Origin: an uncultured Subdoligranulum sp.
GTDB taxonomy: Bacteria; Bacillota; Clostridia; Oscillospirales; Ruminococcaceae
DNA length: 64,000 nucleotides
Assembly (NCBI GenBank): GCA_945830575.1
Contig: CALZZE010000014.1
Coordinates: forward strand, 117 to 64,116
Direction of reading: 5' to 3'
Shown here: positions 1 to 64,000 of the stretch, piece after piece
Layout of the letters: the number at the start of each line of letters is the position of its first letter
Numbering within the stretch: the stretch's first letter is position 1
The notes under the pieces: generated by a model
The model's database searches: none
What the model saw: the letters and a program-made list of their open reading frames with translations, nothing else
What the model was told of the DNA's origin: nothing
Translations under genes and position numbers: made by a program

Positions 1-2
1 AA

Positions 3-917
3 ATTCACTCGCTGCTCCCTGCAAAGATCAAACGGTATTGTGAGGTGTTTGGCGGCAGCGGCGCGGTGCTTTTCTCAAAACAGAAGATTGGCAGGGAACT
101 GGAGGTTTACAACGATTTTGACCGGAACCTTGTCAACTTCATGATGGTTATTCGGGACAGGCCCTATGAATTCCTGTACGAACTGCTGAAATGGAACGAC
201 AATTCCCACGAAGAATATGACATCATCAAGAATGTGTTCCACCCGTCCACGATGCAGAACCTCTGGGAACGGAAAAATGCGCGGACGTATGTGGATCATG
301 TCCTTCAGGGGAAATATGTGAACCGGGAACTGGCGTTTTGCAGAAAGCTGTTTGATGACACGGACTATCAGGACATCAAGCAGCTTCTGAAAGGCCGGTC
401 AGAACTGTACGATGTGAAACGTGCAGCGGCATTCTTCCGGCTCATCTATTACTCATTCCGCAGCAGCGGGAAATCCTATGGCGGCCAGGGCGGGGATCTG
501 TTCAGCATGGTCGATGTCCTGCTCAAGTGCAGCCGGCGTCTGGCAAAGGTCAGGATCCAGAATATGGATTTCGAGAAACTGATCCTGCAGTATGACCACC
601 CTGACACGGTGTTCTACCTTGATCCGCCCTATTACAAGACCGAGAAGATGTACGATGTGACCTTCGGAGAAGGCGACCATCAGCGGCTTCAAAAGGTCCT
701 GAGCAGCATACAGGGCCGGTATCTGCTCAGTTACAATGATTCTCCCTATATCCGGGACCTGTATTCAGGGCCGGGGCTGAGAATCGTCGGGAAAAAGCGG
801 CCAAACACCTATTCCGGCGTCAAGGACGCCATCTTTGAAGAACTGTTCATTATGAACTATAATCCGGGAGCGGATAGTTTGAAACCTGCGCAATTGTCAT
901 TGGAGGAGATCGTATGA
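3..917 (+). CDS. DNA adenine methyltransferase (Dam/D12 class); 5' end lies outside the window
   Basis: Frame is open from base 3 (IHSLLPAKIKRYCEVFGGSGAVLF, motif I FxGxG). Catalytic motif YLDPPYY; C-terminal QLSL. Confidence 0.9.
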   Translation: MHSLLPAKIKRYCEVFGGSGAVLFSKQKIGRELEVYNDFDRNLVNFMMVIRDRPYEFLYELLKWNDNSHEEYDIIKNVFHPSTMQNLWERKNARTYVDHVLQGKYVNRELAFCRKLFDDTDYQDIKQLLKGRSELYDVKRAAAFFRLIYYSFRSSGKSYGGQGGDLFSMVDVLLKCSRRLAKVRIQNMDFEKLILQYDHPDTVFYLDPPYYKTEKMYDVTFGEGDHQRLQKVLSSIQGRYLLSYNDSPYIRDLYSGPGLRIVGKKRPNTYSGVKDAIFEELFIMNYNPGADSLKPAQLSLEEIV

Positions 918-1180
918 CGAACAAAGAAATGGTAACGATGAAAAAACCGGACAGTCAGCTGCGTCTGTATCTGCCCAAAGAACTGTGTGACCGGGTCGGG
1001 ATCGCGCCGGGGAGGCCGGTGATCCTTTCCGGAACGGAGGACGGCATTTATATATCCAGCGCCAAAGCGGCGGAACAGGAATGCGTTCACCAGATGATCC
1101 GGGATATGGATATGACAGAACTGGAAAACCTGTGCGGCTTTCTCGGCGGGGAACTGCTGAACAGGCTGAATGGAATTTGA
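914..1180 (+). CDS. AbrB/MazE/SpoVT-like DNA-binding protein
   Basis: LRLYLPKELCDRVGIAPGRPVIL resembles the swapped-hairpin signature; overlaps the upstream stop. Confidence 0.6.
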   Translation: MTNKEMVTMKKPDSQLRLYLPKELCDRVGIAPGRPVILSGTEDGIYISSAKAAEQECVHQMIRDMDMTELENLCGFLGGELLNRLNGI

Positions 1181-1198
1181 GCAACAGGAGGAACGGAT

Positions 1199-1744
1199 AT
1201 GATTGTGAACATTTCGATGGAATACAAGCCGACGAAGTTTCAGCCGGACCCGTTCACCATTGTGGCCGTAGAGATGGTGCCCCACGATGTGTTCCGGCGT
1301 GTGATGGCAGCGCCCCTGACGGATCTGGAACAGATCGAAATCCACAAAAACGAGCTGGGCGTTGACCCCGATACGGGGGAAGCGTATGCCATGATTCTGC
1401 TGGATCAGGATGGGGAGGATGGCATCGTGGTGCAAAGCTCCGGCTATCCCTATTGCCGGTATGGCGCTTATGCACCGGAGATCCGGCCCAGCGTGGAGCA
1501 GAATATCCGCATTGCACTGGAACGGTGCATCGAGAGCCTGAACATGGACAAGGAGAACGCCATCCGGATGCCCATTATCAGCCTGAAGGAAAAGCTGGGA
1601 TTCCCCGTCAGCTGGGAGAACGGGCTGATGCAAACCGTTCTGGACGCTCTCGATGCCAACAGCGATGTGGAAGGGTATTCCTTTGAGGCAGACAAAATCA
1701 AAATCACGCTGACGGCGGTACCGGATTTCCTGCTTCAGCTGTGA
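1199..1744 (+). CDS. Conserved ICE hypothetical protein (DUF6329-like)
   Basis: GGAGG RBS; GIVVQSSGYPYCRY motif typical of this ICE family; family name from memory. Confidence 0.55.
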   Translation: MIVNISMEYKPTKFQPDPFTIVAVEMVPHDVFRRVMAAPLTDLEQIEIHKNELGVDPDTGEAYAMILLDQDGEDGIVVQSSGYPYCRYGAYAPEIRPSVEQNIRIALERCIESLNMDKENAIRMPIISLKEKLGFPVSWENGLMQTVLDALDANSDVEGYSFEADKIKITLTAVPDFLLQL

Positions 1745-1754
1745 GGAGGACCGC

Positions 1755-2606
1755 ATGAACAAAGTATGGAGAATTGCCGCCGTGATGGCGGCTTTTTTAT
1801 TGGGAATCCTCGCGGCAACGGTGAAAGTCGGAACGGGTGCCGTTTTCAGCCGGGAATACGATGCGCCGCTGGAAACGGACCCGCAGACGCTGGTGCAGCA
1901 ATCTATGGAAGTCGACGGCCTGCCCTATGACTTTCTCTCTGTGGAAAGCGAGACGGTACCCGGCGCACAGGACAGCCGGGAAATCCGTCAGAACATTGTG
2001 GTTCAGACTACCACCGCAGACCGGTACGAGATTTTGCAAAACCACTCGCTGGAAGTGCAGTATGACAAAGACGGCTATGAAGGAACGCTGCTGCTGGCGG
2101 AGGTTTGGGTGGATGATACGCCGGGTGCTGTTACCCAGGCATCGACCATGGTGATGCTGTCGGGGCCGGGCGATGAACAGGAGGAATCCGATCCCCAGCC
2201 GTCCTATTCGGCAACGCTGGTCTATGAGGGCGTGATTTCCAAAACGGAGCCGGGGCATCTGCATATCACGGCAAGATATCGCCAGTCCGCAACGCCTCTG
2301 CGCTATGCCGGGGCATGGATGCGAACCCTGAAAAGGGATGCCTCCTCCATGGAGGCCGGGCAGCTGGTAAAGAAATACTGGTTTCTGCCCGCAGCAGCGC
2401 TGGCCCTTCTGGCCGCAGGCATGGTTGGCTGGGCCGTCAGGATCAACAGAAAGAAGGAAACTGTGGAGGAATCCATGAAGGTGATTGAACCGAGAGACGA
2501 CCGGACGGTACGGCCGGAAAAAAGGATGGAGAAACCGCAGGCTGCGGCAACGCCCTTGAAGAAACCGGCGTTTCTGGAAAACATGGACCGCAGCGGAAAG
2601 GAGTGA
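1755..2606 (+). CDS. Membrane-anchored hypothetical protein
   Basis: GAGGAGG RBS; N-terminal hydrophobic segment and a second TM segment near the C-terminus. Confidence 0.65.
   Translation: MNKVWRIAAVMAAFLLGILAATVKVGTGAVFSREYDAPLETDPQTLVQQSMEVDGLPYDFLSVESETVPGAQDSREIRQNIVVQTTTADRYEILQNHSLEVQYDKDGYEGTLLLAEVWVDDTPGAVTQASTMVMLSGPGDEQEESDPQPSYSATLVYEGVISKTEPGHLHITARYRQSATPLRYAGAWMRTLKRDASSMEAGQLVKKYWFLPAAALALLAAGMVGWAVRINRKKETVEESMKVIEPRDDRTVRPEKRMEKPQAAATPLKKPAFLENMDRSGKE
1776..1798 (+). terminator. Intrinsic-terminator-like hairpin inside a CDS
   Basis: GCCGCC-GTGAT-GGCGGC followed by TTTTTT. Confidence 0.45.
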
Positions 2607-2612
2607 GGAAGA

Positions 2613-3200
2613 ATGGCCCGCATTATCAACGTATTACGGATTCAGGGACCGCCCGAACGGGTGATGGAGGTATGGGAGCGCATCAAGGACCCCCATGCAG
2701 GGCTTGGCAGCGTGGATTTCAACGCCATTACCCCGATGCCGGAATGGGTGGATCGCGGTGTTCTGGACCGGGACACAGAAGAAAAGAACAGTCCCGAAAA
2801 CTGCTGGCTCCAGTGGAGCAGAGACAACTGGGGCTGTGAATGGAATGCGCTCGACCCACAGGAAAGTGCCCGCCTGTATGATGGCGGCGACTGTATCCGC
2901 TTTTTCACGGAGGATGTCCCTGTGCAGGAACTGATCCGGAAACTGTCCCGCATGGAACCGGATCTGTATCTGGATTATCTTTGGGCCGGCGAGGATGTGG
3001 ACAGAGGTGCTGCGGCAGTGCAGTTTCTGGACGGGAACGTGACCATGATTTATGTTCCCACACCCGGAACGGGGCGCGCTTACCAGTTGGCCTTTGACAT
3101 CCTGCAGGAAGACCCGGAACAGTATGGCTATTCGGTGGATGCCGTAACGGGGGAGTATGTCTGGAGAGGAGGAACCGCCGTTGGGAGTGCTGAACATTGA
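2613..3200 (+). CDS. YubB/DUF1281-like ferredoxin-fold protein
   Basis: DFNAITPMP and WSRDNWGCEWNA motifs. Confidence 0.6.
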   Translation: MARIINVLRIQGPPERVMEVWERIKDPHAGLGSVDFNAITPMPEWVDRGVLDRDTEEKNSPENCWLQWSRDNWGCEWNALDPQESARLYDGGDCIRFFTEDVPVQELIRKLSRMEPDLYLDYLWAGEDVDRGAAAVQFLDGNVTMIYVPTPGTGRAYQLAFDILQEDPEQYGYSVDAVTGEYVWRGGTAVGSAEH

Positions 3201-3402
3201 CGGGGAGGGGATCATCCATCTTCGTGACAGGAAAATCGGGTATCTGATTCAGCAGGATGGGGCCATCGTGGACGCGGATGCGCTTGGCAGTTACGCGAAC
3301 CGCTGGCTGATGCAGCATGGCTTCCGGGTCTCGTGGGAGGAGGGCGTCATGCAAAAGCTGAATCAGCAGCAGGAAGAACAATTTGAACAACAGATTCTGT
3401 AG
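3187..3402 (+). CDS. Small hypothetical protein
   Basis: In-frame GTG at 3187 of track ORF 3157-3402; overlaps the upstream stop and fills the operon gap. Confidence 0.5.
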   Translation: MLNIDGEGIIHLRDRKIGYLIQQDGAIVDADALGSYANRWLMQHGFRVSWEEGVMQKLNQQQEEQFEQQIL

Positions 3403-3414
3403 GAGGAATATACG

Positions 3415-3729
3415 ATGGCGAAAACCAATAAGAACGCAGAAATGAACCTGCAGGTCCGTGTGAACTATGAACCGGAACAGGGCGCCACCAAAGCGGTTTG
3501 TTCCGCGACGCTGTATGGCACGTTTGCCATTCGCGGCATCCGGGTGGTGGAAGGGAAGAACGGCCTCTTTGTGCAGATGCCCCAGCAGAAGGATGCGAAG
3601 GGCAACTACCATGATCTGGCCTTCCCGGTCACGGCCGAGGCGCGAAAGGAACTGCATGGCGCAGTGCTGGCGGCCTATGAGCAGCACATCTCCCAGCGTC
3701 AGAATACCGGTATGAGCATGTCCATGTGA
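3415..3729 (+). CDS. spoVG: SpoVG-family nucleic-acid-binding protein
   Basis: FAIRGIRVVEGKNGLFVQMP...YHDLAFPVTAEARKEL matches the SpoVG pattern; AGGAGG RBS. Confidence 0.85.
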   Translation: MAKTNKNAEMNLQVRVNYEPEQGATKAVCSATLYGTFAIRGIRVVEGKNGLFVQMPQQKDAKGNYHDLAFPVTAEARKELHGAVLAAYEQHISQRQNTGMSMSM

Positions 3730-3744
3730 CAAGGAGGAAACAGC

Positions 3745-4077
3745 ATGAAATACAAAAAGATCTGGATGATGACGGTGACCTGCGCAGCGGTGATTGCATT
3801 GGCTGTCCCTGCGTTTGCGGAAGGTGCGGACGTATCGGCGGTGATTCAGGATACCTGGACTGCGGCGGCCACGCAGATCAAGACCGTGGTGAATACCGTG
3901 GTGTTCCCGGCCATGGACATGATCCTTGCCATTGCGTTCTTTGTGAAGCTGGGTACCTGCTACTTTGATTACCGCAAGCACGGGCAGATGGAATGGACCC
4001 CGCCGGTCATCCTGTTTGTCTGCCTGATTTTCACGCTGACGGCACCGCAGTACATCTGGCGGATTCTCGGCATCTGA
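3745..4077 (+). CDS. VirB2-like pilin (DUF3852-like)
   Basis: Signal peptide ending AFA, then two hydrophobic helices; position in the tra operon. Confidence 0.65.
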   Translation: MKYKKIWMMTVTCAAVIALAVPAFAEGADVSAVIQDTWTAAATQIKTVVNTVVFPAMDMILAIAFFVKLGTCYFDYRKHGQMEWTPPVILFVCLIFTLTAPQYIWRILGI

Positions 4078-4089
4078 GGAGGCGATACC

Positions 4090-4431
4090 ATGACGGACAA
4101 CGACCGGATCCAAACGGTCATGCTGTGCCGGGACCCTCTCCGGGCGTATGTGAACGGTGAGGAATACTGGCTTGTGAACAGCGTGGAGAACCTTGCGTCT
4201 TTCCTCCTACAAAGAAAAGAGGATGAGCATACGGTCATTACGGATGCAATGGATTGTTTCATTCTGGAAAGCCAGGGCAGTGATGTCGTCGATTGTGAAG
4301 CCAACCTCTGGCCGATGCTGGAATCCATTATGACGTTGGCACAAATCCAAACCGTTTGGCTGAAAGACCCTGTTGCAGCGACAAATCCGGAACTGAACGC
4401 TGCATACGGGCAGCGCGAACAGAAAATGTGA
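4090..4431 (+). CDS. Hypothetical protein
   Basis: GAGGAGG RBS; co-directional ORF in the operon. Confidence 0.6.
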   Translation: MTDNDRIQTVMLCRDPLRAYVNGEEYWLVNSVENLASFLLQRKEDEHTVITDAMDCFILESQGSDVVDCEANLWPMLESIMTLAQIQTVWLKDPVAATNPELNAAYGQREQKM

Positions 4432-4438
4432 CGGCAAT

Positions 4439-4470
4439 GCCCCGGTCAGAAACGGCCGGGGCGCTTTTTT
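4439..4470 (+). terminator. Intrinsic-terminator-like hairpin within the tra operon
   Basis: GCCCCGG...CCGGGGC then GCTTTTTT. Confidence 0.55.
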
Positions 4471-5335
4471 GGAGGTGATGATCATATTTATCTGGGATTT
4501 TGTGGCCGAGAATATTCTTGGCCAGATCATGGACTGGATGTATGCACGGCTGGTGGAAACCTTCGGCGAATTCTTCGGAATGCTCAACGAGATGGGTGCG
4601 CAGCTGTTTGATTATCCATGGACGCAGGCGGTGGTGACGCTGTTTTCCCGGTTCGGCTGGGCGCTCTATCTGGTAGGGCTGGTTGTGGGACTCTTTGAAT
4701 ATGCCATCGAAAGTCAGAACGGACGCGGGGATATCAAGGGTGTGGCTTTGGGAGCCATCAAAGGTTTTCTGGCCGTCAACCTGTTTACTACCGTTCCGGT
4801 GGAACTGTACCGGCTGTGCGTCACACTGCAGGTGAGCCTGTCTTCCGGATTGACCGGCCTGCTTGGTACGCCAACGGGAATTGCAGCGGCCGCCACCGAT
4901 GCGCTGGAATTCATCAACGGGCCAAACCCCATCAGCTCCATTGCGCTGGTGATTCTTTTGGGATACAGCGTGTTCCGCACGTTTTTCTCCAATCTGAAAC
5001 GCGGCGGAATTCTGCTGGTGCTCATCGTGGTGGGCAGCCTGTATCAGTTCAGCGTCCCGCGAGGGTACACGGATGGATTTGTGAACTGGTGTAAGCAGAT
5101 CATTGGCCTGTGTCTGACCACATTCCTGCAGACCACCATGCTTGTGGCCGGGCTGATGATTTACAAGGACAACATGCTCATGGGAACAGGGCTGATGCTG
5201 GCCTCCACGGAGGTGCCGCGCATCTGTGGTGCCTTCGGACTGGATACCTCCACGCATGTCAGTGTGGGAGGTGCCATGCACACTGCACAGACCGCGATCA
5301 GCACAGCACGGCTTCTCATTGGCAGTGTGGGATAA
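4469..5335 (+). CDS. VirB6/TrbL-like polytopic conjugation membrane protein (DUF6045-like)
   Basis: Multiple TM segments; GYTDGFVNWCKQIIGLCLT motif; context. Confidence 0.75.
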   Translation: MEVMIIFIWDFVAENILGQIMDWMYARLVETFGEFFGMLNEMGAQLFDYPWTQAVVTLFSRFGWALYLVGLVVGLFEYAIESQNGRGDIKGVALGAIKGFLAVNLFTTVPVELYRLCVTLQVSLSSGLTGLLGTPTGIAAAATDALEFINGPNPISSIALVILLGYSVFRTFFSNLKRGGILLVLIVVGSLYQFSVPRGYTDGFVNWCKQIIGLCLTTFLQTTMLVAGLMIYKDNMLMGTGLMLASTEVPRICGAFGLDTSTHVSVGGAMHTAQTAISTARLLIGSVG

Positions 5336-5355
5336 AGGAAAGGAAAACGACGATC

Positions 5356-5928
5356 ATGAGAAAAATTGAAAGTCTGGAACTGGAGAAATGGAGTGAGCCG
5401 GATGAAACAGGACATGTCCATCTGGTCGGGATGGAAAAGGCACAGGTGGCCTTTGACCGGCTGGAGGCACATTTGAAGGACGTCGGGATGATGCCGGACG
5501 AATACTTTCTGTTCAATGACTCCCGGTTCCGGAAAGAAGATACGCTGCCCCGGCATCGCGGCGTATTGTGCAATGTGGAGTTTGGGGCAAGTGAAGGGAT
5601 CTATCTGGACATTTGTCTTCTGACAGACCACAAACCGGTGCAGTTCGCAACCGGCAAAACACTGCGCGAAGATGCCGATGCCTTTCTGTGGATGCACCGC
5701 ATTGCGGCAGAATGTTCGCTGATGCTCAACGGAGGCGGCAGGGTGTACACCATGAAAGAACTTCCTGTCCTGTTGACAGAGGAGGAAGCAGGCGCAGTGT
5801 ACAACAGCGTGGATCTGGATTTGTGCAATCCCACCAACGGCGAGGAGGAACGGCTGCTGGTGTCGGCCCATGAGAAACTGGCGGCCGCATTGGGACGCGA
5901 TATCCAGTTGGACACGCCGAGGATGTGA
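5356..5928 (+). CDS. Hypothetical ICE protein
   Basis: Start moved to ATG 5356 (AAGGAAAGGA upstream); the track start 5110 overlaps the previous gene. Confidence 0.6.
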   Translation: MRKIESLELEKWSEPDETGHVHLVGMEKAQVAFDRLEAHLKDVGMMPDEYFLFNDSRFRKEDTLPRHRGVLCNVEFGASEGIYLDICLLTDHKPVQFATGKTLREDADAFLWMHRIAAECSLMLNGGGRVYTMKELPVLLTEEEAGAVYNSVDLDLCNPTNGEEERLLVSAHEKLAAALGRDIQLDTPRM

Positions 5929-6914
5929 GCAGGTATTTCTGCTCCTGCAGTTTCGGGAAGGATTCCATTGCAACGGCGCTGCTGGCACTCCGCACAGGGG
6001 AACCGCTGGACGAGCTGGTGTATTGCGAGGTGATGTTTGATGATGCCATTTCGGGGGAGGTGCCGGAACATCGGGATTTCATCTATGATAAGGCCATCCC
6101 GTACTTTGAAAAACGGGGGATTCCCACGAAGGTTCTGCGCAGCATTCACACCTATGTGAGCAGCTTTACAAGAACCGTCAGCAGAGGAAAGGCGAAAGGG
6201 AAAATCAACGGGTTTCCTTTGTGCGGGAGATGCCGGATCCAGCGGGACTGCAAGATCCCGCCGATTCGGAATTACCTGAACCGGCAGCCGGAAGACGCCG
6301 TCCAATACATCGGAATCGCCCGTGATGAGCAGGAACGTCTGCTCCGCCTGAAAGGAAAACAGGTTTCTCTGCTGGCCCGGTACGGGCTGGATGAACAAGA
6401 CGCAAAAACCATGTGCCGCAGGGAAGGGCTGTTGTCTCCGGTTTATGAATTCTCAAATCGGGGAGGGTGCTGGTTCTGCCCCAATGCCAAAGACCGGGAG
6501 CTGAGGCATCTGTATCAGCATCATCCGGATCTGTGGCAGAAAATGCTGGAACTGCAGGCCCTGCCCAACAAGGCCACAGAATATTTCAACCGAACGGAAA
6601 CCTTTACCTCCATTGACGAACGGTTTCAATGGATGGATCGGCAACTGACATTTTATCAGGAGGATGACGATATGATGACAAGAAATCAGGTAGAGCGCAT
6701 TCGGGAACAGTATCCTGCCGGGACCCGGCTGGTGTTGGAACGGATGGATGACCCCTGCCCGATCCCGGAAGGGACAGCGGGCACGGTGGTGGCCGTGGAT
6801 GATGCAGGCCAGATCATGATGAAGTGGGACAATGGCCGCTCGCTGAGTCTCGTGCCGGGTGTGGATTCCTTCCGCAGGGAGGCCCCGAAACAGGAACCGG
6901 CCATGAGCATGTGA
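5925..6914 (+). CDS. PAPS-reductase-family (PP-loop) protein fused in frame to a DUF4314-like domain
   Basis: SCSFGKDS PP-loop, CRIQRDCK and GCWFCP cysteine motifs. C-terminal YPAGTRLVL..MDDP..IPEGTAGTV..VDDAGQI...WDNG is DUF4314-like. Internal AGGAGG (6658-6663) with in-frame ATG 6672. Confidence 0.75.
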   Translation: MSRYFCSCSFGKDSIATALLALRTGEPLDELVYCEVMFDDAISGEVPEHRDFIYDKAIPYFEKRGIPTKVLRSIHTYVSSFTRTVSRGKAKGKINGFPLCGRCRIQRDCKIPPIRNYLNRQPEDAVQYIGIARDEQERLLRLKGKQVSLLARYGLDEQDAKTMCRREGLLSPVYEFSNRGGCWFCPNAKDRELRHLYQHHPDLWQKMLELQALPNKATEYFNRTETFTSIDERFQWMDRQLTFYQEDDDMMTRNQVERIREQYPAGTRLVLERMDDPCPIPEGTAGTVVAVDDAGQIMMKWDNGRSLSLVPGVDSFRREAPKQEPAMSM

Positions 6915-6924
6915 GGAGGGCAGA

Positions 6925-7194
6925 ATGTATACCTATCCGCACAACATGAGCGCCAAAGCGACACTGTGGCTTTGGACGCTGAAAGACCTTTCCATCAGCG
7001 GGAGCTGTCTGCTGGCAGGATTCTTTCTGTTCGCAGAGTTCAGCTCCTGCACAGTGCTGGTGGCGGGTGCCACCTATGCGTTTCTGACCATCCGGTTTGA
7101 CGATACCAGCATTCTGGATTTCCTGCGGTACTGTTTCTGCTTCTTTTTCGGGCAGCAGGAGTTTCTGTGGGAAGGAAAAAGGAAAAGCGTATGA
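6925..7194 (+). CDS. PrgI/VirB3-like small membrane protein
   Basis: Two hydrophobic segments, immediately upstream of the VirB4-like ATPase. Confidence 0.6.
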   Translation: MYTYPHNMSAKATLWLWTLKDLSISGSCLLAGFFLFAEFSSCTVLVAGATYAFLTIRFDDTSILDFLRYCFCFFFGQQEFLWEGKRKSV

Positions 7195-7221
7195 ACCGGG
7201 AACAGGATTTATGAAGGGAGG

Positions 7222-9678
7222 ATGTGTCCTTTGCCCAGACAGAAAAATACAAGAAGACTGATCAACAGCGAATCCATCGACCGGTTTGGCCTGAAAACCT
7301 ATCAGGGGACCACGCTGGTCTATTATCTGATCCGGCCCACCAATCTGTCGGTTCTCTCTGAAACGGCGGTCCGCCAGAAGGTACAGGAGCTGATGTTGGC
7401 CACACAGGCCATGCAGGAAGTGGAGTGGATGGCGCTGGATTCCAGAGAAAACTTTGAGACCAACCGGGAATACCTGAAGCGGCGGATCAGGCAGGAACCG
7501 GTGCCGGTCCTGCGCACCCTTATGGAAAAGGACCGGGCGTATCTGGATCAGATCCAGATCCAGACCGCAACCACACGGGAATTTCTGGTTTGTGTCCGTC
7601 TGAAAAACTACAATGAGAAGGAGGTGTATCCGTATCTGAACCGACTGTCCAAGCTGATGGAGGAGCATGGCTTTGACGTGCGCAGAGCAGACCGGGAGGA
7701 TGTGAAACGGCTGCTGGCCGTCTATTTTACCCAGAGTGTCGTCACCGAGCACTATGATGATTTTGACGGGGAGCGGTGGCTGTATGGCAAACCCGTTGAG
7801 CATCCGGTGCCCAGGCTGGCACTTCCGGGGAAGAAACAGAAAAAGAAGAAACGGCTGGCGAACTGGCGCGGCGGCAGTGAACAGGAACAGCAGCTGCTGG
7901 ATAAGGAGTTTCTCGACATGATCGCCCCTTCTGCGGTCCGGTTTGAGCAGGGACGCTATGTGTGCGGAAACATGGTCCGCTGTGTCTGGGCTGTGCGGGA
8001 ATACCCGGCAGTGACCAACCATACCGGTTTGCTCCAGCAAATCGGAGCAAAGGCGGGTGTCAGCCTGCACATGTATCTGCGGGAGGTCACCCCGCTGGAG
8101 CAGCAGCGGATCCTGGCCAATGCCGAGAAAATCAACAAGCTGCGCCGGGCCAATACCGAGAAGCTACAGGATATGGTGGAGGCCCAGAACAATCTGGAGG
8201 ATGTGGCCGCGCTGATCTCCAAGGCAAACCGGGACAAGGAAGCGTTCTTCCATGCGGCCGTATTTCTGGAATTGTGCGCACCGGACGTGGACCGGCTGCG
8301 GCAGCTGCAGGCAGAGGTGGAAGCGGCGCTCAACGCCGCGAAAATTACCGTGGATAAGCTGCTGCTGCGTCAAAGGGAAGGCTTTCTCTGCGTCATGCCC
8401 AGCGGATACAATGTGTTCCGGGAACAGTTCGAGCGCGTGCTGCCTGCCGGCAGTGTGGCAAACCTGTACCCCTTTGCGTATTCCGGCAAGACTGATCCCA
8501 ATGGTTTCTACATCGGCAAGGACAAATACGGCAGCTCAGTGATCGTGGATTTCGACCGGCGAGGTCAGGACAAAACCAATTCCAGCATGATCATTCTGGG
8601 CAACAGCGGCGAAGGAAAAAGCTATCTGCTCAAGCTGCTCCTGACGTGCCTTTTGGAATCCGGCAAAACCGTCCTTGTCCTGGACCCGGAAGCGGAATAT
8701 GAGGAACTGACCGATGCGCTTGGCGGATGCTATCTGGATCTGATGAGCGGCGCTTATCGAATCAACGTCCTCCAGCCCCGCCGTTGGTCCGAAACCGGGG
8801 ACAGCGATGCCGCCGCACCCAATGCGTTCCGGCAGAAAACCATTCTCAGCCAGCATATCTCGTTTCTGCGTGATTTCTTCCGAAGCTACAAGTCCTTCAC
8901 CGATGCGGAGATCGACACCATTGAAATCATCCTCCAGAAGCTGTATGAACGGTTTGGCATCACAGAGGAAACCGATTTCCAGCAGCTGACAGCGGAGGAT
9001 TACCCGGTTCTGTCGGATCTGCATGACCTGATTCTGGAAGAACTGGAGGAATATGACCCGGCCAATCGTTCTCTGTATACCGCAGAGATGCTGCAATCGG
9101 TGGCACTGGGCCTGCACTCCATGTGCAAGGGCACCGACAGCAGCTTCTTCGATGGTCACACGAACATTTCCTCGGAGCGGTTTCTCGTATTTGGCGTGAA
9201 GGGATTGCTGGAGGCCAGCCGGGAGATCCGCAACGCCATGCTGTTCAATGTGCTTTCGTACATGAGCGGAGAACTGCTCACAAAGGGCAACGCAGTGGCC
9301 GGCATCGATGAGCTGTATCTGTTCCTGTCCAACCCGGTGGCGGTGGAGTATATCCGAAACATGATGAAACGGGTACGCAAAAAGGATTCGGCGCTTCTTT
9401 TGGCCAGCCAGAACGTGAATGATTTCCTGCAGCCCGGCATCTCGGAAATGACCAAACCGCTGTTTGCCATCCCGACTCATCAGTTCCTGTTTTTCCCCGG
9501 AAGCATCAACCGCAGGGAATACACAGAAGCCCTGCAGCTGGAGGAAAATGAGTATGATCTGATCTCCACAAGCAGACGGGGAACCTGCCTGTATAAATGC
9601 GGCGTGGAACGCTACCATCTGGAAGTCCGGGCACCGGAGTACAAGGATAAGCTCTTTGGCACAGCAGGAGGTCGATAA
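7222..9678 (+). CDS. virB4: VirB4-like conjugative ATPase
   Basis: Walker A GNSGEGKS, Walker B AGIDELY, RVRKKD...LLASQN; 818 aa. Confidence 0.9.
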   Translation: MCPLPRQKNTRRLINSESIDRFGLKTYQGTTLVYYLIRPTNLSVLSETAVRQKVQELMLATQAMQEVEWMALDSRENFETNREYLKRRIRQEPVPVLRTLMEKDRAYLDQIQIQTATTREFLVCVRLKNYNEKEVYPYLNRLSKLMEEHGFDVRRADREDVKRLLAVYFTQSVVTEHYDDFDGERWLYGKPVEHPVPRLALPGKKQKKKKRLANWRGGSEQEQQLLDKEFLDMIAPSAVRFEQGRYVCGNMVRCVWAVREYPAVTNHTGLLQQIGAKAGVSLHMYLREVTPLEQQRILANAEKINKLRRANTEKLQDMVEAQNNLEDVAALISKANRDKEAFFHAAVFLELCAPDVDRLRQLQAEVEAALNAAKITVDKLLLRQREGFLCVMPSGYNVFREQFERVLPAGSVANLYPFAYSGKTDPNGFYIGKDKYGSSVIVDFDRRGQDKTNSSMIILGNSGEGKSYLLKLLLTCLLESGKTVLVLDPEAEYEELTDALGGCYLDLMSGAYRINVLQPRRWSETGDSDAAAPNAFRQKTILSQHISFLRDFFRSYKSFTDAEIDTIEIILQKLYERFGITEETDFQQLTAEDYPVLSDLHDLILEELEEYDPANRSLYTAEMLQSVALGLHSMCKGTDSSFFDGHTNISSERFLVFGVKGLLEASREIRNAMLFNVLSYMSGELLTKGNAVAGIDELYLFLSNPVAVEYIRNMMKRVRKKDSALLLASQNVNDFLQPGISEMTKPLFAIPTHQFLFFPGSINRREYTEALQLEENEYDLISTSRRGTCLYKCGVERYHLEVRAPEYKDKLFGTAGGR

Positions 9679-9761
9679 TTGTCAGGTTTCTTTGTTGGGT
9701 TTGGTGATACCAATTCCCTGTGGTTTCTGGTATCGTTAGAATAGAAAGAGAGGTACCGAAC

Positions 9762-9968
9762 ATGAAGATTCCTGTACAGAGATGCCCGTGGTGCGGCAGC
9801 ACCGAATTCGTGGTGGGATATCAGGGGTATGAGGCCATGATGACCTACACGCCCGGAGGATTCACCGGGAAGAAAATCAAACATCTGATCTGCAAGAACT
9901 GCGGCATCGTGGTGGCCAGTCAGGTGGCGAACACCGCCAAATATGCGGATGCCCGCAGAGCGTGGTGA
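9762..9968 (+). CDS. Small zinc-ribbon protein
   Basis: CPWC...CKNC; GAGAGG RBS before ATG 9762. Confidence 0.6.
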   Translation: MKIPVQRCPWCGSTEFVVGYQGYEAMMTYTPGGFTGKKIKHLICKNCGIVVASQVANTAKYADARRAW

Positions 9969-9971
9969 GCT

Positions 9972-11057
9972 ATGGAACAAACTGAATATCATTCGCGCAC
10001 AGCAAAGACGGTTGCCGCATTGCTGTGCGCAGTCTTTTTGCCGCTGATGCTGATTATGACAGCAATTCTCTGCATGGCTGATGCGGCAGCGGAGCATAAC
10101 CGGAGTGCAGTGACAGCGTGCTTTGACACTGCAGTGGCAATCCCGGCATCGGCAGACATCACGTTCCGGGAGCACATTTTCCAGATGCGGGACTGCTTTG
10201 CCGTGTTGGACAGTGCAGCCGGGGAGCTGGAGGTGCCGGAGGACGTTCCCCCGCTGGATACCACATTGGTCAAATCCCTGTTCTACTGGCTGAACTACGG
10301 GAACGAATCTGTCCGGCTCAGTGAGGAGCAGGCAGCGTCCTTCGTGGCGTGCTTTGTCCGCTTTGAGGAACGGACACGGGAAGTGGAACGCACAGAGGAC
10401 CCCGGCGAAGACCGGCCCGAAGACCCGGAGCCGACACCGCCCCCGGAGGAGGAATCGGAGCAGGAACCGGAACCGGTGACGGAAACGTATCAGGCGGCAA
10501 TCCCGCTGATGGAATTGCCGGACATCTTTCAGAATCTCGCCAATCATCTGAACCGCAGCATTGATCTGCAAACCCAGTCAGGCTGTCTGGAAATCTATTA
10601 CATGGTGCGTTACGGGGAAGCCTCACGCGGCGGTGCAACGGATGAACTGATCGATATCCTGATCGACGGGGAATCCGAGTACATTGGCGGTGCGGCGGGC
10701 AGCCCGTTTGCGGAGGATTGGCGCGGTCATGTGACCTGTGAATTTGGCAATGGGCATCGGGGAATTGATCTCGCGTTCCCCACGGGAACGCCGATTCGTG
10801 CGGTGGCATCCGGTACGGTGGTGCTGGCACGGTATGGCCATTACAGCTACGGAAACTATCTGGTCATAGATCACGGCGGCGGGGTGACAACATTATACGC
10901 CCATTGTTCCGCTTTGACGGTGGCAACCGGCCAGACAGTTTCGGCAGGACAGGTCATTGCCAGAGTGGGATCTACCGGAAACTCCACCGGCAGCCACCTG
11001 CATTTGGAAGTTAAGCAAAACGGAACATTGGTAAACCCAAGAACTTTTATTTCATAG
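9972..11057 (+). CDS. M23-family peptidoglycan endopeptidase (conjugative hydrolase)
   Basis: N-terminal TM; HRGIDLA and HLHLEV zinc-binding motifs; GSTGNSTG. Confidence 0.9.
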   Translation: MEQTEYHSRTAKTVAALLCAVFLPLMLIMTAILCMADAAAEHNRSAVTACFDTAVAIPASADITFREHIFQMRDCFAVLDSAAGELEVPEDVPPLDTTLVKSLFYWLNYGNESVRLSEEQAASFVACFVRFEERTREVERTEDPGEDRPEDPEPTPPPEEESEQEPEPVTETYQAAIPLMELPDIFQNLANHLNRSIDLQTQSGCLEIYYMVRYGEASRGGATDELIDILIDGESEYIGGAAGSPFAEDWRGHVTCEFGNGHRGIDLAFPTGTPIRAVASGTVVLARYGHYSYGNYLVIDHGGGVTTLYAHCSALTVATGQTVSAGQVIARVGSTGNSTGSHLHLEVKQNGTLVNPRTFIS

Positions 11058-11075
11058 AAAGACGAGGAATAGAGA

Positions 11076-11690
11076 ATGAAGAAAGCAGAATTGATTCAGA
11101 AGGCAGTAGAGTATCTGGTGGAAGAGGGAACGAAGAATACCAGTTCCGGAAACTGGGTGATCGAAGCGGAAGAAGTGGCTGAGGCTCTCAATGTGAGCCT
11201 GGATACGATTTTGGAATATGGCGATGAGATCGCAGACGAACTCGTACTTTGTGAGCCTGTCTCCGGCGTTTCCTATACCTCTGAAGAGGGGAACTTCGAT
11301 ATGGATTTCTTTCTGGACTACTGCGAAAACGCGAAAGAAGAAGAGACCATCCGGGCGCTTCTCATCCTGCCGGAAAAACCGCCCCGCCGGATCGATCTTG
11401 ACAATACGCTGAAAGCGCTGCAGAAAGCGGTCGGCGGGTATGTGGAATCCCTCACAGTGGAACCGGATGTGACGTTCCTGCTCAATGAGGAAGGCAAGCT
11501 GAAGGGACTTCCGGCCAATCGCCATTACCGGGGTGACATTCTGGTCGGTCCGGTTTTGGTCTGCGGTGTGAAAGGGGAACACTTCTGCTCGCTGAGAGAA
11601 GATCAGATGGCGAAGTATGAGCAGATGTTCCAGGAATCGGAAACGTTCACGCCCAGAGAGCAGTTTGGTCTGGTGTTTTACACTTTGTGA
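11076..11690 (+). CDS. DUF3846-domain protein
   Basis: LQKAVGGYVE...NEEGKLKGLPANR...DILVGPVLVCG. Confidence 0.7.
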   Translation: MKKAELIQKAVEYLVEEGTKNTSSGNWVIEAEEVAEALNVSLDTILEYGDEIADELVLCEPVSGVSYTSEEGNFDMDFFLDYCENAKEEETIRALLILPEKPPRRIDLDNTLKALQKAVGGYVESLTVEPDVTFLLNEEGKLKGLPANRHYRGDILVGPVLVCGVKGEHFCSLREDQMAKYEQMFQESETFTPREQFGLVFYTL

Positions 11691-11703
11691 AAAGGAGTGA
11701 GCA

Positions 11704-12561
11704 ATGCAACTTCGTGAAGCGAAACAACCGGAATGGGACCTTTGCTTTTCGGATGACAAGGAAGATGAAAAGCGAGGCTGTATCGGCCATATCCGGATCG
11801 ATTTCGGTAGGAATGGCAACGAGTGGTGGCATACCTGGTGGTCTCATCAGGAGAGCATGGTGACGCCGGAATTCATCAAGGATCTGAATCTTGTCATCGA
11901 TGGCATACACCGAAGCGGCCCGCTGCAGAACCTGTCAACGATGAAAAAGTTCTGCTACGCGCATCCCGAAGCGAAGATGGGGGAGAGCTGGGACAGGGAT
12001 GCCTATTGTTTTATGGCAGAGGGAGAGCAGTTTGCCTATGCGCTGAGGCTCTCCTTTACCGGCTATCACATTTACGCATACGCCTACGATGCTGAGATTC
12101 TGCGCCATTATCTGGACCCGGCGTATCAGCCGAAATACACACTGATGGAAGTGAAACAACGCGGAATGACTGCCTATATCAAGGCAAGGAATATCCAAAA
12201 CGCGCTGCAGGCGGCACGGATTGTACGCACGCATCTGAAAGCCGGGAAGTGCCTCAAACCGTTGGAGGATGAATTTCTTGGCCCGGTACTGGATGCGGAC
12301 GAGTACGGAAGGCAACTGTCCGGGTGGAAAACGGAACCATGTGTCCGGGGCACGATTTCCATCGACATGGAAGGCAGGACCTTTTCCTTTGAGGACCGGG
12401 ACAACCCATGGGCGGAATACTCGCTGAGGCACATTTCTTCTGCGGTATACCGGGCGGATCGGAAACGTGTCCTTGACCCGTTGGACCGTTGGGACATTTT
12501 CAGCAAATCCATCGCAGGACATGAGCTGACGCAGAATCAGGGAGTGAACATGACACCGTGA
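11704..12561 (+). CDS. Hypothetical ICE protein
   Basis: AAGGAG RBS; 285-aa ORF in the operon. Confidence 0.6.
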   Translation: MQLREAKQPEWDLCFSDDKEDEKRGCIGHIRIDFGRNGNEWWHTWWSHQESMVTPEFIKDLNLVIDGIHRSGPLQNLSTMKKFCYAHPEAKMGESWDRDAYCFMAEGEQFAYALRLSFTGYHIYAYAYDAEILRHYLDPAYQPKYTLMEVKQRGMTAYIKARNIQNALQAARIVRTHLKAGKCLKPLEDEFLGPVLDADEYGRQLSGWKTEPCVRGTISIDMEGRTFSFEDRDNPWAEYSLRHISSAVYRADRKRVLDPLDRWDIFSKSIAGHELTQNQGVNMTP

Positions 12562-13154
12562 AAAAGGAAACCGTAGAAGACCTTTACCGGAACCTGCAGC
12601 AGAGTTTCGATCACTGGCACATTCTGTATACGCAAGGTGGGAGTGACCCGTTCTGGGCAGATGGCGTGAACCTCAATCTCGTCAGAAACCATATTCTTTA
12701 TTATCGTAAGCGGATCGACGAACTCAGCCCGGATGAAACGAGGCGGGATTTGTATCATCGGGAACTCCCGCCGATTGTGGAATCGGAGTATATGGCAAAT
12801 CCGGAAGAGATTCGGCAGAAAGCCAAAGCATCGCTGCAGAAGCTGGAGCAGGATGAGAACTACCGCTATCTGGCCCGTAAAGAAAAGACCTTGACGCCAA
12901 AACAGATTGAGGCGGCCAATATCCATTCCCTTGTTGCGTATGTACAGGGTATCAGAACCGCGTTGGAGAAAGACGATCTGGTAACGCTGCGCCGGGCAGG
13001 CGATGTGGACTGGATGGTGAAATGTTTTGCGGAACGCGCTGAGCAGGTCCGGCAGATGAAACCTCCGGAGAATGAACAGCTGTCCCTGTTTGCATTTCTG
13101 GAACCGGAAGATGATTTGGACGATGAGGCTCCCGTTTGGGAGCCTCAATTTTAA
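12558..13154 (+). CDS. Hypothetical protein with QLSLF motif
   Basis: Overlapping GTGA start/stop; helical; NEQLSLF near the C-terminus. Confidence 0.6.
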   Translation: MKKETVEDLYRNLQQSFDHWHILYTQGGSDPFWADGVNLNLVRNHILYYRKRIDELSPDETRRDLYHRELPPIVESEYMANPEEIRQKAKASLQKLEQDENYRYLARKEKTLTPKQIEAANIHSLVAYVQGIRTALEKDDLVTLRRAGDVDWMVKCFAERAEQVRQMKPPENEQLSLFAFLEPEDDLDDEAPVWEPQF

Positions 13155-13168
13155 CGAGGAGGGACACG

Positions 13169-14122
13169 ATGAAAGAATGGAATGACTTGAAAATTATTGG
13201 CGTGGATCAGGGATACGGCAACATGAAGACGGCCAATACCATCACGCCCACCGGACTGGTGGCCTATGACGAAGAACCTGTGTTCACCGGCGATACGCTC
13301 GTCTTTGGCGGAAAGCATTACCGCATCGGTGTCGGGCATAAGGAATTCGTGGTGGACAAGACCGCAGATGATGATTTCTACATTTTGACGCTGGCGTCCA
13401 TCGCCAAGGAACTGCGCTGCGCTGAGTTGACAAAGGCAAAGGTTCATTTGGCGGTTGGTCTGCCCATGACATGGGTTGGCCGCCAACGGGAACAGCTCAG
13501 GGCGTATCTGCTTCGGAATCAGGAGGTGACGTTCCTTTTCAATGATGAGGAATATCAACTCCAGATGGACGGCTGCTCTGTTTTCCTGCAAGGATATCCT
13601 GCGGTGCTCGGTCTTGTGGGAGAGCTGCAGGGGGATGTGCTGCTGGCTGATGTGGGAAACGGCACCATGAATATTCTGTACCTGAACGATGGCCGCCCGA
13701 ATCCCGCCAAGGTGTGGACCGAAAAACTCGGCGTGGAACAGTGCGTCATTGCAGTGCGCAGCGCGGTCATGAACGAATTCGGCGTGGTGATCCAGGACCA
13801 TACCATTGAGCAGGTACTGCGTACCAACAAGGCTCCCATCAACAAAAAGTATCTGGACTGCATCCGCCTGACGGCAAAAGAGTATGTGGCACAGCTGTTC
13901 ACTGTGCTGCGCCGGCATGAGTATGACCCGGACCTGATCCGGCTGGTCGTAGCAGGCGGCGGGGCCTGTCTGGTCAGGCATTTCGGAAAACAGAAACACA
14001 ATATCCAAATCGTGGATGACCTGTGTGCCGCCGCCAAAGGGTACGAGTTCCTTGCGTTGAAAAAGCTGGAGAAGGAGGAGACTGGAAATGGGAGAGCGAA
14101 AGAGACTGTCCATTTGGTTTGA
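13169..14122 (+). CDS. parM: ParM/StbA actin-like partition ATPase
   Basis: IGVDQGYGNMKT (phosphate 1), ADVGNGTMN (phosphate 2), VAGGGA (adenosine), AAAKG; GAGGAGG RBS. Confidence 0.9.
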   Translation: MKEWNDLKIIGVDQGYGNMKTANTITPTGLVAYDEEPVFTGDTLVFGGKHYRIGVGHKEFVVDKTADDDFYILTLASIAKELRCAELTKAKVHLAVGLPMTWVGRQREQLRAYLLRNQEVTFLFNDEEYQLQMDGCSVFLQGYPAVLGLVGELQGDVLLADVGNGTMNILYLNDGRPNPAKVWTEKLGVEQCVIAVRSAVMNEFGVVIQDHTIEQVLRTNKAPINKKYLDCIRLTAKEYVAQLFTVLRRHEYDPDLIRLVVAGGGACLVRHFGKQKHNIQIVDDLCAAAKGYEFLALKKLEKEETGNGRAKETVHLV

Positions 14123-14381
14123 CATGGATCTCATTGACCAAAGGCAAGCGTATGAGCTGCTGAAAGCCAAAGCAGAACAAACAGGTCATTCATATGGGCA
14201 GGTCATCACAGACGCGATGCTCCAAAACAAGGATTGCAGCACTGCCTGCGTAGCACGGATTCTGAAAGGCGTTGAAGACCTGTTGAATAGAAGCAATACA
14301 GGAAATCAGCCGAATGGAGCAACTTTGGCTCCAAAGAAAGACCCGGAAATCGACATAGACTGGTCGTTTGTTGGGTCATAA
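14088..14381 (+). CDS. Putative ParR-like adaptor / DNA-binding protein
   Basis: Small ORF overlapping parM; N-terminal KRLSIWF beta-strand followed by helices. Confidence 0.55.
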   Translation: MGERKRLSIWFDMDLIDQRQAYELLKAKAEQTGHSYGQVITDAMLQNKDCSTACVARILKGVEDLLNRSNTGNQPNGATLAPKKDPEIDIDWSFVGS

Positions 14382-14458
14382 GGCTCCAACTTGGCTCCAT
14401 GTTTGCGGAGATTTCACGGGGAAAGCCGTTTTGGCCAGCTTTGGCTCCAAAATGGAGC
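14314..14458. repeat. Clustered GGCTCCA / TGGAGC motifs (possible parC or relaxosome binding sites)
   Basis: GGCTCCA at about 14327, 14382, 14393 and 14443; complementary TGGAGC at about 14315 and 14453. Confidence 0.5.
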
Positions 14459-14760
14459 TACAAATCTGCAGGGTTTGCCCTGTCCGATTATGAAGCAGGA
14501 GAAAGCAGCGTGTCATTTTCGTCCCCACGCTGCCCGCACACCGCGCCGCAATGCGGCCCGGCAGGCTTTTGGAAGTGTTTCATTTTGGAGGATTTGAACC
14601 CTTTTCCGGAATCATGTGTGTCATTTGCCACGTTGTGGAGCAGTTTCTGCCGAAGTAACGACTTGTTTTGTGTTTCAGATATGGAGGAACCGATGACCAG
14701 TATCCGGGCACCCCCCAAAACAACAGCGTTCGAAAAGAAAAACAGCGAGACAAAATTCAA

Positions 14761-14787
14761 AGGGCTTCTCCGCAGTGGAGAAGCCCT
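14761..14787. promoter_or_regulatory. Perfect 11-bp inverted repeat in the candidate oriT region
   Basis: AGGGCTTCTCC-GCAGT-GGAGAAGCCCT, just upstream of the relaxosome genes. Confidence 0.45.
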
Positions 14788-14803
14788 CATTTTTGGGAGG
14801 TGG

Positions 14804-15274
14804 ATGATGACTGGCCATGATGTCGAGAAAGGAAAAGAAAGAAAACCGAAACGCGCAACAGGATTTCGGGTCAGTGAGGAACTGAGCGGGCAAATTGAGC
14901 AGGCCAGAAAGCTGGATGGCAGCAAGTCATTTCAGCAGTTCTGTGAAAAAGCGGTGCGATTCTACATCGGCTACCTGATGGCAGAGGAGCATGAAGACTA
15001 TGTGACCCTGACGATGCGCAGCACGTTGACAGGATTATTTGAAAAATTTGAAGCTGACCTCAAGCGTTCCAATTTCAAGGTGGCGGCATCCGTAACCGAA
15101 CAGGCCATGGCGCTGATGCTGGCTACACAATTCACACCCGAAGAACTGCGCAGAATTCGGGGAAAGGCAATCGGGCAGATGAAGCAGTATGGCGGGCCGC
15201 CGCCGCTGGAAGTGATTCAAAAAGAACTGCCTGATGCGGAGCAGGGAGGTGAAGGCGAATTCCAAGACTGGTAA
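14804..15274 (+). CDS. Ribbon-helix-helix-type relaxosome accessory protein
   Basis: GGGAGGT RBS before ATG 14804; TGFRVSEELSGQIEQAR resembles an RHH; directly upstream of the relaxase. Confidence 0.6.
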   Translation: MMTGHDVEKGKERKPKRATGFRVSEELSGQIEQARKLDGSKSFQQFCEKAVRFYIGYLMAEEHEDYVTLTMRSTLTGLFEKFEADLKRSNFKVAASVTEQAMALMLATQFTPEELRRIRGKAIGQMKQYGGPPPLEVIQKELPDAEQGGEGEFQDW

Positions 15275-16392
15275 CCAAATGGAAATATCAAAAACAGGGC
15301 AGCCGGCATGAGGGAAACTATGTCCGATACATTGCCACAAGGGACGGGGTACAGAAACCCGGCTCAGAGGTATATCTGCGGTATATGGCAGGGCGGCCGG
15401 GATCCCACGGGCTGTTTTCCTGGTATGGATCTGATTTGTCACTGGATCGAATTGCGAAGGAAGCGGGGCAGCATTCGGGTCCGGTCTGGAACGCAATCTT
15501 CTCATTGAAACGGGAGGATGCGGCCAGAGTTGGGTATGACAACGCAGACGCATGGCAGGCGCTGCTCAATGCCAATGCATCCTTCATTGCCAATGAGATG
15601 AACATTGAGGTTTCCGGGTTCCGATGGTATGCGGCCTTTCATGATGAAGGCAATCACCCGCATGTGCATTTTGTGGCCTATGCAGAAAAAACGGGACGGG
15701 AATACCTTTCGGAAAAAGGAGTACAGCATATCCGGTCCCGGATGGCCCGCGAAATCTTCAAGGAAGAACTGCATGAGATCTACGTTCTGCAGACACAGGC
15801 CCGTGGAGAACTGGATCAGAAGGCGCAGCGGGAATTTCATGATGCGGTGGAAAAATTGAAGGGGGCCTCCCTCCCTGATCCACGCATGATGGAATTGATT
15901 CCCCGGATTGCAGCAGCGCTGCAGCGACACAAGGGGAAAAAGGTGTACGGGTATCTTTCCAAAGGCACGAAACAGTTGGTGGATCAGGCGGTTGACATAT
16001 TGTCCGGGACACCGGAAGTGGCAGATGCCTACGCCAGATGGTGGGAACTGCGCAAACGGGTGCTTGAAACTTACCGGGATGATACCGGCGAGATCCCGCC
16101 GCTGTCCACCCAGCCGGAATTCAAGAAGATCCGCAATATGGTTGTGCGGGAAATCTGGAAGACGGTGCAGGAACAGGAGAATCAGATGGCAGGAGAGGAG
16201 AACAGTACCATGGCGCGGAGCGGGGTCTGCACACAACGGATCCTGTGGGGGCTGGCGGACTTGTTCTCGGTCAGAGAGCCGAAGAAAAGCCCCGCTCTGA
16301 ACGCCAGAGTGGACCGGAAACGGCTTCGGTGGCTGCACCAAAAGAAAATCGCCCTCGGCCAGGCCGGGGACGATCTGGAAATCAGGTTTTAG
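15259..16392 (+). CDS. Relaxase, MOB-L/MobP3 type, with probable ATT start
   Basis: In-frame IPRLVTKW...YVRYIATRDGV...YMAGRPGSHGLF, NAIFSL, RWYAAFHDEGNHPHVH. GGAGGTG SD lies 7 nt before ATT 15259, with an in-frame TGA at 15250. Confidence 0.85.
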   Translation: MPRLVTKWKYQKQGSRHEGNYVRYIATRDGVQKPGSEVYLRYMAGRPGSHGLFSWYGSDLSLDRIAKEAGQHSGPVWNAIFSLKREDAARVGYDNADAWQALLNANASFIANEMNIEVSGFRWYAAFHDEGNHPHVHFVAYAEKTGREYLSEKGVQHIRSRMAREIFKEELHEIYVLQTQARGELDQKAQREFHDAVEKLKGASLPDPRMMELIPRIAAALQRHKGKKVYGYLSKGTKQLVDQAVDILSGTPEVADAYARWWELRKRVLETYRDDTGEIPPLSTQPEFKKIRNMVVREIWKTVQEQENQMAGEENSTMARSGVCTQRILWGLADLFSVREPKKSPALNARVDRKRLRWLHQKKIALGQAGDDLEIRF

Positions 16393-16673
16393 TAGCGTTC
16401 CTGCCGCATCATGGCATCTTCGCACATGGCATACGCAAGTTCGGGAGTCCGGGCGATAAAGCAATAATACTGACCGTGTTCAGAGCAGTATTCGTATTCG
16501 ACACCAGTCTCAATGGGAGTCAGACGCTCCTGTCCGGGAAATAAAGGCAAAGTCATGATGCATCGCACTTCCTACTATATATTCTGCTGTGCAGGCCGCA
16601 CAACGCTACTTATTGTATCACACAAAGGCAGAAATGCCAATAGACGAACCTATCAGGATAGAGGTGAAGACAG

Positions 16674-18050
16674 TTGGGGCAAAAAAGCCGATTCTCAAGG
16701 GAACAAATCCAAAGGGCAAGAGGAATGCCGCTTGTACCTTTGTTGCAGGCCCGTGGAATCCACATGAAACAGAAAGGTCGGGAAATGTATCTTACGGACC
16801 AGCGGTATCGCGGCATTACAGTCAACGGGTCAAAGTGGTACTCCCATTATGAACGAACCGGGGGCGGCCCGGTGGAGTTTCTGCAGCGTTATGGAGGAAT
16901 GTCGGAAGAAGGTGCGATTGAGGAATTGCTTGGCCTGTCGCTTTCGATTCCCCGTGATTCTCACGCGGTCAGAGAGCAGGAGAGAAAGAAAGCGTTCGCA
17001 TTGCCCGCCGCCGCGCCTGATCATGAACGGGCGCTGCATTACCTGACGAAGGTACGGCTGATCGCGCCGGACATCGCACAGCATTTTCTGGATACAGGCC
17101 AAATCTATGAATGCCTGTCCACGAACCCGACCTGTACGCTGCACAACATTGCGTTTGTAGGGACAGACCGAAAAGGTGTCCCACGGCAGGCGCACTGCAA
17201 GGGGATGGCGCGTGGCAGCGGTTTCCGATTTGATGTGGAGAACAGCGATGGAAGATACGGATTCGGGCATTACGGGAAAAGTGACAGACTGTATGTTTTT
17301 GAAGCGGCGTTGGATCTGCTCAGTTTTCTGACATTGTACCCGGATCGCTGGCAGGATCACAGCTACGTGGCGCTGGGCGGGGTTGCAGAGCACGCCATGA
17401 TGACGATGCTCCATTGCCATCCCGGATTGCAGGAAGTGATTCTCTGCCTTGACCATGACCCCGGCGGACAGATGGCAACGATGCGGCTGCGAAAGGCGCT
17501 GCTGGACAGGCCTGTCCGGGTTTCTGTCCGCCAGCCGGGTCAGGAAAAGGACTGGAATGAGATGCTGTACCACAGGGCCGGGTTCTCCTTTCTTCCGGCC
17601 AGTGACGATAGGCAGTTGGCCGAAATGAAGGAATACGCGGCACAGTTGTACGTGGAAGTGATGACGGCAGACAGGAACAGGGTGCCGTCAGAACGGGCGG
17701 AATTGGCATTGACACAATTCGAAGTGAACAATGACCTGACGGCGCTGCACCGCTGCGCAGTTTGCGCCGGCGTTCAGGCCAGAAGGCTTTGGGAAATGAC
17801 CGGAGCGCCTTTCACGGCGGATGTATTTGAAACCGGAACCTGTGTCCAGGCAGCGTTGGACAACCCGTTCTACAAGGCCGTCCGACAACTGGAACAGATA
17901 CGGGAAGATGAGGCACGGTTTCCGTGTTTCACGAAACCTCAGTGCCACACGCTTGCGATGGAATGGATGACGCTTGCGGGACAATGTATGGTGCAGAAAT
18001 TGCAGGAAGAACAGATGGAGCAGGAAAATCAGGAGGAACTGTCATGGTAG
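16674..18050 (+). CDS. DUF3991 + TOPRIM primase-like protein
   Basis: VFEAALDLLSF, LCLDHDPGG and KDWNE TOPRIM motifs; GAGGTG RBS with TTG start. Confidence 0.8.
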   Translation: MGQKSRFSREQIQRARGMPLVPLLQARGIHMKQKGREMYLTDQRYRGITVNGSKWYSHYERTGGGPVEFLQRYGGMSEEGAIEELLGLSLSIPRDSHAVREQERKKAFALPAAAPDHERALHYLTKVRLIAPDIAQHFLDTGQIYECLSTNPTCTLHNIAFVGTDRKGVPRQAHCKGMARGSGFRFDVENSDGRYGFGHYGKSDRLYVFEAALDLLSFLTLYPDRWQDHSYVALGGVAEHAMMTMLHCHPGLQEVILCLDHDPGGQMATMRLRKALLDRPVRVSVRQPGQEKDWNEMLYHRAGFSFLPASDDRQLAEMKEYAAQLYVEVMTADRNRVPSERAELALTQFEVNNDLTALHRCAVCAGVQARRLWEMTGAPFTADVFETGTCVQAALDNPFYKAVRQLEQIREDEARFPCFTKPQCHTLAMEWMTLAGQCMVQKLQEEQMEQENQEELSW

Positions 18051-18060
18051 GAGGTTGCAA

Positions 18061-19248
18061 ATGATGAGAGCAATTTTGAGAAATGAAAAACACCCGGAGT
18101 ATGGGGCGGTAACGATACCGTTCCCGATTCCGGCTGACCAATATGACCGCTGCATCGAGATGCTGGAGGCGATAGAAACCGGGAGCATTTTGAGCCCGGA
18201 CTGCCGGGTGGTCGCCATTGGGGACGGATTGCCGGTCTTGCAAAGGCTGGTCGGTACCGATGTCAATGTGGATGAGCTGGATTACCTTATGAAACGATTG
18301 GACAGCTTTCAGAGAGCGGAAATTGCAAAATTTCAGGGAATGGCTGAGGTGCTGGATCTGCGCAGCGTTTCGGACTTAATCAATCTGACGTTCTGCTGCG
18401 ATCAGGTTACCGTGATTACGGATTTCCGGAATCTGTCATCTGTGGGGAAAGGCCACTATCTGACAGTTCGTGGCGGCTGTGCGCCGAGTTCAGAGATTGT
18501 CTCTCTGGATGGACAGAAGCTGGCAGAGGACCTGATCCGGAAGGGAACGGGGCATATTACGCCATATGGTGTGATTTACGACAACGGTATGGAACTGAAG
18601 CAGGTTTACAAAGGCACCGAATTTCCGCTGTATTCCTATCATCCACAGGAAATGGTGGTGGGTGTGTCCCCTGCGGGGCAGACTGATCGGGAAACGTTGA
18701 TGATGCTCCCAATGGCGGAAAAAGAATTGGAACGTGCTATGAGACGGAACGGGATGAGCATCCATGAGAAAGTCATGGTGCGCTTTAATGAAGTGACCGA
18801 CTTTGCGCTTTTCAAGACGGCGGTTTAGTTCTCGCACAATGATATGAGGAGCATCAATGCATTCATCAAGCTGGTAAGTCCTCTGGATGGGCCTGAAATC
18901 GAAACATGGCAGGCGGCTGTGAACTATGCGGGGGTACGGTCGATGGAGGAGTTCCTTGCAGTTGGACGGAATCTGGATCTGTTCTATTACTGCTTTGACG
19001 TATCGATCCCGGAAGAATATGGAAAGCGAATCATACAGGAGTCGGGACACTTCGATTATGACCCGAATCTGGATGACTATTACGATTACCGAAAATACGG
19101 CGAGGACAGGATCCGTCAGGAACAGGGCGTTTTTTTGGAACATGGGTACTTTGTTTATCTGGGAGAACAGCCCTTTTGGGAGCTGATGCAGGAACAGGAG
19201 CAGAATAGGGAAACTCTGTCCCAGGAACAGGGGATAGGCTTATATTGA
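18061..19248 (+). pseudogene. ICE protein with an ArdA-like C-terminal region, interrupted by an in-frame TAG at 18826-18828
   Basis: Track ORFs 17974-18828 and 18844-19248 share one frame, separated only by the TAG. No SD before ATG 18844. C-terminal YYDYRKYGED...GY is ArdA-like. Confidence 0.55.
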
Positions 19249-19265
19249 AATAGGTAGAGTGAATG

Positions 19266-19291
19266 GCGCCGGGAACGAATCCCGGCGCTTT
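19266..19291 (+). terminator. Terminator-like hairpin upstream of virD4
   Basis: GCGCCGGGA-ACGAA-TCCCGGCGC-TTT. Confidence 0.45.
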
Positions 19292-19325
19292 CATATATAA
19301 AAGGTTAGGAACGGAGGAAATAACA

Positions 19326-21077
19326 ATGCAGCCGGAATATTGGATGATTCTGATTTGCGGGAGCGCACTGCTGATGCTCGCCCTCGTATCCAAAGCTGGA
19401 AAATCCAGTGGGTTGGACAGCATCAAAGGGAAAACGGTTGGGGACGGTCAGCATGGTACGGCGCGGTTCGCAAAACCGGAAGAAATACAGAGAATGTACC
19501 ATCAGGTCAGGTTTACACCACGTGACTGGCGCAGAGGAAACAGGCAGCCGGAGTATCAGGGGCTTGTACTGGGCAGCATCAGTCATGGGAAAAACGTCTT
19601 TGCTCTGGTGGACGGCGATGACGTTCATTGCATGATGATCGGTGCGGCCGGTGTCGGCAAAACCGCCTTCTTTCTGTATCCCAATCTGGAATACGCCTGT
19701 GCCTGCGGAATGAGCTTTCTTTGCACCGACACCAAGGGAGATCTGGCGCGGAACTATGGTGGGATTGCGCAAAAATACTACGGTTACGATGTGGCCGTGA
19801 TTGATCTGAGAAATCCGACACAGAGTGATCACATCAATATTCTCGATATGGTCAACAAATACATGGATCAATGGAAGGCCGACCATGAGAATCTGGCAGC
19901 AAAGGCCAAAGCGGAGAAGTATGCCAAAATCATTGCGAAAACCGTTGTTCTTGCGGGAACCTCCGGCGATTTCGGTCAGAACTCCTATTTCTATGACGGC
20001 GCAGAAGGACTGATCGCGTCTGTGATCCTGTTGATTTCTGAGCTGTGCCCGGCGGAAACCAGACATATCGTTTCCGTGTATAAGCTGATACAGGACTTGT
20101 CCGGTCCGCCAACGAGACCGGGATCCAAAAACGCTTTTCAGATGCTGCTGGATATGCTACCGGAGGATCACAAGGCACGCTGGTTTGCCGGCTCTGCGGC
20201 CAGCGCGGGAGATCAGGCGGCGGCATCTGTGGTGTCCACCGCCATGTCCCGTCTGAACGCGTTCCTTGACAGTGAGATGGAGCAGATACTCTGCTTCGAT
20301 ACCAAAATTGATACTGAGAAGTTCTGCAAAGGCAAATCTGCGATCTTCATCAATCTCCCGGAGGAGGACAACAGCAAGTATTTCATGGTATCGCTGATCG
20401 TGCAGCAGATGTACCGTGAAATCCTTGCGGTAGCCGATGAGTACGGCGGTAAACTGCCCAATCGGTGTATGTTCTTTCTGGATGAGATCGGCACGATCCC
20501 CAAAATTGAATCTCTGGAAATGGCATTTTCCGCGATCCGTTCACGCAGGGTCAGTATCGTGGGAATCATCCAGAGTTTTGCGCAGCTGGAGCGCAACTAC
20601 GGAAAAGAAGGAAGTGAAATCATCCTCGATAACTGCCAGGATACCATCTTCGGCGGGTTTTCGCCCATCTCCTCCAGTGCAGGCAAGCTGTCCGAGGCGC
20701 TTGGTGAAAAAACCGTGATGACCGGAAGTATCAGCAAAGGGAAAAATGATCCCTCACGCAGCCTGCAGATGACAGGACGCCGCTTGATGACCCCGGATGA
20801 ACTGCGCAGTCTTCCGAAAGGACAGTTCATTGTGATGAAGACCGGCCAGCATCCTATGAGGACCAGACTGAAACTGTTCCTTGACTGGGGTATTACCTTT
20901 GAGGAGGCGTATGAGGTGCCCAGAAAGCAGATCAGACAGGTGTGCTATGCAAACAAGACGATGCTGAAACAGGCCGTGGCAGAGCATTATCCGCGTATGG
21001 AGGAACCGGATCATGCAGGCTTGTCCCGGCAACGTCTTTCTATTCGCCAGAAGGGAGAAGAAGATGGCAGCGTATGA
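19326..21077 (+). CDS. virD4: VirD4/TraG type IV coupling protein
   Basis: N-terminal TM, DGQHGTARFA, Walker A GAAGVGKT, TDTKG, FFLDEIG, RSRR...IIQSFAQL, LMTPDEL. Confidence 0.92.
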   Translation: MQPEYWMILICGSALLMLALVSKAGKSSGLDSIKGKTVGDGQHGTARFAKPEEIQRMYHQVRFTPRDWRRGNRQPEYQGLVLGSISHGKNVFALVDGDDVHCMMIGAAGVGKTAFFLYPNLEYACACGMSFLCTDTKGDLARNYGGIAQKYYGYDVAVIDLRNPTQSDHINILDMVNKYMDQWKADHENLAAKAKAEKYAKIIAKTVVLAGTSGDFGQNSYFYDGAEGLIASVILLISELCPAETRHIVSVYKLIQDLSGPPTRPGSKNAFQMLLDMLPEDHKARWFAGSAASAGDQAAASVVSTAMSRLNAFLDSEMEQILCFDTKIDTEKFCKGKSAIFINLPEEDNSKYFMVSLIVQQMYREILAVADEYGGKLPNRCMFFLDEIGTIPKIESLEMAFSAIRSRRVSIVGIIQSFAQLERNYGKEGSEIILDNCQDTIFGGFSPISSSAGKLSEALGEKTVMTGSISKGKNDPSRSLQMTGRRLMTPDELRSLPKGQFIVMKTGQHPMRTRLKLFLDWGITFEEAYEVPRKQIRQVCYANKTMLKQAVAEHYPRMEEPDHAGLSRQRLSIRQKGEEDGSV

Positions 21078-21324
21078 GAGAATCTACATGGACGACCTGC
21101 CGCAGAGAGCGATTGCGCTGTGGCTGTATTTGTCCCGGCGGGCCAATAAAGACGGCCAGTGCTGGCCCGGCATCAATCGAATCGCAAGGGAGCTTCATAT
21201 GAGCCGCAGTACGGTGAAGCGGGCGATAGACGATTTGGAGGCGAGTCACTGGCTGACAACCGAGCAACGCTGGCGCAAGAATGGTGCCAGTACAACAATG
21301 TTGTTTACTCTCCACAAGCAGTGA
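21064..21324 (+). CDS. Winged-helix (HTH_36-like) DNA-binding protein
   Basis: LWLYL...CWPGINRIARELHMSRSTVKRAIDDL. Confidence 0.8.
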   Translation: MAAYERIYMDDLPQRAIALWLYLSRRANKDGQCWPGINRIARELHMSRSTVKRAIDDLEASHWLTTEQRWRKNGASTTMLFTLHKQ

Positions 21325-21465
21325 AGTTGCGAAATGGATGAAAACAAGATTCGGGGGATAGGTGTACCCATCTGAAGGAACCCCCAGGGGTTCATGGTGG
21401 ACCACCAAGAATGGAGTTATTTTATATATTACTAATACAGAAAAGAGAGAATAGAGAGTAGCGTG

Positions 21466-21708
21466 TTACTTAATTTCCTGATCTAATGATTCAAAGACAG
21501 GGTCAGAGAAGAAGTCACAAAGTGTAATGTTCAACCCATCACACAGCTTTTTAATCGTGGTGATGGAAATTTGTCTGCGAGATGGATCCATCATACTGTA
21601 AACGGTGGAAGGTGTGACACCGGCCAGATTGGCCAGTTCATTGGGTCGGATCCCTCGTTGGTCGCATAATTGTTGAAAACGAATCGTAACGGCATCTTTT
21701 ACCATCAT
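21466..21708 (-). CDS. XRE/Cro-C1 family transcriptional regulator
   Basis: ELANLAGVTPSTVYSMM...ITTIKKLCDGLNITLCDFF; GAGGTG RBS before ATG 21708. Confidence 0.85.
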   Translation of the reverse strand: MMVKDAVTIRFQQLCDQRGIRPNELANLAGVTPSTVYSMMDPSRRQISITTIKKLCDGLNITLCDFFSDPVFESLDQEIK

Positions 21709-21744
21709 ACGAATAATCACCTCAATATGATGGTACACAAAAAC

Positions 21745-21770
21745 ATGCAGCTGCGTGTACGCAGTTGCGT
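21745..21770. promoter_or_regulatory. Tandem near-palindromic 12-mers (candidate XRE operators)
   Basis: ATGCAGCTGCGT (21745-21756) and ACGCAGTTGCGT (21759-21770); the second overlaps a -35 box. Confidence 0.5.
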
Positions 21771-21793
21771 AACACGAGGGAAATCACTATAAT
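21765..21793 (+). promoter_or_regulatory. Sigma-A-type promoter facing the recombinase gene
   Basis: TTGCGT-17 nt-TATAAT. Confidence 0.6.
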
Positions 21794-21865
21794 AAGAGCG
21801 TAATTGGAATTCTTAGTTACTTGGAAATAGTCAGGGATTATTTCTGGAACTTATGACAAAGCGGG

Positions 21866-21892
21866 TATCCCCCATTTGGATAATGGAGGATA
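21866..21892. repeat. Left inverted recombination site (IRL)
   Basis: TATCCCCCATTTGGATAATGGAGGATA; its reverse complement matches 23304-23330 at 26/27 positions; dyad arms flank an asymmetric core. Confidence 0.85.
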
Positions 21893-21927
21893 CCCGCAAA
21901 AACCGATACTGACACTATTTTTAGTCT

Positions 21928-21956
21928 ATTTTATCACACCCGCGTTGCCTTTTCAA
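21928..21956 (-). promoter_or_regulatory. Outward-facing sigma-A-type promoter inside the invertible segment
   Basis: Minus strand reads TTGAAA-17 nt-TAAAAT with an extended -10 TG. Confidence 0.7.
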
Positions 21957-22114
21957 TAAGGAATGTTGCGAAAGAGGGCAGGTTTTGCCCCAATTTGTCA
22001 CAATATACAAATCCAGTGTTTTCGTTTTCCTGAAATTCACGAATTTGTTATCGTTCTCAACCCTTTTCCAATAGGTTAAGCAGTCAATTTGCAGTCAAAA
22101 TGGAGGTAGACAAG

Positions 22115-23284
22115 ATGGCGCGACATGGAGAGAATATTCATAAACGGCAGGATGGCCGGTGGGAAGGCCGGTATATGAAAGGCAAGGACACCAAAGGGAA
22201 AACGGTATGGGGCTATGTGTATGCAAAGACCTATCCTGAGGTAAAGAAGAAACTGATACAGAAAAAAAGTGAAGAGTCTTTCTATTGCCTTAATGCAGAT
22301 GACCCCACTTTTATGGATCTGTCAGAAAACTGGCTTGGTACCATTCAGAATGGTGTAAAAGAATCTACGCTGGCGCATTATCGGTATACACTGACGAGAT
22401 ATATATTACCTGTGTTGGGATTTGAAAAAATAAAGAGGCTGACTGAATATCGGATAGAGCAGGCCTTTTTGCAAATCGTTACCCCTAACGACCAGAAACA
22501 TAAGCCTTTAGGCCATTCTCTTGCCAAGGAATGCTTGACGATTATACGGAGAATCTGTAAATACGCTTGCCACTTGAGACTGATACGGCCTTTGGAAATA
22601 GAGGTGTGTCTGCCGAAACCGATAGAGGCAAAAACCGTTCCGCTTTCCGTGGAAGAACAAAACCTCCTGAAAAGGTATGTGATGAGCAACGTAACATCGA
22701 GAAAAATCGGCTTGGTATTGACCATGCAAATGGGATTGCGCATAGGAGAGGTCTGTGGGCTTCAATGGGGCGATATCGATGTTCAGAACGGAATTCTGAC
22801 CGTAAACCGTACCGTCCAGAGGATATCCTGCGGAGAGGGACATTCCAAGGTTGTCATTCAGACGCCAAAAACCAAATCATCAACGCGGATGATCCCCATT
22901 CCGGCTTGGCTGATCCCGACGTTGAAGAACCTCCAAACAGGAAAAGAGGATGATGTGTGGTTTTTATCCGGGCGACGCGATAAACCGGTGGAGCCTCGAT
23001 GCTATCGGAAGAGCATTCATGTCTATCTCAAGGCCGCGAAGGTTCGCCAGATCCATCCCCATGCATTACGTCACACATTTGCCACCACCTGCCTTCAAGC
23101 TGGTTGTGATGTAAAGACATTGAGCCAACTCTTGGGACACTCAGACGCAGGCATTACGCTGAAACGGTATGTTCACACCGACTTTGACAGGATGCGCTGG
23201 GAAATCGCACGCATTTATGATGGCCGATGTCACACGACCTTAGGGGGTCACAAATCAGTCTGTTCGTTCGGAAATAAACGATAA
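22115..23284 (+). CDS. Tyrosine recombinase (integrase/invertase)
   Basis: N-terminal arm-binding-like KRQDGRWEGRY; GLRIGE (R), PKT (K), HALRH (HxxR), LGHS, catalytic RYVH; GGAGGT RBS. Confidence 0.92.
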   Translation: MARHGENIHKRQDGRWEGRYMKGKDTKGKTVWGYVYAKTYPEVKKKLIQKKSEESFYCLNADDPTFMDLSENWLGTIQNGVKESTLAHYRYTLTRYILPVLGFEKIKRLTEYRIEQAFLQIVTPNDQKHKPLGHSLAKECLTIIRRICKYACHLRLIRPLEIEVCLPKPIEAKTVPLSVEEQNLLKRYVMSNVTSRKIGLVLTMQMGLRIGEVCGLQWGDIDVQNGILTVNRTVQRISCGEGHSKVVIQTPKTKSSTRMIPIPAWLIPTLKNLQTGKEDDVWFLSGRRDKPVEPRCYRKSIHVYLKAAKVRQIHPHALRHTFATTCLQAGCDVKTLSQLLGHSDAGITLKRYVHTDFDRMRWEIARIYDGRCHTTLGGHKSVCSFGNKR

Positions 23285-23303
23285 GACAAAGAAAAAAATA
23301 TAA

Positions 23304-23330
23304 TATCCTCCATTATCCAAATGGAGGATA
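23304..23330. repeat. Right inverted recombination site (IRR)
   Basis: TATCCTCCATTATCCAAATGGAGGATA: perfect 10-bp arms around the 7-bp core TATCCAA, inverted relative to IRL. Confidence 0.85.
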
Positions 23331-23415
23331 CGACAGCCTGAGTGGACTTCACGGTGTCGTGGATAGAGTGTCGCAATATTGGAGACCGATACATAACGCC
23401 AAGGGGTTATGCTGC

Positions 23416-24303
23416 ATGACAGACCTTCTCGAACGGAAAAGTGTTGAGGAAATCAGGGACTCCAAAAACTGTATCTATTTGTTGGATGACGAGGATATGT
23501 TTAGTCAGCTGGGACATAAGGTGCTTCTCTCGCGAAAGGTCCCATGCTTGTTGAATGTCGCCAAGATTCGCTACAACGGACAGACTGAACTGATCTATTT
23601 GACGGAGGGACTTCAAAACTATCTTACCATCATGCCAACGCTTCCCAGAGATGGTGTCTATATGCTTTGCGCAAAAGTGATGGAATCGGTGTTGAAGGTA
23701 AAAAATCAAGGATTCCTTGCAGTGGAGAATCTTGATATCTCCATGGACAAAGTATATTTTGACCCGAAAACCTATGAAGCCTACTTGGTTTATCTGCCGT
23801 TATCCGCCGGAGAGGGTGAAAATGGGCCGCTGTTTGAAGCTGAATTGCGTCATTTGCTCTTGCAGTTTGTAAAGCAGTCCTCCACGATTATTTCCGAACA
23901 AGAGCGCTGTATTGTGGATGCGCTGACGAACGGAACAGGGGGCGGCTTGGAAGGAATCGCGAAGATATTCCAGAACACCAAGCAAAGCTCCCCTGTGCAG
24001 GAGAGGAGTCTGCAGCTGATAAGCATGAACCCCAATTTGCAGATCACCTTTGCAATGAGAGGTCAGGCCGCTACCATTGGCAGACGGAAAGGCTGTGATT
24101 TGACGTTGGATTTTTCCAATCAGATCAGTCGTCTGCATTGTACTCTGAAGAAAAAGGATGATTCTTTTTATATCAAGGACGAAGGAAGTTCTTTTGGTAC
24201 GGGATTAAATGGAAAGAAGATTCCGGCCATGAAAGAGATTCCGGTAAAGAACGGTGACGTTTTGATGTTGCCGGGAATTAAGTTCAAAATCAACATAAGG
24301 TAA
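23416..24303 (+). CDS. FHA-domain protein with N-terminal DUF6382-like domain
   Basis: C-terminal TIGR...ISRLHC...IKDEGSSFGT FHA motifs. Start is either GTG 23359 or ATG 23416. Confidence 0.8.
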   Translation: MTDLLERKSVEEIRDSKNCIYLLDDEDMFSQLGHKVLLSRKVPCLLNVAKIRYNGQTELIYLTEGLQNYLTIMPTLPRDGVYMLCAKVMESVLKVKNQGFLAVENLDISMDKVYFDPKTYEAYLVYLPLSAGEGENGPLFEAELRHLLLQFVKQSSTIISEQERCIVDALTNGTGGGLEGIAKIFQNTKQSSPVQERSLQLISMNPNLQITFAMRGQAATIGRRKGCDLTLDFSNQISRLHCTLKKKDDSFYIKDEGSSFGTGLNGKKIPAMKEIPVKNGDVLMLPGIKFKINIR

Positions 24304-24313
24304 GGGAATACCT

Positions 24314-25384
24314 ATGGGAAAACCATTACTGGTTATTGCGATTTCCGATGAAAGCTATCTGTCTCCTCTGGTGGTGGGACTTGCAGTAAAGCTGTACGAA
24401 ACGGCGGATATTGAGGTTATTTCCGACACTGCGTATTTTGAGGAGTTTTTTACCTGCCCCAGAAAAATCGACTTACTGATTACAGATGAAGCTTTCCACC
24501 GTGCGGACTTGAAATGTCATAGTATCCAGAGGACGGTAGTCCTGTCAGAAGAAATGGCAGAGGATTCACAGGAGGATTGCAATACACATATTACGGATGG
24601 GCGGCAGGTAGCATACATATTCAAATACCTGAATTTGCCAGTTTTAATCAGTAGCATTATCCCCCGTGAATGGATTGGAACAAAAACACAGGGGGCGGTC
24701 ACGCAAATCATTGCCGTGACAGCCGCAGAAGGCGGAGCGGGCTGCACGACGGTGGCCATGGGAATTGCCGCTTGTTTAAAACAAAGCCTTAAACGAGTTT
24801 TGTTTGTCAGCGCGAGAACGCTTCAGGATTTCCAGAGTGTTCTGCAAAATCGAACCCCGCTCTCGATTCGCGGCTGTTCCGGACTAAGAGCTGCAACGCC
24901 GAAGGTTTATTACGATCTCAAACAGGAAATCCAGAAAGAATGGTTTTCTTTTTTGCCGGCACTTCCCTCTTCGCGCTATTCGCTTAATATTACAGAAAAA
25001 TCTCTTGGAACCTTTCTGCAGGCGGCTCAGAAATCCGGTGAATATGATGCAATCATTGTGGATATAGGCAATGAACTGACACCTGGAAACATAGAATTGC
25101 TCGACTTGGCATCAAAGGTGTTGGTTATTACCCGTCAGGCAGAGTCTTCCGCTGCGAAGCTGGAAATGCTTTTACATAATATTAACTGTAGTGATTCCGA
25201 ACGTTTTCATTTCGTATGCAATCAGTATGATATGGCCCGTTCCAATGCGCTGACAAATGGATCTTTCTCAGGAAGCGTGAAAATTGAGGAGTATATCTCT
25301 GAATTCAAAGAGCTGGAAACGGTTGGCGTAAAAGAGCTTGCAAAGAACTCTGACCTGCAAAAAATAGCGTATGCGTTAATGTGA
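24314..25384 (+). CDS. MinD/ParA/CpaE-like protein with degenerate Walker A and receiver-like N-terminus
   Basis: AAEGGAGCTTVA (Lys replaced by Cys), YDAIIVDIG. Confidence 0.65.
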   Translation: MGKPLLVIAISDESYLSPLVVGLAVKLYETADIEVISDTAYFEEFFTCPRKIDLLITDEAFHRADLKCHSIQRTVVLSEEMAEDSQEDCNTHITDGRQVAYIFKYLNLPVLISSIIPREWIGTKTQGAVTQIIAVTAAEGGAGCTTVAMGIAACLKQSLKRVLFVSARTLQDFQSVLQNRTPLSIRGCSGLRAATPKVYYDLKQEIQKEWFSFLPALPSSRYSLNITEKSLGTFLQAAQKSGEYDAIIVDIGNELTPGNIELLDLASKVLVITRQAESSAAKLEMLLHNINCSDSERFHFVCNQYDMARSNALTNGSFSGSVKIEEYISEFKELETVGVKELAKNSDLQKIAYALM

Positions 25385-25394
25385 GGAATATGAC

Positions 25395-25652
25395 ATGAAA
25401 GATACAGCAGTAGTCGTGGTGAGAAGAAAGCTGGAAGGCCGGATTATGGATTCAGATGTGGAGGTTCCGCTGAACATCTCTGCGAATGAGCTTGTCAACG
25501 CGCTGAACAGTGCCTACAATCTCGGAATCCATACAGAGGACTACCGAAACTGCTATCTTCGTTGTGAACGTCCTATTGTGCTGCTTCGCGGGGAAAGAAG
25601 TCTGAGAAGTTTTGGCGTCAGAAACGGAACGCTGATTCACTGCAACGAGTGA
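25395..25652 (+). CDS. esaB: EsaB/YukD ubiquitin-fold T7SS component
   Basis: 85 aa; DVEVPLNISANELVNAL...SLRSFGVRNGTLI; directly upstream of essC. Confidence 0.8.
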   Translation: MKDTAVVVVRRKLEGRIMDSDVEVPLNISANELVNALNSAYNLGIHTEDYRNCYLRCERPIVLLRGERSLRSFGVRNGTLIHCNE

Positions 25653-25662
25653 GGGATATGCC

Positions 25663-28600
25663 ATGGATATGCAGTATAAAGCAATATTGGCAAACAAAAC
25701 GATATACAAAGAGATTCCTCTTCCTGCCAATGCGACAACGGTTTCTGTCGGAACGGCGCCAGGGGTCGATGTTCGGCTGTCCAAAAATCTGTTTTTTGAA
25801 CAGTTTGAACTTTTGTTTACCAATGAAGGCAGTGATTGGGTAGTCACTTGTTCGCCCAATGTGTATATCAGCGCGGGATCTTCCAGCAAACTGCCGCAGA
25901 AGCAGCTTGTTCACGGAGATGAATTGCAGGTCAAATACCATTCCACCGATGTAGAAATGGTATCCATGAGTATTATGGTCGACTTTGATGAGGTTGATCA
26001 GGATTTTTTCCGGGCAATCGATTTGAAGGACCATACAAAGGTGATGATTGGCGGAGCCAATCAGTGTGATATTCGGATTACTGACAAAGAAGTAGCCAAT
26101 GATCTGGTGGCCCTGACGGCACAGGGACAAGGGTGGCAGTTGGAAGAAGTCCGCTCAAATTACGGCGTCTATGTGAATGGAACCCGAATCCAAAGAAAAG
26201 CCCTCTTGCGTAATCATGACTTTTTTGCGTTGGATAAGTACAAATTCTTCGTCAGAGGGAGCAGACTGTACACTACTGAAGCGCCTGAAATTCAGGTGCA
26301 TGGCTTGGCGCAGCGTTTGGAAAAACCATCTTCCAACAGTTTGGCCTATCCAAAGTTCAACCGAACGACCCGAATGAAAACCAAACCTAATACAGAGGAA
26401 ATCACGGTTCTTGACCCTCCCGAAATGCCGCAAAAGCCGCAGGAAAGCTTGGTGGCAACGCTGCTGCCGGCATTGGCTATGCTGGTAGTTACTGTGGTCA
26501 TTCGCGGTATGATGAGCAGCACGTCAAGCTCTTTTGTGTTGCTTAGTGTCTGTACGATGGGCATCGGAATTGTGACCTCCATCGCCAATTATATCTCCAA
26601 TAAGAAAAAATATAAAAAAGAGGTGGAGGAGCGAAGAAAAAAATTTACATCATATATAGATCAGAAGAAGCAATTCATCGACACGGCCCGCCAGGAAGAA
26701 TTGCGGGACTTGGAACAGATGTATTACTCTGATATGCAGGATGCAAAGCATATTATGGAGTTTTCGGATAAGCTGTTTGACAGAACCGCCAGCGATGATG
26801 ACTTTGTGGAGGTGTACCTGGGAAAAGGAAGCAGAACATCCCTGCGTCAAATCAAGTATAAGGAGCAGGAAAAAATCGAGGTCGTGGACGATCTGGCACA
26901 AGTACCCGAAAAAATTAAAGAAGATTATAAGGAATTGGAAGGTGCGCCGGTCACGTTGGCACTTTCCAAATATGATGCGGTTGGTGTGGTAGGATCCTAT
27001 CGTCAGAACTTCCAGATGCTTAAGAATATGACGATGGATCTGGCATCCAGACATTACTACACAGATCTTCATTTGTATTATATCTGTTCTGAGGAACATG
27101 CTGCTGAAATTAGATGGGCGCGTTGGCTACCACATACCGAGAATGCTGCGCTGGGAATCCGCAATATCGTCTGTGATACAGCCAGCAGAAATTTGATTTT
27201 TGAGCAGCTATTTGTACAACTGTCGGCCGAAAAAGAACGAAATAGCAAAAATGATACTGTACAGGAGAGAAGTGTTCTCTTCGTCTTGGATGATATGGGC
27301 ATCAACCAGCACCCCATCTCCCAGTATATCAGGAATTGTAAAGAAAAAGGAGTGACATTTGTCTTTTTCAGCTCCTGCCCGGAGTACATTCCGCAAAACT
27401 GTGGTGCGCTGATCCGCATGGGTGAAAATAATGGAGAAGCGGAGCTGATCCAGAGTGATGACAGCCAGAATGTGCAAAAATTTGTTTACGATGTATTGCC
27501 GGATGCGCTGGTGGAACAGGCTTGCTTGAAATTGGCGCCGGTCTACTGCGATGAGGTGAGTCTGGAGGGAAGCCTGACCAAAAACTATAGCTTCTTCCAG
27601 ATGATGAATATTTTTGGGCCGGAAGATTTGGATTTGCAAAAGAACTGGGATTCGGCCAATATCAAAAAAACCATGCGGGCGCCGCTGGGCATCAATGCAA
27701 AGAAAGAGACTGTATATCTGGACCTGCACGAAAAAGCGCATGGCCCCCACGGTTTGGTGGCTGGCACGACAGGTTCAGGAAAATCGGAAATTTTGCAAAG
27801 CTATATTCTGTCGATGGCGATTCACTATCATCCTTATGAAGTGGGTTTCCTGATTATTGATTTCAAGGGCGGCGGTATGGCCAATCAGTTCAGGAATCTT
27901 CCCCATATGCTGGGCGCGATCACGAACATTGATGGAAAAGAAATTGACCGTTCTTTGAAGTCTATCAAGGCAGAGTTACAGAAACGCCAGCGCCTGTTTG
28001 CAGAATACGATGTAAACAAGATTGATGATTACATCGAAAAATTCAAGCAGGGGCAGACAAAAATCGCGCTGCCGCATCTGATTATCATTGTGGACGAATT
28101 TGCGGAGCTCAAAGCAGACCAGCCGGAGTTTATGAAGGAACTCATTTCCGCTGCCCGTATTGGCCGCAGTCTTGGCGTTCACCTGATACTTGCAACGCAG
28201 AAACCCTCCGGTCAGGTAAATGAGCAGATTTGGAGTAACTCGAAGTTTAAGCTTTGCTTAAAGGTTCAGAACCAGGAAGACAGCAAAGAAGTAATCAAAT
28301 CACCTCTGGCTGCAGAAATTCGTGAGCCGGGCCGTGCGTATTTGCAGGTAGGGAATAATGAGATTTTTGAGCTTTTCCAATCTGCTTATAGCGGGGGACC
28401 ATCGAAAGCTGATGAAAATGTTGCGGAGCATGAGTTTTCTCTTCAGGAATGCAACCTGTGGGGGAAACGGGATGTCATTTATCGGAAAACAAAAAATAAG
28501 ACTGGCGAAGAAGGCCGGGGTCAGACGCAGTTGGACGTGGTTGTTGGATATGTAGAAAGCTATTGCGAAACTTCCAACATACAAAAGCTGGCGAATATTT

Positions 28601-30210
28601 GTCTGCCACCTCTTCCGGAAGTGCTGCCTTATCAAATGGCGGATACAAAAGCGAAACAAAACATTGAGGTGGGCGTGGGCTTGTATGATGACCCGGACAA
28701 CCAGTATCAGGGCAAGGTAGTTCTTGATCTCACTGCGAGCAATACGATGATTATCGGTTCTTCCCAATATGGAAAAACCAATCTTCTGGAAGTTCTTCTC
28801 CGGGGATTACAGGAACGGTATACACCTCAGCAAGTGAATGTTTACATCCTGGATTTTGGCTCCATGATTCTAAAAAATTTTGAGAGATCTCAGCTTGTTG
28901 GTGGTGTGGCCTGTGCCTCTGAAGATGAGAAAGTCAAAAACCTCTTCAGACTGATCATGCGCTGCCTTGCAGAACGTAAAGAGAAACTGTCTAAGGTAGG
29001 AGTCAGTTCCTTCGCTTCTTATCTGGAAGCCGGTTATACGGATATGCCGCAGATTGTAATCATGGTCGACAATTTTGTAGGACTGAGAGAACTGTACCTG
29101 TCCGACGATGATGTCTTACTTCCGATTTGCCGGGATGGACTATCTTACGGTATCAGCGTTATTATGACAACATTGCAGAGTTCAGGCGTTGGTTATCGGT
29201 ATATGAGCAACTTCGCACAGAAAGTGGTTTTGTACTGCAATGACAGCGGGGAATACTCCTCGGTTTTCGACAGATGCCGTATGCAGCCAAGCAATGTTCC
29301 GGGACGCGGATTGATTGAATTGGATAAGACAGTTTATGAGTTCCAGTCATATTTGTGTTATGAAGCAGACAGAGAAATTGAAAGAGTCAAGGCAATCCGA
29401 GAGGAAATTGCCGGTGCAAACCGTCGTTTTGGTGAGATGAAGGCAAAACCTATTCCAGAAATTCCGACCGTTCTTGATATGGCCTATGTGCAGCAGAACT
29501 TCAATGAGCAACGAGAACCATATCGTATTCCTATTGCCATGGATTATGAATCTGTGGAATGGGTTATGCTGGATCTGCGCAGGATTTCTACAATTTGTGT
29601 CACTGGACGCGAAAGGTTTGGGAAAACCAACTTCTTGAAACTGGTGATGAATCACTTACAGAACAATCTGTTTGATGAGCCTTCAGAAGTTTTCATATTT
29701 GACGATTACCGCCGTCAGCTTGCAGATTTCACGAAATATGGCATGGTTGAAAAATATACGGTGGATCGAAGCGAATTGGATATTGTGCTGGACCAGATAG
29801 AAGCTGAATTGAAAGAACGCCAGAAAATGGTTCGGGATGGACTCGACATTCAGGATGAGCCATTGCTTCTGTGTGTGCTTCAGGATGAGGATATTCTTAC
29901 AGCGGATGGGCTTAAGAAAGCGCAGGCGGACATCATTCGGCGTATTGTAAAAAATTATGGAAAACTGAAAGTATGCTTTATCTTTGCGGAGGTGGAAAAT
30001 GCGGCTTTCGGATACAGCGCACCGGAAGGAATCAAGCTGGCAAGAGAAAGTGCCTTCACCATTTTGTTTGATGATTTGGCAAATCTCAAACTTGTGGATG
30101 CGGGGACTGCGAATATCCGCAAGTTCAAGAAACCAGTTTCGTTGGGAGATGCGTATCTGATTACAGATAAGAATGTTATCAAGCAGAAAGTAATTCATGC
30201 AGAAGAATGA
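25663..30210 (+). CDS. essC: Type VII secretion ATPase EssC
   Basis: N-terminal FHA-like region, TM hairpin, three P-loop domains (GTTGSGKS with IIVDEF, GSSQYGKT, GRERFGKT), RSLGVHLILATQKP. Confidence 0.95.
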   Translation: MDMQYKAILANKTIYKEIPLPANATTVSVGTAPGVDVRLSKNLFFEQFELLFTNEGSDWVVTCSPNVYISAGSSSKLPQKQLVHGDELQVKYHSTDVEMVSMSIMVDFDEVDQDFFRAIDLKDHTKVMIGGANQCDIRITDKEVANDLVALTAQGQGWQLEEVRSNYGVYVNGTRIQRKALLRNHDFFALDKYKFFVRGSRLYTTEAPEIQVHGLAQRLEKPSSNSLAYPKFNRTTRMKTKPNTEEITVLDPPEMPQKPQESLVATLLPALAMLVVTVVIRGMMSSTSSSFVLLSVCTMGIGIVTSIANYISNKKKYKKEVEERRKKFTSYIDQKKQFIDTARQEELRDLEQMYYSDMQDAKHIMEFSDKLFDRTASDDDFVEVYLGKGSRTSLRQIKYKEQEKIEVVDDLAQVPEKIKEDYKELEGAPVTLALSKYDAVGVVGSYRQNFQMLKNMTMDLASRHYYTDLHLYYICSEEHAAEIRWARWLPHTENAALGIRNIVCDTASRNLIFEQLFVQLSAEKERNSKNDTVQERSVLFVLDDMGINQHPISQYIRNCKEKGVTFVFFSSCPEYIPQNCGALIRMGENNGEAELIQSDDSQNVQKFVYDVLPDALVEQACLKLAPVYCDEVSLEGSLTKNYSFFQMMNIFGPEDLDLQKNWDSANIKKTMRAPLGINAKKETVYLDLHEKAHGPHGLVAGTTGSGKSEILQSYILSMAIHYHPYEVGFLIIDFKGGGMANQFRNLPHMLGAITNIDGKEIDRSLKSIKAELQKRQRLFAEYDVNKIDDYIEKFKQGQTKIALPHLIIIVDEFAELKADQPEFMKELISAARIGRSLGVHLILATQKPSGQVNEQIWSNSKFKLCLKVQNQEDSKEVIKSPLAAEIREPGRAYLQVGNNEIFELFQSAYSGGPSKADENVAEHEFSLQECNLWGKRDVIYRKTKNKTGEEGRGQTQLDVVVGYVESYCETSNIQKLANICLPPLPEVLPYQMADTKAKQNIEVGVGLYDDPDNQYQGKVVLDLTASNTMIIGSSQYGKTNLLEVLLRGLQERYTPQQVNVYILDFGSMILKNFERSQLVGGVACASEDEKVKNLFRLIMRCLAERKEKLSKVGVSSFASYLEAGYTDMPQIVIMVDNFVGLRELYLSDDDVLLPICRDGLSYGISVIMTTLQSSGVGYRYMSNFAQKVVLYCNDSGEYSSVFDRCRMQPSNVPGRGLIELDKTVYEFQSYLCYEADREIERVKAIREEIAGANRRFGEMKAKPIPEIPTVLDMAYVQQNFNEQREPYRIPIAMDYESVEWVMLDLRRISTICVTGRERFGKTNFLKLVMNHLQNNLFDEPSEVFIFDDYRRQLADFTKYGMVEKYTVDRSELDIVLDQIEAELKERQKMVRDGLDIQDEPLLLCVLQDEDILTADGLKKAQADIIRRIVKNYGKLKVCFIFAEVENAAFGYSAPEGIKLARESAFTILFDDLANLKLVDAGTANIRKFKKPVSLGDAYLITDKNVIKQKVIHAEE

Positions 30211-30221
30211 GGGTGCATGTT

Positions 30222-30542
30222 ATGGCGGACAACTCTACGGCCAGTGCTGGTGCACATGTGGATTATCTGGACAGTTCCGGCTTTGATGAAGCAATAAAAG
30301 CTTTTGAAACGGCCTGCAACAAGTACAAGGATATCAAATCGTCGGTAGAAAGAGAAACGGCATCTCTTCTTTCCGTTTGGGAAGGTGAGGGTGCAGCCCA
30401 GTTTGAAAAAGACTACAGACTGATTTATCAACAACTGGATGATATTTTGGATTTGATGTATGACCTTTATAACGGATTGATTGAGGCTCAGGCCGCCTAT
30501 CTGAAAACTGATCAGGAACTGTCCAAACAATATACTGCATAA
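30222..30542 (+). CDS. WXG100-family protein
   Basis: About 106 aa, helical, central WEG motif; follows essC. Confidence 0.85.
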   Translation: MADNSTASAGAHVDYLDSSGFDEAIKAFETACNKYKDIKSSVERETASLLSVWEGEGAAQFEKDYRLIYQQLDDILDLMYDLYNGLIEAQAAYLKTDQELSKQYTA

Positions 30543-30556
30543 AGGAGGACCGTTCC

Positions 30557-31024
30557 ATGAGCAAACAAACGGCAGCGATAAAAGCGAAAATTAATGCGGT
30601 AAAAAGAGAAAAGAGTGCGGCAGAGAAGGAACTTCGAAAACAGAAACAGAGACTGAAAGAAGTTCAGGAACTGGAGAATGGAATTCAGGATGTCTCCAGC
30701 AGTCATTGTTCAATATTCAATAACAACCTGTATCAGGGTACAGGTCAAATGTGTTCTTTGATTGAATGGACTGGAATTCGGAATAAAGCGTTCGAAATCG
30801 AATCGACACAGAAGGAAAAAGACCTCTGGAGCGATCCGTTGCTGGAGAATGCGGAGGACAGCCTGAGACAGGAGCGCAATGAAGTGCAGCGGAAAATCAA
30901 TGAGCTTGAACAGAAAATCGTGTCTTTGGAACGGGACATTGAGAATCTCCAACGTTCGCTCAAGTGTGCAGAGCAAAAGGAGCAGGAAGAAAAGCTTGCG
31001 ATGCAAAAGCAGGTAAAAGCTTGA
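30557..31024 (+). CDS. Coiled-coil WXG100-like / effector-partner protein (DUF5082-like)
   Basis: AAGGAGG RBS; helical hairpin with central EWTG. Confidence 0.6.
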   Translation: MSKQTAAIKAKINAVKREKSAAEKELRKQKQRLKEVQELENGIQDVSSSHCSIFNNNLYQGTGQMCSLIEWTGIRNKAFEIESTQKEKDLWSDPLLENAEDSLRQERNEVQRKINELEQKIVSLERDIENLQRSLKCAEQKEQEEKLAMQKQVKA

Positions 31025-31049
31025 TTCTGAGAGAGAGGGGGGATCCAGA

Positions 31050-32738
31050 ATGGGATCCATTACGATCAATTACAACCAGTTGGAAACCACAAAACGTTAT
31101 TTCAGGAATTGCTCGAATACAGCAGATAATTATGCAAAGGATCTGACGAGGAAGTACTCAAATAAAGCAAACCGGATTACGGGGGGAAGTTCCTTCAACC
31201 TCTCCCAAGCAGGCTATTATGTGGATCGGAAAATCCGGGAACTGGATGACAAGTCAATAAACTTCAAGCAGTTTTCCCAAAAAAATGATAGCTTTTGTGG
31301 TGTTGCCAAACGTGTAGACCGTGAAGTGAAACAATCGATTGAGGTCCGGCAGCATGACTACATGAATACCCATGACATGCATGTGTCGCCCTGGCTTGAA
31401 AGAATCATCAATTGGTGGGTTGATCTGGAGAACAGCAATCCCTTTTTCGCGGCTATCGGTGATGTGATCAATAATATTCAGGCTGGTTTTGCGAGCCTGA
31501 AGGAAGAGATCCGATACTGGTACAACTGCGCAGGTGGCCGTCAGGTACTCGATACGATCGGTGCAGTAATCGTGGCCGTGGGCGCTGTTGTGGGCGCTGT
31601 TGTGGCAGTTCTTGCCGTGCTTGCGGCATCGGGAGTCTGGGCAACCATAGCGGCAGTTTGTGGTGTTGTCCTTGCCGTTATTGCGGCTGTGGACGCTGGA
31701 GTGAATCTGGCTAACACGGTTCGACAAAACGAAGCGTTTGCAAATGGGGATAAAGCGTGGGCTAGTATTTATGGCGGGCTTGACAAGTTCAGCGACTGGG
31801 TTAAGTTTACCAATTTTGGGTCGGCAGAAGAAAATCAACGCTGGGGACGAGTGGCGTTTGCTGTAGAAGTCACGCGGTTTGTGTGCGAATGCGTAAAGAT
31901 CATTGACGGCTTTGTACAGTTGAGCGCGAAACTGGCAAATGTTCATCAATACTTAAAGAGCAACGGAGGTTTTTCGGGAATCTGGAAAGGAAAACATCTG
32001 CAGGACGGACAAATAGTTAATACCATTGTAGTCAATAAGGATGGGACCTATGGGAATGCTCCGACCGGATTGAAGGGGATTCTGAATATCTGGAAAGACG
32101 GAACGGCAAATATGCCCGACAAGATCCGGAAAGGATTCCAGTTTACGGATGAACTGAAAACCTGGAAAAACATCAAAAAAGTCACAGATGGTACGAAGTC
32201 GGTCCATTCGTATCTGACGACATTATTTGATTTCGGTGCAGGTATTACCGCCGCAAAGGGAATTTACGAATTAACAAAAAAGTATGGAGCCGGTTTCACA
32301 GGCACGATTGATAAAACGGGTCTGATTCAAACAACATCCGAAGACCTCATAAAGTTCAAGTGGAGCAAAGAAGTTTTTGGAAAAAGCGTGATTGGTAAAT
32401 TTGAAAAATTAAAAAAGTATCCTAATTCGTATTCGACTATGGTCAATGTGTCGGAAATAAAAAACTCAATTAAAGTACCAGCCGTGAATTCCGTCATGCC
32501 ACAAGCAGTAAGAGTTACACTGCCCAAACTGCCAGACTATTCGAATATTGCAGTAAAATTCCCGGAACTGGAACACCGATACAACTTTAGACTGAATCCT
32601 ATTGAACCTGGAAGAGGACTGATTCCTGCCATAACAATACCGCACATCCCATCCATTGATGTGAAACCAATTGCTCCGCTCCGCCCGGCATCACACTTTT
32701 CTTTCCCGGCAGAAATGCTGGCAGGAGGCTTGACATGA
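31050..32738 (+). CDS. Putative T7SS effector (helical N-terminus, hydrophobic core, unknown C-terminus)
   Basis: MGSITINYNQL resembles WXG/LXG N-termini; long Gly/Ala/Val hydrophobic stretch at about aa 170-220; follows two WXG-like genes. Confidence 0.6.
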   Translation: MGSITINYNQLETTKRYFRNCSNTADNYAKDLTRKYSNKANRITGGSSFNLSQAGYYVDRKIRELDDKSINFKQFSQKNDSFCGVAKRVDREVKQSIEVRQHDYMNTHDMHVSPWLERIINWWVDLENSNPFFAAIGDVINNIQAGFASLKEEIRYWYNCAGGRQVLDTIGAVIVAVGAVVGAVVAVLAVLAASGVWATIAAVCGVVLAVIAAVDAGVNLANTVRQNEAFANGDKAWASIYGGLDKFSDWVKFTNFGSAEENQRWGRVAFAVEVTRFVCECVKIIDGFVQLSAKLANVHQYLKSNGGFSGIWKGKHLQDGQIVNTIVVNKDGTYGNAPTGLKGILNIWKDGTANMPDKIRKGFQFTDELKTWKNIKKVTDGTKSVHSYLTTLFDFGAGITAAKGIYELTKKYGAGFTGTIDKTGLIQTTSEDLIKFKWSKEVFGKSVIGKFEKLKKYPNSYSTMVNVSEIKNSIKVPAVNSVMPQAVRVTLPKLPDYSNIAVKFPELEHRYNFRLNPIEPGRGLIPAITIPHIPSIDVKPIAPLRPASHFSFPAEMLAGGLT

Positions 32739-33361
32739 GAAAATACTTTACGGTGGATGAAAAGCAGTATCAGTCTCTGGCAAAGCAATGGTTGAAACGC
32801 TCCCCCGAAATGAAGAAGTGGAAATGGATCAGCCGGATGTTTTACATCGGCGCGGTTGCCGCGTTCTTCTGGATGGTGTGGTACCTTTTTCCGTCATCTA
32901 CGCAAGACACAATGATCGTGGTCATGAGTGTGGTGATGGGCCTCCTTGCGGCTCTGGTTGTCGCATGTGTCGGGGTGGTTGTTTCTAAAAGCGGAGTCTC
33001 TGTTTTGGGCGGTCAGGCATATTATATGTCGCAGATGCAGTTGTGTTACGATGAAGAAAATCTGATTCTGGCATATCACCCCTATCTCGACAGGTCTGAC
33101 CTTACCAGTATTGGTGTTAACACGGTCCCTTTCTCAAAAATTGAATCCGTAGAAATAGAAAAAGATACGTCTCTGGTTACAATCAATGGTTCGTGTACCT
33201 TTGACCTGTACAGAACCGTCGCAGGGCAATCGGTGAGGATGGAAGAATCAGACAGAAAATACAAAAAATGGTCCAGTCTCCGATTCTTTATGGCGATTCA
33301 GGAAAAGGCGGCGTTCTATCAAATGTTACAGGAACATAGAATTCCGATCAAAGAAATGTGA
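32735..33361 (+). CDS. Two-TM membrane protein, candidate immunity protein
   Basis: ATGA overlap with the effector gene; two TM helices followed by a soluble beta-rich domain. Confidence 0.55.
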   Translation: MRKYFTVDEKQYQSLAKQWLKRSPEMKKWKWISRMFYIGAVAAFFWMVWYLFPSSTQDTMIVVMSVVMGLLAALVVACVGVVVSKSGVSVLGGQAYYMSQMQLCYDEENLILAYHPYLDRSDLTSIGVNTVPFSKIESVEIEKDTSLVTINGSCTFDLYRTVAGQSVRMEESDRKYKKWSSLRFFMAIQEKAAFYQMLQEHRIPIKEM

Positions 33362-33370
33362 GGTGTGACA

Positions 33371-34720
33371 ATGGATCAGATAGAGTGTCAGGAATATCTT
33401 ACCCGGGCACAGGTTTTGATGCAGCAGGGCCAGTATGAAGCGGCACTGGAACAGCTGGATGGTGCGGAACAAAGCAACCGGATGGAACAGGATGTTTATC
33501 TGAGCAAGGGTATTTGTTATGCAAATCTGGATCAGATTCAGCAGGCAGAGGAGCAGTTCCGGAAAGCGCTGAAACTCAATCGGAAAAATGGCCTTGCGAT
33601 GTTCCACCTTGGAAACATCTATATGATGACAGGACGCAGCCAGGATGGCCTTGAAATGTATAACAACGCCATCGGATGCGGTTACAAGGATCCACAGATT
33701 TTCTTTACCTTGGGACTTTACTTTGAAGAAGAAGATAATGTGGAGATGGCACTCCGCAATTATGCGAAAGCCTATCAGACAGAGCCGACCCGTGCGGATG
33801 CACGCATCCGCCGTATTTCCCTTTTGCTGAGAACTGGACAGCTTGAAGCCGCCTTGCAGGCGATTGACGAGATGATCGTATTTTGTCCGGATGTATTTGA
33901 AGGATATCATGCTCGTTTCATGGTCCTTATGCAGATGGGGAATCTGGAAGAGGCGGAAAAAACAATCAAAAGTGCCATGGAGATGTTTCCCAGCGATGTG
34001 GGATTTGCAACGGACTATATAAAGCTGCTGCTTGCTCAGGGAAAGTCCCAGGAGGCAACTGCCTATATCGAGGACGTACAGCAAAGGATGGAATTCAGCG
34101 ACCCGGAAAAAGCTGAATTGGAATTGGAGAAAGCGCAGATTGCCTCTGAAAAAAATGATTTGGAGGGAACGATCGCATCGCTTACGAAAGCAAAACAACT
34201 TTCCGGTAAAGAAAATGTGGAGCTGACGCAAAAAGCGGAGTTCCTTTTGGCAAACTGCTATATGGCCAAATCCCAGTGGGAACAGGCGCTTGCGGAATTA
34301 AGGCTTGTCAAAAGTGATACTTACAAAAGTGAATTCAGTGCGGCTGTTTTATATATGGAGCCGCTGGTGCTTAAGCAAATGGGCAGTCAAGAGGAGGCTG
34401 TAAAACAATATCGGGAAGCAATCAAGACACTTCGGGCTTTGTCCATGGCGAATCCGGGACAAATCGACTACACGATTTACCGCATCTTCTGCCACCGAGA
34501 TATTGGTGAAACCGAAAAGGCATTGGATTTGTGTGATTATCTGGGAAAAATTGCCGGAAACATCGCAGAGGTTCATACGGCAAGAGCAACTGTCTTACGG
34601 GTAATGGGCCGAAACGAAGAAGCAGCAGAAGAAGAAAAGATTGCAGCCCAATTAGGCGGAGTCAGTCAGGAAATCTCTGAAAAGTTGAACCAAAAACAGG
34701 CAGGGAATGAAAATGGGTAA
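33371..34720 (+). CDS. Tetratricopeptide-repeat protein
   Basis: Repeated TPR patterns (GQYEAAL, YLSKGICY, FHLGNIY, AIGCG); GAGGT RBS favours ATG 33371. Confidence 0.9.
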   Translation: MDQIECQEYLTRAQVLMQQGQYEAALEQLDGAEQSNRMEQDVYLSKGICYANLDQIQQAEEQFRKALKLNRKNGLAMFHLGNIYMMTGRSQDGLEMYNNAIGCGYKDPQIFFTLGLYFEEEDNVEMALRNYAKAYQTEPTRADARIRRISLLLRTGQLEAALQAIDEMIVFCPDVFEGYHARFMVLMQMGNLEEAEKTIKSAMEMFPSDVGFATDYIKLLLAQGKSQEATAYIEDVQQRMEFSDPEKAELELEKAQIASEKNDLEGTIASLTKAKQLSGKENVELTQKAEFLLANCYMAKSQWEQALAELRLVKSDTYKSEFSAAVLYMEPLVLKQMGSQEEAVKQYREAIKTLRALSMANPGQIDYTIYRIFCHRDIGETEKALDLCDYLGKIAGNIAEVHTARATVLRVMGRNEEAAEEEKIAAQLGGVSQEISEKLNQKQAGNENG

Positions 34721-35006
34721 CCGTCTTATTGTGAATCAGGAAGCGCTTGCGCAGGCAAGTCGTACATATCATACAGCGGCATCAGATATGACAATAGTAT
34801 GTACTGATTTGGAGAAAGCGCTTGCGGACCTGAGACAGAAATGGAAAAGCACAGGCAGTCAGGAGTTTTTCAAGGAATTCGATGACACATGGAAGACAAA
34901 CATGAGCAAGTACACTTCTGTGATAAACCATATGTCAGAGAATGTCGTGGATGCAAATCACAGGTATCAGGAAATTTTTGATGAGGCATACCGGCTACGT
35001 TTGTAA
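34707..35006 (+). CDS. WXG100-family protein
   Basis: 99 aa; LIVNQEALAQAS start; central WKSTG (variant WXG). Confidence 0.75.
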   Translation: MKMGNRLIVNQEALAQASRTYHTAASDMTIVCTDLEKALADLRQKWKSTGSQEFFKEFDDTWKTNMSKYTSVINHMSENVVDANHRYQEIFDEAYRLRL

Positions 35007-35125
35007 TTCTGATTTCGGTGTGAAAGAACTCAGCAAAGAATCCCGGGAACCGGGGAAATTGATGCTATCGCCGGACAAAAGCAATTGTTCGGTGTGTAGA
35101 CAATATATTTTGGAGGTAAATCATT

Positions 35126-35425
35126 ATGGCTATGCAAATCAGAATGACTCCGGATGAGCTTCGCGCTGCTGCGGATTTTATCATGGAGCGCAAGGACGCG
35201 ATTGCTCAGGAGGTCGCTTCCTTGAAGGGAAAGATTGATGAAGTGACGGGTAATTGGGAAGGCGCTGCGCAGAGTTCCTTTATTGAAACGTTTGAATCGC
35301 AGCTTTACCCGATTCTGAATGAGACTGCTCCTCAGGTGATGGAAGGGCTGTCTGCGCAGCTCAAGGGCGGCGCGGATGCCATCGAGCAGGCTGACGAAGA
35401 GGTTGCGAAGGCCTTCCGTGGTTAA
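35126..35425 (+). CDS. esxA: WXG100 protein, EsxA-like
   Basis: QIRMTPDELRAAA...NWEGAAQSSF...ADAIEQADEEVA; GGAGGT RBS; followed by a terminator. Confidence 0.88.
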   Translation: MAMQIRMTPDELRAAADFIMERKDAIAQEVASLKGKIDEVTGNWEGAAQSSFIETFESQLYPILNETAPQVMEGLSAQLKGGADAIEQADEEVAKAFRG

Positions 35426-35457
35426 TCAGACAACACAGTGCGTGTATTGAAATGAAT

Positions 35458-35503
35458 AAAACCGGGGGCGCTTCGCCTTGCGGGAACGCCCCCGGTCATT
35501 TTT
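35458..35503 (+). terminator. Intrinsic terminator after esxA
   Basis: ACCGGGGGCG...CGCCCCCGGT followed by CATTTTT. Confidence 0.65.
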
Positions 35504-35519
35504 CAAAAGGAACAGGTTT

Positions 35520-36035
35520 ATGATAAACGAAAAGCAAACCGTACGAAGTAAACAACTGGTTCAGGCTGAGAGAAAAAATAAAACCATCGCGGTGATGATA
35601 AACCTGTTGTCAATCCTGATGGGGTTGACGGTTGTAATAAACTTTATTTTCGGAAACAGAGACTTTACGCAATTGCTTACAGGGGGTATTGTGGCCCTTA
35701 TGCTTGCAGAATTTGCACGGAAAATGACGGGTCATCCGCATTATGAACCGTGTTTGGCCGATATCTGGATTGAGAATGATTCCATTTGTTTATGTTATCA
35801 AGAGCAGGGAAACGGGCAGACAAAGACAATTCGTATACCAAAAGAGCAACTCGTTTCGGTGGAATATAGTGATCAGTTACAGTGTTTCCGATTCGGGTTT
35901 AGAAACAAGATTGGTGGCAGTTCAAATGGAAACAGTCATTTGTTCTATATTTTAGATGGGCAACAAGAGCGTGTTGAAGGAATAATCCAGGAAGTATTTC
36001 AAGGCGCTATTCAATATATGGATCGGAATCCATAA
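35520..36035 (+). CDS. Two-TM membrane protein
   Basis: Two hydrophobic helices and a C-terminal beta-rich domain; same layout as 32735-33361. Confidence 0.6.
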   Translation: MINEKQTVRSKQLVQAERKNKTIAVMINLLSILMGLTVVINFIFGNRDFTQLLTGGIVALMLAEFARKMTGHPHYEPCLADIWIENDSICLCYQEQGNGQTKTIRIPKEQLVSVEYSDQLQCFRFGFRNKIGGSSNGNSHLFYILDGQQERVEGIIQEVFQGAIQYMDRNP

Positions 36036-36061
36036 TACAATGGTTAAAAACGGGGATTCTT

Positions 36062-37177
36062 ATGACACTTTTTAAGCAGACGTTGGGTGGAAATCTTCGC
36101 TATAAGGTTGAAGACGATTGCATGCTGTCTCAGTTTGAGTTATACAGGCTGAAATCTATGCCGTCAAACAATTTGATAGAGGTGGAGCAGTCCAAAGCTG
36201 GAGAGGTCAGTTACACGATTTCAGGAATGAGTGTGCTTTCGACGGAACTGCGTGTAGGAATCACAGAATCTCGAATGGCGGAAATCGTGAAGCAAACGAT
36301 GGAAGTCGCCGATCATATTCGAGTTCTGGGATTGTCGGAACACAGAATCATTTTATCTCCGAATTATGTTTATGTGGATGGCAAAACCAAATCCTTAAGG
36401 TTTTTGTACCTTCCGGTCAATGGTCAATTATTAGGATATGACCTCTTGTTATTCGTAAAGGACATTATTTTGCAGTCGAAACTCGACGGACCTGTTCGAA
36501 TGAAATGGGATGCATGGTCGAGTCGATTACATTCTGATGGGAATTATACAAAGTATGTTCAGTCTATGCCGCTTATTGCGGTACAGGGAAATTCTGCAAT
36601 ACCAGATGACCCCAAAACGGTTATGGAAGATGGGGTAGACCCGTTGTTTCAGGACTGGCAGGGAGCTCCACAGGGCAGTGATACGAGGAACTTCTGGCCG
36701 GAGGAGCCGCCTACTACAAACGATGGAGAAAGTGTTTTGTCCGATTTCCCGGATTATGCCAGCGATGGCATGGACGACGATGAAGCCCCCACGGGTTTGT
36801 CCGACGACCAGAAATTCGATGCGATGGACAAGTCTGACGGTACATTTTTTGAATCCATGAGCGAGAGTGCCAGCAATATGGTGCGGGCAAGACTGATTCC
36901 TTTGGCTGGCGGAAACCCTGTTGAAATCACCAACAACAGCTTCAAGCTGGGCCGCAGTCGGCAGCGTGCAGATTACTGCATCGAAAACAACAGCATCAGC
37001 AACGTTCATGCAACCATTCTGCGGACGGGAAACCAGTTCTCGTTGAAGGACAACCATTCCACAAACAGTACTTATGTGGATGGAGTCAAGGTTGACCCGG
37101 ATGGAGCAGGAGCTCCGCTGACCAACGGCAGTGTGATACGGCTGTGGAAGCTGGAGTATCGGTTTGTGATTTTGTGA
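36062..37177 (+). CDS. FHA-domain protein (DUF6382-like N-terminus, acidic linker, FHA)
   Basis: FKLGRSRQRADY...ISNVHA...LKDNHSTNSTYVDG FHA motifs. Confidence 0.85.
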   Translation: MTLFKQTLGGNLRYKVEDDCMLSQFELYRLKSMPSNNLIEVEQSKAGEVSYTISGMSVLSTELRVGITESRMAEIVKQTMEVADHIRVLGLSEHRIILSPNYVYVDGKTKSLRFLYLPVNGQLLGYDLLLFVKDIILQSKLDGPVRMKWDAWSSRLHSDGNYTKYVQSMPLIAVQGNSAIPDDPKTVMEDGVDPLFQDWQGAPQGSDTRNFWPEEPPTTNDGESVLSDFPDYASDGMDDDEAPTGLSDDQKFDAMDKSDGTFFESMSESASNMVRARLIPLAGGNPVEITNNSFKLGRSRQRADYCIENNSISNVHATILRTGNQFSLKDNHSTNSTYVDGVKVDPDGAGAPLTNGSVIRLWKLEYRFVIL

Positions 37178-37188
37178 CTGGTGAAGCT

Positions 37189-37950
37189 ATGAATTATACA
37201 ATGAGTGCCGCAACCAATGTGGGTTCGGCAAGACCGACCAATCAGGACGGTGTAATTGTTCAGTATGCGGTAAAGGAATCCCACACATTCCTTTTGGCGG
37301 CCGTCTGTGATGGCATGGGCGGCCTTGAAGATGGAGAGGTTGCCAGCGCAACGGTGACCCTTGCGCTGAAGCAATGGTTTGACCGGAAATGTGCTGAGGA
37401 GTCTGTTCGGGATATTCACTCTCTGATGAATGACCTTGCAGATACACTGGGAACGCTCAATGAGCACCTCAAAGAATATGAAGTGCAGAGACGGACGCTG
37501 ATTGGAACGACATTGTCCTGCCTGCTGGCACTGGACGATGCCTGTGGCATATTTCATATTGGAGACAGCCGGATTTATCGAATTGATACGGCACTCTGTC
37601 AACTGACAACAGACCACACAGTCGTGGCCCGTGCCGTGGCGGAAGGTACAATGACAATGGAAGAGGCTGCGGTCAGTGCGGACCGCAGCAAGCTGACCCA
37701 GTGCTTTGGCGCGTCCAAACGATATGAGCCGGAGATTTTCTTTGATTCCGTGAAGCCAAACACCACGTTTTTGATTTGCAGCGATGGATTCCGGCACCGG
37801 CTGACAGAACAGGAATTGCAGATGAGGTTCAGCCCTTCTGCGCTACAGGGAGAACAGCGGATGCAGTTCCTTTGCGACCAAGCCATTCAGGACGTGATGC
37901 GCCGTGGTGAGAAGGATAATATTTCGGTTGTATTAGTCAAAGCAGATTGA
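37189..37950 (+). CDS. PP2C-family Ser/Thr phosphatase
   Basis: TNQD, AVCDGMGG, HIGDSRIY, LICSDG, DNIS. Confidence 0.92.
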   Translation: MNYTMSAATNVGSARPTNQDGVIVQYAVKESHTFLLAAVCDGMGGLEDGEVASATVTLALKQWFDRKCAEESVRDIHSLMNDLADTLGTLNEHLKEYEVQRRTLIGTTLSCLLALDDACGIFHIGDSRIYRIDTALCQLTTDHTVVARAVAEGTMTMEEAAVSADRSKLTQCFGASKRYEPEIFFDSVKPNTTFLICSDGFRHRLTEQELQMRFSPSALQGEQRMQFLCDQAIQDVMRRGEKDNISVVLVKAD

Positions 37951-37951
37951 G

Positions 37952-39643
37952 GTGAATGCTGTGCTGGCGGTTGGGACAGTACTGGATAACAAATATGAAA
38001 TTATCAAACAGATTGGCAAGGGCGGCACCTCGTTGGTCTATTTGGCGATGAATCAGAAGCTGAATCAGCAGTGGGTTATCAAGGAAATCCGCAGTGAACT
38101 GGACGCAGCAGCCAAAAACCGTATGCTGCAGGAAGCCCGTTTGATGATGACCTTTGATCACCCGGCGATTCCGCGTATTGTGGACATTCTGGACAATACC
38201 TACATTGTCATGGATTACGTTTCGGGCCAATCGCTGGCCCATGAGTTGAAAGAGCATGGGCCGGTTTCTCAGGAAACAGCGGTGGAGTGGGGAAAACAGA
38301 TTTGCAATGTGCTGGTTTATCTGCACTCTCAGGATCCCCCCATCATCTACCACGATTTGAAACCCGGCAACATTATTCTGAAAATGCCCGAACGAAATCT
38401 GAAGCTGATTGACTTTGGCGAGGCCCGGAAATGTGTGAACGGGAATGCCCCCGGCGGTGGCAAAACAAGGGAATACGCCGCGCCGGAGCAGCAGACGGAA
38501 ACAAGAGGCAACACGGATCCCCGCACGGATATTTACTGTTTCGGCACCACGATGTACCGGTTGCTGACGGGGCAGTTTGTTCCACCTTATCCGGAGCCGG
38601 TCGGCTCGATCCGGGAGCGGTTTCCACAGCTGCAAATCTCCAAAGGCATGGATAACATTATCCGCAAATGTACCCGGAAAGACCCGGACAGGCGCTTTCA
38701 GTCTGCGGAGGAGCTGATGCAGGCGCTGGATAACATCGTGCTGTGGGACGAAGATTATCTGGCAAAGCAGAAAAGAAAAATCCATCTGTGTGTTGGTTCA
38801 CTGGCCGCAGCGGCGGTGATGCTTGTGGCGGGAATTGGATTCAACCGGGGCGCAGCTTTTCAGGACAGCCAAACCTATGAAAGTCTCATTGGAACCGAGG
38901 CGGCGCTGGGGTATGAAAGCCAGGTCAGCAATTATCTTGAGGCAGTTGCGCTGAATGGACAGGATACCAGAGCGTACACCAAGCTGGTGGAGGCGTACCA
39001 AAGCAACGGCGTGTTCGGGGATGAACAGAGCCAGCAGCTCGGAAATGCCTATAATGCCAACAAGGCAGGATTTACCATGAGCGATCCCGACATGGTGGAG
39101 CTGAACTATCAGATCGGTCACTTGTACTTCAATATGTATACCGGGGACGGCAATGCATTCCGCTCGCGGATTCAGAAGGCACAGGGATACTTTACTTATG
39201 TGGTGGAATATGGCTCTGCCACAGATGAACATTATCAAATTGCCAGCAGCTATAAAACGCTGTGCGACTTTTTTACCAGCTTTGTGCTGAATGACAGCAG
39301 TGTTCTGGAGCCGACAGAGGAAGATTATCGAGCCATGATGGCAGCCATTGAGACCTGTATGGAGGACATGCAGGGCTATGCCTCCAGTGATGCCGCTTAT
39401 ACCCGACTGACCCTGTACCAGAAAATCATGGACGCGGTGAATACCAATATCCGGGGCTTTGCGCAAAACGGCATTGAGCAGACGGAGGTCCGCCAGCTTG
39501 TCCAGAATACGCTGAATCATGTCAGAAACGAAAGCGTGACGCAGCCCACATCGGTGGCACTGCAAACCAGCATTGTGGACCAGGGCGAGGACGTACTGGA
39601 CAACATCACCCGCGAATACGACAGTATGAAGAGAGGTAACTGA
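37952..39643 (+). CDS. Hanks-type Ser/Thr protein kinase with TM and extracytoplasmic helical domain
   Basis: GKGGTSLVY, WVIKE, YHDLKPGN, LIDFG, YAAPE, DIYCFG; TM at about aa 280-300. Confidence 0.92.
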   Translation: MNAVLAVGTVLDNKYEIIKQIGKGGTSLVYLAMNQKLNQQWVIKEIRSELDAAAKNRMLQEARLMMTFDHPAIPRIVDILDNTYIVMDYVSGQSLAHELKEHGPVSQETAVEWGKQICNVLVYLHSQDPPIIYHDLKPGNIILKMPERNLKLIDFGEARKCVNGNAPGGGKTREYAAPEQQTETRGNTDPRTDIYCFGTTMYRLLTGQFVPPYPEPVGSIRERFPQLQISKGMDNIIRKCTRKDPDRRFQSAEELMQALDNIVLWDEDYLAKQKRKIHLCVGSLAAAAVMLVAGIGFNRGAAFQDSQTYESLIGTEAALGYESQVSNYLEAVALNGQDTRAYTKLVEAYQSNGVFGDEQSQQLGNAYNANKAGFTMSDPDMVELNYQIGHLYFNMYTGDGNAFRSRIQKAQGYFTYVVEYGSATDEHYQIASSYKTLCDFFTSFVLNDSSVLEPTEEDYRAMMAAIETCMEDMQGYASSDAAYTRLTLYQKIMDAVNTNIRGFAQNGIEQTEVRQLVQNTLNHVRNESVTQPTSVALQTSIVDQGEDVLDNITREYDSMKRGN

Positions 39644-40182
39644 TGATGTCAAATATCTTTTCGATTCTGTCGATTGTCTGCTTTGCACTGGCGGGTATTC
39701 TGGCAATCGCAGCGGTAGTGCTATTCTTTGCGCTGGATGTGCGCGGCGTGTATGAGGAATTACAGGGGCGTGCGCCTGTCAAAAAGGAGCGGCGAAAGAA
39801 GGAAAAGCCGCAAAAGGAAACGCCCACCCAAACCGACCGGGAGACGCCCACACTCGTACAGGACGAGGCAGTCACGGTGCTGGACAACGGCGAGTTGGAT
39901 TTGGATTCGCTGGTGACCTACTATGAACCGGGAACGGAATTCGGGGAGGAAACCACCGCGTTGGATGCGGAACAGCCAACGGCGGCCGAAATCGGGGAAA
40001 CCGAAATGCCCACCGTCATGGGAGAGGAAGAGGCTCCTACGGCGTTGGAGGACACACCCGAAGAAGCATTGACTTCGTTGGAGGAAGCGGACACCGCAGC
40101 CGACCAAACACAAACCGGGTTTGTATTGCAGAAGGACATTGTACTGACCAATCGGGAAAAGGCATTGTACCAACTGATTTAA
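39643..40182 (+). CDS. Membrane protein with acidic Thr-repeat tail
   Basis: N-terminal TM; about 8 E-x-x-T-x-x-(D/E)-like units. Confidence 0.7.
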   Translation: MMSNIFSILSIVCFALAGILAIAAVVLFFALDVRGVYEELQGRAPVKKERRKKEKPQKETPTQTDRETPTLVQDEAVTVLDNGELDLDSLVTYYEPGTEFGEETTALDAEQPTAAEIGETEMPTVMGEEEAPTALEDTPEEALTSLEEADTAADQTQTGFVLQKDIVLTNREKALYQLI

Positions 40183-40222
40183 TATAAAAATAGAGGAAAT
40201 TCAACTGGAGGATTGATGAAAT

Positions 40223-43200
40223 ATGAACCAAAGTACCTACACATTGGGTCATAGGATTCTCGCCCTGCTGTGCGCGTTGGCATTGGCCATTGGCTTGATG
40301 CCCACCGCAGCGTTGGCGGAAGCGGTTATGCCGTTGACGGAAACAGCGGTAACAGGAGTGACCCTGAAAAATGGAGAAACCCCTGTTACTGAGCCAATCA
40401 CGATTTACACCACAGCACCGAACAACACCCTGACGCTCACTGCGACCGTGGAGCCGGAAGGAGCTGTCGGAGATGTGATCTGGACAAGCGGCAATCTGGA
40501 GGTTGCCACCGTTGACAACAATGGTGTTGTGACTGCGGTTGCTGCCGGCACTGCTACGATTACAGCCACCGCAACGAATGGCACGGATAGCACTGATGAT
40601 GACATGCCGGAAACCTGCACCGTTTCTGTCAAAAAGCACGTTGATACCATCACGCTTACACCGGCAACGACTGTGCTGACGATTACGAATACCGTGTCAA
40701 ATCCTACCACGACCATTGCCGTAGCATATGGGCCTGAAGATGCAGATGAAGCCGAGAAAAGTGTGACCACTTGGGAAAGCAGCGACAGCACTGTTGCAAC
40801 TGTCGCAAATGGTTCAGTAACCGCACTTAAAGCTGGTAAGACAACCATCACAGCGAAAAACAGCAATGGTGTAAGCGGCCAGTGCGAAATTACCGTCACG
40901 GAAACGACCGCCACGGGGATCACGATTAAGCAGGGAGATGCTGTGGTCAGTACCCCGTTGGAGGTTGTCTATGGTGAGTCGGTACAACTGACAGCGGCGG
41001 TGGAGCCTGAGGGTGCTGTTGGTAATGTAGAGTGGAGCAGCAGCAATCCGGAGGCGGTTTCTGTTGATGAGACTGGCAAGGTGACGGTCAACAACGTTGT
41101 TGATGACGAGGTTACCATTACAGCTAAAATTGGTGGACAGTTTGCCACTTGCACAATTGAGACCAAGAAAAAAGCTGTTGAGATCACGAACATTGTGTTC
41201 GCGTCCCGTCAATACGACGGAAAAACAAGGCTGTCGGATGTGCCGACCATCACCTTGAATCCCGCAGTAGAGAATGCCGTTGTGGAAGGGTTGACTTTCA
41301 CGGTGGAATCTTCCGATGCAGGGGAAAATAAGATTGTCTCGGTGACTTGCGGTAGCCTTTCTATCAAAGATGACCCCAATTATCAGGTGACCATGCATCA
41401 GGGTTTGGAACCGACCATCACGATTATCCCGAAGCCCCTCAATGTCATCTTGTCAGACCAGACTTACAACGGGACGAGCACATATTCCGGGGTTGTTGCT
41501 ACTGTTGGTGGATTGATTGAAGAGAACGCTTCCACAGAGTATCAGGTTACAGCTTCCGCACAGAGTAAGATTGATGCGGGAAACGACAAAGCCGTTACCA
41601 TTACATGGCCGGATGATGACCGCGATATCACAAACTATACCTGGCCTACTGAGGGGAACCTAAAGGTTAACCCGAAACCCATCGCATTCAGGGTAAAAGT
41701 CGACAATAAGGGATATGATGGAACAACCGCAGTGAAAGCCATCTTATACAATACCACAACGGACGCTCCGGTGGGTGATGACGTAAGTACGCAACCAGGA
41801 ACAGGCACTTTTACCAATTCGCTTACAGAGGATAATCTGGAATTTATCGGCACTGGCGTCATTGATAATGACACGGAAAATGTTGGCGTGAAGCTGAAAG
41901 AAAATGCAACGGTCAGCATTTCGTTGAATAGAACTGAGACTACCAATTACGTCCCGAAGTTTACAATCGACTCTGCGAATATTACCAAGAACAGCTACCC
42001 GGAGGATACAGGTTTTGCCCTCCCGAATGCAGACTATACGCAGAATACCACCGAAGGAAGTATCCGGTGGTACAAAGTTGAATCGGAAAACCGTACAATT
42101 GGTATTGCGGCAATGAGCGGCTATGCGATTGCCAGTGAAGAAGGAGGAGCCTACGCCAGTTCCATTTCGGTGTCCCCGTCTGAAAATGACGCGGTGACAG
42201 TGTTTGTGAAAAACACTGCCGACAATACGCTTTCTAAGGAAATAGTAAACAATATTAAGGTGGATTATACAGCCCCGTCTATTGATACGGAAGGAGCAGC
42301 AGGAAATCTTGCTTTTGGGCAGGACGGCAGTGTTACTTATACCATCAAAGTGACCGATGAAGATTCCGGAGTGAATCCGGAAACAGTGCAATACTGCATC
42401 AGCAACAGCAGTTCTTCCAGCGATGGAGCTGAATGGACGCGGGCTGTTGTGGATGGGGATGTTGACAACAATGGTTACACCTTTACTGTTACCGCGCCCA
42501 AGACTGGCTATGTGTATGTAAAGGCTACAGATAACGTTGGCAACACCTATGAAACCAGCTCTATCCGTGCTTTGGTACTGGAAACGCAGATGCCGACGGT
42601 GACAGCAACCTGTGCTGATGCAGGAGATGCCGCAAAGACCCACACTATCCGGTGGACCGCCTCGGATGCTGAGGAAGCTGGCAGTGATCCGTATTCCTAT
42701 TCCGGCATTCGGTTGGTTATTTATGAGTTGAAAAAAGATGGGACAGTAGTCCAGACAGGCAAACTGAAAGAGAACGACGCGCCCACAGAGATGTCTGGCC
42801 TGCCAAGTGTGCGCGCATGCGATGAGAACTATCTTATAGACAATGCGCAATTGGACGGGGAATACACCCTGACCGTCACCGCAACGGATTTTTGTGGTAA
42901 TTCCCAAACCAGTGATCCGCTGACATTGCAATTCGATCATACGCCTCCGACGGTAACTGTTGCCATGTCCGGCGGCGTTGAGATGGATGGAACATTTTTC
43001 TACAACGCCAACAACTGTGGTATTACCATCACAGTTGGCGATAACTATCTGGCGCAGGGGGTCTCCTATACAGCGGCGCTGGAAGGAATGGATAATAGAA
43101 CCGGAACATTGAGCGGCGGAGCAAACGTCATTGCATTCAGTAAGGAAGAGGTAGCAGCTTCCGGGGACAGCGTTTCCAAAACCCTGACGCTCTCACTGAC

Positions 43201-46200
43201 GGATAAAGCGGGCAATACAACGTCTGAAATAACTACCCGTGTCGGTGTGATTGGTAGCGGTATGCAGGCTTTCTTTTCGCTGGATACTACCCCGCCCCGC
43301 CTGACTGTGGTAACCACCAGTGTGGCTACCAGCGGCTTGTATACGGATACCAACGCAGCTTACTACAATGCGGATTCTGTCACAACTACCTTCACCATCG
43401 TGGAAGCCAATATGCCTGCACAGTGGGATTTGAGCTATACAGCCGATAACTCCACTCAACCTGCGGATATGGCGGCATCTGCCGAAGGAAATGTTTCTGT
43501 TATTCTGACGGAAGAAGGAACGTACTCCAGTATTGCGGTTGCTGGACAGGACAAGGCTGGGAACAAGCTCGAATTGGACGCCATTTCTCCGAATCCAGAG
43601 GATGTGGTCACCTGCAGCAACGGGAAAGCGGTACTGACCTATGCCAAGGTGCTTGACCGCACTGCGCCAACGGCGGTGATTACCTATCCTGCTACGGCTA
43701 ACCCTTTGTATCCCAGTGATGAAGGAGAAAACACCGGCACGGCGATCTATTATAATTCCGATGCAACTATTGAAATTCAGATAGCCGACACATATGGCAC
43801 TATAGCAGTTCCCATTGATCTGGCCAAACTGACTGCTAAACTGAATGGAAGCACGGGAGTGACGGTTTCTAATTCAGGGGCAGCCAGCGTATCGGTCACG
43901 GAGGACAGCCGGAACACGGTTGCCGTGTTCGGTACGGATCGCGCAGGAAATACCCTTCAGGTGAAGGAAATCATTGACGGAAAACAAGGCAGTGAAACGC
44001 CTCTGGTTAGCGCATTGGATTCCTACGCCTCTGTCTACACTGTAGTCCGGGATACCGTGGCCCCGGTGTTGACGCTGGATTTCAATAACACTGACACCAC
44101 CGGCTCCTATTATGAGGCCGATAAAGGCACCCACTACTACCCTGAAAATGGAAAATACCGTGCGTATTATGGCAATACCGTTACGACAATTATCCCGTTG
44201 GTGACGGCAATCGTTGATGCAAACGGCGTTGATTTCTCCAGAATATTCTCGGCCACAAATGAGAGTGCGTTTGCACCCCTTGGGGCAGATAAGACGAACT
44301 ATGGTGTAAATGGTTCGGAGCGGGCGATGGTGGAAGAAGTGACCAGGGATGGAGACTACCTTTTCTTCATCTACGGTACGGACAAAGCCGGCAACGCTCT
44401 CGTGGTCAAAGAAAACAAAAAGACCAGTGATGTGGATGTGGATAATGAGGGAACTCCTGGATGCGGTGATGTAGAGCATAAGTATAGCACATATCCGAAG
44501 ACATTGGATACCAAAGCTCCGGAAGTTGTTTTGAGCTATGCTTTCGCGGATGACACTCCGCTGGAGGCAACGCATTACTACGACAACAACGCCTATTACA
44601 AAAATTCTTTTGCTGCGACTTATGCCTACTCCGATGAAAACGGCATTGATTTGACCAAGGTTTTCAAGACGGTGGCCGCCAGCGAGGGAAGTGGATTCGG
44701 CGCTGTAGGAACAAATCCGATTGATGTTTCGGACAAAATTGAAATCCCGGCCTCTGTGGACAATAACGGCCATTATCAGTTCGGTGCCTACGGTGTCGAC
44801 AAGGCGGGTAATGCACTGACCGTGAAGGAAATGAATACTTCCGGACCGGCTGTGCAGGCTCCCGATTCCACCGGAAGAAATGCCGACAACAAGTTTGTCA
44901 GCATTTATCATAAGGTGCTCGATACAGTCAACCCGGTTGCGACCATTACGGTTGATGCGGGGAACTCTCTGCGCAAGGAACTGCAAACCAACTACAACAA
45001 CCGGTATTACTTCAACGACAGCTTTACCACGACGATCTCTGTTGCGGAAACCAACTATGATGCTGCGAAAGTAACGGCTCGTGTTGGCAGCGTCAACAGC
45101 AGCACAGTAGAACAAAACGGAAAAACGCTTCAGACACAGGAGGTCTCGGCAACATCGGTGCTGACTACACACGAGGCCGCCAGCCCGTATATGTATTCGC
45201 AACAGGTAACCGCTGATGGTGTATACTGTTTTGATCTGAAAGGCGTCGACCGTGCGGGCAATCAGATTGTCCTGAATGGTGGGGATCGTGCTGCTAATTT
45301 TGTACAGACGGTAGTAAATGACACAATCGGTGATGAACTTACAGAGCGTTATGTCACATATGCGTTTGCGGAAGATAAGACGGCTCCCGTGCTGAATGTG
45401 ACCATGAAAGACGCCAACAACAAAAACAATGGTTTCAATCAGCAGACGGGCAACTTCTATGAAGCAACTCTTACCTCTGTCGGGTATCAGCTGAGTACGA
45501 ACTATCCGTATCGTTCCAGCAAGGTTGCAGATTTTGCCTTCACGACAAAAGACAACAGTCCTGTTACGGTTTTGTACAAGGTGGACTCCACCGCAGCAAA
45601 CAGCAACTTCGCTTACGAACGCAATGGTGCTGCGGGAATGATTGGACAGGCCGGAGCTGCTGGAGCAGAGGCCTATGTAGATGGTCTTGCCTACACCCAG
45701 CAGACGGCAGATAAGGAACAGATCCTCCAAATCAACTCCCTGTTGATTGAAGATTTGGCCGGCAACCAGGTATCCTATTCCAAGACGGAAAACGAAAACA
45801 AAATTTATCTGGATGTGTCTGCCCCGACCGATGACCAGTTGCAGCCTGTCGTTCGTTTGAGCTATCCCAGTCCTGTGACCCAGAATACGATGAGCCACCG
45901 TGACATTAGCGGCGTGAATCTGTATAAGGACACCGTTGTTGTAACCGCAGATGTGATGGATCCGTACACCAATGCATCGCAGGAAGCGAGAGGCTCTGGT
46001 TTGTACCGGGTGTATTATAAGGTCACCGTGAACGGAGAATCGCAGACAGGAAAGGTTGGCATTCAGACCGGCAGCGGGAAGTCTGCTGTGGCAGCAGATG
46101 ATGGCGTTTACTACATCGATTACAATACCACAGGACAGTCCGGCCCGGTGAATGGCGGAAATGAAACGCTTACCGCATCGGATAAACTGACGTTTACGTT

Positions 46201-48070
46201 CAATCCCAACGATGGCGTGTTCAACTACAACAGCATTGTTCTCACGGTTTGGGCAGTGGATAACGCCAACAATGAGATTGCCGATGCCAATAAAGCAATT
46301 TACAAATTTGGTGTTGATGTTACCGCGCCAATCATTGAAATCAGCTATGATAACAATGACGCCGAAAACGAGAAATACTTCAAGGCTGACCGGACGGCGA
46401 CTGTCGTTGTGACAGAGCGCAATTTCGATGAATCCAAAATTGACATCGTTACAGAATCGAATTCCATCAGTGGGTGGTCCTATTCGGCTGGCGCGGCCGC
46501 GAACGGCGATGAGGATAAGTGGACATGCACCATCAGCTATAATGTGGATGGTGTCTATACACTGAACATCTCCGGCGCGGACCAGCTTGGTATCAACGCT
46601 GCTTCTGTGACTTACGATGGCGTAGCACCGCAGAGTTTTGTGATTGATAAAACCGCACCTGTGGTGGATGTGACCTTTGACAACAACGATGTGCGCAACG
46701 GGAAATACTATAACCAGAGCCGCACTGCTACCGTTTCTGTCACAGATGTCAACTTCAATGGCGTCAATGCCATTGATGTGAGTGCCGCAGTGGGCGGCGC
46801 TGCCCCGGCGGTTTCCTTCAATGGACTTACGGCAACCCTTCCCTTTACCACGGACGGAACCTATTCCTTCCGGGGTACAGTGACAGATATGGCCGGTAAC
46901 GTGTCTCAGGAATTTACCGTAGACGAATTTGTGATCGACCAGACTGCGCCAGAGCTGAGCATTGAAGGTGTTGAGGATTTGGTGGCTTATCCGGGCGAGG
47001 TACTGCCCCGCATTGTGTTCAGCGATCAGAACTATGAAGGCAACACCATTCAGCTTCTCAGAACCGTACTGGATCAAAAGAATGTGGATGTATCCGAGTT
47101 GATTGTCCCCAATGGCGGCGTGACCGCTGGAGCAGATGGCTTGGGTACCGGATCCATCTCCTATGAGGATTTGGAACATGTACAGGAGAATGACGGCATT
47201 TATACTCTGACGGCTTCTGTGACAGACCTGGCCGGAAACTCCACGGAGGATGAAGTGACCTATTCGGTCAACCGCTTCGGCTCTGTGTATGTGTACAGCG
47301 ATGCGCTGACCAATATGATTGGCGCATACAAGCAGAAGGCTGATGAAGGTCTGTACATCTCTGCATACAATGTTTCTCCGTTGATTGAGGATTCCACCAA
47401 GCTGCAAATCTCCTGCGACGGTGCTTCTTTGAGCAATCAGAACAGCAAAGCTGTTGTGACCGGAGGCGCTCAGGCCGGCAACAGTGGCTGGTATGAGTAT
47501 CGCTTCGATATCAGCGGAAACGACTTGACTGGAGATGGGCGATACGAAATCACACTGTCGGATAAGGACGAGGCGGGCAATACCAAGACCAATGCGGAAA
47601 ACCCCATTTGGTTCTACATTGATGCTACCAAACCTTCTCTGGATAGCGTCATTGGCCTCGAAAACAGCATCGTCAATGCGGACAGCCAGACGGTTTCCTT
47701 CATGGCGAGCGATGCAATTGCCTTGAGCAGCATTCAGGTTTACATCGATGACGAGCAGATACAGCAGGCAGACGATTTTGAGACGACGGCCTACGAAAGT
47801 GAGTTCCAAGTGGGTACAGGTCTGCGGCACAGGATTCGGTTTGTCATCACCGACAAGGCAGGCAATGTACTGGATACCGATGAGGATTCCTTTGTACCTT
47901 CCTACACCTTCAACAAGGTGATGACGGTATCTACGAATTTCTTTGTTCGCTGGTTTGCCAACACACCGCTGTTTGTGGGTTCCATTGCGGTTGGTGCAGG
48001 CGGCATTGGTACGGCTGCATTTGTGTTCATCAGAAAACGGCGTCGCATGACTGTTTCGGAAGATGATTGA
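40223..48070 (+). CDS. Giant (2615 aa) Ig-like-repeat surface protein
   Basis: Signal peptide; Big_2-like repeats (WTSGNLEVATVD, WESSDSTVATV, WSSSNPEAVSVD); YDG-type motifs; more than 10 D(K/R/L/M)AGN Ig-like repeats; C-terminal TM plus RKRRR. Confidence 0.9.
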   Translation: MNQSTYTLGHRILALLCALALAIGLMPTAALAEAVMPLTETAVTGVTLKNGETPVTEPITIYTTAPNNTLTLTATVEPEGAVGDVIWTSGNLEVATVDNNGVVTAVAAGTATITATATNGTDSTDDDMPETCTVSVKKHVDTITLTPATTVLTITNTVSNPTTTIAVAYGPEDADEAEKSVTTWESSDSTVATVANGSVTALKAGKTTITAKNSNGVSGQCEITVTETTATGITIKQGDAVVSTPLEVVYGESVQLTAAVEPEGAVGNVEWSSSNPEAVSVDETGKVTVNNVVDDEVTITAKIGGQFATCTIETKKKAVEITNIVFASRQYDGKTRLSDVPTITLNPAVENAVVEGLTFTVESSDAGENKIVSVTCGSLSIKDDPNYQVTMHQGLEPTITIIPKPLNVILSDQTYNGTSTYSGVVATVGGLIEENASTEYQVTASAQSKIDAGNDKAVTITWPDDDRDITNYTWPTEGNLKVNPKPIAFRVKVDNKGYDGTTAVKAILYNTTTDAPVGDDVSTQPGTGTFTNSLTEDNLEFIGTGVIDNDTENVGVKLKENATVSISLNRTETTNYVPKFTIDSANITKNSYPEDTGFALPNADYTQNTTEGSIRWYKVESENRTIGIAAMSGYAIASEEGGAYASSISVSPSENDAVTVFVKNTADNTLSKEIVNNIKVDYTAPSIDTEGAAGNLAFGQDGSVTYTIKVTDEDSGVNPETVQYCISNSSSSSDGAEWTRAVVDGDVDNNGYTFTVTAPKTGYVYVKATDNVGNTYETSSIRALVLETQMPTVTATCADAGDAAKTHTIRWTASDAEEAGSDPYSYSGIRLVIYELKKDGTVVQTGKLKENDAPTEMSGLPSVRACDENYLIDNAQLDGEYTLTVTATDFCGNSQTSDPLTLQFDHTPPTVTVAMSGGVEMDGTFFYNANNCGITITVGDNYLAQGVSYTAALEGMDNRTGTLSGGANVIAFSKEEVAASGDSVSKTLTLSLTDKAGNTTSEITTRVGVIGSGMQAFFSLDTTPPRLTVVTTSVATSGLYTDTNAAYYNADSVTTTFTIVEANMPAQWDLSYTADNSTQPADMAASAEGNVSVILTEEGTYSSIAVAGQDKAGNKLELDAISPNPEDVVTCSNGKAVLTYAKVLDRTAPTAVITYPATANPLYPSDEGENTGTAIYYNSDATIEIQIADTYGTIAVPIDLAKLTAKLNGSTGVTVSNSGAASVSVTEDSRNTVAVFGTDRAGNTLQVKEIIDGKQGSETPLVSALDSYASVYTVVRDTVAPVLTLDFNNTDTTGSYYEADKGTHYYPENGKYRAYYGNTVTTIIPLVTAIVDANGVDFSRIFSATNESAFAPLGADKTNYGVNGSERAMVEEVTRDGDYLFFIYGTDKAGNALVVKENKKTSDVDVDNEGTPGCGDVEHKYSTYPKTLDTKAPEVVLSYAFADDTPLEATHYYDNNAYYKNSFAATYAYSDENGIDLTKVFKTVAASEGSGFGAVGTNPIDVSDKIEIPASVDNNGHYQFGAYGVDKAGNALTVKEMNTSGPAVQAPDSTGRNADNKFVSIYHKVLDTVNPVATITVDAGNSLRKELQTNYNNRYYFNDSFTTTISVAETNYDAAKVTARVGSVNSSTVEQNGKTLQTQEVSATSVLTTHEAASPYMYSQQVTADGVYCFDLKGVDRAGNQIVLNGGDRAANFVQTVVNDTIGDELTERYVTYAFAEDKTAPVLNVTMKDANNKNNGFNQQTGNFYEATLTSVGYQLSTNYPYRSSKVADFAFTTKDNSPVTVLYKVDSTAANSNFAYERNGAAGMIGQAGAAGAEAYVDGLAYTQQTADKEQILQINSLLIEDLAGNQVSYSKTENENKIYLDVSAPTDDQLQPVVRLSYPSPVTQNTMSHRDISGVNLYKDTVVVTADVMDPYTNASQEARGSGLYRVYYKVTVNGESQTGKVGIQTGSGKSAVAADDGVYYIDYNTTGQSGPVNGGNETLTASDKLTFTFNPNDGVFNYNSIVLTVWAVDNANNEIADANKAIYKFGVDVTAPIIEISYDNNDAENEKYFKADRTATVVVTERNFDESKIDIVTESNSISGWSYSAGAAANGDEDKWTCTISYNVDGVYTLNISGADQLGINAASVTYDGVAPQSFVIDKTAPVVDVTFDNNDVRNGKYYNQSRTATVSVTDVNFNGVNAIDVSAAVGGAAPAVSFNGLTATLPFTTDGTYSFRGTVTDMAGNVSQEFTVDEFVIDQTAPELSIEGVEDLVAYPGEVLPRIVFSDQNYEGNTIQLLRTVLDQKNVDVSELIVPNGGVTAGADGLGTGSISYEDLEHVQENDGIYTLTASVTDLAGNSTEDEVTYSVNRFGSVYVYSDALTNMIGAYKQKADEGLYISAYNVSPLIEDSTKLQISCDGASLSNQNSKAVVTGGAQAGNSGWYEYRFDISGNDLTGDGRYEITLSDKDEAGNTKTNAENPIWFYIDATKPSLDSVIGLENSIVNADSQTVSFMASDAIALSSIQVYIDDEQIQQADDFETTAYESEFQVGTGLRHRIRFVITDKAGNVLDTDEDSFVPSYTFNKVMTVSTNFFVRWFANTPLFVGSIAVGAGGIGTAAFVFIRKRRRMTVSEDD

Positions 48071-48107
48071 TGCCTTAGAGAATGACCAGATGTAGCATCT
48101 TCGGTTG

Positions 48108-48140
48108 AAAGGCGCCTCCGCGCAAACGGAGGCGCCTTTT
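48108..48140 (+). terminator. Intrinsic terminator closing the T7SS cluster
   Basis: AAAGGCGCCTCCG-CGCAAA-CGGAGGCGCCTTTT. Confidence 0.8.
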
Positions 48141-48168
48141 ATGGTGTAGATGCATAGGGGAGGACAAA

Positions 48169-48693
48169 ATGCAATATCCAATTCTCACTGAACCGATCAA
48201 GCACGAAACCATCATTGGATACCGAACAGATTACACAGGAATCGTTGAGTATCGTTTTGCACAGGGAACCGATACGGTTTTGACTTGTGCATCCATCATG
48301 ACTCCTGATTTCATTACCTCCAGTCTGAACGGATATGGATATACACTCCTGTCAGAAATTCGGGAAACTACGTTAGTGCCGGGCGCGAGAGTGGATGTGC
48401 GTGAAAAAGAGAGTCAGCAGTTGGTCTTTTCTTATCGGTATCTTGGCATTGAAAGCCGGGAAATTGTGATTGGAGGACAGGTGATTTCGGTGGGATGCCA
48501 TCCGGGAAAATATGTCTTTGCTAAAGAACGACTTCAGGTGGCCAGAATGAAAAAGGCAAATGTATTTTACCACATTTTACCGACCACGAGACCGGAAACA
48601 GAGTCGTATTTTGAGTGTGAATTCTCCTGGCAGCTTACCGGACTGGAAAAGGCAGCGATTCTCGCGTTTCCCATATTAAGTTATTGGCTGTGA
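48169..48693 (+). CDS. Hypothetical protein
   Basis: GGGAGGA RBS; 174-aa ORF. Confidence 0.6.
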   Translation: MQYPILTEPIKHETIIGYRTDYTGIVEYRFAQGTDTVLTCASIMTPDFITSSLNGYGYTLLSEIRETTLVPGARVDVREKESQQLVFSYRYLGIESREIVIGGQVISVGCHPGKYVFAKERLQVARMKKANVFYHILPTTRPETESYFECEFSWQLTGLEKAAILAFPILSYWL

Positions 48694-48853
48694 GATGGGG
48701 GAATAGGATCTCCGGCAAGGAAGTGTAATATAGCAGTGTCTCACATATAAATTCCTCAAAGGAACATCTCACAGGGCATCAGAGACACAGGGACGGGAAA
48801 ATAGTGATACTGAGCATCGATATGTAGCCTTAGTGTTGATTGGAGAATAATCA

Positions 48854-49702
48854 TTATGTCCCGTGCTTCCTGTCAAAAGCCAGTATCTCTCTTGCGTGTA
48901 GTTCTTCCAAAGCAGGGATATCCTCATCGTCGGCAAAGTCGGCCGAATCGGCCACACCCAGAACCACTCCTAAGATCTTGACGTTGTCATCCTCGTTCTT
49001 TTCGCCATATGGCAGATTTGGGTTGATTGAGTGCAGCTTGTGGTGAATCATGCGCTTGACAACCGCACCGTCTGCTGTAGAGCAAACAACAATATCTCCA
49101 TCATCAGCCGAAGTGGCGTACCGAATGTACAGGAGATCGCCATTGTAATACATGGGTTCCATGCTGGCTCCAGATACACGAACAATCGCGTCCGCATGCC
49201 GGTTTCTGTTTGTTTTGCGAACAAAACGATACTCAGGTTCTACATCACCAAAGGGACAACCAGCTCCGGCGGCTACTGGAGTTGGCTCCAGCTCAATGAG
49301 GATGTAATCGGCACGCAAAGCTGTATCGTGAGCGTTTGTTTCCTCTTCCAGCAAGGTTGCAATCATTTTGCTTGCAATGTTTTGGCCGGAGGCACTGAGC
49401 TTCCGGTATTGGTTTACCAACTGTTTTTCCTTTCCGGAAAGAGCATTGGTGTCCTGAATTCCAAAAAGTTCAGACAAAGGAATCCCTAATACTTCACAAA
49501 GCCCGCCCAGGGTATCAAAATCCGGGCGGGATTTGTTTTTCTCCCAACTCGCAATGGCAGCTTGAGTCAGCTGGAACATCTCTCCGAGTTCACGCTGTGT
49601 CAAGTTGTTGTTTTCCCTGTATTTTCTAAGAGTTTCACCGAAGGACGGTCTGCTGCTTCGATTGCCGATGGCAGTCTGATTGGCGTTCTGATACGTTGTC
49701 AT
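48854..49702 (-). CDS. XRE-HTH / S24 peptidase (LexA/CI-like) repressor
   Basis: HTH LTQRELGEMFQLTQAAIASWE; AAG cleavage site; SGASMEP (Ser) and VVKRM (Lys). Confidence 0.9.
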   Translation of the reverse strand: MTTYQNANQTAIGNRSSRPSFGETLRKYRENNNLTQRELGEMFQLTQAAIASWEKNKSRPDFDTLGGLCEVLGIPLSELFGIQDTNALSGKEKQLVNQYRKLSASGQNIASKMIATLLEEETNAHDTALRADYILIELEPTPVAAGAGCPFGDVEPEYRFVRKTNRNRHADAIVRVSGASMEPMYYNGDLLYIRYATSADDGDIVVCSTADGAVVKRMIHHKLHSINPNLPYGEKNEDDNVKILGVVLGVADSADFADDEDIPALEELHAREILAFDRKHGT

Positions 49703-49736
49703 TTTGAGGCCCCCGATATGACGTTCTATTTAGTTC

Positions 49737-49766
49737 AGTATATCACAGCCGGGAAACAAGAATCAA
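49737..49766 (-). promoter_or_regulatory. Promoter of the S24 repressor gene
   Basis: Minus strand TTGATT-18 nt-TATACT with an extended TG. Confidence 0.55.
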
Positions 49767-49826
49767 GAGGAAAACAAATATTATTTATAACAGTAACAAA
49801 TTAAAGAAATAATATTTATAAAACTA

Positions 49827-49855
49827 TTGAAATTCGGTATCGAAGGGGGTATAAT
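49827..49855 (+). promoter_or_regulatory. Promoter of the ImmA/IrrE-like gene
   Basis: TTGAAA-17 nt-TATAAT. Confidence 0.7.
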
Positions 49856-49878
49856 TTAGGAAAAAACTGGAAGGAACC

Positions 49879-51873
49879 ATGAGGACGATGAGTGAAAGAG
49901 AACGACTTTTATCGCACGGATTGAGATGCAACGAGAAGAAAACCCTCATGGAACCGCCATGTGATAAGTCAAATCCGGTCTGTGAGCAACCGATGAAAGC
50001 CTATGATGTTTTTACGAAGATGGGATTCGACTCGTTTTCTATTCTGTCTGATTTCGTCATGGCTTCGCAGGAACGGATTCGGAGAAAAGGAATCCTTCAA
50101 GATGCAAAGGCAATTCGGCTGATCAACTGCGCCTACTCGAAAACAGAATGTGCCTTTGGACAGCCGTTAAGAGAAACAAAGGTTGACTTTCTATTTCGGG
50201 GAACCCTGTCTTCGATGCAGCACACAACACACGGCTTGCAGCCTCTGGACGGGGAAGAGGCTGATGTCTGGTTTAGAATGCAGTGTGTTTTTGATTTGTC
50301 TCCATGTACCGGAGCCTGTAAGCATCTGCGCATAGGTCTTGAAGAGGATTGGCCAGAACAGGAGAGTGACAGCCGTCTCGACATGAATGAGTACCTGTTG
50401 CCGATTATTTACGCACAGGATTACGAGAAGGCGGCACAGATGCTTCTGGACGAGTACTTCCCTTGGGCGGAGAATATGCCGGATTTTGTGTTAACGGGGG
50501 AGAAACTTGCCTGCCAGATGGGGCTTGAAGTGCGAGATGTACGTTTCGCTGACCCGGATTTAATCGGACAGGTGTATTTCGATTTTTCAGAAACGAGGCT
50601 GGTATCGGAACAGGGAATAGAATACACGGAACGAATCAGACCGCTTACAATTCTTGTGGGCAAAGATCATTGCACATCGCCGTATATACGAAATACGACA
50701 ATTTTGCATGAGTGCTGCCATGTGTATTTCGACAAGTGGTTTTATTTCCTTCAGATGATGACACAGAGAACATACGCTGCGTTTTCCAACCGAATGGAAA
50801 AGAAGTGGGAGCAAAGAAACACACCGGTGACATGGATGGAACTTCAGTGTTCCAAGCTGCCGGCCTATCTGGTTTTGGAAAAAAGGAAAACAGAGGCTGT
50901 CATCCAAAAGACGATAAACGAAGAAGGCGGAAAACGAACCTCGCTTGCAATTCATAAGGCGATAAACAACTTGTCATCGCAATTCGGGGTGTCGCCGTCA
51001 ATGGCCAAATATCGCATGATTGAGTTGGGCTATCCGGAGGCTGAAGGTGTATTGTGCTACATGGACGGCGAGAGAGTGCCGGACCACATGTGTGCAGGCC
51101 GATGGAAAAAAGGAATCACCTACACAATATCGGCAGCGGATGTCATTTCCCTTTGTGACAGCAATCCTGCTATAGCGCATTTGGTCAATAGCGGAAAGTA
51201 TGTTTATGTGGAGGGGCATCTCTGTCAAGCCAGTGAGAAATACCTCTTTTTGGATCGGCAAGGCGGCATTCACTTAAAAGAATATGCAAGGCAGCGAATC
51301 GATGCCTGCTGTCTGCCGTTCCGGCGTGCAGGATATTCAGTTGGCGTCATTTTTTCCGGAAATTGTGCGGACAGAAATAAAAAGAAACCTGTTACAGATA
51401 GATACCGTGCACAATACAAATTGGATGCGGAGCAGGGAACTCTGGAATATGATCTCGAAAACAATATTCTTTCGGATGACAGCTGGCTGTGGGGGGAGTA
51501 TGTTTATGAGATGCCGGACCAGTTTGACCGAGCGGTAACCGAGATTATGGCTCGAAAAGGTGTTACGCAGGAGGCGTTGGCATTGGAACTCGGTATTGAT
51601 CGTAGGATGGTTTACAAAATACTCCACAGCGACTCGCCTTCCATGGAACAGTGTGTTGCAATATGCGTTGCGCTGAAATTACCCTATTTCGTATCTGAGA
51701 AAATAATCGAAAATGCTGGTCTGAGATTCAAAAGGACGGATAAGCACCACCTGTACAGACAGATGTTGGTACAATCCCACCATTTGACAGTGGAACGTTG
51801 TAATGACATTCTCACGCGAAAAAAAATGCTGCCATTTTTCCCGAATTCGGAGACAAATATCGGAGTGAGCTGA
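49879..51873 (+). CDS. ImmA/IrrE-family metallopeptidase with C-terminal XRE-HTH
   Basis: RNTTILHECCH (HExxH); FGVSPSMAKYRMIELGY; C-terminal VTQEALALELGIDRRMV. Confidence 0.8.
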   Translation: MRTMSERERLLSHGLRCNEKKTLMEPPCDKSNPVCEQPMKAYDVFTKMGFDSFSILSDFVMASQERIRRKGILQDAKAIRLINCAYSKTECAFGQPLRETKVDFLFRGTLSSMQHTTHGLQPLDGEEADVWFRMQCVFDLSPCTGACKHLRIGLEEDWPEQESDSRLDMNEYLLPIIYAQDYEKAAQMLLDEYFPWAENMPDFVLTGEKLACQMGLEVRDVRFADPDLIGQVYFDFSETRLVSEQGIEYTERIRPLTILVGKDHCTSPYIRNTTILHECCHVYFDKWFYFLQMMTQRTYAAFSNRMEKKWEQRNTPVTWMELQCSKLPAYLVLEKRKTEAVIQKTINEEGGKRTSLAIHKAINNLSSQFGVSPSMAKYRMIELGYPEAEGVLCYMDGERVPDHMCAGRWKKGITYTISAADVISLCDSNPAIAHLVNSGKYVYVEGHLCQASEKYLFLDRQGGIHLKEYARQRIDACCLPFRRAGYSVGVIFSGNCADRNKKKPVTDRYRAQYKLDAEQGTLEYDLENNILSDDSWLWGEYVYEMPDQFDRAVTEIMARKGVTQEALALELGIDRRMVYKILHSDSPSMEQCVAICVALKLPYFVSEKIIENAGLRFKRTDKHHLYRQMLVQSHHLTVERCNDILTRKKMLPFFPNSETNIGVS

Positions 51874-52110
51874 GCCACAAACATAGAGTTGCCCTCATGT
51901 ACTGCATATTCGGATCGGGATATTTCTTTGTGAGGAGGCTGTTTTCTTATTCCTGTATATGCAAAGCTCTCTACCACCGAACAGGTGGAAGCATGCAGCA
52001 AGCAGCAACGGGTGGGGGAGCGCCCATGCTTTCTACAGTCCAAAAAACGGGGGAATTCCGCTTCCGGACAAAAAAAGGACAAAACGGGAAAGAAAGCACA
52101 TCTTTGCCGC

Positions 52111-52139
52111 TTGACATCCGACCGCAACTCGCGGATAAT
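52111..52139 (+). promoter_or_regulatory. Promoter of the tetR/adhesin operon
   Basis: TTGACA-17 nt-GATAAT. Confidence 0.6.
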
Positions 52140-52191
52140 AGGATATATAGTTTAGCGAACGATAAAGAACGAACAAGGAGGGCAAACGCCC

Positions 52192-52824
52192 TTGCGAAAG
52201 GCAAAAGAAGAGATATACAAGGCCAAAAAGGAACAGATAATGGAGCAGTGCTTCGATTTCTGTGCCGAAAAAGGCCTGGCCAATGTGGGAACACGGTCGA
52301 TAGCAGAGGCCTGCGGTTTCCGGGGCCCGAATCTGTATTGGTATTTCGAGAGCTTCGATGAGCTTATTATCCAGTCCACAGAATACTGCATGAGCAAGGT
52401 GGAGGACGAGTTCATGGAGAAAGCGCCCACCGATGTGGAGAGCCTGTGGCGGTTCATTGATGAGATACCCTACTGGACGGCGGAGAAGCACGGGAAGAAG
52501 TACCGCCTGATGTATCAGGTGTATACCAGCCCGGAATACCGGGAATACGGCAAGAAGTTCTTTGCCGGAGTGGACAAGAGGTACGCCGAATATGCCCGGA
52601 CGCTGGAAGGAAAACTGGGAATCCCCAGAGAAAAGCTGACCTCCCTGATTTTCATACTGATTCGTGCCTGTGTGCATTACGCACTGTTCGAGGACGAGTT
52701 TTATCTCAAGGCGCAGACAGACATGCTGAAAGAGACGCTGAAATTCTGTCTGCAAAAGTACAACCCGGGGGCAAAACCGGGTGTTTCTGGTGAGAATAGG
52801 AACGAAACGGAGGAAACCACATGA
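52192..52824 (+). CDS. TetR/AcrR-family regulator
   Basis: EKGLANVGTRSIAEACG...NLYWYFESFDEL; AAGGAGG RBS with TTG start. Confidence 0.85.
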   Translation: MRKAKEEIYKAKKEQIMEQCFDFCAEKGLANVGTRSIAEACGFRGPNLYWYFESFDELIIQSTEYCMSKVEDEFMEKAPTDVESLWRFIDEIPYWTAEKHGKKYRLMYQVYTSPEYREYGKKFFAGVDKRYAEYARTLEGKLGIPREKLTSLIFILIRACVHYALFEDEFYLKAQTDMLKETLKFCLQKYNPGAKPGVSGENRNETEETT

Positions 52825-55541
52825 AGAAACATTTGTTTGGCCTGCTGCTGGCCTTATTCCTGTCGGTAGGACTGCTGCCGACAGTGGCACTGGCGGAAGG
52901 TGAAATACCTTATCTGGACGAAACCGGAGCACGGCAGAACTGTACCAGTGCCACGGTGGTGACCAGCAGCGATACCACATGGACCAGCGGTTGGTATGTG
53001 GTAAACTCCAATGTGACAATCGGTACCGCAGAGGCCGAGCAGCGTGTCACTGTCGAAGGCGAAGTCCACTTGATTCTGGCGGATGACTGTACCCTTACCG
53101 TTAATGGTGGAATTCAAGTGGAGGGTGATACAAGATACAGTGGCGTAAATGCTTTAACAATCTACGCTCAATCCACAGGCAACAAAATGGGCAAATTGAT
53201 TGCTCAAAATGCGGCGTATGGTTACGCGGCGATTGGCGGCGGTAGGGGGGAACAGGCCGATACTGCTGGCGGCATCATCACTATCAATGGCGGTAATGTA
53301 TCGGCCACTTCAGAAAATCCTTCTGCTGCCATTGGCGGAGGTGGACGTGATGGCGGCGCCGCCGGTGGCAATATCACTATCAACGGAGGAATTGTCACTG
53401 CAACTTCCAGAGGTTTAGGAGCTGGCATTGGCGGAAACGGCGGCCCGGTAAATGCTGGCAGCGGCGGTATCATAACTATCACCGGCGGAATTGTAAGAGC
53501 CGAAAGTAATGAAAGCACTGGTATTGGTGGCGGCACAAAACATCCTTCAACGCTAGGCAATAGCGGAAAGATAACCATTACCGGCGGCACCATCACCGCT
53601 ATAACCAATAGCACAAATGCTCCAGGCATTGGTGGCAACGACCTAAAGGATTCAAACAATTCAATCACAATCGCTAATGGGAAAGCGGTTGTATTTGCAA
53701 CCTCCATTAGCAACAAAGCCAATCAAGATAGTTGGTCCGGCATCATCTTTGAAGGAAACGAAGGCAAGGTTTACGGCTCCTCCGTCACGCCCGTTGTGGA
53801 TTTCACCATTGACAGCGGCAAAAATCTGTGTATCCCGGAAGGTTCTGTACTAAACATCTCCGGCATTTCCGCCACGAATGAGGGCGGCATATATGTGGCC
53901 GGAACCCTGAGCGGCTCTCCGCTGGGAGGCAACCTGTATTATCCGCTGGTGCTGACCAGTGACATAGCAGCTGACAAGGCCTATTCGTATGGCGGCAAGA
54001 CCTACGGCAAGGCGGGAGAAACCATCACTTTGACTGGCACCAATATTCCTGTGGGTAACAAAGCAATATGGAATACCACACCCACCGTGACATTTGCGGG
54101 CGACAGTTTTTCTATGCCGGCCGAAAAGATGACTATTACAGCAACATACGCCCCGAAAACCTATCAGATTACTTACAACACAAACGGAGGCGACAGCGTC
54201 TCTTCTGGAACCTACACCTACGGAACCGGCGCGACCCTCCCGACCAACATCAAGAAAGCCGGGTACACCTTCAAAGGCTGGTATGCAAGTTCCGCTCTCA
54301 CTGGAAACCCGGTCACCACCATCGGGCCAACCGAAACGGGCGACAAGGCTTTCTGGGCAAAATGGAAAGCAAACACCTACACCGTCAAATTCGACACGGA
54401 CGGCGGTTCTGCCATCGCGGATAAGACCATGCAGTGGGAGGATACCGTACTCACAGGTGTCGCCACACCTACCAAAACCGGCTGGGAGTTCCTTGGCTGG
54501 AAGTACAATGATGCCCCAGTCAATGCGAACACCAAGTACAGCGATTTGGGTGTTGCAGATACCGTGCAGTATGTCCAGCTGAAAGCCCAGTGGAAGGATG
54601 TAGCGGCACCCGTCATCTCCGGCGTCGAGAATGGCAAGACCTATTGCCTGACTCGTACCGTGACCGTGTCCGACAATGTGGGCGTCGTGAGAGTTACCGT
54701 GGACGGAACTCCCGTCACTGTTGATAGCAACAATCAGTTTGTTCTGAGCCCGAAAGAGACTCCGCAGGCAATCATTGCCAAGGACGCGGCGGGCAACACC
54801 TCTGCAAAGATGATTGTCACCGTCAACAGTGAGCACAAGGGCGGCACGGCCACCTGTGTAAAGAAAGCTACCTGTATCCATTGTGGAACGCAGTATGGCC
54901 CCCTCGACAGGGACAAACACAACCTTGAGTATATCCCGGCCGAGGGCGCAACAGTGACCGCAACCGGCAACAAGGAATACTGGCATTGCAAGGATTGCGG
55001 GAAATACTTCTCCGACGAGAACGGCATGAACAGTGTTGCACTGAGCGATACCGTCATCTCGAAATTGCCGCCGTCCATTATCGATGGCGCCGGCCAGAGC
55101 CTGACGGCAGGGGAGTGGAAGGAACTTACTTTCCGTTCTAACGCGGCGTTTGCCGACTTCGTCCGTGTGGAGCTTGACGGCCATACTGTAGAGAGCAGCC
55201 GGTATACCGTCAAAGAAGGCAGTACCATTGTGAGTCTGAAAGCCGATTATGTGCGGACACTATCAGCCGGGGAACACACCCTCGGCATCGTGTCCACGAA
55301 CGGCACGGCAACCACTACCTTTACCATCCATGCGTCGGCTGCGTCTGACAATTCGCAGGCTTCTCCGGAAGGAAATGTCAGTGCCTCTGTAAACACCCCT
55401 TCGGCCAACAAGAATCCTTTGAGTGTTCCTCCCACGGGGGACGATAGCCCCTTGGGATTGTGGGTTGTAGCCCTCGTTGTCAGTGGCGTGCTGCTGAATA
55501 TTCTGGGCGTTGTCTTGAAGAAGAGGCGCTCAAAGAAGTAA
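52821..55541 (+). CDS. Sortase-anchored surface protein with Gly-rich repeats and InlB B-repeats
   Basis: Signal peptide; AIGGG/ITINGG repeats; two YNTNGG/FDTDGG...GY.F.GW B-repeats; VPPTG + TM + KKRRSKK. Confidence 0.85.
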   Translation: MKKHLFGLLLALFLSVGLLPTVALAEGEIPYLDETGARQNCTSATVVTSSDTTWTSGWYVVNSNVTIGTAEAEQRVTVEGEVHLILADDCTLTVNGGIQVEGDTRYSGVNALTIYAQSTGNKMGKLIAQNAAYGYAAIGGGRGEQADTAGGIITINGGNVSATSENPSAAIGGGGRDGGAAGGNITINGGIVTATSRGLGAGIGGNGGPVNAGSGGIITITGGIVRAESNESTGIGGGTKHPSTLGNSGKITITGGTITAITNSTNAPGIGGNDLKDSNNSITIANGKAVVFATSISNKANQDSWSGIIFEGNEGKVYGSSVTPVVDFTIDSGKNLCIPEGSVLNISGISATNEGGIYVAGTLSGSPLGGNLYYPLVLTSDIAADKAYSYGGKTYGKAGETITLTGTNIPVGNKAIWNTTPTVTFAGDSFSMPAEKMTITATYAPKTYQITYNTNGGDSVSSGTYTYGTGATLPTNIKKAGYTFKGWYASSALTGNPVTTIGPTETGDKAFWAKWKANTYTVKFDTDGGSAIADKTMQWEDTVLTGVATPTKTGWEFLGWKYNDAPVNANTKYSDLGVADTVQYVQLKAQWKDVAAPVISGVENGKTYCLTRTVTVSDNVGVVRVTVDGTPVTVDSNNQFVLSPKETPQAIIAKDAAGNTSAKMIVTVNSEHKGGTATCVKKATCIHCGTQYGPLDRDKHNLEYIPAEGATVTATGNKEYWHCKDCGKYFSDENGMNSVALSDTVISKLPPSIIDGAGQSLTAGEWKELTFRSNAAFADFVRVELDGHTVESSRYTVKEGSTIVSLKADYVRTLSAGEHTLGIVSTNGTATTTFTIHASAASDNSQASPEGNVSASVNTPSANKNPLSVPPTGDDSPLGLWVVALVVSGVLLNILGVVLKKRRSKK

Positions 55542-55560
55542 AGCCAAATAACAAGATTCA

Positions 55561-55605
55561 TCCCTCCTGTCAGGCTTCGGCGTCCGGCAGGAGGGATTCT
55601 CATTT
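55561..55605 (+). terminator. Terminator-like hairpin
   Basis: TCCCTCCTG...CAGGAGGGA followed by TTCTCATTT. Confidence 0.5.
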
Positions 55606-55941
55606 CCTTTCTGGTACGAACTCCATCAGATGAAGGACAGAGTCTTTCCAGCTTCCTCCAATTCAGACGTATTCGTTGTCACGGCAGGAGTAAGTAGGAC
55701 AGTTCATGTCCGAGGTTGTCGGATTGTGTGGGGCAAATCGGTGCAAACCGAGCCATAGCCTACTACCGTTTGACTACGGATGACTTGATTTCAATAAAAT
55801 ACTGTAAAAGAGCCATGATCGACAGTGAAAACTGCCCGGTCACGGCTCTTTTTTGTGCAGTATATGCCAGAGAAATGACTTGCTATATTCCGGCAGCAGA
55901 GCGAACATACACATACCCAAAAACTACATTTACACGGAGGT

Positions 55942-56229
55942 ATGAACATGAACGGATTACATTACACACTTGCAGGGGAACAGCGGAAACAGATGGCGCA
56001 GGTCATTTCGGAGATCATCCAGGAGAAAGCTGTTTACAAGAGAGTTCCCACCTGTGCTTATCAGATGGGCTCCTTCACCATCAGCAAGGACGGTGTTCTG
56101 AGTTGGACGGAGGACACCGATGCAGAAACGGTCAAGGGTGTGGTTGCCGGACTGCAGATGATGGGCTTCACCACCAAGACCGAACTTCACATTGCAGAGC
56201 AGAATGATTCCTCAGAAAAGGCTACATGA
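55942..56229 (+). pseudogene. Truncated N-terminal fragment of a conserved mobile-element protein (copy 1)
   Basis: GGAGG RBS; ends 2 codons after the repeat boundary; about 90% identical to 63437-63677. Confidence 0.55.
55983..56223 (+). repeat. 241-bp direct repeat, copy 1
   Basis: Manual gap-free alignment to 63437-63677 gives about 22 mismatches. Confidence 0.9.
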
Positions 56230-56437
56230 ATACTATGATGAGGTGGAGATTTGCCAGAGTTCTGCCAGGGTGCATTTCAAGGGTGCAATGCAGATACGAA
56301 ACTGCCAGATGGTTGACCGTTCCGATTTGGTTGTCTGCTGCATTGCGCATCACAGCGGCGGCGCATATCAGACGGTGGAGTATGCCCGCCACCAGGGCAA
56401 AGAAAATGGCAATCTGGCAGATATGCTTAATCTGTAA
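56222..56437 (+). pseudogene. C-terminal fragment of a SLOG/DUF1273-like protein
   Basis: RNCQMVDRSDLVVCCIAHHSGGAYQTVEYA; no start of its own; begins at the repeat boundary. Confidence 0.5.
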
Positions 56438-56549
56438 AGGTACTTCCATCGTTTCTTTTGACGGAGCAAGGCAGAACAACAAATCTGTTTGAATTTTGCA
56501 TACCGATTTGATAGAATAAACCCATAAAAAAGATTTGGAGGTGCCTGAT

Positions 56550-57350
56550 ATGCAGGAAGCGGGAACCATCACGATTGTTTCCAACAAGCAGGAAGTTGTG
56601 CTGAACATCAGCCAGATCCTTTATGTACAGATGAAGGGAAATTTTGCCGATATACACATCTCGTGGGAGCTGGTCTATCCAACCAGAATCACCCTCATCG
56701 AGCTGGAAGAGATCCTTGGCGACAATTTCATCAAGGTGAAACGGGGCTGCTTGGTATCCGTATTGGCGATCCACAGCGTCACGGATAAGATCAATCTATG
56801 CAACGGCGAATCGCTGGATTATGTGGTGCGGAATAAAAAAGAGATTCTCGCAAAGCTCCATGCTAAACAGCAGGACATGATCCGCAGCTTCAACGAGGAT
56901 GGGATTCCCGCCACAGAAGATCAGTACCATGCCCATTACCGCCTGTTTGATACCATGCCTTTTGCGTTTGCGGACATCGAGATAGTGTTCGACAGCAGAT
57001 GCCACGCCATCGACTGGGTGTTTCGGTACGGCAATTCCGCCCTGGCGCAGTTGGAAAAGCTGCCATTAGAGAAAATGATCGGCAACTCCTTTGGAAGTCT
57101 GTTTCCCAATATGGATTCCAAATGGCTGCGAAGCTACGAGCGTGCCGCGCTGTTTGGAGAAACCCTGCAGATCATTGACTACAGCCCGGAGATCGACACC
57201 TATCTGGAGGTGATTTGTTTCCCCACCTTCAAGGGTCATTGCGGCTGTATTCTGTTTGATATTTCGCAGATCAAGTCCTTCCGAAAGGCTACCGATACGG
57301 AAAAAGCGCTGGCGATTTATTTTGAAAAGCTGGCATACGGAAATCAATGA
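56550..57350 (+). CDS. LytTR DNA-binding domain + PAS-like domain regulator
   Basis: ILYVQMKG...LEEILGDNFIKVKRGCLVS (LytTR); FRYGNSALAQLEKLPLEKMIGNSF (PAS-like); GGAGGT RBS. Confidence 0.85.
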   Translation: MQEAGTITIVSNKQEVVLNISQILYVQMKGNFADIHISWELVYPTRITLIELEEILGDNFIKVKRGCLVSVLAIHSVTDKINLCNGESLDYVVRNKKEILAKLHAKQQDMIRSFNEDGIPATEDQYHAHYRLFDTMPFAFADIEIVFDSRCHAIDWVFRYGNSALAQLEKLPLEKMIGNSFGSLFPNMDSKWLRSYERAALFGETLQIIDYSPEIDTYLEVICFPTFKGHCGCILFDISQIKSFRKATDTEKALAIYFEKLAYGNQ

Positions 57351-57713
57351 GAAAAGCGGCGCAACAACGTGACAAATCGACATCCGAAAACTGCTGTGCT
57401 CACTGTTATGACTGGCTGACAGAGGGTTGCGGCCCATAAGACAACCTATCTGCCGTGAACGCGGCAGTTTTTTGCTATTTCGTCACGATAATAGAAATAT
57501 TTGTTGCAAATCGCAAGGATATAAAAAGATTCACCAAATCATGGTTGAAAAATGTGCTGAAATATAATAGAATGTAGTTTGGAATGATTTGGATGAACAT
57601 GGAGACTTTTGACATAAGTCCGGCAAGCCTGCCCGGACTCTGAGAAATACCTCATCGGCGCCGTGACCATAACGATGACAAAGTCCCATTATCCATAAGG
57701 AAGGAGAGCGGCT

Positions 57714-58253
57714 ATGAGCGGCAATTTTGAAAGGAAAGAGATAAAGAAAAACTGGCTGATCCCTGTGCTGATGGCCGGCATTGTGATCTGCATCGGGGTG
57801 ACGATCTGGGCGTTGTTTTTCCGACAAAGCGGCGAGGCGTTGGTCCCGGATTACGCGCCCCAGGAAACGGAGCAGAACGCCCGGCCCATCGAAGGCGACG
57901 ACGGCGCCAAGCTGGATGCCCCGGAGGGCGGCGGCGCGATCAGCCTGGAATATGACAGCCATGTCACCGTCGACCTGTCGGATGGCAAAGCCTATTTGAG
58001 CTACGCCAACCCCGGCAAGTCCACCCAGGACATTGTCCTGCGCATTGAAATTCAGGATACAGCGGTGATCCAGTCCGGCACCATCCGACCCGGCAATCAG
58101 GTCAGCGAGCTGGAACTGTTGGATGGCGCGGCTGACAAGCTGCAGGAGGGCGTTTATGACGCCGTGTTCCGCATTTTGAGCTATGACCCCGTCACCGGCG
58201 AGAAAGCCATGGTCGATACTCTGGCAGAGATTACCGTGACGGTACAGCCTTGA
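57714..58253 (+). CDS. Membrane-anchored protein, paralogous to 61449-61958
   Basis: N-terminal TM; YANPGKS..IVLRI...SGTIRPGNQV resembles YLTNPAEN..LKLRV...TGLIKPGQYV. Confidence 0.7.
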   Translation: MSGNFERKEIKKNWLIPVLMAGIVICIGVTIWALFFRQSGEALVPDYAPQETEQNARPIEGDDGAKLDAPEGGGAISLEYDSHVTVDLSDGKAYLSYANPGKSTQDIVLRIEIQDTAVIQSGTIRPGNQVSELELLDGAADKLQEGVYDAVFRILSYDPVTGEKAMVDTLAEITVTVQP

Positions 58254-58299
58254 GATTCCGCCAAAGACGTGATTCGGAAAACCGAGGAGAAAAAACGAA

Positions 58300-58821
58300 A
58301 TGAAAAAATTTGTTTCCATTTTCCTTACTCTTGCGCTGGTTTTGGCCATGAGCACCACCGCCTTTGCGGCAACGATCGAAAGCAATCCCGATTCCCGGGA
58401 CATCGACGTGAACGCAAAGTATGTGGGCGGTGTTTCCGTTCCCACAAGGTACAGCGTGGATCTGACCTGGGGGGCGATGGAGTTCACCTACACCGTCAGC
58501 GGCACCAAGACCTGGGACCCTGAGACCCACACCTACACCACCAGCACCCAGCCTGTATGGACGGCCAGCGGCAACACCATCACCGTGACAAACCATTCCA
58601 ACACCGACATCACTGCGTCCTTTGCCTTCTCGGCGCTGACTGCCTACAACACCGTGACCGGCAGTTTCTCAAGCGCAAGCCTCACGCTCCCCACGGCGGA
58701 GGGCAAGGCGGTCAACGACGCTGTGCTTACCGGCCAGACCTCGTTCACTCTCGGAGGAACACTTGCAAGCGATATAACGGATTTTACCAACGTCGGTACG
58801 GTCATTGTAACGATTTCGTAA
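58300..58821 (+). CDS. Small secreted protein with a shared beta-rich (WxL-like) domain
   Basis: Signal peptide ending AFA; SVDLTWGAMEFTY...ITVTNHSN...VGTVIVTI. Confidence 0.75.
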   Translation: MKKFVSIFLTLALVLAMSTTAFAATIESNPDSRDIDVNAKYVGGVSVPTRYSVDLTWGAMEFTYTVSGTKTWDPETHTYTTSTQPVWTASGNTITVTNHSNTDITASFAFSALTAYNTVTGSFSSASLTLPTAEGKAVNDAVLTGQTSFTLGGTLASDITDFTNVGTVIVTIS

Positions 58822-58839
58822 GTATAAGGAGGAAACCCA

Positions 58840-60162
58840 GTGAAAAGAACAACCAGACGCCTTTTGGCGGTATTTCTGTCCCTGTTTCTGGCGGCAGCCA
58901 TGCCGGTTCAGGCATTCGCCATGCAGATATTTGTGAAGACTCAGACGGGCAAGACCATTACTATCGAAGTGGAGCCGACAGATTCCATAGGAGCCATCAA
59001 AGGAAAAATTTTTGAAAAAGAGGGAATTCTGCCGGAAAACCAACTGCTGATTTTCAACGCAGAGCAGCTGGATGAAAGAAAGACGCTGTCGGATTATAAC
59101 ATTCAAAAGGAATCCACGCTTCATTTGGAGCTGCAGACGACCGACACGGATGTGCGGGAGATCACTATAACGGGTGTCTACCAGGCCGGCACAACAGCGG
59201 ACGAGAAAATCTCCGTGGATATTGTGTGGGATGCGATGGAGTTCACCTACGCCGCCCCATCGCAGGGGACATGGAACCCCGCTGCCCACGCCTATGAAGG
59301 TGCGACAGAAGGCGGCTGGTCGGACAACACCCCCGCCATCACCGTCACCAATCATTCCAACGTTGCGGTGAACGCCACTTTGGCCTTCACCGCTGCTGTT
59401 GACGGCGTAGTCGGTGCCTTCACCGAAGCCAGCGGCACTGAAAATGACAACATTCTGAACCTTGCCACCGCCGAGGGGACGGAGGTTGCCAATGCTCCCA
59501 CCGCAACTGCAAACTTCGGCATCAGCGGTACGGCAATCGACGCGACCAAGACGCTCGGCACCATCACCGTGACCATCAAAAATGTCATCGACACCTTTGC
59601 AGAGCTGCAGGCGGCGGTCAACGCCGGCGGCACCGTCAAGCTGGGCGGGAATATCACTTTAGGGGATGAAACCCTTGTTGTGGGCAGCAGCGTCCCTGTG
59701 ATCCTTGACCTGAACGGATACACGCTGACTTCCAATAGCAATGCGCATATCCAAGTTCAGCCGGGTGTCATCTGCACCGTCAAGAACGGCACCGTTACGA
59801 ACACTTACAGCGATGGTGAAGCAGTACATAACTTCGGTACCCTTACCGTTCAAAACTGCACGCTGAATGCGAATAACTACTTTCCTTTGTATAACTGTTG
59901 TACTGCCACCGTGACGGACAGCACGCTGAACGGAAAAATCATCGGAAATTCGATTTGCAACGATCATGCGTACTCCGATACTGTCACCCTGACCCTCAGC
60001 GGAACCGTGCGTATGGATGGCGGTATTTATAACAATTACAACACATCCGTCGTTACCGTCCTCCCCGGTACCTACAACTTTGCCCCCGCTTCCTATGTGG
60101 ATGCCAACACCCACACCGTCACCGACAACGGCAACGGCACATGGACGGTCGCTGCGAAATAA
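58840..60162 (+). CDS. Secreted protein: signal peptide + eukaryote-like ubiquitin + shared domain + beta-helix-like tail
   Basis: [19 protein letters not shown]...[17 protein letters not shown] at 58921-59133, right after AFA; remainder paralogous to 60193-61314. Confidence 0.9.
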
Positions 60163-61314
60163 GTGCGGCGATAATTGAAAGGAGTACATACCGTGAAAAA
60201 ATTCCTGTCTATTCTTCTTGCCTTTGTTATGGCGCTGTCCCTGTCCGTCACAGCCTTTGCGGCGGAAAATAACGGCACTTCCGGCACCGATATCACTGTA
60301 AACGGCACCTACATTCCCGGCACGTCCTCGGCGGATGAGACAATCTCCGTAGATATTGCGTGGGAGGCAATGAACTTCACCTACACCGCCCCGTCGCAGG
60401 GAACATGGAACCCCGCCACCCACGCTTATGAAGGGCAGACGGCAGGCGGCTGGTCGGACAACACCCCCGCCATCACCGTCACTAATCACTCCAATGTCGC
60501 GGTGAACGCCACTCTTGCTTTCACCGCAGATGTTACCGGCGTAGTCGGTACCTTCACCGAAACCAGCGGCACTGAAAACGACAGCGTTCTTGAGCTTGCC
60601 ACAGCAGATGGAACAACGGTTGAGAACGCACCCACCGCTACTGCCAACTTCGGCATCAGCGGTGCGGCAATCGATGCGACCCAGACACTCGGCACCATCA
60701 CCGTGACCATTGCAAAGGCTGGTGAATCCGGCGGCGTAACCACCTTTGAGGCACTGCAGGCGGCGGTCAACAACGGCGGCACTGTCAAGCTGGGCGGGGA
60801 TATCACTTTGGGGAATGATGTAATACTTGCTGTGAGCAGCAGCGTTCCTGTGATCCTTGACCTGAACGGATACACGCTGACTTCCAATAGCAATGCGCCA
60901 ATCCAAGTTCAGCGGGATGTCATCTGCACAATCAAGAACGGTACTGTTACGAATACCGCCGATAGGATGGAAGCAATAAGTAACTTCGGTACCCTTACTG
61001 TTCAAAACTGCACGCTGACTGCGAATGACTCCTATCCTTTGTATAACAACTGCATTGCTACCGTGACGGACAGTACGCTGAACGGAAATTACGACGGAAA
61101 TTCGATTTGCAACCAACAAGTGTACTCCGATACCGTCACCTTGACACTCAGCGGAACCGTGAACATGGCAGGTGGTATTTACAACCGCTATGCCGCTTCT
61201 GTCGTTACCGTCCTCCCCGGCACCTATAACTTTGACCCCACCTCTTATGTGGACGCCGACGCCTACTCCGTCACCGACCACGGCAACAGCACATGGACTG
61301 TTACTGCGAAATAA
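59197..61314 (+). repeat. Tandem duplication of about 1 kb (about 59197-60162 and 60331-61314)
   Basis: Long near-identical DNA tracts, e.g. GGCTGGTCGGACAACACCCCCGCCATCACCGTCAC and GATCCTTGACCTGAACGGATACACGCTGACTTCCAATAGCAATGCG in both copies. Confidence 0.85.
60193..61314 (+). CDS. Secreted paralog lacking the ubiquitin domain
   Basis: AAAGGAG RBS with GTG start; signal peptide ending AFA; same two domains as 58840-60162. Confidence 0.85.
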   Translation: MKKFLSILLAFVMALSLSVTAFAAENNGTSGTDITVNGTYIPGTSSADETISVDIAWEAMNFTYTAPSQGTWNPATHAYEGQTAGGWSDNTPAITVTNHSNVAVNATLAFTADVTGVVGTFTETSGTENDSVLELATADGTTVENAPTATANFGISGAAIDATQTLGTITVTIAKAGESGGVTTFEALQAAVNNGGTVKLGGDITLGNDVILAVSSSVPVILDLNGYTLTSNSNAPIQVQRDVICTIKNGTVTNTADRMEAISNFGTLTVQNCTLTANDSYPLYNNCIATVTDSTLNGNYDGNSICNQQVYSDTVTLTLSGTVNMAGGIYNRYAASVVTVLPGTYNFDPTSYVDADAYSVTDHGNSTWTVTAK

Positions 61315-61448
61315 ACCAGTTTCATAGCCAACAGCCGGAAGGGGCCGGAAGGACAGCCCCTTCCCACGGCTGTCCTGTTTGATCTGACGGCATCGGCTCC
61401 GTCCGGCGCCGCCACATGAGACAGGACAACCCAATAAGGAGACGCAGA

Positions 61449-61958
61449 ATGAACAAAAAACCGAAAACAAATAAAACCGTTCCCGTTCTCTGCGGGATGT
61501 TTGCGATTGTACTGGCTGTCATGGTCGCCGCCCTCTTTTTTGGCGGAAAGCAGGACACAGCGGGATTTACCCCGCCGCCCTTTGACGCCGCCGCCGTAGC
61601 AGGTGTGCCGGAGGTGCCGGAAAGCCTTGGCTACATCTCTCCGTATCAGGAAGGTATGGGCTACCGTTTTTCGGTATGCGGTAATGTGGTGATGGAGGGC
61701 AGCGCCGCTGCCGTCTACCTGACCAACCCCGCCGAAAACGAAGTGTGGCTGAAGCTGCGGGTGCTGGATGAAAAGGGCAATACCTTAGGCGAAACCGGTC
61801 TGATCAAGCCCGGCCAATATGTGAAGGATGTAACCCTGACCGGAAACCTCCCGGCAGACACGGAAATCAAGCTGAAAATCATGGGCTATGAGCCGGAAAC
61901 GTATTTCAGCGCAGGATCAGCAATCCTGAATACCTCCATAGGAGATGTATCGCAATGA
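61449..61958 (+). CDS. Membrane-anchored protein, paralogous to 57714-58253
   Basis: AAGGAG RBS; N-terminal TM; shared C-terminal motif. Confidence 0.7.
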   Translation: MNKKPKTNKTVPVLCGMFAIVLAVMVAALFFGGKQDTAGFTPPPFDAAAVAGVPEVPESLGYISPYQEGMGYRFSVCGNVVMEGSAAAVYLTNPAENEVWLKLRVLDEKGNTLGETGLIKPGQYVKDVTLTGNLPADTEIKLKIMGYEPETYFSAGSAILNTSIGDVSQ

Positions 61959-63067
61959 AAAGAATCATGGCATGGATGATGACAATGATCGTTGCCCTGT
62001 CTGCTTGCGTCACTGCCTTTGCGGCGGAATCCAATCTGGGCGGTGAAAACCGGCAGACCGACATTGGCGTATTCGCCCGGTATCATGACAACACACAATG
62101 GAATGCGGTTCCTGTGGATGATAACGGTCGGGGAACCACCACATTGCCCGGCGGAACGGTGATTACCGTCAGCGGTGCTTGGAAACCAGGCTATCAGCTT
62201 GTCATCGACCCCATCACGGAAACCGATGCTAAAAACTGGATCAGCGGTATTCTGGACGGCAAAGCGGCGAATCTCACCCCGCTGCACATCTATTTCATTG
62301 ACAGCAGCGGAAACACCATAGCGGCAGCCGGCGTGACCATCACCATGAAGCCGCAGTCGCAGCTGGCCGAACCCGTGGCATACTCCCTGACCAGTGAAGG
62401 GCAGACTTCCGGTCTGACTGTCACCGCACAGGACGGCGCTTTCACCTTTTCCACAGACGGCAGTCCGTATTATGTTCTCGGTGAGCGGGTAACGACACCC
62501 GCTGCCAAAACCTACGCCGTACAGGGAACGGTCAAGAGGAACGGTCAGCCGGTGGCGGGCATTACCATCGAGCTTCACAGTACGCCGAAAACCGATGTGA
62601 CCGACAGCAGCGGCAGATTTTCCTTCCGCGATGTGGAGTGCGGCAGGCACTCTCTGACGGCAATTGACAATGGAAATATCGTCGGTTATGTGGAGTTCGT
62701 GCTGACAGAGGGCAGCACGGCAAACCTTTCTCTTTCGAATGGGATCTATATAGTGACCACCAACATCCATGAGATTGGCATTCACCTGACGCTGAACCTG
62801 GCAGACAATGATACCATGAGCATGGCAAGTGTGACAGGCATACAAGCCGGTGGAAATCCTGATGGCGGAAACTCAGGAGATCCCGCAGGCGAAGCCGCTT
62901 TTGGTATACAAGCCGGTGGAAATCCAGATGGCGGAAACAAGGACAACACGAACAGTCCACAGACGGGCGATGACACAAACCTGCTGCTCTGGCTGGTATG
63001 GATGCTCATTGCGTTTGCAGGATTTGTGGCAGTGTTCGTTGATAGCCGAAAGAAAAGAACAGGCTGA
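61955..63067 (+). CDS. Sortase-anchored protein with carboxypeptidase-regulatory-like domain
   Basis: Signal peptide; VQGTVKRNGQPVAG...TDSSGRFSF; SPQTG + TM + RKKR. Confidence 0.8.
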   Translation: MKRIMAWMMTMIVALSACVTAFAAESNLGGENRQTDIGVFARYHDNTQWNAVPVDDNGRGTTTLPGGTVITVSGAWKPGYQLVIDPITETDAKNWISGILDGKAANLTPLHIYFIDSSGNTIAAAGVTITMKPQSQLAEPVAYSLTSEGQTSGLTVTAQDGAFTFSTDGSPYYVLGERVTTPAAKTYAVQGTVKRNGQPVAGITIELHSTPKTDVTDSSGRFSFRDVECGRHSLTAIDNGNIVGYVEFVLTEGSTANLSLSNGIYIVTTNIHEIGIHLTLNLADNDTMSMASVTGIQAGGNPDGGNSGDPAGEAAFGIQAGGNPDGGNKDNTNSPQTGDDTNLLLWLVWMLIAFAGFVAVFVDSRKKRTG

Positions 63068-63162
63068 AAAGTACAGTCTGTTTTCGTACCAGATACAGAG
63101 AAATGTCCATTCCTATGGTTTATTCTTCTGAGATTTTTATTGTTCATAAATCTAAAAAATCC

Positions 63163-63192
63163 TTGACTTTCAAAGAAAAGTCTTGGCATAAT
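63163..63192 (+). promoter_or_regulatory. Sigma-A-type promoter with an overlapping inverted repeat
   Basis: TTGACT-18 nt-CATAAT with extended TG; GACTTT-6 nt-AAAGTC overlaps it. Confidence 0.55.
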
Positions 63193-63436
63193 AGGGTGGT
63201 TTTGTATAAGTAATACTCAAGTTCCAGTTAGTCTATTTGAGTCTTGACAAGTGAAGAAGAAAGAGATATTGACCCAGGCGCGTTGATATCTCTTTTTTCG
63301 TGAAAGAAAAGACTACTCTCCAATTGCCCATAAAATGAAGAGTAGTCTATTCCAATGCCAGGATGGAGGGGGTGCATTTCCTGTGTATAGGGGGTGCAAT
63401 CGTTTCATTGTATCAAAATGGTGGTTACGATGAACT

Positions 63437-63677
63437 GCGGAAACAGATGGCACAGGTCATTTCGGAGATCATACAGGAGAAGGTCGTTTACAAGAGGGTT
63501 CCTACCTGTGCTTATCAGATTGGCTCCTTCACCATCAGCAAGGACGGTGTTCTGAGTTGGCCGGAGGACACCGATGCAGAAACGGTCAAGGGCGTGGTTG
63601 CCGGATTGCAGATGATGGGCTTTAATGCTAAGACTGAACTTCGTATTGCAGAGCAGACCGATTCCACAGAAAAGGCT
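63437..63677 (+). repeat. 241-bp direct repeat, copy 2 (gene fragment)
   Basis: Matches 55983-56223; lacks the RBS and start present in copy 1. Confidence 0.9.
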
Positions 63678-63848
63678 GCACCGGATGAAACCCCGGAGGA
63701 AGAAATCAAGGATTCGGCACCAGCATATCCAGATCCACGATCACTGCTTCTTTGCGTGCGTTTTTTCCCCACTTTTCCATACAGAACACCCCCGTTTCCT
63801 CTATTATACAGGAAACAGGGGCGTTTGAATAGGTTTTTTGACAAGCTG

Positions 63849-63880
63849 TGACCCGCCCATCCTTCAAGATGGGCGGGTCA
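63849..63880 (-). terminator. 13-bp-stem hairpin, probable terminator of the minus-strand gene at the right edge
   Basis: TGACCCGCCCATC-CTTCAA-GATGGGCGGGTCA. Confidence 0.55.
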
Positions 63881-63900
63881 AAATTTTAGCAGTGATCAAG

Positions 63901-64000
63901 TTAGTCGCGGGGAGAAGGATAATTGGCTTTGATCGCCTTGGAGACATCGAGGATCATTTCCAATTCCTGCTGTGAGCAGTCGTTGGCAAGGGAAATCAAT
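63901..64000 (-). CDS. 3' end of a gene entering from the right (possibly a regulator C-terminus)
   Basis: Minus frame reads LISLANDCSQQELEMILDVSKAIKANYPSPRD*, followed by the hairpin. Confidence 0.45.
   Translation of the reverse strand, partial: LISLANDCSQQELEMILDVSKAIKANYPSPRD

Follow-up and report, generated by a model that had tools for sequence, protein, structure and literature searches.

A self-contained invertible promoter cassette as the very probable on/off switch of a 25-kb type VII secretion cluster in an uncultured Subdoligranulum sp.

The stretch of DNA analysed here (the window) comprises 64,000 nucleotides of an uncultured Subdoligranulum sp., the genome of which is 2.88 Mb with a GC content of 59.7%. 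As shown in Table 1, a cassette bounded by two inverted sites (IRL and IRR) lies between a gene for an XRE-family regulator and a co-directional type VII secretion system (T7SS) cluster, and it encloses a tyrosine recombinase gene and an outward promoter, Pout. The locus is an island of 50% GC adjoining conjugation genes, and among the relatives of the host, the owners of the closest recombinases are all Faecalibacterium. The plasmid collection gave no match, no copy of the cassette was found in one genome of the same genus, and a family-level search of whole genomes returned only integrases that were 35–40% identical. The start of the XRE gene is most likely 21708, because the gene calls of relatives give 80 aa.

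Table 1. Features of the locus and of the second cassette of the same genome (window coordinates except in the last line).
Feature	Coordinates	Strand	Size	Details
XRE-family HTH regulator	21466..21708	-	80 aa	HTH_26 1.5e-8; longest ORF reaches 21738
Promoter-like TTGCGT-17-TATAAT outside IRL	21765..21793	+		points into segment; putative function, read from sequence
Invertible cassette	21866-23330		1465 bp	sites, enclosed recombinase gene and outward promoter
IRL recombination site	21866..21892			arm TATCCCCCAT 21866-21875, core TTGGATA 21876-21882, arm ATGGAGGATA 21883-21892
Outward promoter Pout, TTGAAA-17-TG-n-TAAAAT	21928..21956	-		10/12 plus extended -10 (TG)
Tyrosine recombinase, integrase-type	22115..23284	+	389 aa	N-terminal SAM-like domain; PF00589 4.8e-26, PF14659 1e-7
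IRR recombination site	23304..23330			arm TATCCTCCAT, core TATCCAA 23314-23320, arm ATGGAGGATA
Co-directional T7SS cluster, T7SSe type	23416..48070	+	25 kb	Pfam/NCBIfam matches
First cluster gene, DUF6382 + FHA, TseJ-like	23416..24303	+	295 aa	FHA 4.4e-17, DUF6382 1.4e-6
Second cassette, same genome	C22 27214-28684			same arms, core AGGGAAA; paralogue 62% identical

Each of the two sites has a 7-bp core between arms of 10 bp, and since the cores of IRL and IRR are exact reverse complements, the sites are inverted. The original prediction had placed inverted 27-bp sites at these positions, and a repeat search of the window agrees, giving inverted arms of 28 nt (21865–21892 and 23304–23331) that are 96% complementary (27/28) and lie 1411 nt apart. 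When up to two mismatches are allowed, the pattern ATCCNCCAT-N7-ATGGNGGAT occurs at two places in the window, IRL and IRR only; the chance expectation is 0.03, and two matches were reached in 0 of 100 shuffles. No target-site duplication was seen at the cassette on inspection of the sequence.

The prediction had also enclosed a tyrosine recombinase gene and an outward promoter between the sites, with which the Pfam match of the enclosed reading frame (Phage_integrase, 4.8e-26) and the promoter score of 10/12 are in accord. The recombinase likely starts at ATG 22115 rather than 22100, because this ATG is preceded by GGAGG at a distance of 8 nt and is where the alignment with relatives begins. 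In an alignment of 20 family sequences, the catalytic residues R209, K252, H316, R319, H342 and Y352 are invariant, and the closest solved structures by sequence are those of Tn1549 Int (6EMY and 6EN0, E about 5e-17). The prediction had cited FimB/E-type tyrosine invertases as enzymes that flip inverted arm-core-arm sites; membership of that family was rejected for this enzyme: against the NCBIfam models of tyrosine-type DNA invertases NF007371 and NF007370 it scores 34.9 and 31.2 bits, far under the cutoffs of 222 and 221, and it carries an extra N-terminal domain, so that an integrase type with Tn1549 Int as its nearest relative is the better description. Pfam shows tyrosine-recombinase domains only, and no serine recombinase (resolvase/invertase) domain was found; nor was a conserved promoter for the recombinase gene itself found in an alignment of 10 cassettes. 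The enclosed recombinase most likely performs the flip.

At its 5' end, the secretion cluster has the gene order DUF6382-FHA, ParA-like ATPase, YukD, EssC (25663–30210) and WXG100 (30207–30542); these are followed by unknown proteins, a TPR protein, two 99-aa WXG-like reading frames and a second DUF6382-FHA gene, and the 3' end holds PP2C, a Ser/Thr kinase, a membrane protein and a 2615-aa surface protein with Ig repeats (Big_2). The system is of the Firmicutes, T7SSb-related type: EssC passes the curated cutoff of TIGR03928 (1184 bits against 778), the WXG100 protein matches PF06013 (7.4e-9) and the YukD-like ubiquitin-fold protein matches PF08817 (1.8e-6). It has been reported that the accessory set of T7SSe consists of TseJ (DUF6382-FHA), TseF (PPM phosphatase), TseD (membrane kinase), TseI (giant envelope protein), TseH and TseK (PMC11217815). 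The window cluster resembles the T7SSe/T7SSj variants described there (Garrett et al., microLife 2024, PMC11217815) in its EssC with N-terminal FHA, WXG100 and YukD-like protein, and also in the TseJ-like DUF6382-FHA protein, PPM phosphatase, membrane Ser/Thr kinase and giant surface protein. The accessory genes present are DUF6382-FHA (TseJ) in two copies, PP2C, Pkinase and the 2615-aa Big_2 protein; TseH and TseK were not identified by the Pfam-based gene annotation of the cluster, and the label e rather than j is a provisional one, given by gene content. The word "recombinase" occurs 0 times in that paper, and phase variation is unmentioned (PMC11217815).

Pout is the best-scoring promoter match of the region; its -10 ends 35 bp inside IRL, and it faces the XRE gene in the orientation of the window. 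The most conserved non-coding columns of the 10-cassette alignment are its -35 and extended -10. From consensus and conservation, Pout is predicted to be an active, strong promoter of the sigma-70 type; it would also be the chief source of transcription for the secretion cluster. A promoter scan found no match of at least 9/12 between IRR and ATG 23416, as expected from the claim that no clear promoter stands between IRR and the first T7SS gene; within the cluster, there is no plus-strand promoter above 10/12, and terminators are not in excess. The promoter-like sequence TTGCGT-17-TATAAT outside IRL shares bases with the palindrome TGCGTgtACGCA (about 21750–21775), which may be an operator for the XRE protein, and both hexamers of the promoter-like sequence are kept in L024 despite a diverged spacer. 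Since this conserved element points into the segment, the cluster is not necessarily without other transcriptional input; no plus-strand terminator was found after IRR, so a transcript from outside IRL might run through the recombinase gene into the cluster, and by such read-through the OFF state may be leaky. A transcript from Pout in the OFF orientation meets a predicted 16-bp hairpin (-28.5 kcal/mol) followed by UUUGU, and may reach the XRE gene only in part. The sites were also considered as orientation-dependent terminators, in which the A-run at IRR would give a hairpin and U-run toward the XRE side once flipped; this was rejected, as it is not conserved in the family, and an orientation-dependent terminator at IRR is a possibility for this locus only.

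Both orientations of the segment occur in metagenome contigs. In L033, where the recombinase is 96% identical, the promoter end adjoins the flank with the T7SS genes, and the 3' end of the recombinase gene adjoins the XRE flank. Similarly, one identical recombinase, P0122, is found in both states, ON in L034, L036–L040 and L043 and OFF in L035, L041 and L042; these are 7 ON and 3 OFF among the places listed, and similar grouped places add 5 ON and 7 OFF, on the assumption that each shares the orientation of the listed place of its group. In addition, L144–L147 are ON and L143 is OFF, and the TraG-HTH_36-XRE context of the window recurs in one of the ON contigs (L146). The window itself is OFF, as are the six long contigs with its exact recombinase allele (L044–L049). 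The OFF junctions read CGGG-site-CCCG and ATAA-site-CGAT, the ON junctions ATCG-site-CCCG and ATAA-site-CCCG; in the P0122 contigs, the two sets are exact reciprocal products. Each flank keeps its own outer arm and core orientation in ON and OFF copies alike, and the ON junction predicted for the strain of the window agrees in form with the ON junctions observed. In the ON contigs, Pout stands about 150 nt from the first secretion gene, and no terminator intervenes. It had been predicted that the promoter points toward the XRE gene in the window, leaving the T7SS low or OFF, that inversion would turn it toward the T7SS cluster, and that related sequences should be compared for the flipped state; Pout does face the XRE gene in the window, and the flipped state is documented with reciprocal junctions at the same locus (L033, the P0122 contigs and L144–L147).

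For the allele of the window itself, the ON state is indicated indirectly by the points at which assemblies break, 21872 and 23324. Two contigs that are 100% identical to the window (L050 and L051) begin at 21872, one base inside the C/T mismatch of the arms, and two (L051 and L052), likewise 100% identical, stop at 23324, the next base being one by which ON and OFF junctions can be told apart. These window-identical contigs break at the points where the two junction types start to diverge, as predicted for a mixed population, and both states therefore coexist within samples; three samples are reported for L050 and three for L051. A contig of a sister allele (L148, 1453 bp) consists of the segment only. 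A right-junction scan of the metagenome contigs gave 0 matches.

The second cassette of the genome adjoins a helicase and polysaccharide locus, has the outward promoter TTGAAA-17-TATAAT, and also occurs in two states, OFF in L133–L136, L138 and L139 and ON in L137 and L142. Cassettes with the same arms are present at several loci (C14, C22 and the conjugative element of L023–L032), and the cores vary in step at both partner sites, for instance TTAGATA in L033 and AGGAAAA in L136. A search of genome contigs with the single recombinase protein gave no match, but an alignment query did recover the family. Of 72 related recombinase loci in other Clostridia, 66 have an inverted 21-mer repeat (up to 3 mismatches) at equivalent positions; a promoter scan that took in 61 of these 66 found a near-consensus outward promoter of at least 10/12 just inside the left site at 49, and on the other strand at 7. 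Across 45 cassettes, paired sites mismatch at 2 of 315 core positions and 68 of 810 arm positions, and there are 39 distinct cores, partner cores matching while cassettes differ. About 14 of the related cassettes surveyed have a flanking XRE gene, and many family members have no XRE neighbour, with surface or secretion genes on one side. On balance it seems probable, if by a modest degree, that these loci represent a portable class of flip switch of about 1.4 kb in gut and rumen Clostridia, with private cores and ON/OFF control over surface loci, and that type VII secretion is thereby phase-variable; the loci under such switches would include type VII secretion, capsule/polysaccharide, Tad pili, BspA-type adhesins and other surface loci, and the cassettes may travel with conjugative elements.

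The explanation that in our judgement has a high probability is that of a self-contained invertible promoter cassette that controls the T7SSe-type cluster. With its sites, two natural orientations, within-sample coexistence and family-wide architecture all observed, the cassette very probably turns the 25-kb cluster on and off. In the proposed mechanism, the integrase-type recombinase made from inside the segment would recombine the two inverted 27-bp sites at the 7-bp core that they share, flipping the whole segment, recombinase gene included. In the OFF state, that of the window, Pout would fire outward at the XRE gene and the secretion cluster would have no promoter of its own; in the ON state, Pout would be brought by inversion to about 150 nt upstream of the first T7SSe-type gene and would drive the 25-kb cluster. 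A core of its own for each cassette should prevent recombination between cassettes.

A different target for the switch is conceivable, although we regard it as improbable: the segment inverts, but mainly regulates the XRE repressor and/or the recombinase, and the cluster is transcribed mostly from an XRE-controlled outside promoter by read-through, or from an unrecognised promoter, in which case the cassette would be a regulator toggle or a self-limiting recombinase circuit. The direction of Pout toward the XRE gene in the window, the conserved TTGCGT-17-TATAAT with its palindromic candidate operator pointing into the segment, the plus strand without a terminator after IRR and the XRE genes beside about 14 surveyed cassettes are consistent with this, as is the XRE-side site of the ON state, which is followed by UUAUAUUUUUUUC and would stop the outside promoter. 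However, many members lack an XRE neighbour but carry surface or secretion genes to one side, the outward promoter is present in 49 of 61, the short distance from Pout to the secretion gene in ON contigs is terminator-free, and the A-run/terminator at IRR is not kept in the family; these points argue against such a target.

Misassembly, by which both orientations would be artefacts of the inverted repeats with no biological inversion, was rejected as very improbable. Inverted repeats can mislead assemblers and the evidence consists of contigs, not reads, but the repeats share 21–28 nt, far under the k-mers of the assemblies (k141 in MEGAHIT, k31 in Logan, with scaffolds from another pipeline), more than one sample and assembler yielded several long contigs of each orientation, all cleanly reciprocal at the junctions, and the second locus shows the same two-state pattern; moreover, with a shared stretch of 21 nt, branching of a k=31 graph at 21872 and 23324 requires reads of both junction types. 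Least probable of all is an IS-like mobile element, bounded by terminal inverted repeats and encoding a tyrosine recombinase, that inserted independently either way between the XRE gene and the cluster and has no regulatory role, since the same-arm cassettes at C14, C22 and the conjugative element of L023–L032, the 45% GC of the segment, below the genome's 59.7%, and the position of the cassette in a conjugative island would suit such an element, but ON and OFF copies lie at exactly one position, carry an identical recombinase and occur within a single sample, the outer arm and core orientation are tied to the flank as reciprocal recombination and not independent insertion predicts, a target-site duplication is absent and the outward promoter is conserved.

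The inverting cassette can be compared with several known systems. The Salmonella H segment (hixL-hin-promoter-hixR, fljBA) and Gin/Cin/Pin are similar in that the recombinase gene lies inside and an outward promoter reads into the neighbouring operon; the H segment, which measures about 1 kb and has short inverted sites, is likewise read out in one orientation only. Hin is a serine recombinase that requires a Fis-bound enhancer, whereas the cassette has a tyrosine recombinase (PF00589), arm-core-arm sites and a 7-bp overlap region. In E. coli fimS with FimB/FimE and in MrpI-type switches, a tyrosine recombinase also inverts a promoter segment and turns a surface structure ON or OFF; fimS is 314 bp with the recombinase genes outside, whereas the recombinase of the window is encoded inside the segment and has an additional N-terminal domain. 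The Tn1549/Tn916 integrases share the domain layout, provide the closest structures and have relatives that are common on conjugative elements of Clostridia. Integrases of this type excise and integrate elements via directly oriented ends; the cassette sites, by contrast, are inverted, with 1.4 kb and no gene but that of the recombinase between them, and what is observed is inversion in place. RecV-dependent switches of Clostridioides difficile are likewise invertible Clostridia promoters tied to an integrase-type tyrosine recombinase. It has been reported that inverton group 139 of Clostridia, together with tyrosine recombinase/integrase group 35, has inverted repeats of roughly 25 bp (Microbiome 2025;13:71, PMC11892184), that its orientation shifts in culture and in mice, and that two examples with quoted coordinates are about 250 bp with the linked recombinase within 5 kb (PMC11892184). 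Segments of about 250 bp are too short for a recombinase gene, which here lies inside a 1.46-kb segment; group 139 is set apart from the cassette by quoted coordinates and description, not by sequence, and no link of it to type VII secretion is reported (PMC11892184). A literature search for inversion-controlled type VII secretion, or for invertons with the recombinase inside in Clostridia or Faecalibacterium, found nothing relevant, and as far as could be found, the very large family of such switches in gut Clostridia may be undescribed; the class may have been missed as its segment is longer than typical invertons.

Type VII secretion in Firmicutes delivers toxins against competing bacteria and is usually treated as transcriptionally regulated. 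If the proposed switch is true, a heritable and reversible DNA switch would leave only part of the population armed at any time, which would change models of competition, cost and immune exposure for an abundant lineage of gut commensals. Since both states are present in metagenome contigs, the ON fraction can be measured in existing data, for instance against diet, inflammation and phage load. The family survey suggests a generic modular switch of Clostridia, made up of a recombinase, a promoter and privately addressed sites, and switches of this kind, self-contained and orthogonal, could find use in the genetic engineering of Clostridia.

The segment under study (1465 bp, window 21866–23330) is bounded by a pair of inverted sites. 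A repeat search of the window found inverted arms at 21865–21892 and 23304–23331 (28 nt, 96% complementary), and Pfam placed a tyrosine recombinase gene between them (Phage_integrase, 4.8e-26), so that the inverted sites and enclosed recombinase of the original prediction were both recovered; the likely start codon of the gene is the ATG at 22115. In both the left site (IRL) and the right site (IRR), two 10-bp arms flank a 7-bp core; the cores read TTGGATA and TATCCAA, each the reverse complement of the other, so the sites are inverted. A degenerate pattern of the site occurs in only two places in the window, with 0.03 expected by chance. The minus-strand outward promoter proposed earlier just inside IRL (Pout) was predicted again, and the promoter scan gave no match of at least 9/12 between IRR and the ATG at 23416 that starts the co-directional cluster to the right, in agreement with the earlier reading that no clear promoter lies there. 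Inside the cluster, the best plus-strand promoter match (10/12) falls in a coding region, and terminator-like sites show no excess over shuffled sequence. The promoter directed into the segment from outside IRL shares bases with a palindrome, a candidate operator for the XRE protein.

Features of the switch and its neighbourhood in window coordinates
Feature	Position	Strand	Remarks
XRE-type HTH gene	left of segment	minus	Pfam
Second promoter, TTGCGT-17-TATAAT	21765–21793	plus	outside IRL, directed into segment; hexamers kept in L024 (related conjugative element) despite a different spacer
IRL	21866–21892		
Pout, TTGAAA-17-TG-n-TAAAAT	21956→21928	minus	top promoter match of the region
IRR	23304–23330		
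Cluster, first genes	from 23416	plus	DUF6382-FHA protein, ParA-like ATPase, YukD
Cluster, EssC			TIGR03928, 1184 bits vs cutoff 778; WXG100 also in cluster
Cluster, further genes			TPR protein, two small WXG-like ORFs
The two small WXG-like ORFs, 99 aa each	34707–35006, 35126–35425		occupy an apparent gap in the cluster
Cluster, remaining genes			second DUF6382-FHA protein, PP2C, Ser/Thr kinase, 2615-aa Ig-repeat protein
LexA-like S24 repressor	48854–49702		
440-aa protein	58840–60162		ubiquitin-family domain (PF00240, 2.5e-21, residues 30–99), unusual in a bacterial protein

Inversion is demonstrated by natural variants, found by looking up the recombinase in a collection of public assemblies. 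In locus L033, whose recombinase is 96% identical, the secretion-gene flank meets the promoter end and the XRE flank meets the recombinase 3′ end, which is the exact reverse of the arrangement in the window. Moreover, one identical recombinase protein, P0122, was found in both states on contigs with flanks 95–97% identical to the window: Pout faces the FHA gene (ON) in L034, L036–L040 and L043 and the XRE gene, as in the window (OFF), in L035, L041 and L042, with ON to OFF at about 12 to 10 provided that grouped similar places share the orientation of their group. Two more alleles are ON (L144–L147, among which L146 shares the TraG-HTH_36-XRE context of the window) and one is OFF (L143). With four bases shown on either side, the OFF junctions read CGGG-site-CCCG and ATAA-site-CGAT and the ON junctions ATCG-site-CCCG and ATAA-site-CCCG; the outer arm and the core direction remain with each flank in both states, and the junction bases match what reciprocal recombination predicts. 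The claim of inversion is therefore borne out by flipped relatives (L033, the P0122 contigs and L144–L147), and in the flipped state, which had been proposed as a check among related genomes, Pout faces the first gene of the cluster.

The genome has another such cassette, which behaves alike. A genome-wide pattern search located a further site pair on contig C22 (27214–27240 and 28658–28684; cassette L005:2215–3685), with the arms of the window cassette, the core AGGGAAA/TTTCCCT, an enclosed paralogue 62% identical to the window recombinase and an outward TTGAAA-17-TATAAT promoter immediately inside the left site. To its right, 22 bp past the site, starts a helicase with ResIII and five HA domains, followed by sugar-nucleotide and polysaccharide genes. 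Among contigs carrying P0007, an identical recombinase 97% identical to the C22 copy, this cassette is OFF in L133–L136, L138 and L139 and ON in L137, while L142 breaks off in a junction of ON type. The outer arm ATGGAAGATA gives way to ATGGAGGATA in the ON junction, and this locates the exchange between the arms.

For the strain of the window itself, all six long contigs with its exact recombinase are OFF, and the evidence for the other state is indirect, coming from contig ends. The two sites differ at a single arm position (C at 21871 vs T), so that with crossover in the core the ON and OFF junctions would first diverge at 21871 and 23325. Three short Logan contigs, 100% identical to the window, cover 21872–23324 (L051), cover 21872–23333 (L050) or stop at 23324 (L052), the first two occurring in three samples each. 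An assembly graph at k=31 that branches at exactly 21871 and 23325 implies both junction types in the reads; ON and OFF thus appear to coexist in samples of this strain. Strain mixture as the cause of the breaks was rejected, since the nearest other lineage has the window base at 23325 and differs by 3–6% within the segment. Many family members are seen solely on contigs of about 1.4–1.5 kb, the length of the segment (e.g., L050, L051, L141, L142 and L148), which fits assembly graphs breaking at the sites when both orientations are present.

The cassette belongs to a large family in Clostridia. In total, 3299 proteins match the recombinase at E ≤ 1e-40; relatives of 55–65% identity are all from Faecalibacterium, and those of 33–40% come from Lachnospiraceae, Oscillospiraceae, Ruminococcus, Butyricicoccus, Blautia, Dorea and others. 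Of the 72 family loci with sufficient flank, 66 carry a 21-mer inverted repeat (up to three mismatches), one copy lying about 200–250 bp 5′ of the recombinase start and the other about 70–130 bp past its stop. When the interval from left site to gene was scanned in 61 of these 66 loci, an outward promoter of at least 10/12 was found in 49 cassettes and one on the other strand in 7, with a shuffled mean of 8.5, and in most cassettes the outward promoter ends 20–45 bp from the site. When ten Faecalibacterium-type cassettes are aligned, the non-coding columns that stay conserved, besides the site, are those of the −35 and extended −10 of Pout. Mismatches between partner sites fall at 2 of 315 core positions and 68 of 810 arm positions, a comparison somewhat biased by repeat seeding. 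The 45 cassettes compared have 39 distinct cores, none of them palindromic, and paired cores vary jointly (TTAGATA at both L033 sites, AGGAAAA at both L136 sites). Tyrosine recombinases require identity in the overlap region, and the private cores of the two cassettes in this genome would therefore keep them from recombining with each other. Neighbours of the cassettes include XRE regulators (about 14), FHA or DUF6382-FHA proteins (10), HA-domain helicases, CpsB/CapC, BspA-type LRR proteins and TadZ-like proteins.

GC content falls from 59.7% in the genome to 50.5% in the window, a low-GC island, and to 45% in the segment. Positions 1–21000 hold a conjugation module of TrbL, VirB4-like ATPase, M23 peptidase, MobL relaxase, primase, ArdA and TraG/VirD4 coupling protein. 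With the two 99-aa ORFs in the gap, the cluster is contiguous from 23416 to 48070, and its component set is of the kind named T7SSe, or the similar T7SSj (Garrett et al., microLife 2024, PMC11217815). A 379-aa ORF adjoining the 440-aa ubiquitin-domain protein has no Pfam match. In a related conjugative element (L024:3195–6606; also L023 and L025–L032), a cassette with core TTGGATA and an 87% identical recombinase has the homologous XRE gene on one side and zinc-ribbon/DUF2752 membrane-protein genes on the other, with its promoter toward the latter and its orientation relative to the XRE gene opposite to that in the window; the XRE-plus-cassette module is therefore found beside differing cargo. 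In L143:1501–4164 (sister allele P0123, four 66-kb contigs), the switch directly adjoins the PP2C and kinase genes, the EssC/WXG100 part being absent between them, an arrangement that points to a deletion variant or to cargo of modular make-up.

Control of the secretion cluster by Pout is well supported as a prediction from sequence. The enclosed recombinase would cut and rejoin the DNA inside the 7-bp cores. In the OFF state, transcription from Pout would start near 21921 and run leftward, and a 16-bp hairpin (−28.5 kcal/mol) with UUUGU after it in the predicted transcript may cause attenuation ahead of the XRE gene; the promoter at 21765–21793 could meanwhile yield recombinase transcripts and perhaps low read-through to the cluster. 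After inversion, transcripts from Pout would cross the right-hand site and reach 23416 behind a leader of about 144 nt; the hairpin is then shorter (−18.6 kcal/mol) and has no U-run. A transcript from 21765–21793 would in this ON state run into the site hairpin and then UUAUAUUUUUUUC; a terminator-like role of this pair, which is not general in the cassette family, is no more than a local possibility.

Among known systems, the Salmonella H segment has a similar layout, with the recombinase inside and a promoter at one end, but a different enzyme, that of the window cassette being a tyrosine recombinase. The original likening to tyrosine invertases holds for inversion, but not for the FimB/E type, outside which the recombinase falls (34.9 bits vs a cutoff of 222); among solved structures, the Tn1549 integrase comes closest to it. 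Surveying a defined gut community, a 2025 paper linked a Clostridia inverton group to a tyrosine integrase within 5 kb, but its two quoted examples, at about 250 bp, are too short for a recombinase gene, whereas the window cassette encloses its own. The paper on T7SS variants (PMC11217815) does not mention recombinases, and a literature search that was thin on subscription journals, so that a prior description is possible, found no paper linking type VII secretion to DNA inversion. What appears to be new, in a switch of otherwise known kind, is that the invertible promoter has an integrase-type recombinase inside it and a type VII secretion system as its probable target.

Follow-up and report, generated by a model that had tools for sequence, protein, structure and literature searches.

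Gene content of the locus

The window, by which we mean the whole stretch of 64,000 nucleotides analysed here, opens with the conjugation and backbone module of an ICE (3-21324, plus strand). Its genes were identified with Pfam and follow, as far as HTH_36, the order found in the ICEs of two complete genomes, G064 and G119. The early genes of this module encode a D12 methyltransferase, SpoVG and DUF3852, all on the plus strand. They are accompanied on the same strand by TrbL_5 (4469-5335), then DUF4314; VirB4 (7222-9678), then an M23 hydrolase, DUF3846 and an actin-like protein; the MobL relaxase (15385-16392), then a Toprim/DUF3991 primase and ArdA; VirD4 (19263-21077); and HTH_36 (21013-21324). 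[quoted passage not shown] This regulator has a homologue of low similarity (28% identity, E 6e-9) at the same position upstream of a chromosomal T7SS, L158.

Between virD4 and the T7SS lies an 'integrase' gene, which the initial annotation had left out of its finding; it belongs to a 1467-bp invertible cassette that occurs in both orientations. The cassette is bounded by site 1 (21865-21893), the inversion breakpoint, made of an 11-bp arm, the 7-bp spacer TTGGATA and another 11-bp arm, and by its inverted copy, site 2 (23303-23331; spacer TATCCAA). Between them lies the gene for a tyrosine recombinase of 389 aa (22115-23284, plus strand; Pfam Phage_integrase 4.8e-26), whose start is preceded by a GGAGG ribosome-binding site and whose exact protein occurs on 13 public contigs. 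The segment 21865-23331 is inverted in five assemblies (L126, L127, L129, L131 and L156), with junctions exactly as predicted, and free-standing 1.46-kb contigs terminate at the arm mismatch. The spacers of different cassettes, namely, TTGGATA, TTAGATA and AGGGAAA, co-vary between the two sites of each pair. The cassette also holds an outward promoter-like site (21928-21956, minus strand; TTGAAA, 17 nt, TG-n-TAAAAT), with 10 of 12 consensus matches plus the TG. This feature is conserved across three diverged cassettes, as TTGAAA-17-TATAAT in a paralogue on contig C22 and as TTGACA-17-TATAAT in L159; promoter-like sites in the cassette region are not commoner than in shuffled sequence. In the orientation of the window it is directed away from the T7SS, toward the HTH gene on the minus strand, and as judged from the sequence it would face the T7SS after inversion. 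In the window orientation, read-through from the recombinase gene could enter the T7SS.

The T7SS follows on the plus strand with a soluble protein composed of DUF6382 and FHA domains (TsxJ-like protein 1; 23416-24303, Pfam, with 23416 as the start given by the gene caller), whose FHA domain has the pThr-binding residues GR, SxxH and NG. Its gene adjoins that of a TadZ/MinD/CpaE-like P-loop protein (24314-25384; TsfV-like, Pfam AAA_31) in 68 of 80 related loci, and the latter gene is likewise conserved in 68 of these loci. The TadZ-like protein gave weak NCBIfam matches to BcsQ, Ssd and MinD, and both lysines of its Walker A motif are substituted (AEGGAGCTT). Next come a YukD/EsaB ubiquitin-like protein (25395-25652; TsxB, Pfam YukD 1.8e-6), found in 79 of the 80 loci, and the ATPase EssC/TsxC (25663-30210; Pfam, TIGR03928), an FHA-EssC that scores 1184 bits against the NCBI EssC model TIGR03928, for which the cut-off is 778. 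This protein consists of N-terminal FHA-like domains, two TM helices (262-308) and FtsK-type ATPase domains; its FHA-like domains lack the pThr-binding residues GR and SxxH, and the 3' part of its gene, beyond ~28.4 kb, is swapped in variant L156.

Downstream of essC we found a WXG100 gene with a WEG motif (30207-30542; TsxA, Pfam WXG100 7.4e-9) and a candidate effector unit of three ORFs (30557-33361, plus strand) that match no Pfam or NCBIfam family and are replaced by other genes in L156. The unit comprises a 155-aa coiled-coil partner with a WTG motif (30557-31024); a 562-aa protein whose N-terminal part is a helical hairpin and whose hydrophobic core is rich in Gly and Ala; and an overlapping ORF for a 208-aa protein with two TM helices, which may have an immunity role. 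The AlphaFold model obtained for this unit was poor overall, residues 8-108 forming a helical hairpin at a pLDDT of about 63-87. A cytoplasmic TPR protein (33365-34720; Pfam TPR families) with a weak match to the EccA1 N-terminal domain, present in 18 of the 80 loci as well as in L158 and L159, is followed by two further WXG100 genes (34707-35006, Pfam WXG100 1.2e-8; 35126-35425, 4.8e-15).

The remaining genes of the cluster, also on the plus strand, relate to phosphorylation and the envelope. A 185-aa single-pass membrane protein (35478-36035; TseK/H-like, TM 36-54), with homologues in L002, L158, L010 and L026, precedes TsxJ-like protein 2 (36062-37177; Pfam), in which an acidic Thr-rich linker joins DUF6382 to an FHA domain that retains GR and SxxH. 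The PP2C/PPM phosphatase TsxF (37144-37950; Pfam PP2C_2 1.4e-11) carries the motifs DGxGG, GDSR, SDG and DN. The Hanks-type Ser/Thr kinase TsxD (37952-39643; Pfam Pkinase 2.7e-42) appears active from its sequence, having the catalytic K44 and the HDLKPGN, DFG and APE motifs, in catalytic columns that are invariant among 24 homologues. It has one TM helix (279-297) and an ectodomain of helical repeats, its model reached a pLDDT of 88 with S. aureus Stk1 as top PDB match, and a kinase homologue occurs in 39 of the 80 loci. It is followed by a 179-aa protein with a predicted N-terminal TM helix (39643-40182; TseH/K-like) and a tail, predicted to be cytoplasmic, that is basic and then acidic and Thr-rich; this protein is a candidate substrate of the kinase and a candidate docking site for FHA domains. 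The giant Ig protein of 2615 aa (40223-48070; Pfam Big_2, Big_3_3 and Big_13) has a predicted signal peptide and C-terminal anchor, and homologues in 36 of the 80 loci. The cluster ends with a 174-aa ORF (48169-48693) that matches no Pfam or NCBIfam family and has no homologue in the 80 related loci.

Identity and completeness of the secretion cluster

All the parts of the cluster that the initial annotation had named were recovered in place with Pfam and NCBIfam. Its count of three to four WXG100-like genes comes to three genes with Pfam WXG100 matches, the fourth, with the WTG motif, being only WXG-like. That EssA, EssB and EsaA are missing was borne out at several levels: the Pfam models for EssB/YukC, EssA and EsaA matched no ORF of the cluster at E<=0.01; NCBIfam searches of ten cluster ORFs, including all those devoid of Pfam domains, gave no EssB/YukC, EssA or EsaA; and the YukC and EsaA models matched nothing in the whole genome, with a positive Bacillus subtilis control. 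No canonical essB or esaA homologue is thus present in the cluster.

The proposal of a distinct clostridial variant holds relative to T7SSb. It does not hold as a claim to a new kind of system, since T7SSe, T7SSf and T7SSj have already been published, in a 2024 study of the same component arrangement that had been overlooked, and in which such non-standard systems are named T7SSc-j (Garrett, Higginson & Palmer 2024, microLife, PMC11217815). The cluster is a complete non-canonical Bacillota T7SS of the T7SSe/f/j group, a mosaic member rather than a new system. It combines parts of T7SSe/j, namely, the kinase, the PP2C phosphatase, the Ig protein, the single-pass proteins and the soluble DUF6382-FHA proteins, with the TadZ-like protein of T7SSf, and its EssC falls outside the T7SSe clade. 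Base composition changes along the region, with a G+C content of 54% in the ICE backbone, 45% at 23.4-36.6 kb and 51% at 36.6-48.1 kb; that of the whole contig is 50.6%, and that of the genome 59.7%.

Probable carriage by an ICE and the alternatives

We consider it likely that the region is the cargo section of an ICE of ~72 kb, in a clostridial genome from the gut, that bears a complete T7SS, together with a cassette that gates it, and spreads by conjugation. The initial claim that the cluster is ICE cargo gains support from backbone genes on both of its flanks, in the order seen in the ICEs of complete genomes, and the ICE extends past 21.4 kb. Past the T7SS, the stretch at 48854-63900 was assigned from family matches to further ICE cargo, namely, a LexA-like S24 repressor (minus strand), a 664-aa HTH protein, TetR, a Flg_new surface protein, LytTR and ubiquitin-domain proteins; in 18 genomes of the same genus, nothing of the 48-64 kb stretch was found save for two short matches. 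The backbone picks up beyond the window, at the equivalent of 66.1-71.1 kb, with SRAP, Y-family polymerase, Macro and VWA genes, and SRAP, ImpB, Macro and VWA genes and the HTH125 module (64-72 kb) lie on the same contig as the conjugation genes. In the G119 ICE, HTH_36 is followed by unrelated cargo (rhamnosidases), in the slot that the T7SS occupies here, then by SRAP and ImpB homologues in the same relative place as on this contig, and by three terminal serine recombinases. The HTH125 module is likewise followed by a serine recombinase in L133, and its gene order recurs in L138 and L141, with the last gene cut off. Moreover, the T7SS module is 99.9-100% identical, and the block that takes in the HTH gene on the minus strand 99.8-100% identical, across two backbone variants that bear the same T7SS allele but are only 96.2% identical to each other, the changeover falling at about 21.1 kb. 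Of 300 genomes of the family, only 3 carry a close EssC.

Alternatively, the T7SS could be a genomic island in its own right, or part of the ordinary accessory chromosome, beside an ICE that ends at HTH_36, with the SRAP/ImpB/Macro genes forming a second element. This would fit the sharp drop in G+C at about 21.3 kb, the recombinase gene at that border, and the chromosomal location of the same T7SS type beside carB in L158. Relatives of this EssC with 38-62% identity come from 80 representative genomes (Lachnospiraceae, Oscillospiraceae, Ruminococcus, Clostridium and Butyrivibrio), and none of these 80 loci has conjugation genes within 10 kb of the T7SS; this T7SS type is therefore usually chromosomal, and an ICE that integrated next to a genomic island would, in principle, also give the adjacency seen here. 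Searches for ICE ends (att), for an integrase of the ICE itself and for a circular form found none, the contig breaking at repeats on both sides. However, the recombinase is flanked by inverted, not direct, sites and was observed to invert, and therefore it is not an excision integrase at the end of an element; SRAP/ImpB lie between cargo and terminal serine recombinases within one element in G119; and the junction from HTH_36 through the HTH gene and the cassette to the T7SS is found in every public contig that reaches it, from at least seven different samples, and also with a second T7SS allele (EssC 71% identical) in the same ICE slot. We regard an island as unlikely. Even less probable is a reading in which the contig does not represent an ICE of this genome but a conjugative plasmid, or was mis-binned from another organism. 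The actin-like segregation gene, the contig's G+C content 9 points under that of the genome, the missing excision integrase and the ~72 kb contigs obtained from independent assemblies would agree with it, and, because the genome is a 69-contig assembly, assignment of the contig to its host rests on shared repeats only. Yet the contig has no terminal overlap and no match among 72,556 plasmid records, its nearest relatives are chromosomally integrated with serine recombinases, it has an IS110-type end and a 52-nt repeat in common with further contigs of the assembly, and on contig C22 a paralogous cassette adjoins chromosome of 60% G+C.

A more open possibility, to which we give roughly one chance in four, concerns the cassette, which may be unrelated to T7SS expression, being either a selfish or decaying recombinase module that inverts without effect, or a control of the divergent HTH regulator. 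The promoters were called from consensus matches only, the one in the window points at that regulator, and the C22 paralogue precedes unrelated helicase-like and polysaccharide genes. Against this, a cassette of the same design, with different sites and a recombinase only 33% identical, again lies directly before a T7SS (EssC 61% identical), and 84 nt separate site 2 from the start codon of the first T7SS gene. Furthermore, in the Salmonella Hin switch the inverted segment also carries a promoter plus the recombinase.

Proposed mechanism and comparison with known systems

Under the preferred reading of a gated T7SS carried by an ICE, the secretion motor would be the FHA-EssC ATPase together with the YukD-like protein and the WXG100 proteins. 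The place of EssA, EssB and EsaA would be taken by the TadZ-like protein, acting as a scaffold and having a degenerate P-loop, by the membrane Ser/Thr kinase with its PP2C, and by the pair of soluble DUF6382-FHA adaptors; the giant Ig-repeat envelope protein and small single-pass proteins whose cytoplasmic tails are Thr-rich would complete the set. The targets of the kinase may be the Thr-rich tails or linkers; the FHA adaptors may read the phospho-threonines and promote EssC assembly or activity, and the PP2C would reset the system. Because pThr-binding residues are missing from the FHA-like domains of EssC, phosphorylation would be linked to this protein only indirectly. Presumed exports are the WXG100 proteins and the cassette-encoded effector, probably membrane-active and provided with its own immunity protein. 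Transcription of the T7SS would be gated by the upstream 1467-bp cassette, whose inversion is observed, through two inverted 11-7-11 core sites around the recombinase gene and an outward promoter; the window orientation would leave the T7SS off or low, and the inverted one would turn it on. The ICE would move by its own type IV apparatus and a terminal serine recombinase, its own integrase being expected, by analogy with relatives, to be of this type and encoded off the contig. The T7SS, together with its switch, could thus be passed on in full through conjugation: an entire secretion machine may both pass between bacteria and be switched on and off.

The cluster resembles T7SSe (PMC11217815) in having at least two WXG100 proteins, a YukD-like protein and an FHA-EssC with two TM helices. 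Further features in common are a membrane Ser/Thr kinase with one TM helix, a PPM phosphatase and a DUF6382-FHA protein that is soluble, as well as single-pass membrane proteins and a giant Ig protein that has a signal peptide and is anchored at its C-terminus. It differs in that a TadZ-like ATPase, a separate TPR protein and another DUF6382-FHA protein are added, in an EssC FHA without pThr-binding residues, and in an EssC only 33% identical to a listed TseC, WP_143316561.1 (Clostridium cibarium); the other EssC of that C. cibarium genome, absent from the lists of PMC11217815, is 46% identical. With T7SSf of Clostridia (PMC11217815) it shares the core order J, V (TadZ-like), B, C, A, the PPM phosphatase, an EssC FHA whose pThr motif is only partly conserved, and occurrence in Clostridia. 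However, the published TsfJ has two TM helices and J is soluble here and in most relatives, and T7SSf is described without the kinase and Ig protein found here. Likeness to T7SSb of Staphylococcus aureus and Bacillus subtilis extends to an EssC above the Firmicute EssC cut-off, EsaB/YukD, an EsxA-type WXG100 protein, and co-variation of the EssC C-terminus with the downstream effector cassette, a pattern also known from S. aureus and Listeria essC variants; in contrast, EssA, EssB and EsaA are missing, and a kinase that looks active, with a phosphatase, appears to replace the EssB pseudokinase.

Carriage of an entire T7SS by a conjugative element recalls the plasmid- and ICE-borne ESX systems (T7SSa) of Mycobacteriaceae (PMC5381665, PMC7478629), which belong to another phylum and another T7SS type, and in which the T7SS belongs to the biology of the plasmid itself. 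The mobility of other T7SS variants is unclear according to Garrett et al. (PMC11217815), and the literature searched gave no example of a Bacillota T7SS on a conjugative element. A membrane kinase, a PP2C and an FHA adaptor in a secretion cluster are also found in the Thr-phosphorylation pathway of the T6SS (PpkA/PppA/Fha1; TssL-Fha in Agrobacterium), a different secretion machine; this parallel is likewise drawn by Garrett et al. (PMC11217815).

As for the switch, we found no invertible-cassette control of a T7SS in the literature searched. Its design is that of the Salmonella flagellar phase switch Hin/hix and of promoter invertons in gut bacteria, such as the fimS and Clostridioides difficile RecV switches, a segment with an outward promoter between inverted sites; as in Hin/hix the recombinase gene lies inside, and as in Hin/hix and promoter invertons both orientations coexist in nature. 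Unlike Hin and promoter invertons, it employs a tyrosine-family recombinase and full 11-7-11 core sites, and its target would be a T7SS.

Gene content of the type VII secretion cluster

[quoted passage not shown] It starts at 23416 with a gene for a DUF6382 plus FHA protein, followed by genes for an AAA_31/MinD-like protein (TadZ-like; 24314-25384) and for YukD, all three recognized by Pfam, and then by a 1515-aa EssC (Pfam and NCBIfam) and a WXG100 gene (Pfam). Three ORFs of 155, 562 and 208 aa at 30557-33361, downstream of this first WXG100 gene, had no family match. After them come a TPR protein, two further WXG100 genes (Pfam for TPR and WXG100) and a 185-aa ORF; a second DUF6382 plus FHA protein, a PP2C phosphatase and a Ser/Thr kinase (Pfam); and, as the last genes of the cluster, a 179-aa ORF, a 2615-aa Ig-repeat protein and a 174-aa ORF. 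Pfam thus returned three WXG100 matches in the cluster, and it matched YukD too. EssC scored 1184 bits against TIGR03928, the NCBI equivalog for the Firmicute protein, for which the cut-off is 778 bits, and also matched the FtsK_SpoIIIE and FHA families of Pfam.

The initial annotation had described type VII genes behind virD4 that lack EssA, EssB and EsaA, and gene calls, family searches and base composition bear this out. Model searches of the cluster ORFs for the EssA, EssB and EsaA families gave no match, either in Pfam (E<=0.01) or, for the ten ORFs scanned, in NCBIfam. EssB/YukC (PF10140) had no match in the cluster or in the whole genome, and EsaA (TIGR03929) was likewise absent from the whole genome; the B. 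subtilis control was positive in both searches. The G+C content is 45% at 23.4-36.6 kb and 51% at 36.6-48.1 kb, compared with 54% for the backbone of the surrounding integrative and conjugative element (ICE).

Topologies were predicted from hydropathy, and catalytic motifs were read directly in the protein sequences. Hydropathy gave two transmembrane (TM) helices in EssC, one in the kinase (residues 279-297) and a single pass in each of the 179-aa and 185-aa proteins; both DUF6382-FHA proteins have no TM segment, that is, they are soluble. The kinase retains its Gly loop, K44, HDLKPGN, DFG and APE, and the phosphatase retains DGxGG, GDSR, SDG and DN. The GR and SxxH motifs are kept in both separate FHA proteins, and both are absent from the FHA domain of EssC. 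Since both Walker A lysines of the TadZ/MinD-like protein are replaced (AEGGAGCTT), this protein may bind nucleotide without hydrolysing it. A structure model of the kinase (pLDDT 88) had S. aureus Stk1 as its top PDB match, and kinase domains dominated the fold search; its ectodomain is modelled as all-helical repeats, yet has no Pfam TPR match, and a separate TPR gene exists. The 562-aa protein gave a poor model, with a helical hairpin at residues 8-108.

Conjugative backbone and cargo slot

The cluster lies on a 71,188-bp contig, one of 69 in an assembly of 2.88 Mb; the window covers bases 117-64116 of this contig, which has a G+C content of 50.6% vs 59.7% for the genome. A conjugation module on the forward strand (3-21324) encodes a D12 methyltransferase, SpoVG, TrbL_5, VirB4, an M23 hydrolase and an actin-like protein, and then a MobL relaxase, a Toprim primase, ArdA, VirD4 (19263-21077) and HTH_36, so that mating apparatus, relaxase, primase and coupling protein are all present. 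Behind the cargo, at the window-equivalent 64-71 kb of the contig, backbone genes resume with an HTH protein, SRAP, a Y-family polymerase, Macro and VWA, and other assemblies continue this right side by a 125-aa HTH gene (HTH125) and a 52-aa gene.

The synteny of this backbone with chromosomal ICEs was observed directly. Two complete genomes from the same family, G064 and G119, carry related elements with VirD4 58-63% identical at the protein level and the same order of methyltransferase, TrbL, VirB4, MobL, Toprim, VirD4 and HTH_36. In G119, the HTH_36 gene gives way to an unrelated 11-kb cargo that encodes AraC regulators and two cell-surface rhamnosidases; past this cargo come homologues of the 103-aa ORF, SRAP and ImpB, and three serine recombinases stand at the element end. 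Judged by gene order, our contig has the layout of G119, with the T7SS occupying the cargo slot. In a further locus, L133, a 99%-identical HTH125 module leads to a 570-aa serine recombinase and then to chromosomal genes; two more (L138 and L141) share this gene order, with the last gene cut by the contig end.

The junction of backbone and cargo is conserved as well. More than a dozen public contigs were recovered by exact-protein look-up, and wherever these extend far enough upstream, in at least seven different samples, HTH_36, a minus-strand HTH gene, a recombinase cassette and the first T7SS genes stand in the same order; the longest also carry Toprim, ArdA and VirD4. The exact VirD4 protein was found on one contig only. 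Three of the loci (L111, L118 and L126) match the window at only 96.2% identity over the backbone, whereas from about 21.1 kb onward identity rises to 99.9-100%; diverged backbones therefore carry one and the same cargo module. The region is an accessory one. A close EssC occurred in only three of 300 family genomes; the 48-64 kb stretch is missing, except for two short matches, from 18 same-genus genomes; and the two same-genus genomes among those covered by the two family-wide searches had neither the VirD4-to-recombinase stretch nor this EssC. A T7SS of the same gene order (EssC 61% identical), whose G+C content of 45.5% agrees with the 47.6% of its flank, lies beside carB in the chromosome of L158, without ICE or cassette, and is presumably the ancestral state.

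The earlier proposal that the cluster is ICE cargo is therefore well supported but not closed: synteny with both complete elements, the conserved junction and the diverged backbones speak for it, but the att ends and the element's own integrase were not found. When 21-23.5 kb was compared with the remainder of the contig for att direct repeats, nothing exceeded chance. No excision integrase, att site or circular form of the ICE was found on the contig, its ends do not overlap, and the backbone had no megablast match in the plasmid collection.

Both contig ends fall in repeated sequence. The start is the end of an IS110-type repeat also present on three other contigs of the genome (C6, C22 and C65). 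Its bases 1-53 are identical to the end of C6, where the end of a truncated ABC-transporter gene follows. The same start (L121:1-140) also aligns, at 91% identity over 141 nt, with a part of C22 that immediately precedes a transposase gene of the IS110 family; this part contains a long hairpin and may be the non-coding (bridge-RNA) terminus of an IS110 element. Neither the window nor the extensions of the contig ends had a match in Rfam. At the other end, the contig stops in the HTH125 module, which is common to several elements and, at 99% identity, branches into at least three contexts: the serine recombinase, SpoVG and conjugation genes, or an hsdS-like gene. The block involved is about 790 bp long (L122:19000-19756, and L133-L141), comprises the 125-aa HTH gene, the 52-aa ORF and non-coding DNA, and is 99.1-99.7% identical with different neighbours on both sides among elements; it resembles a recombination hot spot or a shared regulatory module of the ICE family. 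Fifty-two nucleotides at 63797-63848 are 93-96% identical to the extreme ends of C4, C22, C32, C45, C50 and C51, and they form the end of a multi-copy repeat at which the assembly breaks. Within the window, we also noted at 58840-61314 a 440-aa protein with a strong match to a eukaryote-type ubiquitin domain (PF00240, 2.5e-21), behind whose gene lies a tandem paralogue of about 83% DNA identity over some 985 nt, and a 249-nt stretch that is 90% identical between two cargo ORFs of about 160 aa (55978-56226 and 63432-63680).

An invertible cassette and an exchangeable effector block

The most unexpected feature stands at the head of the cluster. A tyrosine recombinase gene (22115-23284, forward strand) is bracketed by two 29-bp sites (21865-21893 and 23303-23331), each with a 7-bp spacer between two inverted arms of 11 bp. 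One spacer, TTGGATA, is the reverse complement of the other, TATCCAA, which makes the sites inverted rather than direct. The junctions predicted for inversion were matched letter for letter in L126, L127, L129, L131 and L156; the first four were assembled from four samples, by more than one pipeline, in contigs as long as 50 kb. The orientation of the window occurs in at least ten assemblies and the opposite one in five; inversion is thus read from the assemblies themselves. Stand-alone contigs of 1.46 kb in six samples start exactly at the single arm mismatch, and those of L120 also end there, as expected if both orientations coexist. The paired spacers co-vary, with TTAGATA/TATCTAA in L156 and AGGGAAA/TTTCCCT in a paralogue on C22. 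We had also considered this recombinase, at 22.1 kb, as the integrase of the ICE or of an island, a reading that we rejected because the flanking sites are inverted and the segment is seen flipped.

Inside the cassette, adjoining the first site and directed outward, lies a promoter-like consensus match, TTGAAA-17-TGnTAAAAT. On inversion, this putative promoter would face the T7SS about 140 nt ahead of its first start codon. The C22 cassette has TTGAAA-17-TATAAT at the equivalent position, and a third cassette, in L159, has a perfect TTGACA-17-TATAAT; the latter has a recombinase 33% identical and its own 14-19-nt inverted repeats, and lies directly upstream of a T7SS with EssC 61% identical. 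An outward consensus promoter is thus kept in three diverged cassettes. That the cassette controls the T7SS is our inference, and so is the state taken to be 'on'. Our literature search found no report of a T7SS controlled by DNA inversion, and among JGI metagenome contigs the recombination site had one match, which was unrelated.

The C22 cassette (C22:27213-28690) is the second of like design in this genome, with a recombinase 62% identical and a different spacer; such tyrosine-recombinase invertons may thus form a family of self-contained units. The cassette is found on the border of a low-GC island, ahead of a 777-aa helicase-like gene and of genes for polysaccharide synthesis.

L156 also reveals that part of the cluster is exchangeable. 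Its slot and cassette are as in the window, and its T7SS allele is different, with EssC 71% identical overall. The replaced block (window 28400-36600 vs L156:8038-14623) runs from the C-terminal part of EssC through the N-terminus of the second FHA protein, and also spans the WXG100 gene, the candidate effector and immunity genes and the TPR region; the effector genes in L156 encode a Peptidase_C39-like protein and DUF4176. Aligned in this way, the two ICE copies differ directly by a swap of the EssC C-terminus together with the effector block.

A working model and its relation to known systems

These components allow us to propose how the system may work. The kinase would phosphorylate two cytoplasmic segments rich in Thr, one being the tail of the 179-aa protein and the other the linker in the second FHA protein. 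The resulting phospho-threonines would be bound by both DUF6382-FHA proteins, which would thereby link them with either EssC or the TadZ-like scaffold, and the PP2C phosphatase would undo the modification. The Ig giant may span or decorate the envelope, a role also suggested for TsdI by Garrett et al. (PMC11217815). Of the candidate effector unit, the 155-aa protein may be a helical partner, the 562-aa protein a membrane-active effector and the 208-aa protein its immunity protein, for which the structural support is the modelled hairpin at residues 8-108 of the 562-aa protein.

Bacillota T7SSs mediate contact-dependent killing of competitors and host interactions, and to our knowledge they have hitherto been regarded as chromosomal, lineage-bound traits. 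Taken as a whole, the proposal that an ICE of gut Clostridia delivers a kinase/FHA-controlled T7SS, phase-varied by inversion and with an exchangeable EssC C-terminus and effector/immunity block, which would make it both the first mobile T7SS of Bacillota and the first under inversion control, is one that we advance tentatively, as having slightly less than an even chance of being right. If true, the ICE would bring a ready-made, self-regulating weapon or interaction system, and gut antagonism and immunity repertoires could be gained by a single conjugation event. The invertible cassette would mean bet-hedging, where only a subpopulation pays for and exposes the machine and its huge surface protein. 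Moreover, the locus is a compact natural test system for control of a T7SS by a kinase/phosphatase/FHA module that replaces EssA, EssB and EsaA, a question left open by Garrett et al. (PMC11217815).

The cluster had at first been taken for a new T7SS variant, a claim superseded by the definition of T7SSc to T7SSj (Garrett, Higginson & Palmer, microLife 2024; PMC11217815), in which the component list is already published. In that scheme, T7SSe has a core of two WXG100 proteins, a YukD-like protein, an FHA-EssC, a membrane kinase and a PPM phosphatase, along with two single-pass proteins, a soluble DUF6382-FHA protein and a giant Ig protein that bears a signal peptide and is anchored at its C-terminus; T7SSf is characterized by a TadZ-like ATPase (TsfV) and a TsfJ with two TM helices, and no kinase is associated with it; and the kinase of T7SSj carries a fused C-terminal TPR domain (PMC11217815). 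Relatives of the window EssC at 38-62% identity occur in 80 representative genomes, including Lachnospiraceae, Oscillospiraceae, Ruminococcus albus, Clostridium, Butyrivibrio and Anaerocolumna. The order DUF6382-FHA, TadZ-like, YukD, EssC is preserved in 68 of these 80 loci, where kinase, PP2C and Ig genes are common, in many cases upstream and not downstream. For ten relatives, the RefSeq accessions were compared with the lists of PMC11217815, and none was found there. Clostridium cibarium has two EssC genes, of which the listed TseC (WP_143316561.1) is 33% identical to the window EssC and the other, unlisted in PMC11217815 (WP_143315318.1), is 46% identical; because of this difference, sequence identity places the window EssC outside the T7SSe clade.

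Compared with T7SSb, the window shares EssC, an EsxA-type WXG100 protein and EsaB/YukD, but not the EssB/YukC pseudokinase membrane protein, EsaA/YueB or EssA. [quoted passage not shown] As in T7SSf, a TadZ-like ATPase stands beside J, B and C; however, both J proteins here are without TM segments and a kinase is present. Core order and the degenerate EssC FHA resemble T7SSf, and the accessory genes resemble T7SSe and T7SSj; we file the system as a mosaic variant within the published group. As for mobility, no report of an ICE-borne T7SS in Bacillota was found in the literature searched, and plasmid-borne ESX loci of mycobacteria are already known (PMC5381665, PMC7478629). The cassette is like Hin-type invertons in its inverted sites, its site-specific recombinase and the occurrence of both orientations, and the exchange seen in L156 has its counterpart in the essC variants of S. 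aureus and Listeria.

Follow-up and report, generated by a model that had tools for sequence, protein, structure and literature searches.

This locus raises the question of what a type VII secretion system (T7SS) cluster of gut Clostridia does with its own threonine kinase, phosphatase, and phosphothreonine readers, which were recognized by sequence and domain searches in the 64,000-nucleotide stretch analyzed here (the window). Positions 36062-40182 encode FHA2 (DUF6382 plus FHA), a phosphatase of the PP2C type, a Hanks kinase that looks active, and the tail protein, a 179-amino acid membrane protein whose acidic tail is predicted to be cytoplasmic. A sequence-only reading had described a complete phosphothreonine module made up of the kinase, PP2C, two FHA proteins, and the FHA-like N terminus of EssC. 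Domain searches recovered all of these components, every peptide quoted in that reading was found in the translations, and all of the listed signaling genes are present on the + strand.

Seven genes make up the signaling set, namely those for FHA1, the ParA-like ATPase, FHA2, PP2C, the kinase, the tail, and the giant Ig protein, and this set adjoins YukD–EssC in five independent loci. The order kinase, tail, giant protein is retained in 6/6 loci (the window, L001, L004, L005, L006, and L059), and in every recovered locus the signaling set borders YukD–EssC or WXG100 genes. L001, L004, and L005 carry the set unbroken; in the window and L006 it is divided by a block of T7SS substrate and accessory genes. 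This block (30207..35425, + strand, Pfam) sits between the two halves of the set and has the same gene order in the window and L006. It comprises WXG100 genes (30207-30542, 34707-35006, and 35126-35425), a TPR protein (33365-34720), a coiled-coil protein, a 562-amino acid protein, and a 208-amino acid membrane protein, all on the + strand.

The ParA/MinD-type ATPase (TsfV-like; 24314..25384, +; Pfam AAA_31, 6.9e-8) carries an N-terminal extension of ∼125 residues and shows weak NCBIfam matches to BcsQ, Ssd/CpaE, and MinD; its gene always lies between FHA1 and FHA2 (L001, L004, and L005). It is followed by a YukD/EsaB-like ubiquitin-fold protein (TsxB; 25395..25652, +; Pfam YukD, 29.1 bits with the cut-off at 27). 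The conserved partner downstream of the kinase–tail pair is a secreted Ig-repeat giant protein, which according to its translation has 2615 residues and a C-terminal TM anchor (TsxI-like; 40223..48070, +). Its orthologues occupy the same position, comprise 2100-2560 amino acids, and match Big_2, Big_13, or CarboxypepD_reg.

Both enzymes are predicted from their residues to be catalytically intact. The membrane Hanks-type Ser/Thr kinase (TsxD; 37952..39643, +; Pkinase, E=2.7e-42) consists of a kinase domain (aa 15-258), a TM helix (aa 279-297), and an extracellular domain of ∼265 residues. Aligned with StkP and PknB, it retains the Lys, DFG, APE, and the catalytic Asp, and its 'YHDLKPGN' motif (YHD) marks it as a non-RD kinase. 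The PP2C/PPM Ser/Thr phosphatase (TsxF; +; PP2C_2, E=1.4e-11) was assigned to 37189..37950, since the spacing in orthologues favors ATG 37189 over the GTG at 37144 given in the ORF list. [quoted passage not shown]

The tail protein (TsxH-like; 39643-40182, +) starts with an ATG that overlaps the stop codon of the kinase (TGATG), which indicates translational coupling. An N-terminal TM anchor (aa 11-29) and a basic stretch (aa 46-58) precede an array of Thr units (aa 59-154; 39817-40104, +), and the protein ends with a conserved C-terminal peptide, FVLQKDIVLTNREKALYQLI (40120-40179, +). The sequence-only reading had counted about eight E-x-x-T-x-x-(D/E) units here, and the array indeed holds 7 strict units, or 10 when three looser E-x-x-T units are included. 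In 20,000 composition-preserving shuffles of the tail's own residues (20 Thr and 2 Ser, in a tail very rich in Glu, Asp, and Thr), ExxTxx[DE] was expected 0.80 times, and 0/20,000 shuffles reached the observed 7; for [DE]xxTxx[DEG], 9 were observed against 1.4 expected. The units of the window tail do not stem from recent tandem repeats in the DNA. When the whole 2.88-Mb genome was scanned in all six frames, the strict form EA[PV]Tx[LMI][DE] turned up in just two ORFs, the tail (2 copies) and SbcD; the match internal to SbcD was judged to be due to chance.

The tail family (166 representative clusters at E<=1e-3) shows which parts of the array are constrained. The window array includes the family core, DEAVT78VLD and YEPGT98E. 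In the core unit DEAVT[VT]L[DE], Thr is found in 26/26 of the ∼26 clusters compared; the core units have Thr in 26/26 and 28/29 clusters, the lone exception being Ala and never Ser. Non-core units drift fast in number and position, and because the unit count varies from ∼4 to 10 across relatives, only 2-3 units appear to be strongly constrained. Among 434 tail Thr of the wider family, 47% have Glu at −3, a 3-fold enrichment, and for Leu at +2 the enrichment is 2.8-fold. The emphasis that the sequence-only reading had placed on Asp at +3 holds in part: Asp or Glu is almost fixed there in the conserved core units, but is enriched just 1.4-1.5-fold family-wide, less than Glu at −3 and Leu at +2. 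Since this preference is weak outside the core units, the motif may mirror the specificity of the kinase rather than that of the FHA domains.

The same unit, E-A-x-T-x-[L/M/I/V]-[D/E], recurs in the disordered linker of FHA2 (36062-37177, +; DUF6382, E=3e-8; FHA, E=1.8e-15). Residues 175-271 of FHA2 have pLDDT <50, and the acidic linker (36578..36880, +) carries four conserved units on the + strand: DDPKT186VMED (36605-36631), EEPPT218TNDG (36701-36727), DEAPT244GLSDD (36779-36808), and DGT261FFES (36836-36856). The similar units that had been noticed in this linker are therefore present, and their Thr are conserved in 100% of 19 orthologues with identity down to 32% (T186 in 18/18; T218, T244, and T261 in 19/19 each). 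Across the three E-A-x-T-G-[LMIV]-[DE] units, conservation amounts to 18/18, 19/19, and 19/19 for Thr, to 16/18, 19/19, and 19/19 for Glu at −3, and to 15/18, 19/19, and 15/19 for Asp or Glu at +3. Ser never takes the place of these Thr, the residues around the units vary, and in the linker overall Ser is commoner than Thr. The FHA2 units of the window (DPKTVMED, EPPTTND, and EAPTGLSD) are the most degenerate of the family. Across both proteins, the core-unit Thr is never swapped for Ser in ∼45 independent sequences, although Ser is common nearby. The shared motif appears to be undescribed so far and likely marks sites of phosphorylation and docking.

The canonical FHA domain of FHA2 (36884..37177, +) retains G297-R298, S313, H316, and T334-N335 as invariant or nearly invariant residues, and Foldseek matches it to the phosphothreonine-binding EmbR, GarA, FhaA, DgcB, and Rad53 FHA1 (E ∼1e-7 to 1e-8). 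FHA1 (TsxJ-like paralogue 1; 23416..24303, +) likewise combines a DUF6382 N-domain with a C-terminal FHA domain (Pfam: FHA, 4.4e-17; DUF6382, 1.4e-6); its ORF opens at 23359, and 23416, the Met used by orthologues, is the probable start. In FHA1, GR and SRxH do not vary among 4 orthologues, Phe, Tyr, or Lys takes the place of the NG Asn, and acidic Thr units are absent. By these residues, FHA2 is predicted to be a fully canonical reader and FHA1 a near-canonical one.

In its AF2 model (pLDDT 89, pTM 0.85), the N-domain of FHA2 (36062..36577, +) adopts a protein-kinase fold that is truncated and lacks the catalytic residues. Its top PDB matches in Foldseek are all protein kinases (E 9e-5 to 1e-3), and Bacillus subtilis YukC/EssB (6z0f) is among the matches (E 8.4e-4, TMq 0.41). 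The likeness to kinases is structural only, with TM-scores of ∼0.4-0.5, and a search at the sequence level found no PDB match for DUF6382. The modeling of DUF6382 as an EssB-like pseudokinase fold is, with the shared motif and the mosaic character of the locus, what we consider new here.

The EssC-type T7SS ATPase (25663..30210, +; TIGR03928, 1184 bits) begins with two FHA-like domains (residues 1-230; FHA, E=1.7e-6; Yop-YscD_cpl, E=1.9e-10), followed by two TM helices at aa 262-308. A role of the EssC N terminus in reading phosphothreonine is not supported. 'IGGANQ', 'VANDLVAL', and 'SNYGV' replace the GR, SxxH, and NG of TseC, so that IGG stands for GR, AxxL for SxxH, and YG for NG, and the L001 orthologue is degenerate as well. 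Nor is the EssC peptide 'EEITVLD' conserved; its Thr is Lys in L001.

Comparison with the T7SSc-j systems described by Garrett and Palmer (2024, microLife, PMC11217815), which feature a kinase, a PPM phosphatase, DUF6382-FHA proteins, a giant Ig protein, and a tail protein with a single TM helix, places the locus between two of them. Like T7SSe of Bacillota (TseA1/A2, B, C, D, F, H, I, J, and K), it encodes WXG100 and YukD-like proteins, a Ser/Thr kinase in the membrane, a PPM phosphatase, and an EssC-type ATPase whose N terminus bears FHA-like domains. Also common to both are a protein with one TM helix and an unstructured tail in the cytoplasm, a giant Ig-like protein (signal peptide, C-terminal TM), and a cytoplasmic DUF6382+FHA protein. 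In contrast to T7SSe, whose TseC keeps GR (98%), SxxH (99%), and NG (90%), the window ATPase has none of the three and is closer to TsfC or Staphylococcus aureus EssC (first 700 residues: TsfC 177 bits, S. aureus EssC 154, TseC 104, TsjC 86). The window further differs in having two DUF6382-FHA paralogues and a ParA-like ATPase, and no zinc-ribbon TseK-like gene was recognized in its locus. The window ATPase finds its best match in T7SSf of Clostridia (TsfA, B, C, F, J, and V; PMC11217815), and the likeness extends to the degenerate FHA N terminus ('YGVY(V/I)(N/D)G', 'FYKEI'). T7SSf also has a PPM phosphatase, a DUF6382+FHA protein, and a ParA/TadZ-like ATPase. However, T7SSf is reported to be kinase-free, whereas the window has the kinase, tail, and giant Ig protein, and TsfJ is reported to have two TM helices, whereas neither window FHA protein has any. 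The locus is probably a horizontally acquired variant T7SS of the T7SSc-j group, an e/f mosaic with its own Thr-phosphorylation circuit. Garrett and Palmer do not mention Thr motif arrays (PMC11217815); the published TseJ representative shows 'GTTVL' twice within its linker.

Control of T7SS by Thr phosphorylation, by analogy with T6SS, was already proposed from genomes (PMC11217815). Given the intact enzyme and reader residues, the Thr-only motif, and the EssC-linked gene set, a phosphorylation-gated T7SS, as the sequence-only reading had suggested, would be the most economical interpretation here, with EssC removed as a reader and the +3 rule only partial. A signal at the extracellular domain of the kinase, possibly received via the adjacent giant Ig protein, would lead to phosphorylation of the unit Thr. 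The 20-residue juxtamembrane stretch of the kinase has zero Ser or Thr, so the tail may act as a juxtamembrane phospho-platform provided in trans. The phosphorylated units would draw FHA2 and FHA1 to the membrane through their FHA domains, the units of FHA2 itself could permit head-to-tail oligomerization or self-occlusion, and PP2C would reset the circuit. Counting against this model are the kinase activation loop (GGGKTREY), which is unlike the unit, the missing NG Asn in FHA1, and the full-length AF2 model of FHA2, in which the linker is not docked.

A similar logic is known from T6SS, with PpkA–PppA–Fha1 in Pseudomonas aeruginosa and PpkA–TssL–Fha in Agrobacterium (Lin et al. 2014, as cited in PMC11217815). 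There, too, a membrane Hanks kinase, a PP2C (PppA is a detectable homologue of the window enzyme), and an FHA adaptor are encoded within the secretion cluster, and in Agrobacterium, according to the same citation, the FHA protein binds a membrane component once that component carries the phosphate, as we propose for the tail. T6SS is, however, an unrelated machine and the window host is Gram-positive; a single site there contrasts with a multivalent array here, and the window readers each carry a fused pseudokinase-like domain. For the last step, the pseudokinase domains might contact EssC through its degenerate FHA domains, and the secretion ATPase would be assembled or activated. This contact is drawn by pure analogy with T7SSb, in which the EssB/YukC pseudokinase interacts with the EssC FHA domains (Tassinari et al. 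2022, PMC9600267; PDB code 6z0f). Both cases pair a kinase-like fold lacking catalytic residues with an EssC whose FHA domains cannot bind phosphothreonine, but EssB spans the membrane, has an extracellular domain, and contains no FHA, whereas DUF6382 is soluble, shorter (∼170 residues), and fused to a canonical FHA domain.

Alternatively, the phosphorylated FHA2 linker could fold onto its own FHA domain and turn the adaptor off or on, as in GarA/OdhI-type switches, with the membrane tail serving as a competing ligand or kinase-docking decoy instead of an assembly platform. We regard this as unlikely, albeit compatible with the main model. The layout of FHA2 (N-domain, disordered Thr segment, C-terminal FHA) is that of known switch proteins such as EsrG1, the four invariant Thr lie 30-90 residues from the FHA domain, and GarA and DgcB FHA–tail complexes are among the top structural matches. 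EsrG1 belongs to the Esx-linked epibiont sensing and response (Esr) system of Schaalia odontolytica (bioRxiv 2026 preprint, PMC13622651), where phosphoproteomics located phosphorylation at T152 in the disordered middle of this FHA output protein. The full-length AF2 model of FHA2 shows no linker docked on the FHA domain, although AF2 cannot model phosphothreonine, and such a switch leaves unexplained both a membrane protein with up to 10 units coupled translationally to the kinase and FHA1, which has an FHA domain without units.

The Esr system also ties a kinase–FHA protein route to Esx in Actinomyces (PMC13622651) and resembles the window in its surface filament protein, kinase, phosphatase, FHA output protein, and genetic link to T7SS, but it is actinobacterial and lacks the membrane tail array and DUF6382. 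As Esr1 of Schaalia works transcriptionally (PMC13622651), the module from the FHA proteins to the giant protein could be a portable surface sensor that merely travels with T7SS genes, its output being transcription or envelope remodeling. The separability of the seven-gene set from the EssC/WXG block is in line with this idea. We nevertheless consider it distinctly improbable, because domain searches revealed no DNA-binding domain in FHA1, FHA2, or the tail, the set keeps to YukD–EssC or WXG100 genes in every recovered locus, and DUF6382 is similar in fold to EssB, a component of T7SS.

Still less probable is that the units are acidic short linear motifs, for instance for the TPR protein encoded within the locus, or a compositional by-product of an acidic spacer. 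Although the Glu-, Asp-, and Thr-rich tails and the rapid drift of non-core units would fit, the shuffles, the exclusion of Ser from core positions, and the sharing of the unit by two unrelated proteins that flank the kinase and phosphatase genes speak against it. Finally, an extracellular tail in reverse topology, forming a Thr-rich and possibly glycosylated stalk, is scarcely credible: the N-terminal hydrophobic segment could in principle be a signal peptide and the neighboring gene encodes a surface protein, but the n-region lacks positive charge and nine Lys/Arg follow the helix (cytoplasmic by the positive-inside rule), the motif also occurs in FHA2, which has neither TM segment nor signal peptide, and published DeepTMHMM predictions place the TsdH and TseH tails in the cytoplasm (PMC11217815).

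The T7SS cluster is organized as a single co-directional run on the + strand (23.3–48.1 kb). It opens with FHA1, the first of two proteins with a DUF6382 and an FHA domain (ORF from 23359, probable start 23416, end 24303), followed by a ParA/MinD-type ATPase (24314–25384; AAA_31), a YukD-like protein (25395–25652; YukD 29.1 bits, cut-off 27), and EssC (25663–30210), which has two TM helices and reaches 1184 bits with TIGR03928 (cut-off 778; FtsK_SpoIIIE, 1.6e-51). Genes for a WXG100 protein, a coiled-coil protein, a 562-aa protein, a 208-aa protein, a TPR protein, two WXG100 proteins, and a 185-aa protein occupy 30207–36035; all three WXG100 ORFs of the cluster exceed the Pfam cut-off. The run continues with FHA2, the second DUF6382+FHA protein (36062–37177), a PP2C phosphatase (probable start 37189, end 37950), a membrane Hanks kinase (37952–39643), a 179-aa one-TM protein that we call the tail protein (39643–40182), and a 2615-aa Ig-repeat surface protein (40223–48070). 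Judging by orthologue lengths and spacing, the listed starts of FHA1 (GTG 23359) and PP2C (GTG 37144) probably lie too far upstream, and ATG 23416 and ATG 37189 are preferred. All genes and peptides quoted in the sequence-only reading of this region were found in the translations of the window.

An EssC/FtsK-family ATPase together with WXG100 and YukD/EsaB-like genes marks the locus as a Bacillota EssC-type T7SS. The canonical T7SSb membrane set is missing, as Pfam and NCBIfam detect no EssA, YukC/EssB, or EsaA among the ORFs at 23359–48070. The G+C content is ∼45–46% over 22–36 kb, ∼50% over 36–48 kb, and 53–57% upstream of the cluster, and a tyrosine recombinase gene (22100–23284) immediately precedes it. 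A sample of 400 genomes from this order, one of them from the same genus, contained no full-length FHA2 orthologue except in the genome of the window itself. Given the low G+C, the adjoining recombinase, and this absence of FHA2, the cluster looks horizontally acquired. Upstream of it, a TraG/VirD4-type conjugative coupling protein is encoded at 19263–21077, and that part of the contig therefore looks like an integrative conjugative element.

Three independent assemblies (loci L001, L004, and L005, the last two in chromosomal contexts) have FHA1, the ParA-like ATPase, FHA2, the PP2C, the kinase, the tail protein, and the giant Ig protein in one uninterrupted series of seven signalling genes, with YukD and then EssC after it. 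The window and L006, a locus from a Ruthenibacterium sp. MAG, differ in that a YukD–EssC–WXG–TPR block separates the ParA-like gene from FHA2 and so splits the series. Another orthologous locus (L059) reads TPR, WXG, WXG, 185-aa protein, kinase, tail, giant protein. In 6/6 loci the tail gene has the kinase gene on one side and that of the giant protein on the other, and in the window its ATG overlaps the kinase stop codon. The TPR protein (33365–34720, 451 aa), which is kept in L006 and L059, has no AAA domain and matches the N-terminal TPR domain of mycobacterial EccA1 weakly (PF21545, E = 7.9e-5, below cut-off). Directly 5′ of the FHA2 block lies the 185-aa membrane protein (35478–36035), which has a TM segment and no family match. 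This protein, too, may belong to the conserved parts, with counterparts by position only: in L059 a 185-aa gene without family match lies directly 5′ of the kinase, and in L006 an ORF of 164 aa lies 5′ of FHA2.

The Thr motif that the sequence-only reading saw in both the tail protein and an FHA protein was borne out. The tail contains seven strict ExxTxx[DE] units against 0.80 expected, a number reached in 0 of 20,000 composition-preserving shuffles, besides three looser units (ETPTLVQ, EPGTEFG, and EMPTVMG), and its Thr:Ser ratio is 20:2. Two trivial origins of the units were rejected. Recent tandem duplication at the DNA level has left no trace: according to TRF, neither the tail nor the FHA2 linker contains a tandem array, and the sole row within 36000–40300, a short repeat of 9 bp (2.1 copies), falls in the kinase gene. 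Nor is the motif widespread in the proteome; the 2.9-Mb genome holds one other strict match, a chance occurrence inside the folded SbcD nuclease.

An orthologue of 54% identity retains the units and the C-terminal peptide DI.LT.R.KALYQLI. Profile searching of 1.8 billion representatives gave a tail family of 166 clusters at E ≤ 1e-3, ∼26 of which show the full layout of a TM anchor, a basic stretch, a core, variable further units, and a hydrophobic C-terminal peptide. The core of these ∼26 clusters consists of [DE]EA.T[VT]L[DE].GE, ∼10 residues, and YEPGT[DE]; its two Thr are kept in 26/26 and 28/29 clusters, the one exception being Ala and Ser never occurring. Among 434 tail Thr from 33 representatives, 47% carry Glu at −3 (3.0-fold enriched), Pro at −1 is enriched 2.4-fold and Leu at +2 2.8-fold, and Asp/Glu at +3 merely 1.4–1.5-fold.

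Relatives of FHA2 for comparison were drawn from metagenome assemblies. Scanning contigs with the single FHA2 protein as the first query gave no match, and a profile scan recovered two true orthologous loci only, from Ruthenibacterium sp. and Acetatifactor sp. MAGs, the rest being FHA-domain-only. In total, 21 homologues have the same two-domain layout, 19 of which, down to 32% identity, were aligned. The linker between the two domains (residues 175–271) is modelled as disordered (pLDDT <50) and is poorly conserved except for three E-A-x-T-G-[LMIV]-[DE]-[DE] units. Their Thr is kept in 18/18, 19/19, and 19/19 orthologues, accompanied by Glu at −3 in 16/18, 19/19, and 19/19 and by an acid at +3 in 15/18, 19/19, and 15/19. 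The FHA2 of the window carries the most eroded copies of the family. A D-G-T-[FY]-x-E-S motif (residues 259–265; 36836–36856), present in 19/19 orthologues ∼15 residues N-terminal to the FHA domain, has Glu at +3 and, though unlike the three units in type, is a candidate for a fourth phosphothreonine (pThr) site. FHA1 contains no acidic Thr units. Combining the tail core with the conservation of the FHA2 linker results in one seven-position consensus common to both, E(−3) A(−2) [PV](−1) T x [LM](+2) [DE](+3).

The proteins that might write, read, and erase pThr at such units retain their key residues. All three pThr-binding loops (Gly-Arg, Ser-x-x-His, and Asn-Gly) are represented in the FHA domain of FHA2 by G297-R298, S313 and H316, and T334-N335, which are invariant or nearly so; the FHA2 model superposes on pThr-binding FHA domains, and binding is predicted. 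FHA1 retains GR and SRxH but lacks the Asn of the NG motif, and neither FHA protein has a hydrophobic segment. In the kinase, GKGGTS, VIK, YHDLKPGN, DFG, and APE align with StkP, and PknB also aligns. The set of Hanks-type catalytic residues is complete in the alignment, and the kinase is of the non-RD type (YHD, His replacing Arg). The PP2C aligns with the Stp1-type structure 6ihl at all metal-binding motifs (DGMGG, GDSR, SDG, and DN) and further with tPphA, PstP, and PppA. Only 20 residues, none of them Ser or Thr, separate the kinase domain from its TM helix, at the place where PknB-type kinases usually have a phospho-acceptor juxtamembrane segment. The tail looks like such a segment supplied in trans. 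A resemblance of the units to the activation loop of the kinase was considered and is absent (the loop reads GGGKTREY).

EssC does not share this conservation. Its N terminus (residues 1–230; 25663–26350) comprises two FHA-like domains that have none of the three pThr-binding motifs: IGG, V-A-N-D-L (A..L), and S-N-Y-G (YG) stand where TseC, the ATPase of subtype T7SSe, has ITIGR, SASH, and NG. The orthologue in L001 is equally degenerate (IGD and S-K-Y-G). The proposal in the sequence-only reading that the EssC N terminus reads pThr thus fails, as GR, SxxH, and NG are absent, and EssC is equally unsupported as a substrate, since the Thr of its EEITVLD is replaced by Lys in L001 (EEKIKILD). By comparison, the ATPases of the kinase-bearing subtypes d, e, and j keep their pThr motifs in 90–100% of cases, and GR/SxxH/NG are conserved to 98/99/90% in TseC (PMC11217815). 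An f-like ATPase with pThr-blind FHA domains beside a full e-type signalling set suggests that phospho-reading has been delegated from the ATPase to separate adaptor proteins.

The DUF6382 domain of these adaptors was modelled by itself from 14 sequences, as the full-length FHA2 model had given only FHA matches in Foldseek. The model (pLDDT 89, pTM 0.85) has only protein kinases as its top PDB neighbours (E 9e-5 to 1e-3), among them the T7SSb pseudokinase YukC/EssB (6z0f). Alignment by eye places DUF6382 ‘R.ILSPEYIYVD...LKFIYLPVNG’ against kinase ‘HRDLKPENILLD...VKLIDFG’, in which the catalytic Asp, the Lys, and the DFG motif of the kinase are all replaced. Since a sequence-profile search of the PDB gave no match, the predicted likeness to kinases is at fold level only. 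The published Foldseek table for TsfJ, the T7SSf counterpart, likewise includes a ‘protein kinase domain-containing protein’ (PMC11217815).

Garrett and Palmer (2024; PMC11217815) defined the subtypes T7SSc–j and described TsxD kinases, TsxF PPM phosphatases, TsxJ proteins with DUF6382 and FHA, ParA/TadZ-like TsfV, one-TM TsxH proteins with an unstructured cytoplasmic region, and giant Ig-like TsxI proteins. With the Agrobacterium T6SS as the parallel, they also proposed that phosphorylation of Thr controls these systems, so that the idea of a phosphorylation-controlled T7SS is, in outline, already published. Their text and accessible supplements do not mention Thr motif arrays, although their TseJ alignment contains ‘GTTVL’ twice in the linker; the supplements, as far as accessible, name no organism with a T7SSe or T7SSf locus that matches that of the window. 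For a pathway of Schaalia that is linked to Esx, a 2026 preprint (PMC13622651) shows by experiment that a kinase phosphorylates an FHA output protein on a Thr in its disordered middle part. Like T7SSe, the window has the accessory set D, F, H, I, and J, with H and I assigned by architecture and position only. In contrast to T7SSe, its ATPase FHA domains lack the GR/SxxH/NG that TseC keeps. TseK (one TM, zinc-ribbon-like) was not recognized: the cluster gave no zinc-ribbon match, and the 185-aa protein at 35478–36035 has a TM segment but matches no family. Compared with four published representatives, EssC best matches TsfC (177 bits, against 154 for Staphylococcus aureus EssC, 104 for TseC, and 86 for TsjC), a ranking that is indicative only because the sequences were transcribed from the supplement PDF and identity is 25%; the N terminus aligns with TsfC at E = 2e-16. 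The locus also has a TsfV-like ATPase (AAA_31), in which a TadZ-like N-domain was not detected. Whereas T7SSf has no kinase and a TsfJ with two TM helices, the window has a kinase and two soluble J paralogues. Judged by its sequences, the locus fits no single published subtype and is an e/f mosaic, which means that the e and f categories as published are not closed. What sets the locus apart from the systems described before is the conserved Thr unit common to tail and FHA2, together with its pThr-blind ATPase and its mosaic of genes.

Phosphorylation-gated secretion, as the sequence-only reading had it, is partly supported: the kinase, PP2C, and FHA2 are intact at the relevant residues, the motif is conserved, and the genes are linked, but the role assigned to EssC falls away. 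In the mechanism that we favour, the kinase would phosphorylate the Thr units and turn the tail into a multivalent pThr platform at the membrane, on which FHA2, and probably FHA1, would dock via their FHA domains. pThr units of FHA2 itself could lead to oligomerisation or self-occlusion, the pseudokinase domains would contact the degenerate FHA domains of EssC in the manner of EssB, and PP2C would reset the system. A more speculative model, which we regard as rather doubtful, is that EssB has been replaced by a phosphorylation-dependent trio of a one-TM protein bearing a multivalent pThr array in trans to the kinase, soluble DUF6382-FHA adaptors docking there, and a pThr-blind EssC engaged by the recruited pseudokinases. 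The secretion machine would then assemble only upon a signal at the surface, with E-A-x-T-x-L/M-D/E as the code shared by kinase and reader. If true, the replacement of EssB would explain how T7SS variants without EssA, EssB, and EsaA assemble.

Units and FHA domain within one chain would also suit an intramolecular, GarA-like switch in FHA2, a less probable reading that leaves the array on the separate tail protein unexplained. The signalling proteins might instead serve an output other than secretion, a reading that the split gene order would tolerate and the common run with EssC and YukD would not predict. The units could further be non-phospho motifs. Since Ser outnumbers Thr over the FHA2 linkers of the 19 orthologues as a whole, it carries weight that the motif position takes Thr without exception; Thr that is never Ser, conserved flanks, and a disordered context point indirectly to putative FHA ligands or kinase substrates. 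An extracellular stalk, suggested by the neighbouring surface protein, is the reading that fits the tail least, as its single hydrophobic helix (residues 11–29) follows an uncharged N terminus and precedes nine Lys/Arg, which predicts that the acidic tail faces the cytoplasm.

T7SS variants that include a kinase occur commonly among gut Clostridia and are known from genome surveys only, and their kinase targets have so far gone unnamed. The value of the finding is that it is concrete and testable, rather than surprising: the conserved units bring the proposal of 2024, that phosphorylation controls type VII secretion, within direct reach of the bench, as they specify the exact residues to mutate or peptides to make (T78 and T98 of the tail; T186, T218, T244, and T261 of FHA2).

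The C terminus of the tail lies outside the Thr array and is formed by a conserved peptide that is not acidic, F.LQKDI.LT.R.KALYQLI (residues 160–179; 40120–40179); it may serve in docking to the kinase, to EssC, or to the pseudokinase domain. Distant relatives end in F.I.K..I.HS.E.I. Four representatives of the distant tail family (P0055, P0056, P0059, and P0060; loci L060–L062) have the same TM anchor and a C-terminal ‘I.HT.E.I’, with E-x-T-x-L-L arrays (EEATSML, DDNATTLL, and ETGLL) in place of ExxTxL[DE]. On the short contigs of this distant family, the gene of one member precedes that of an Ig-like surface protein.
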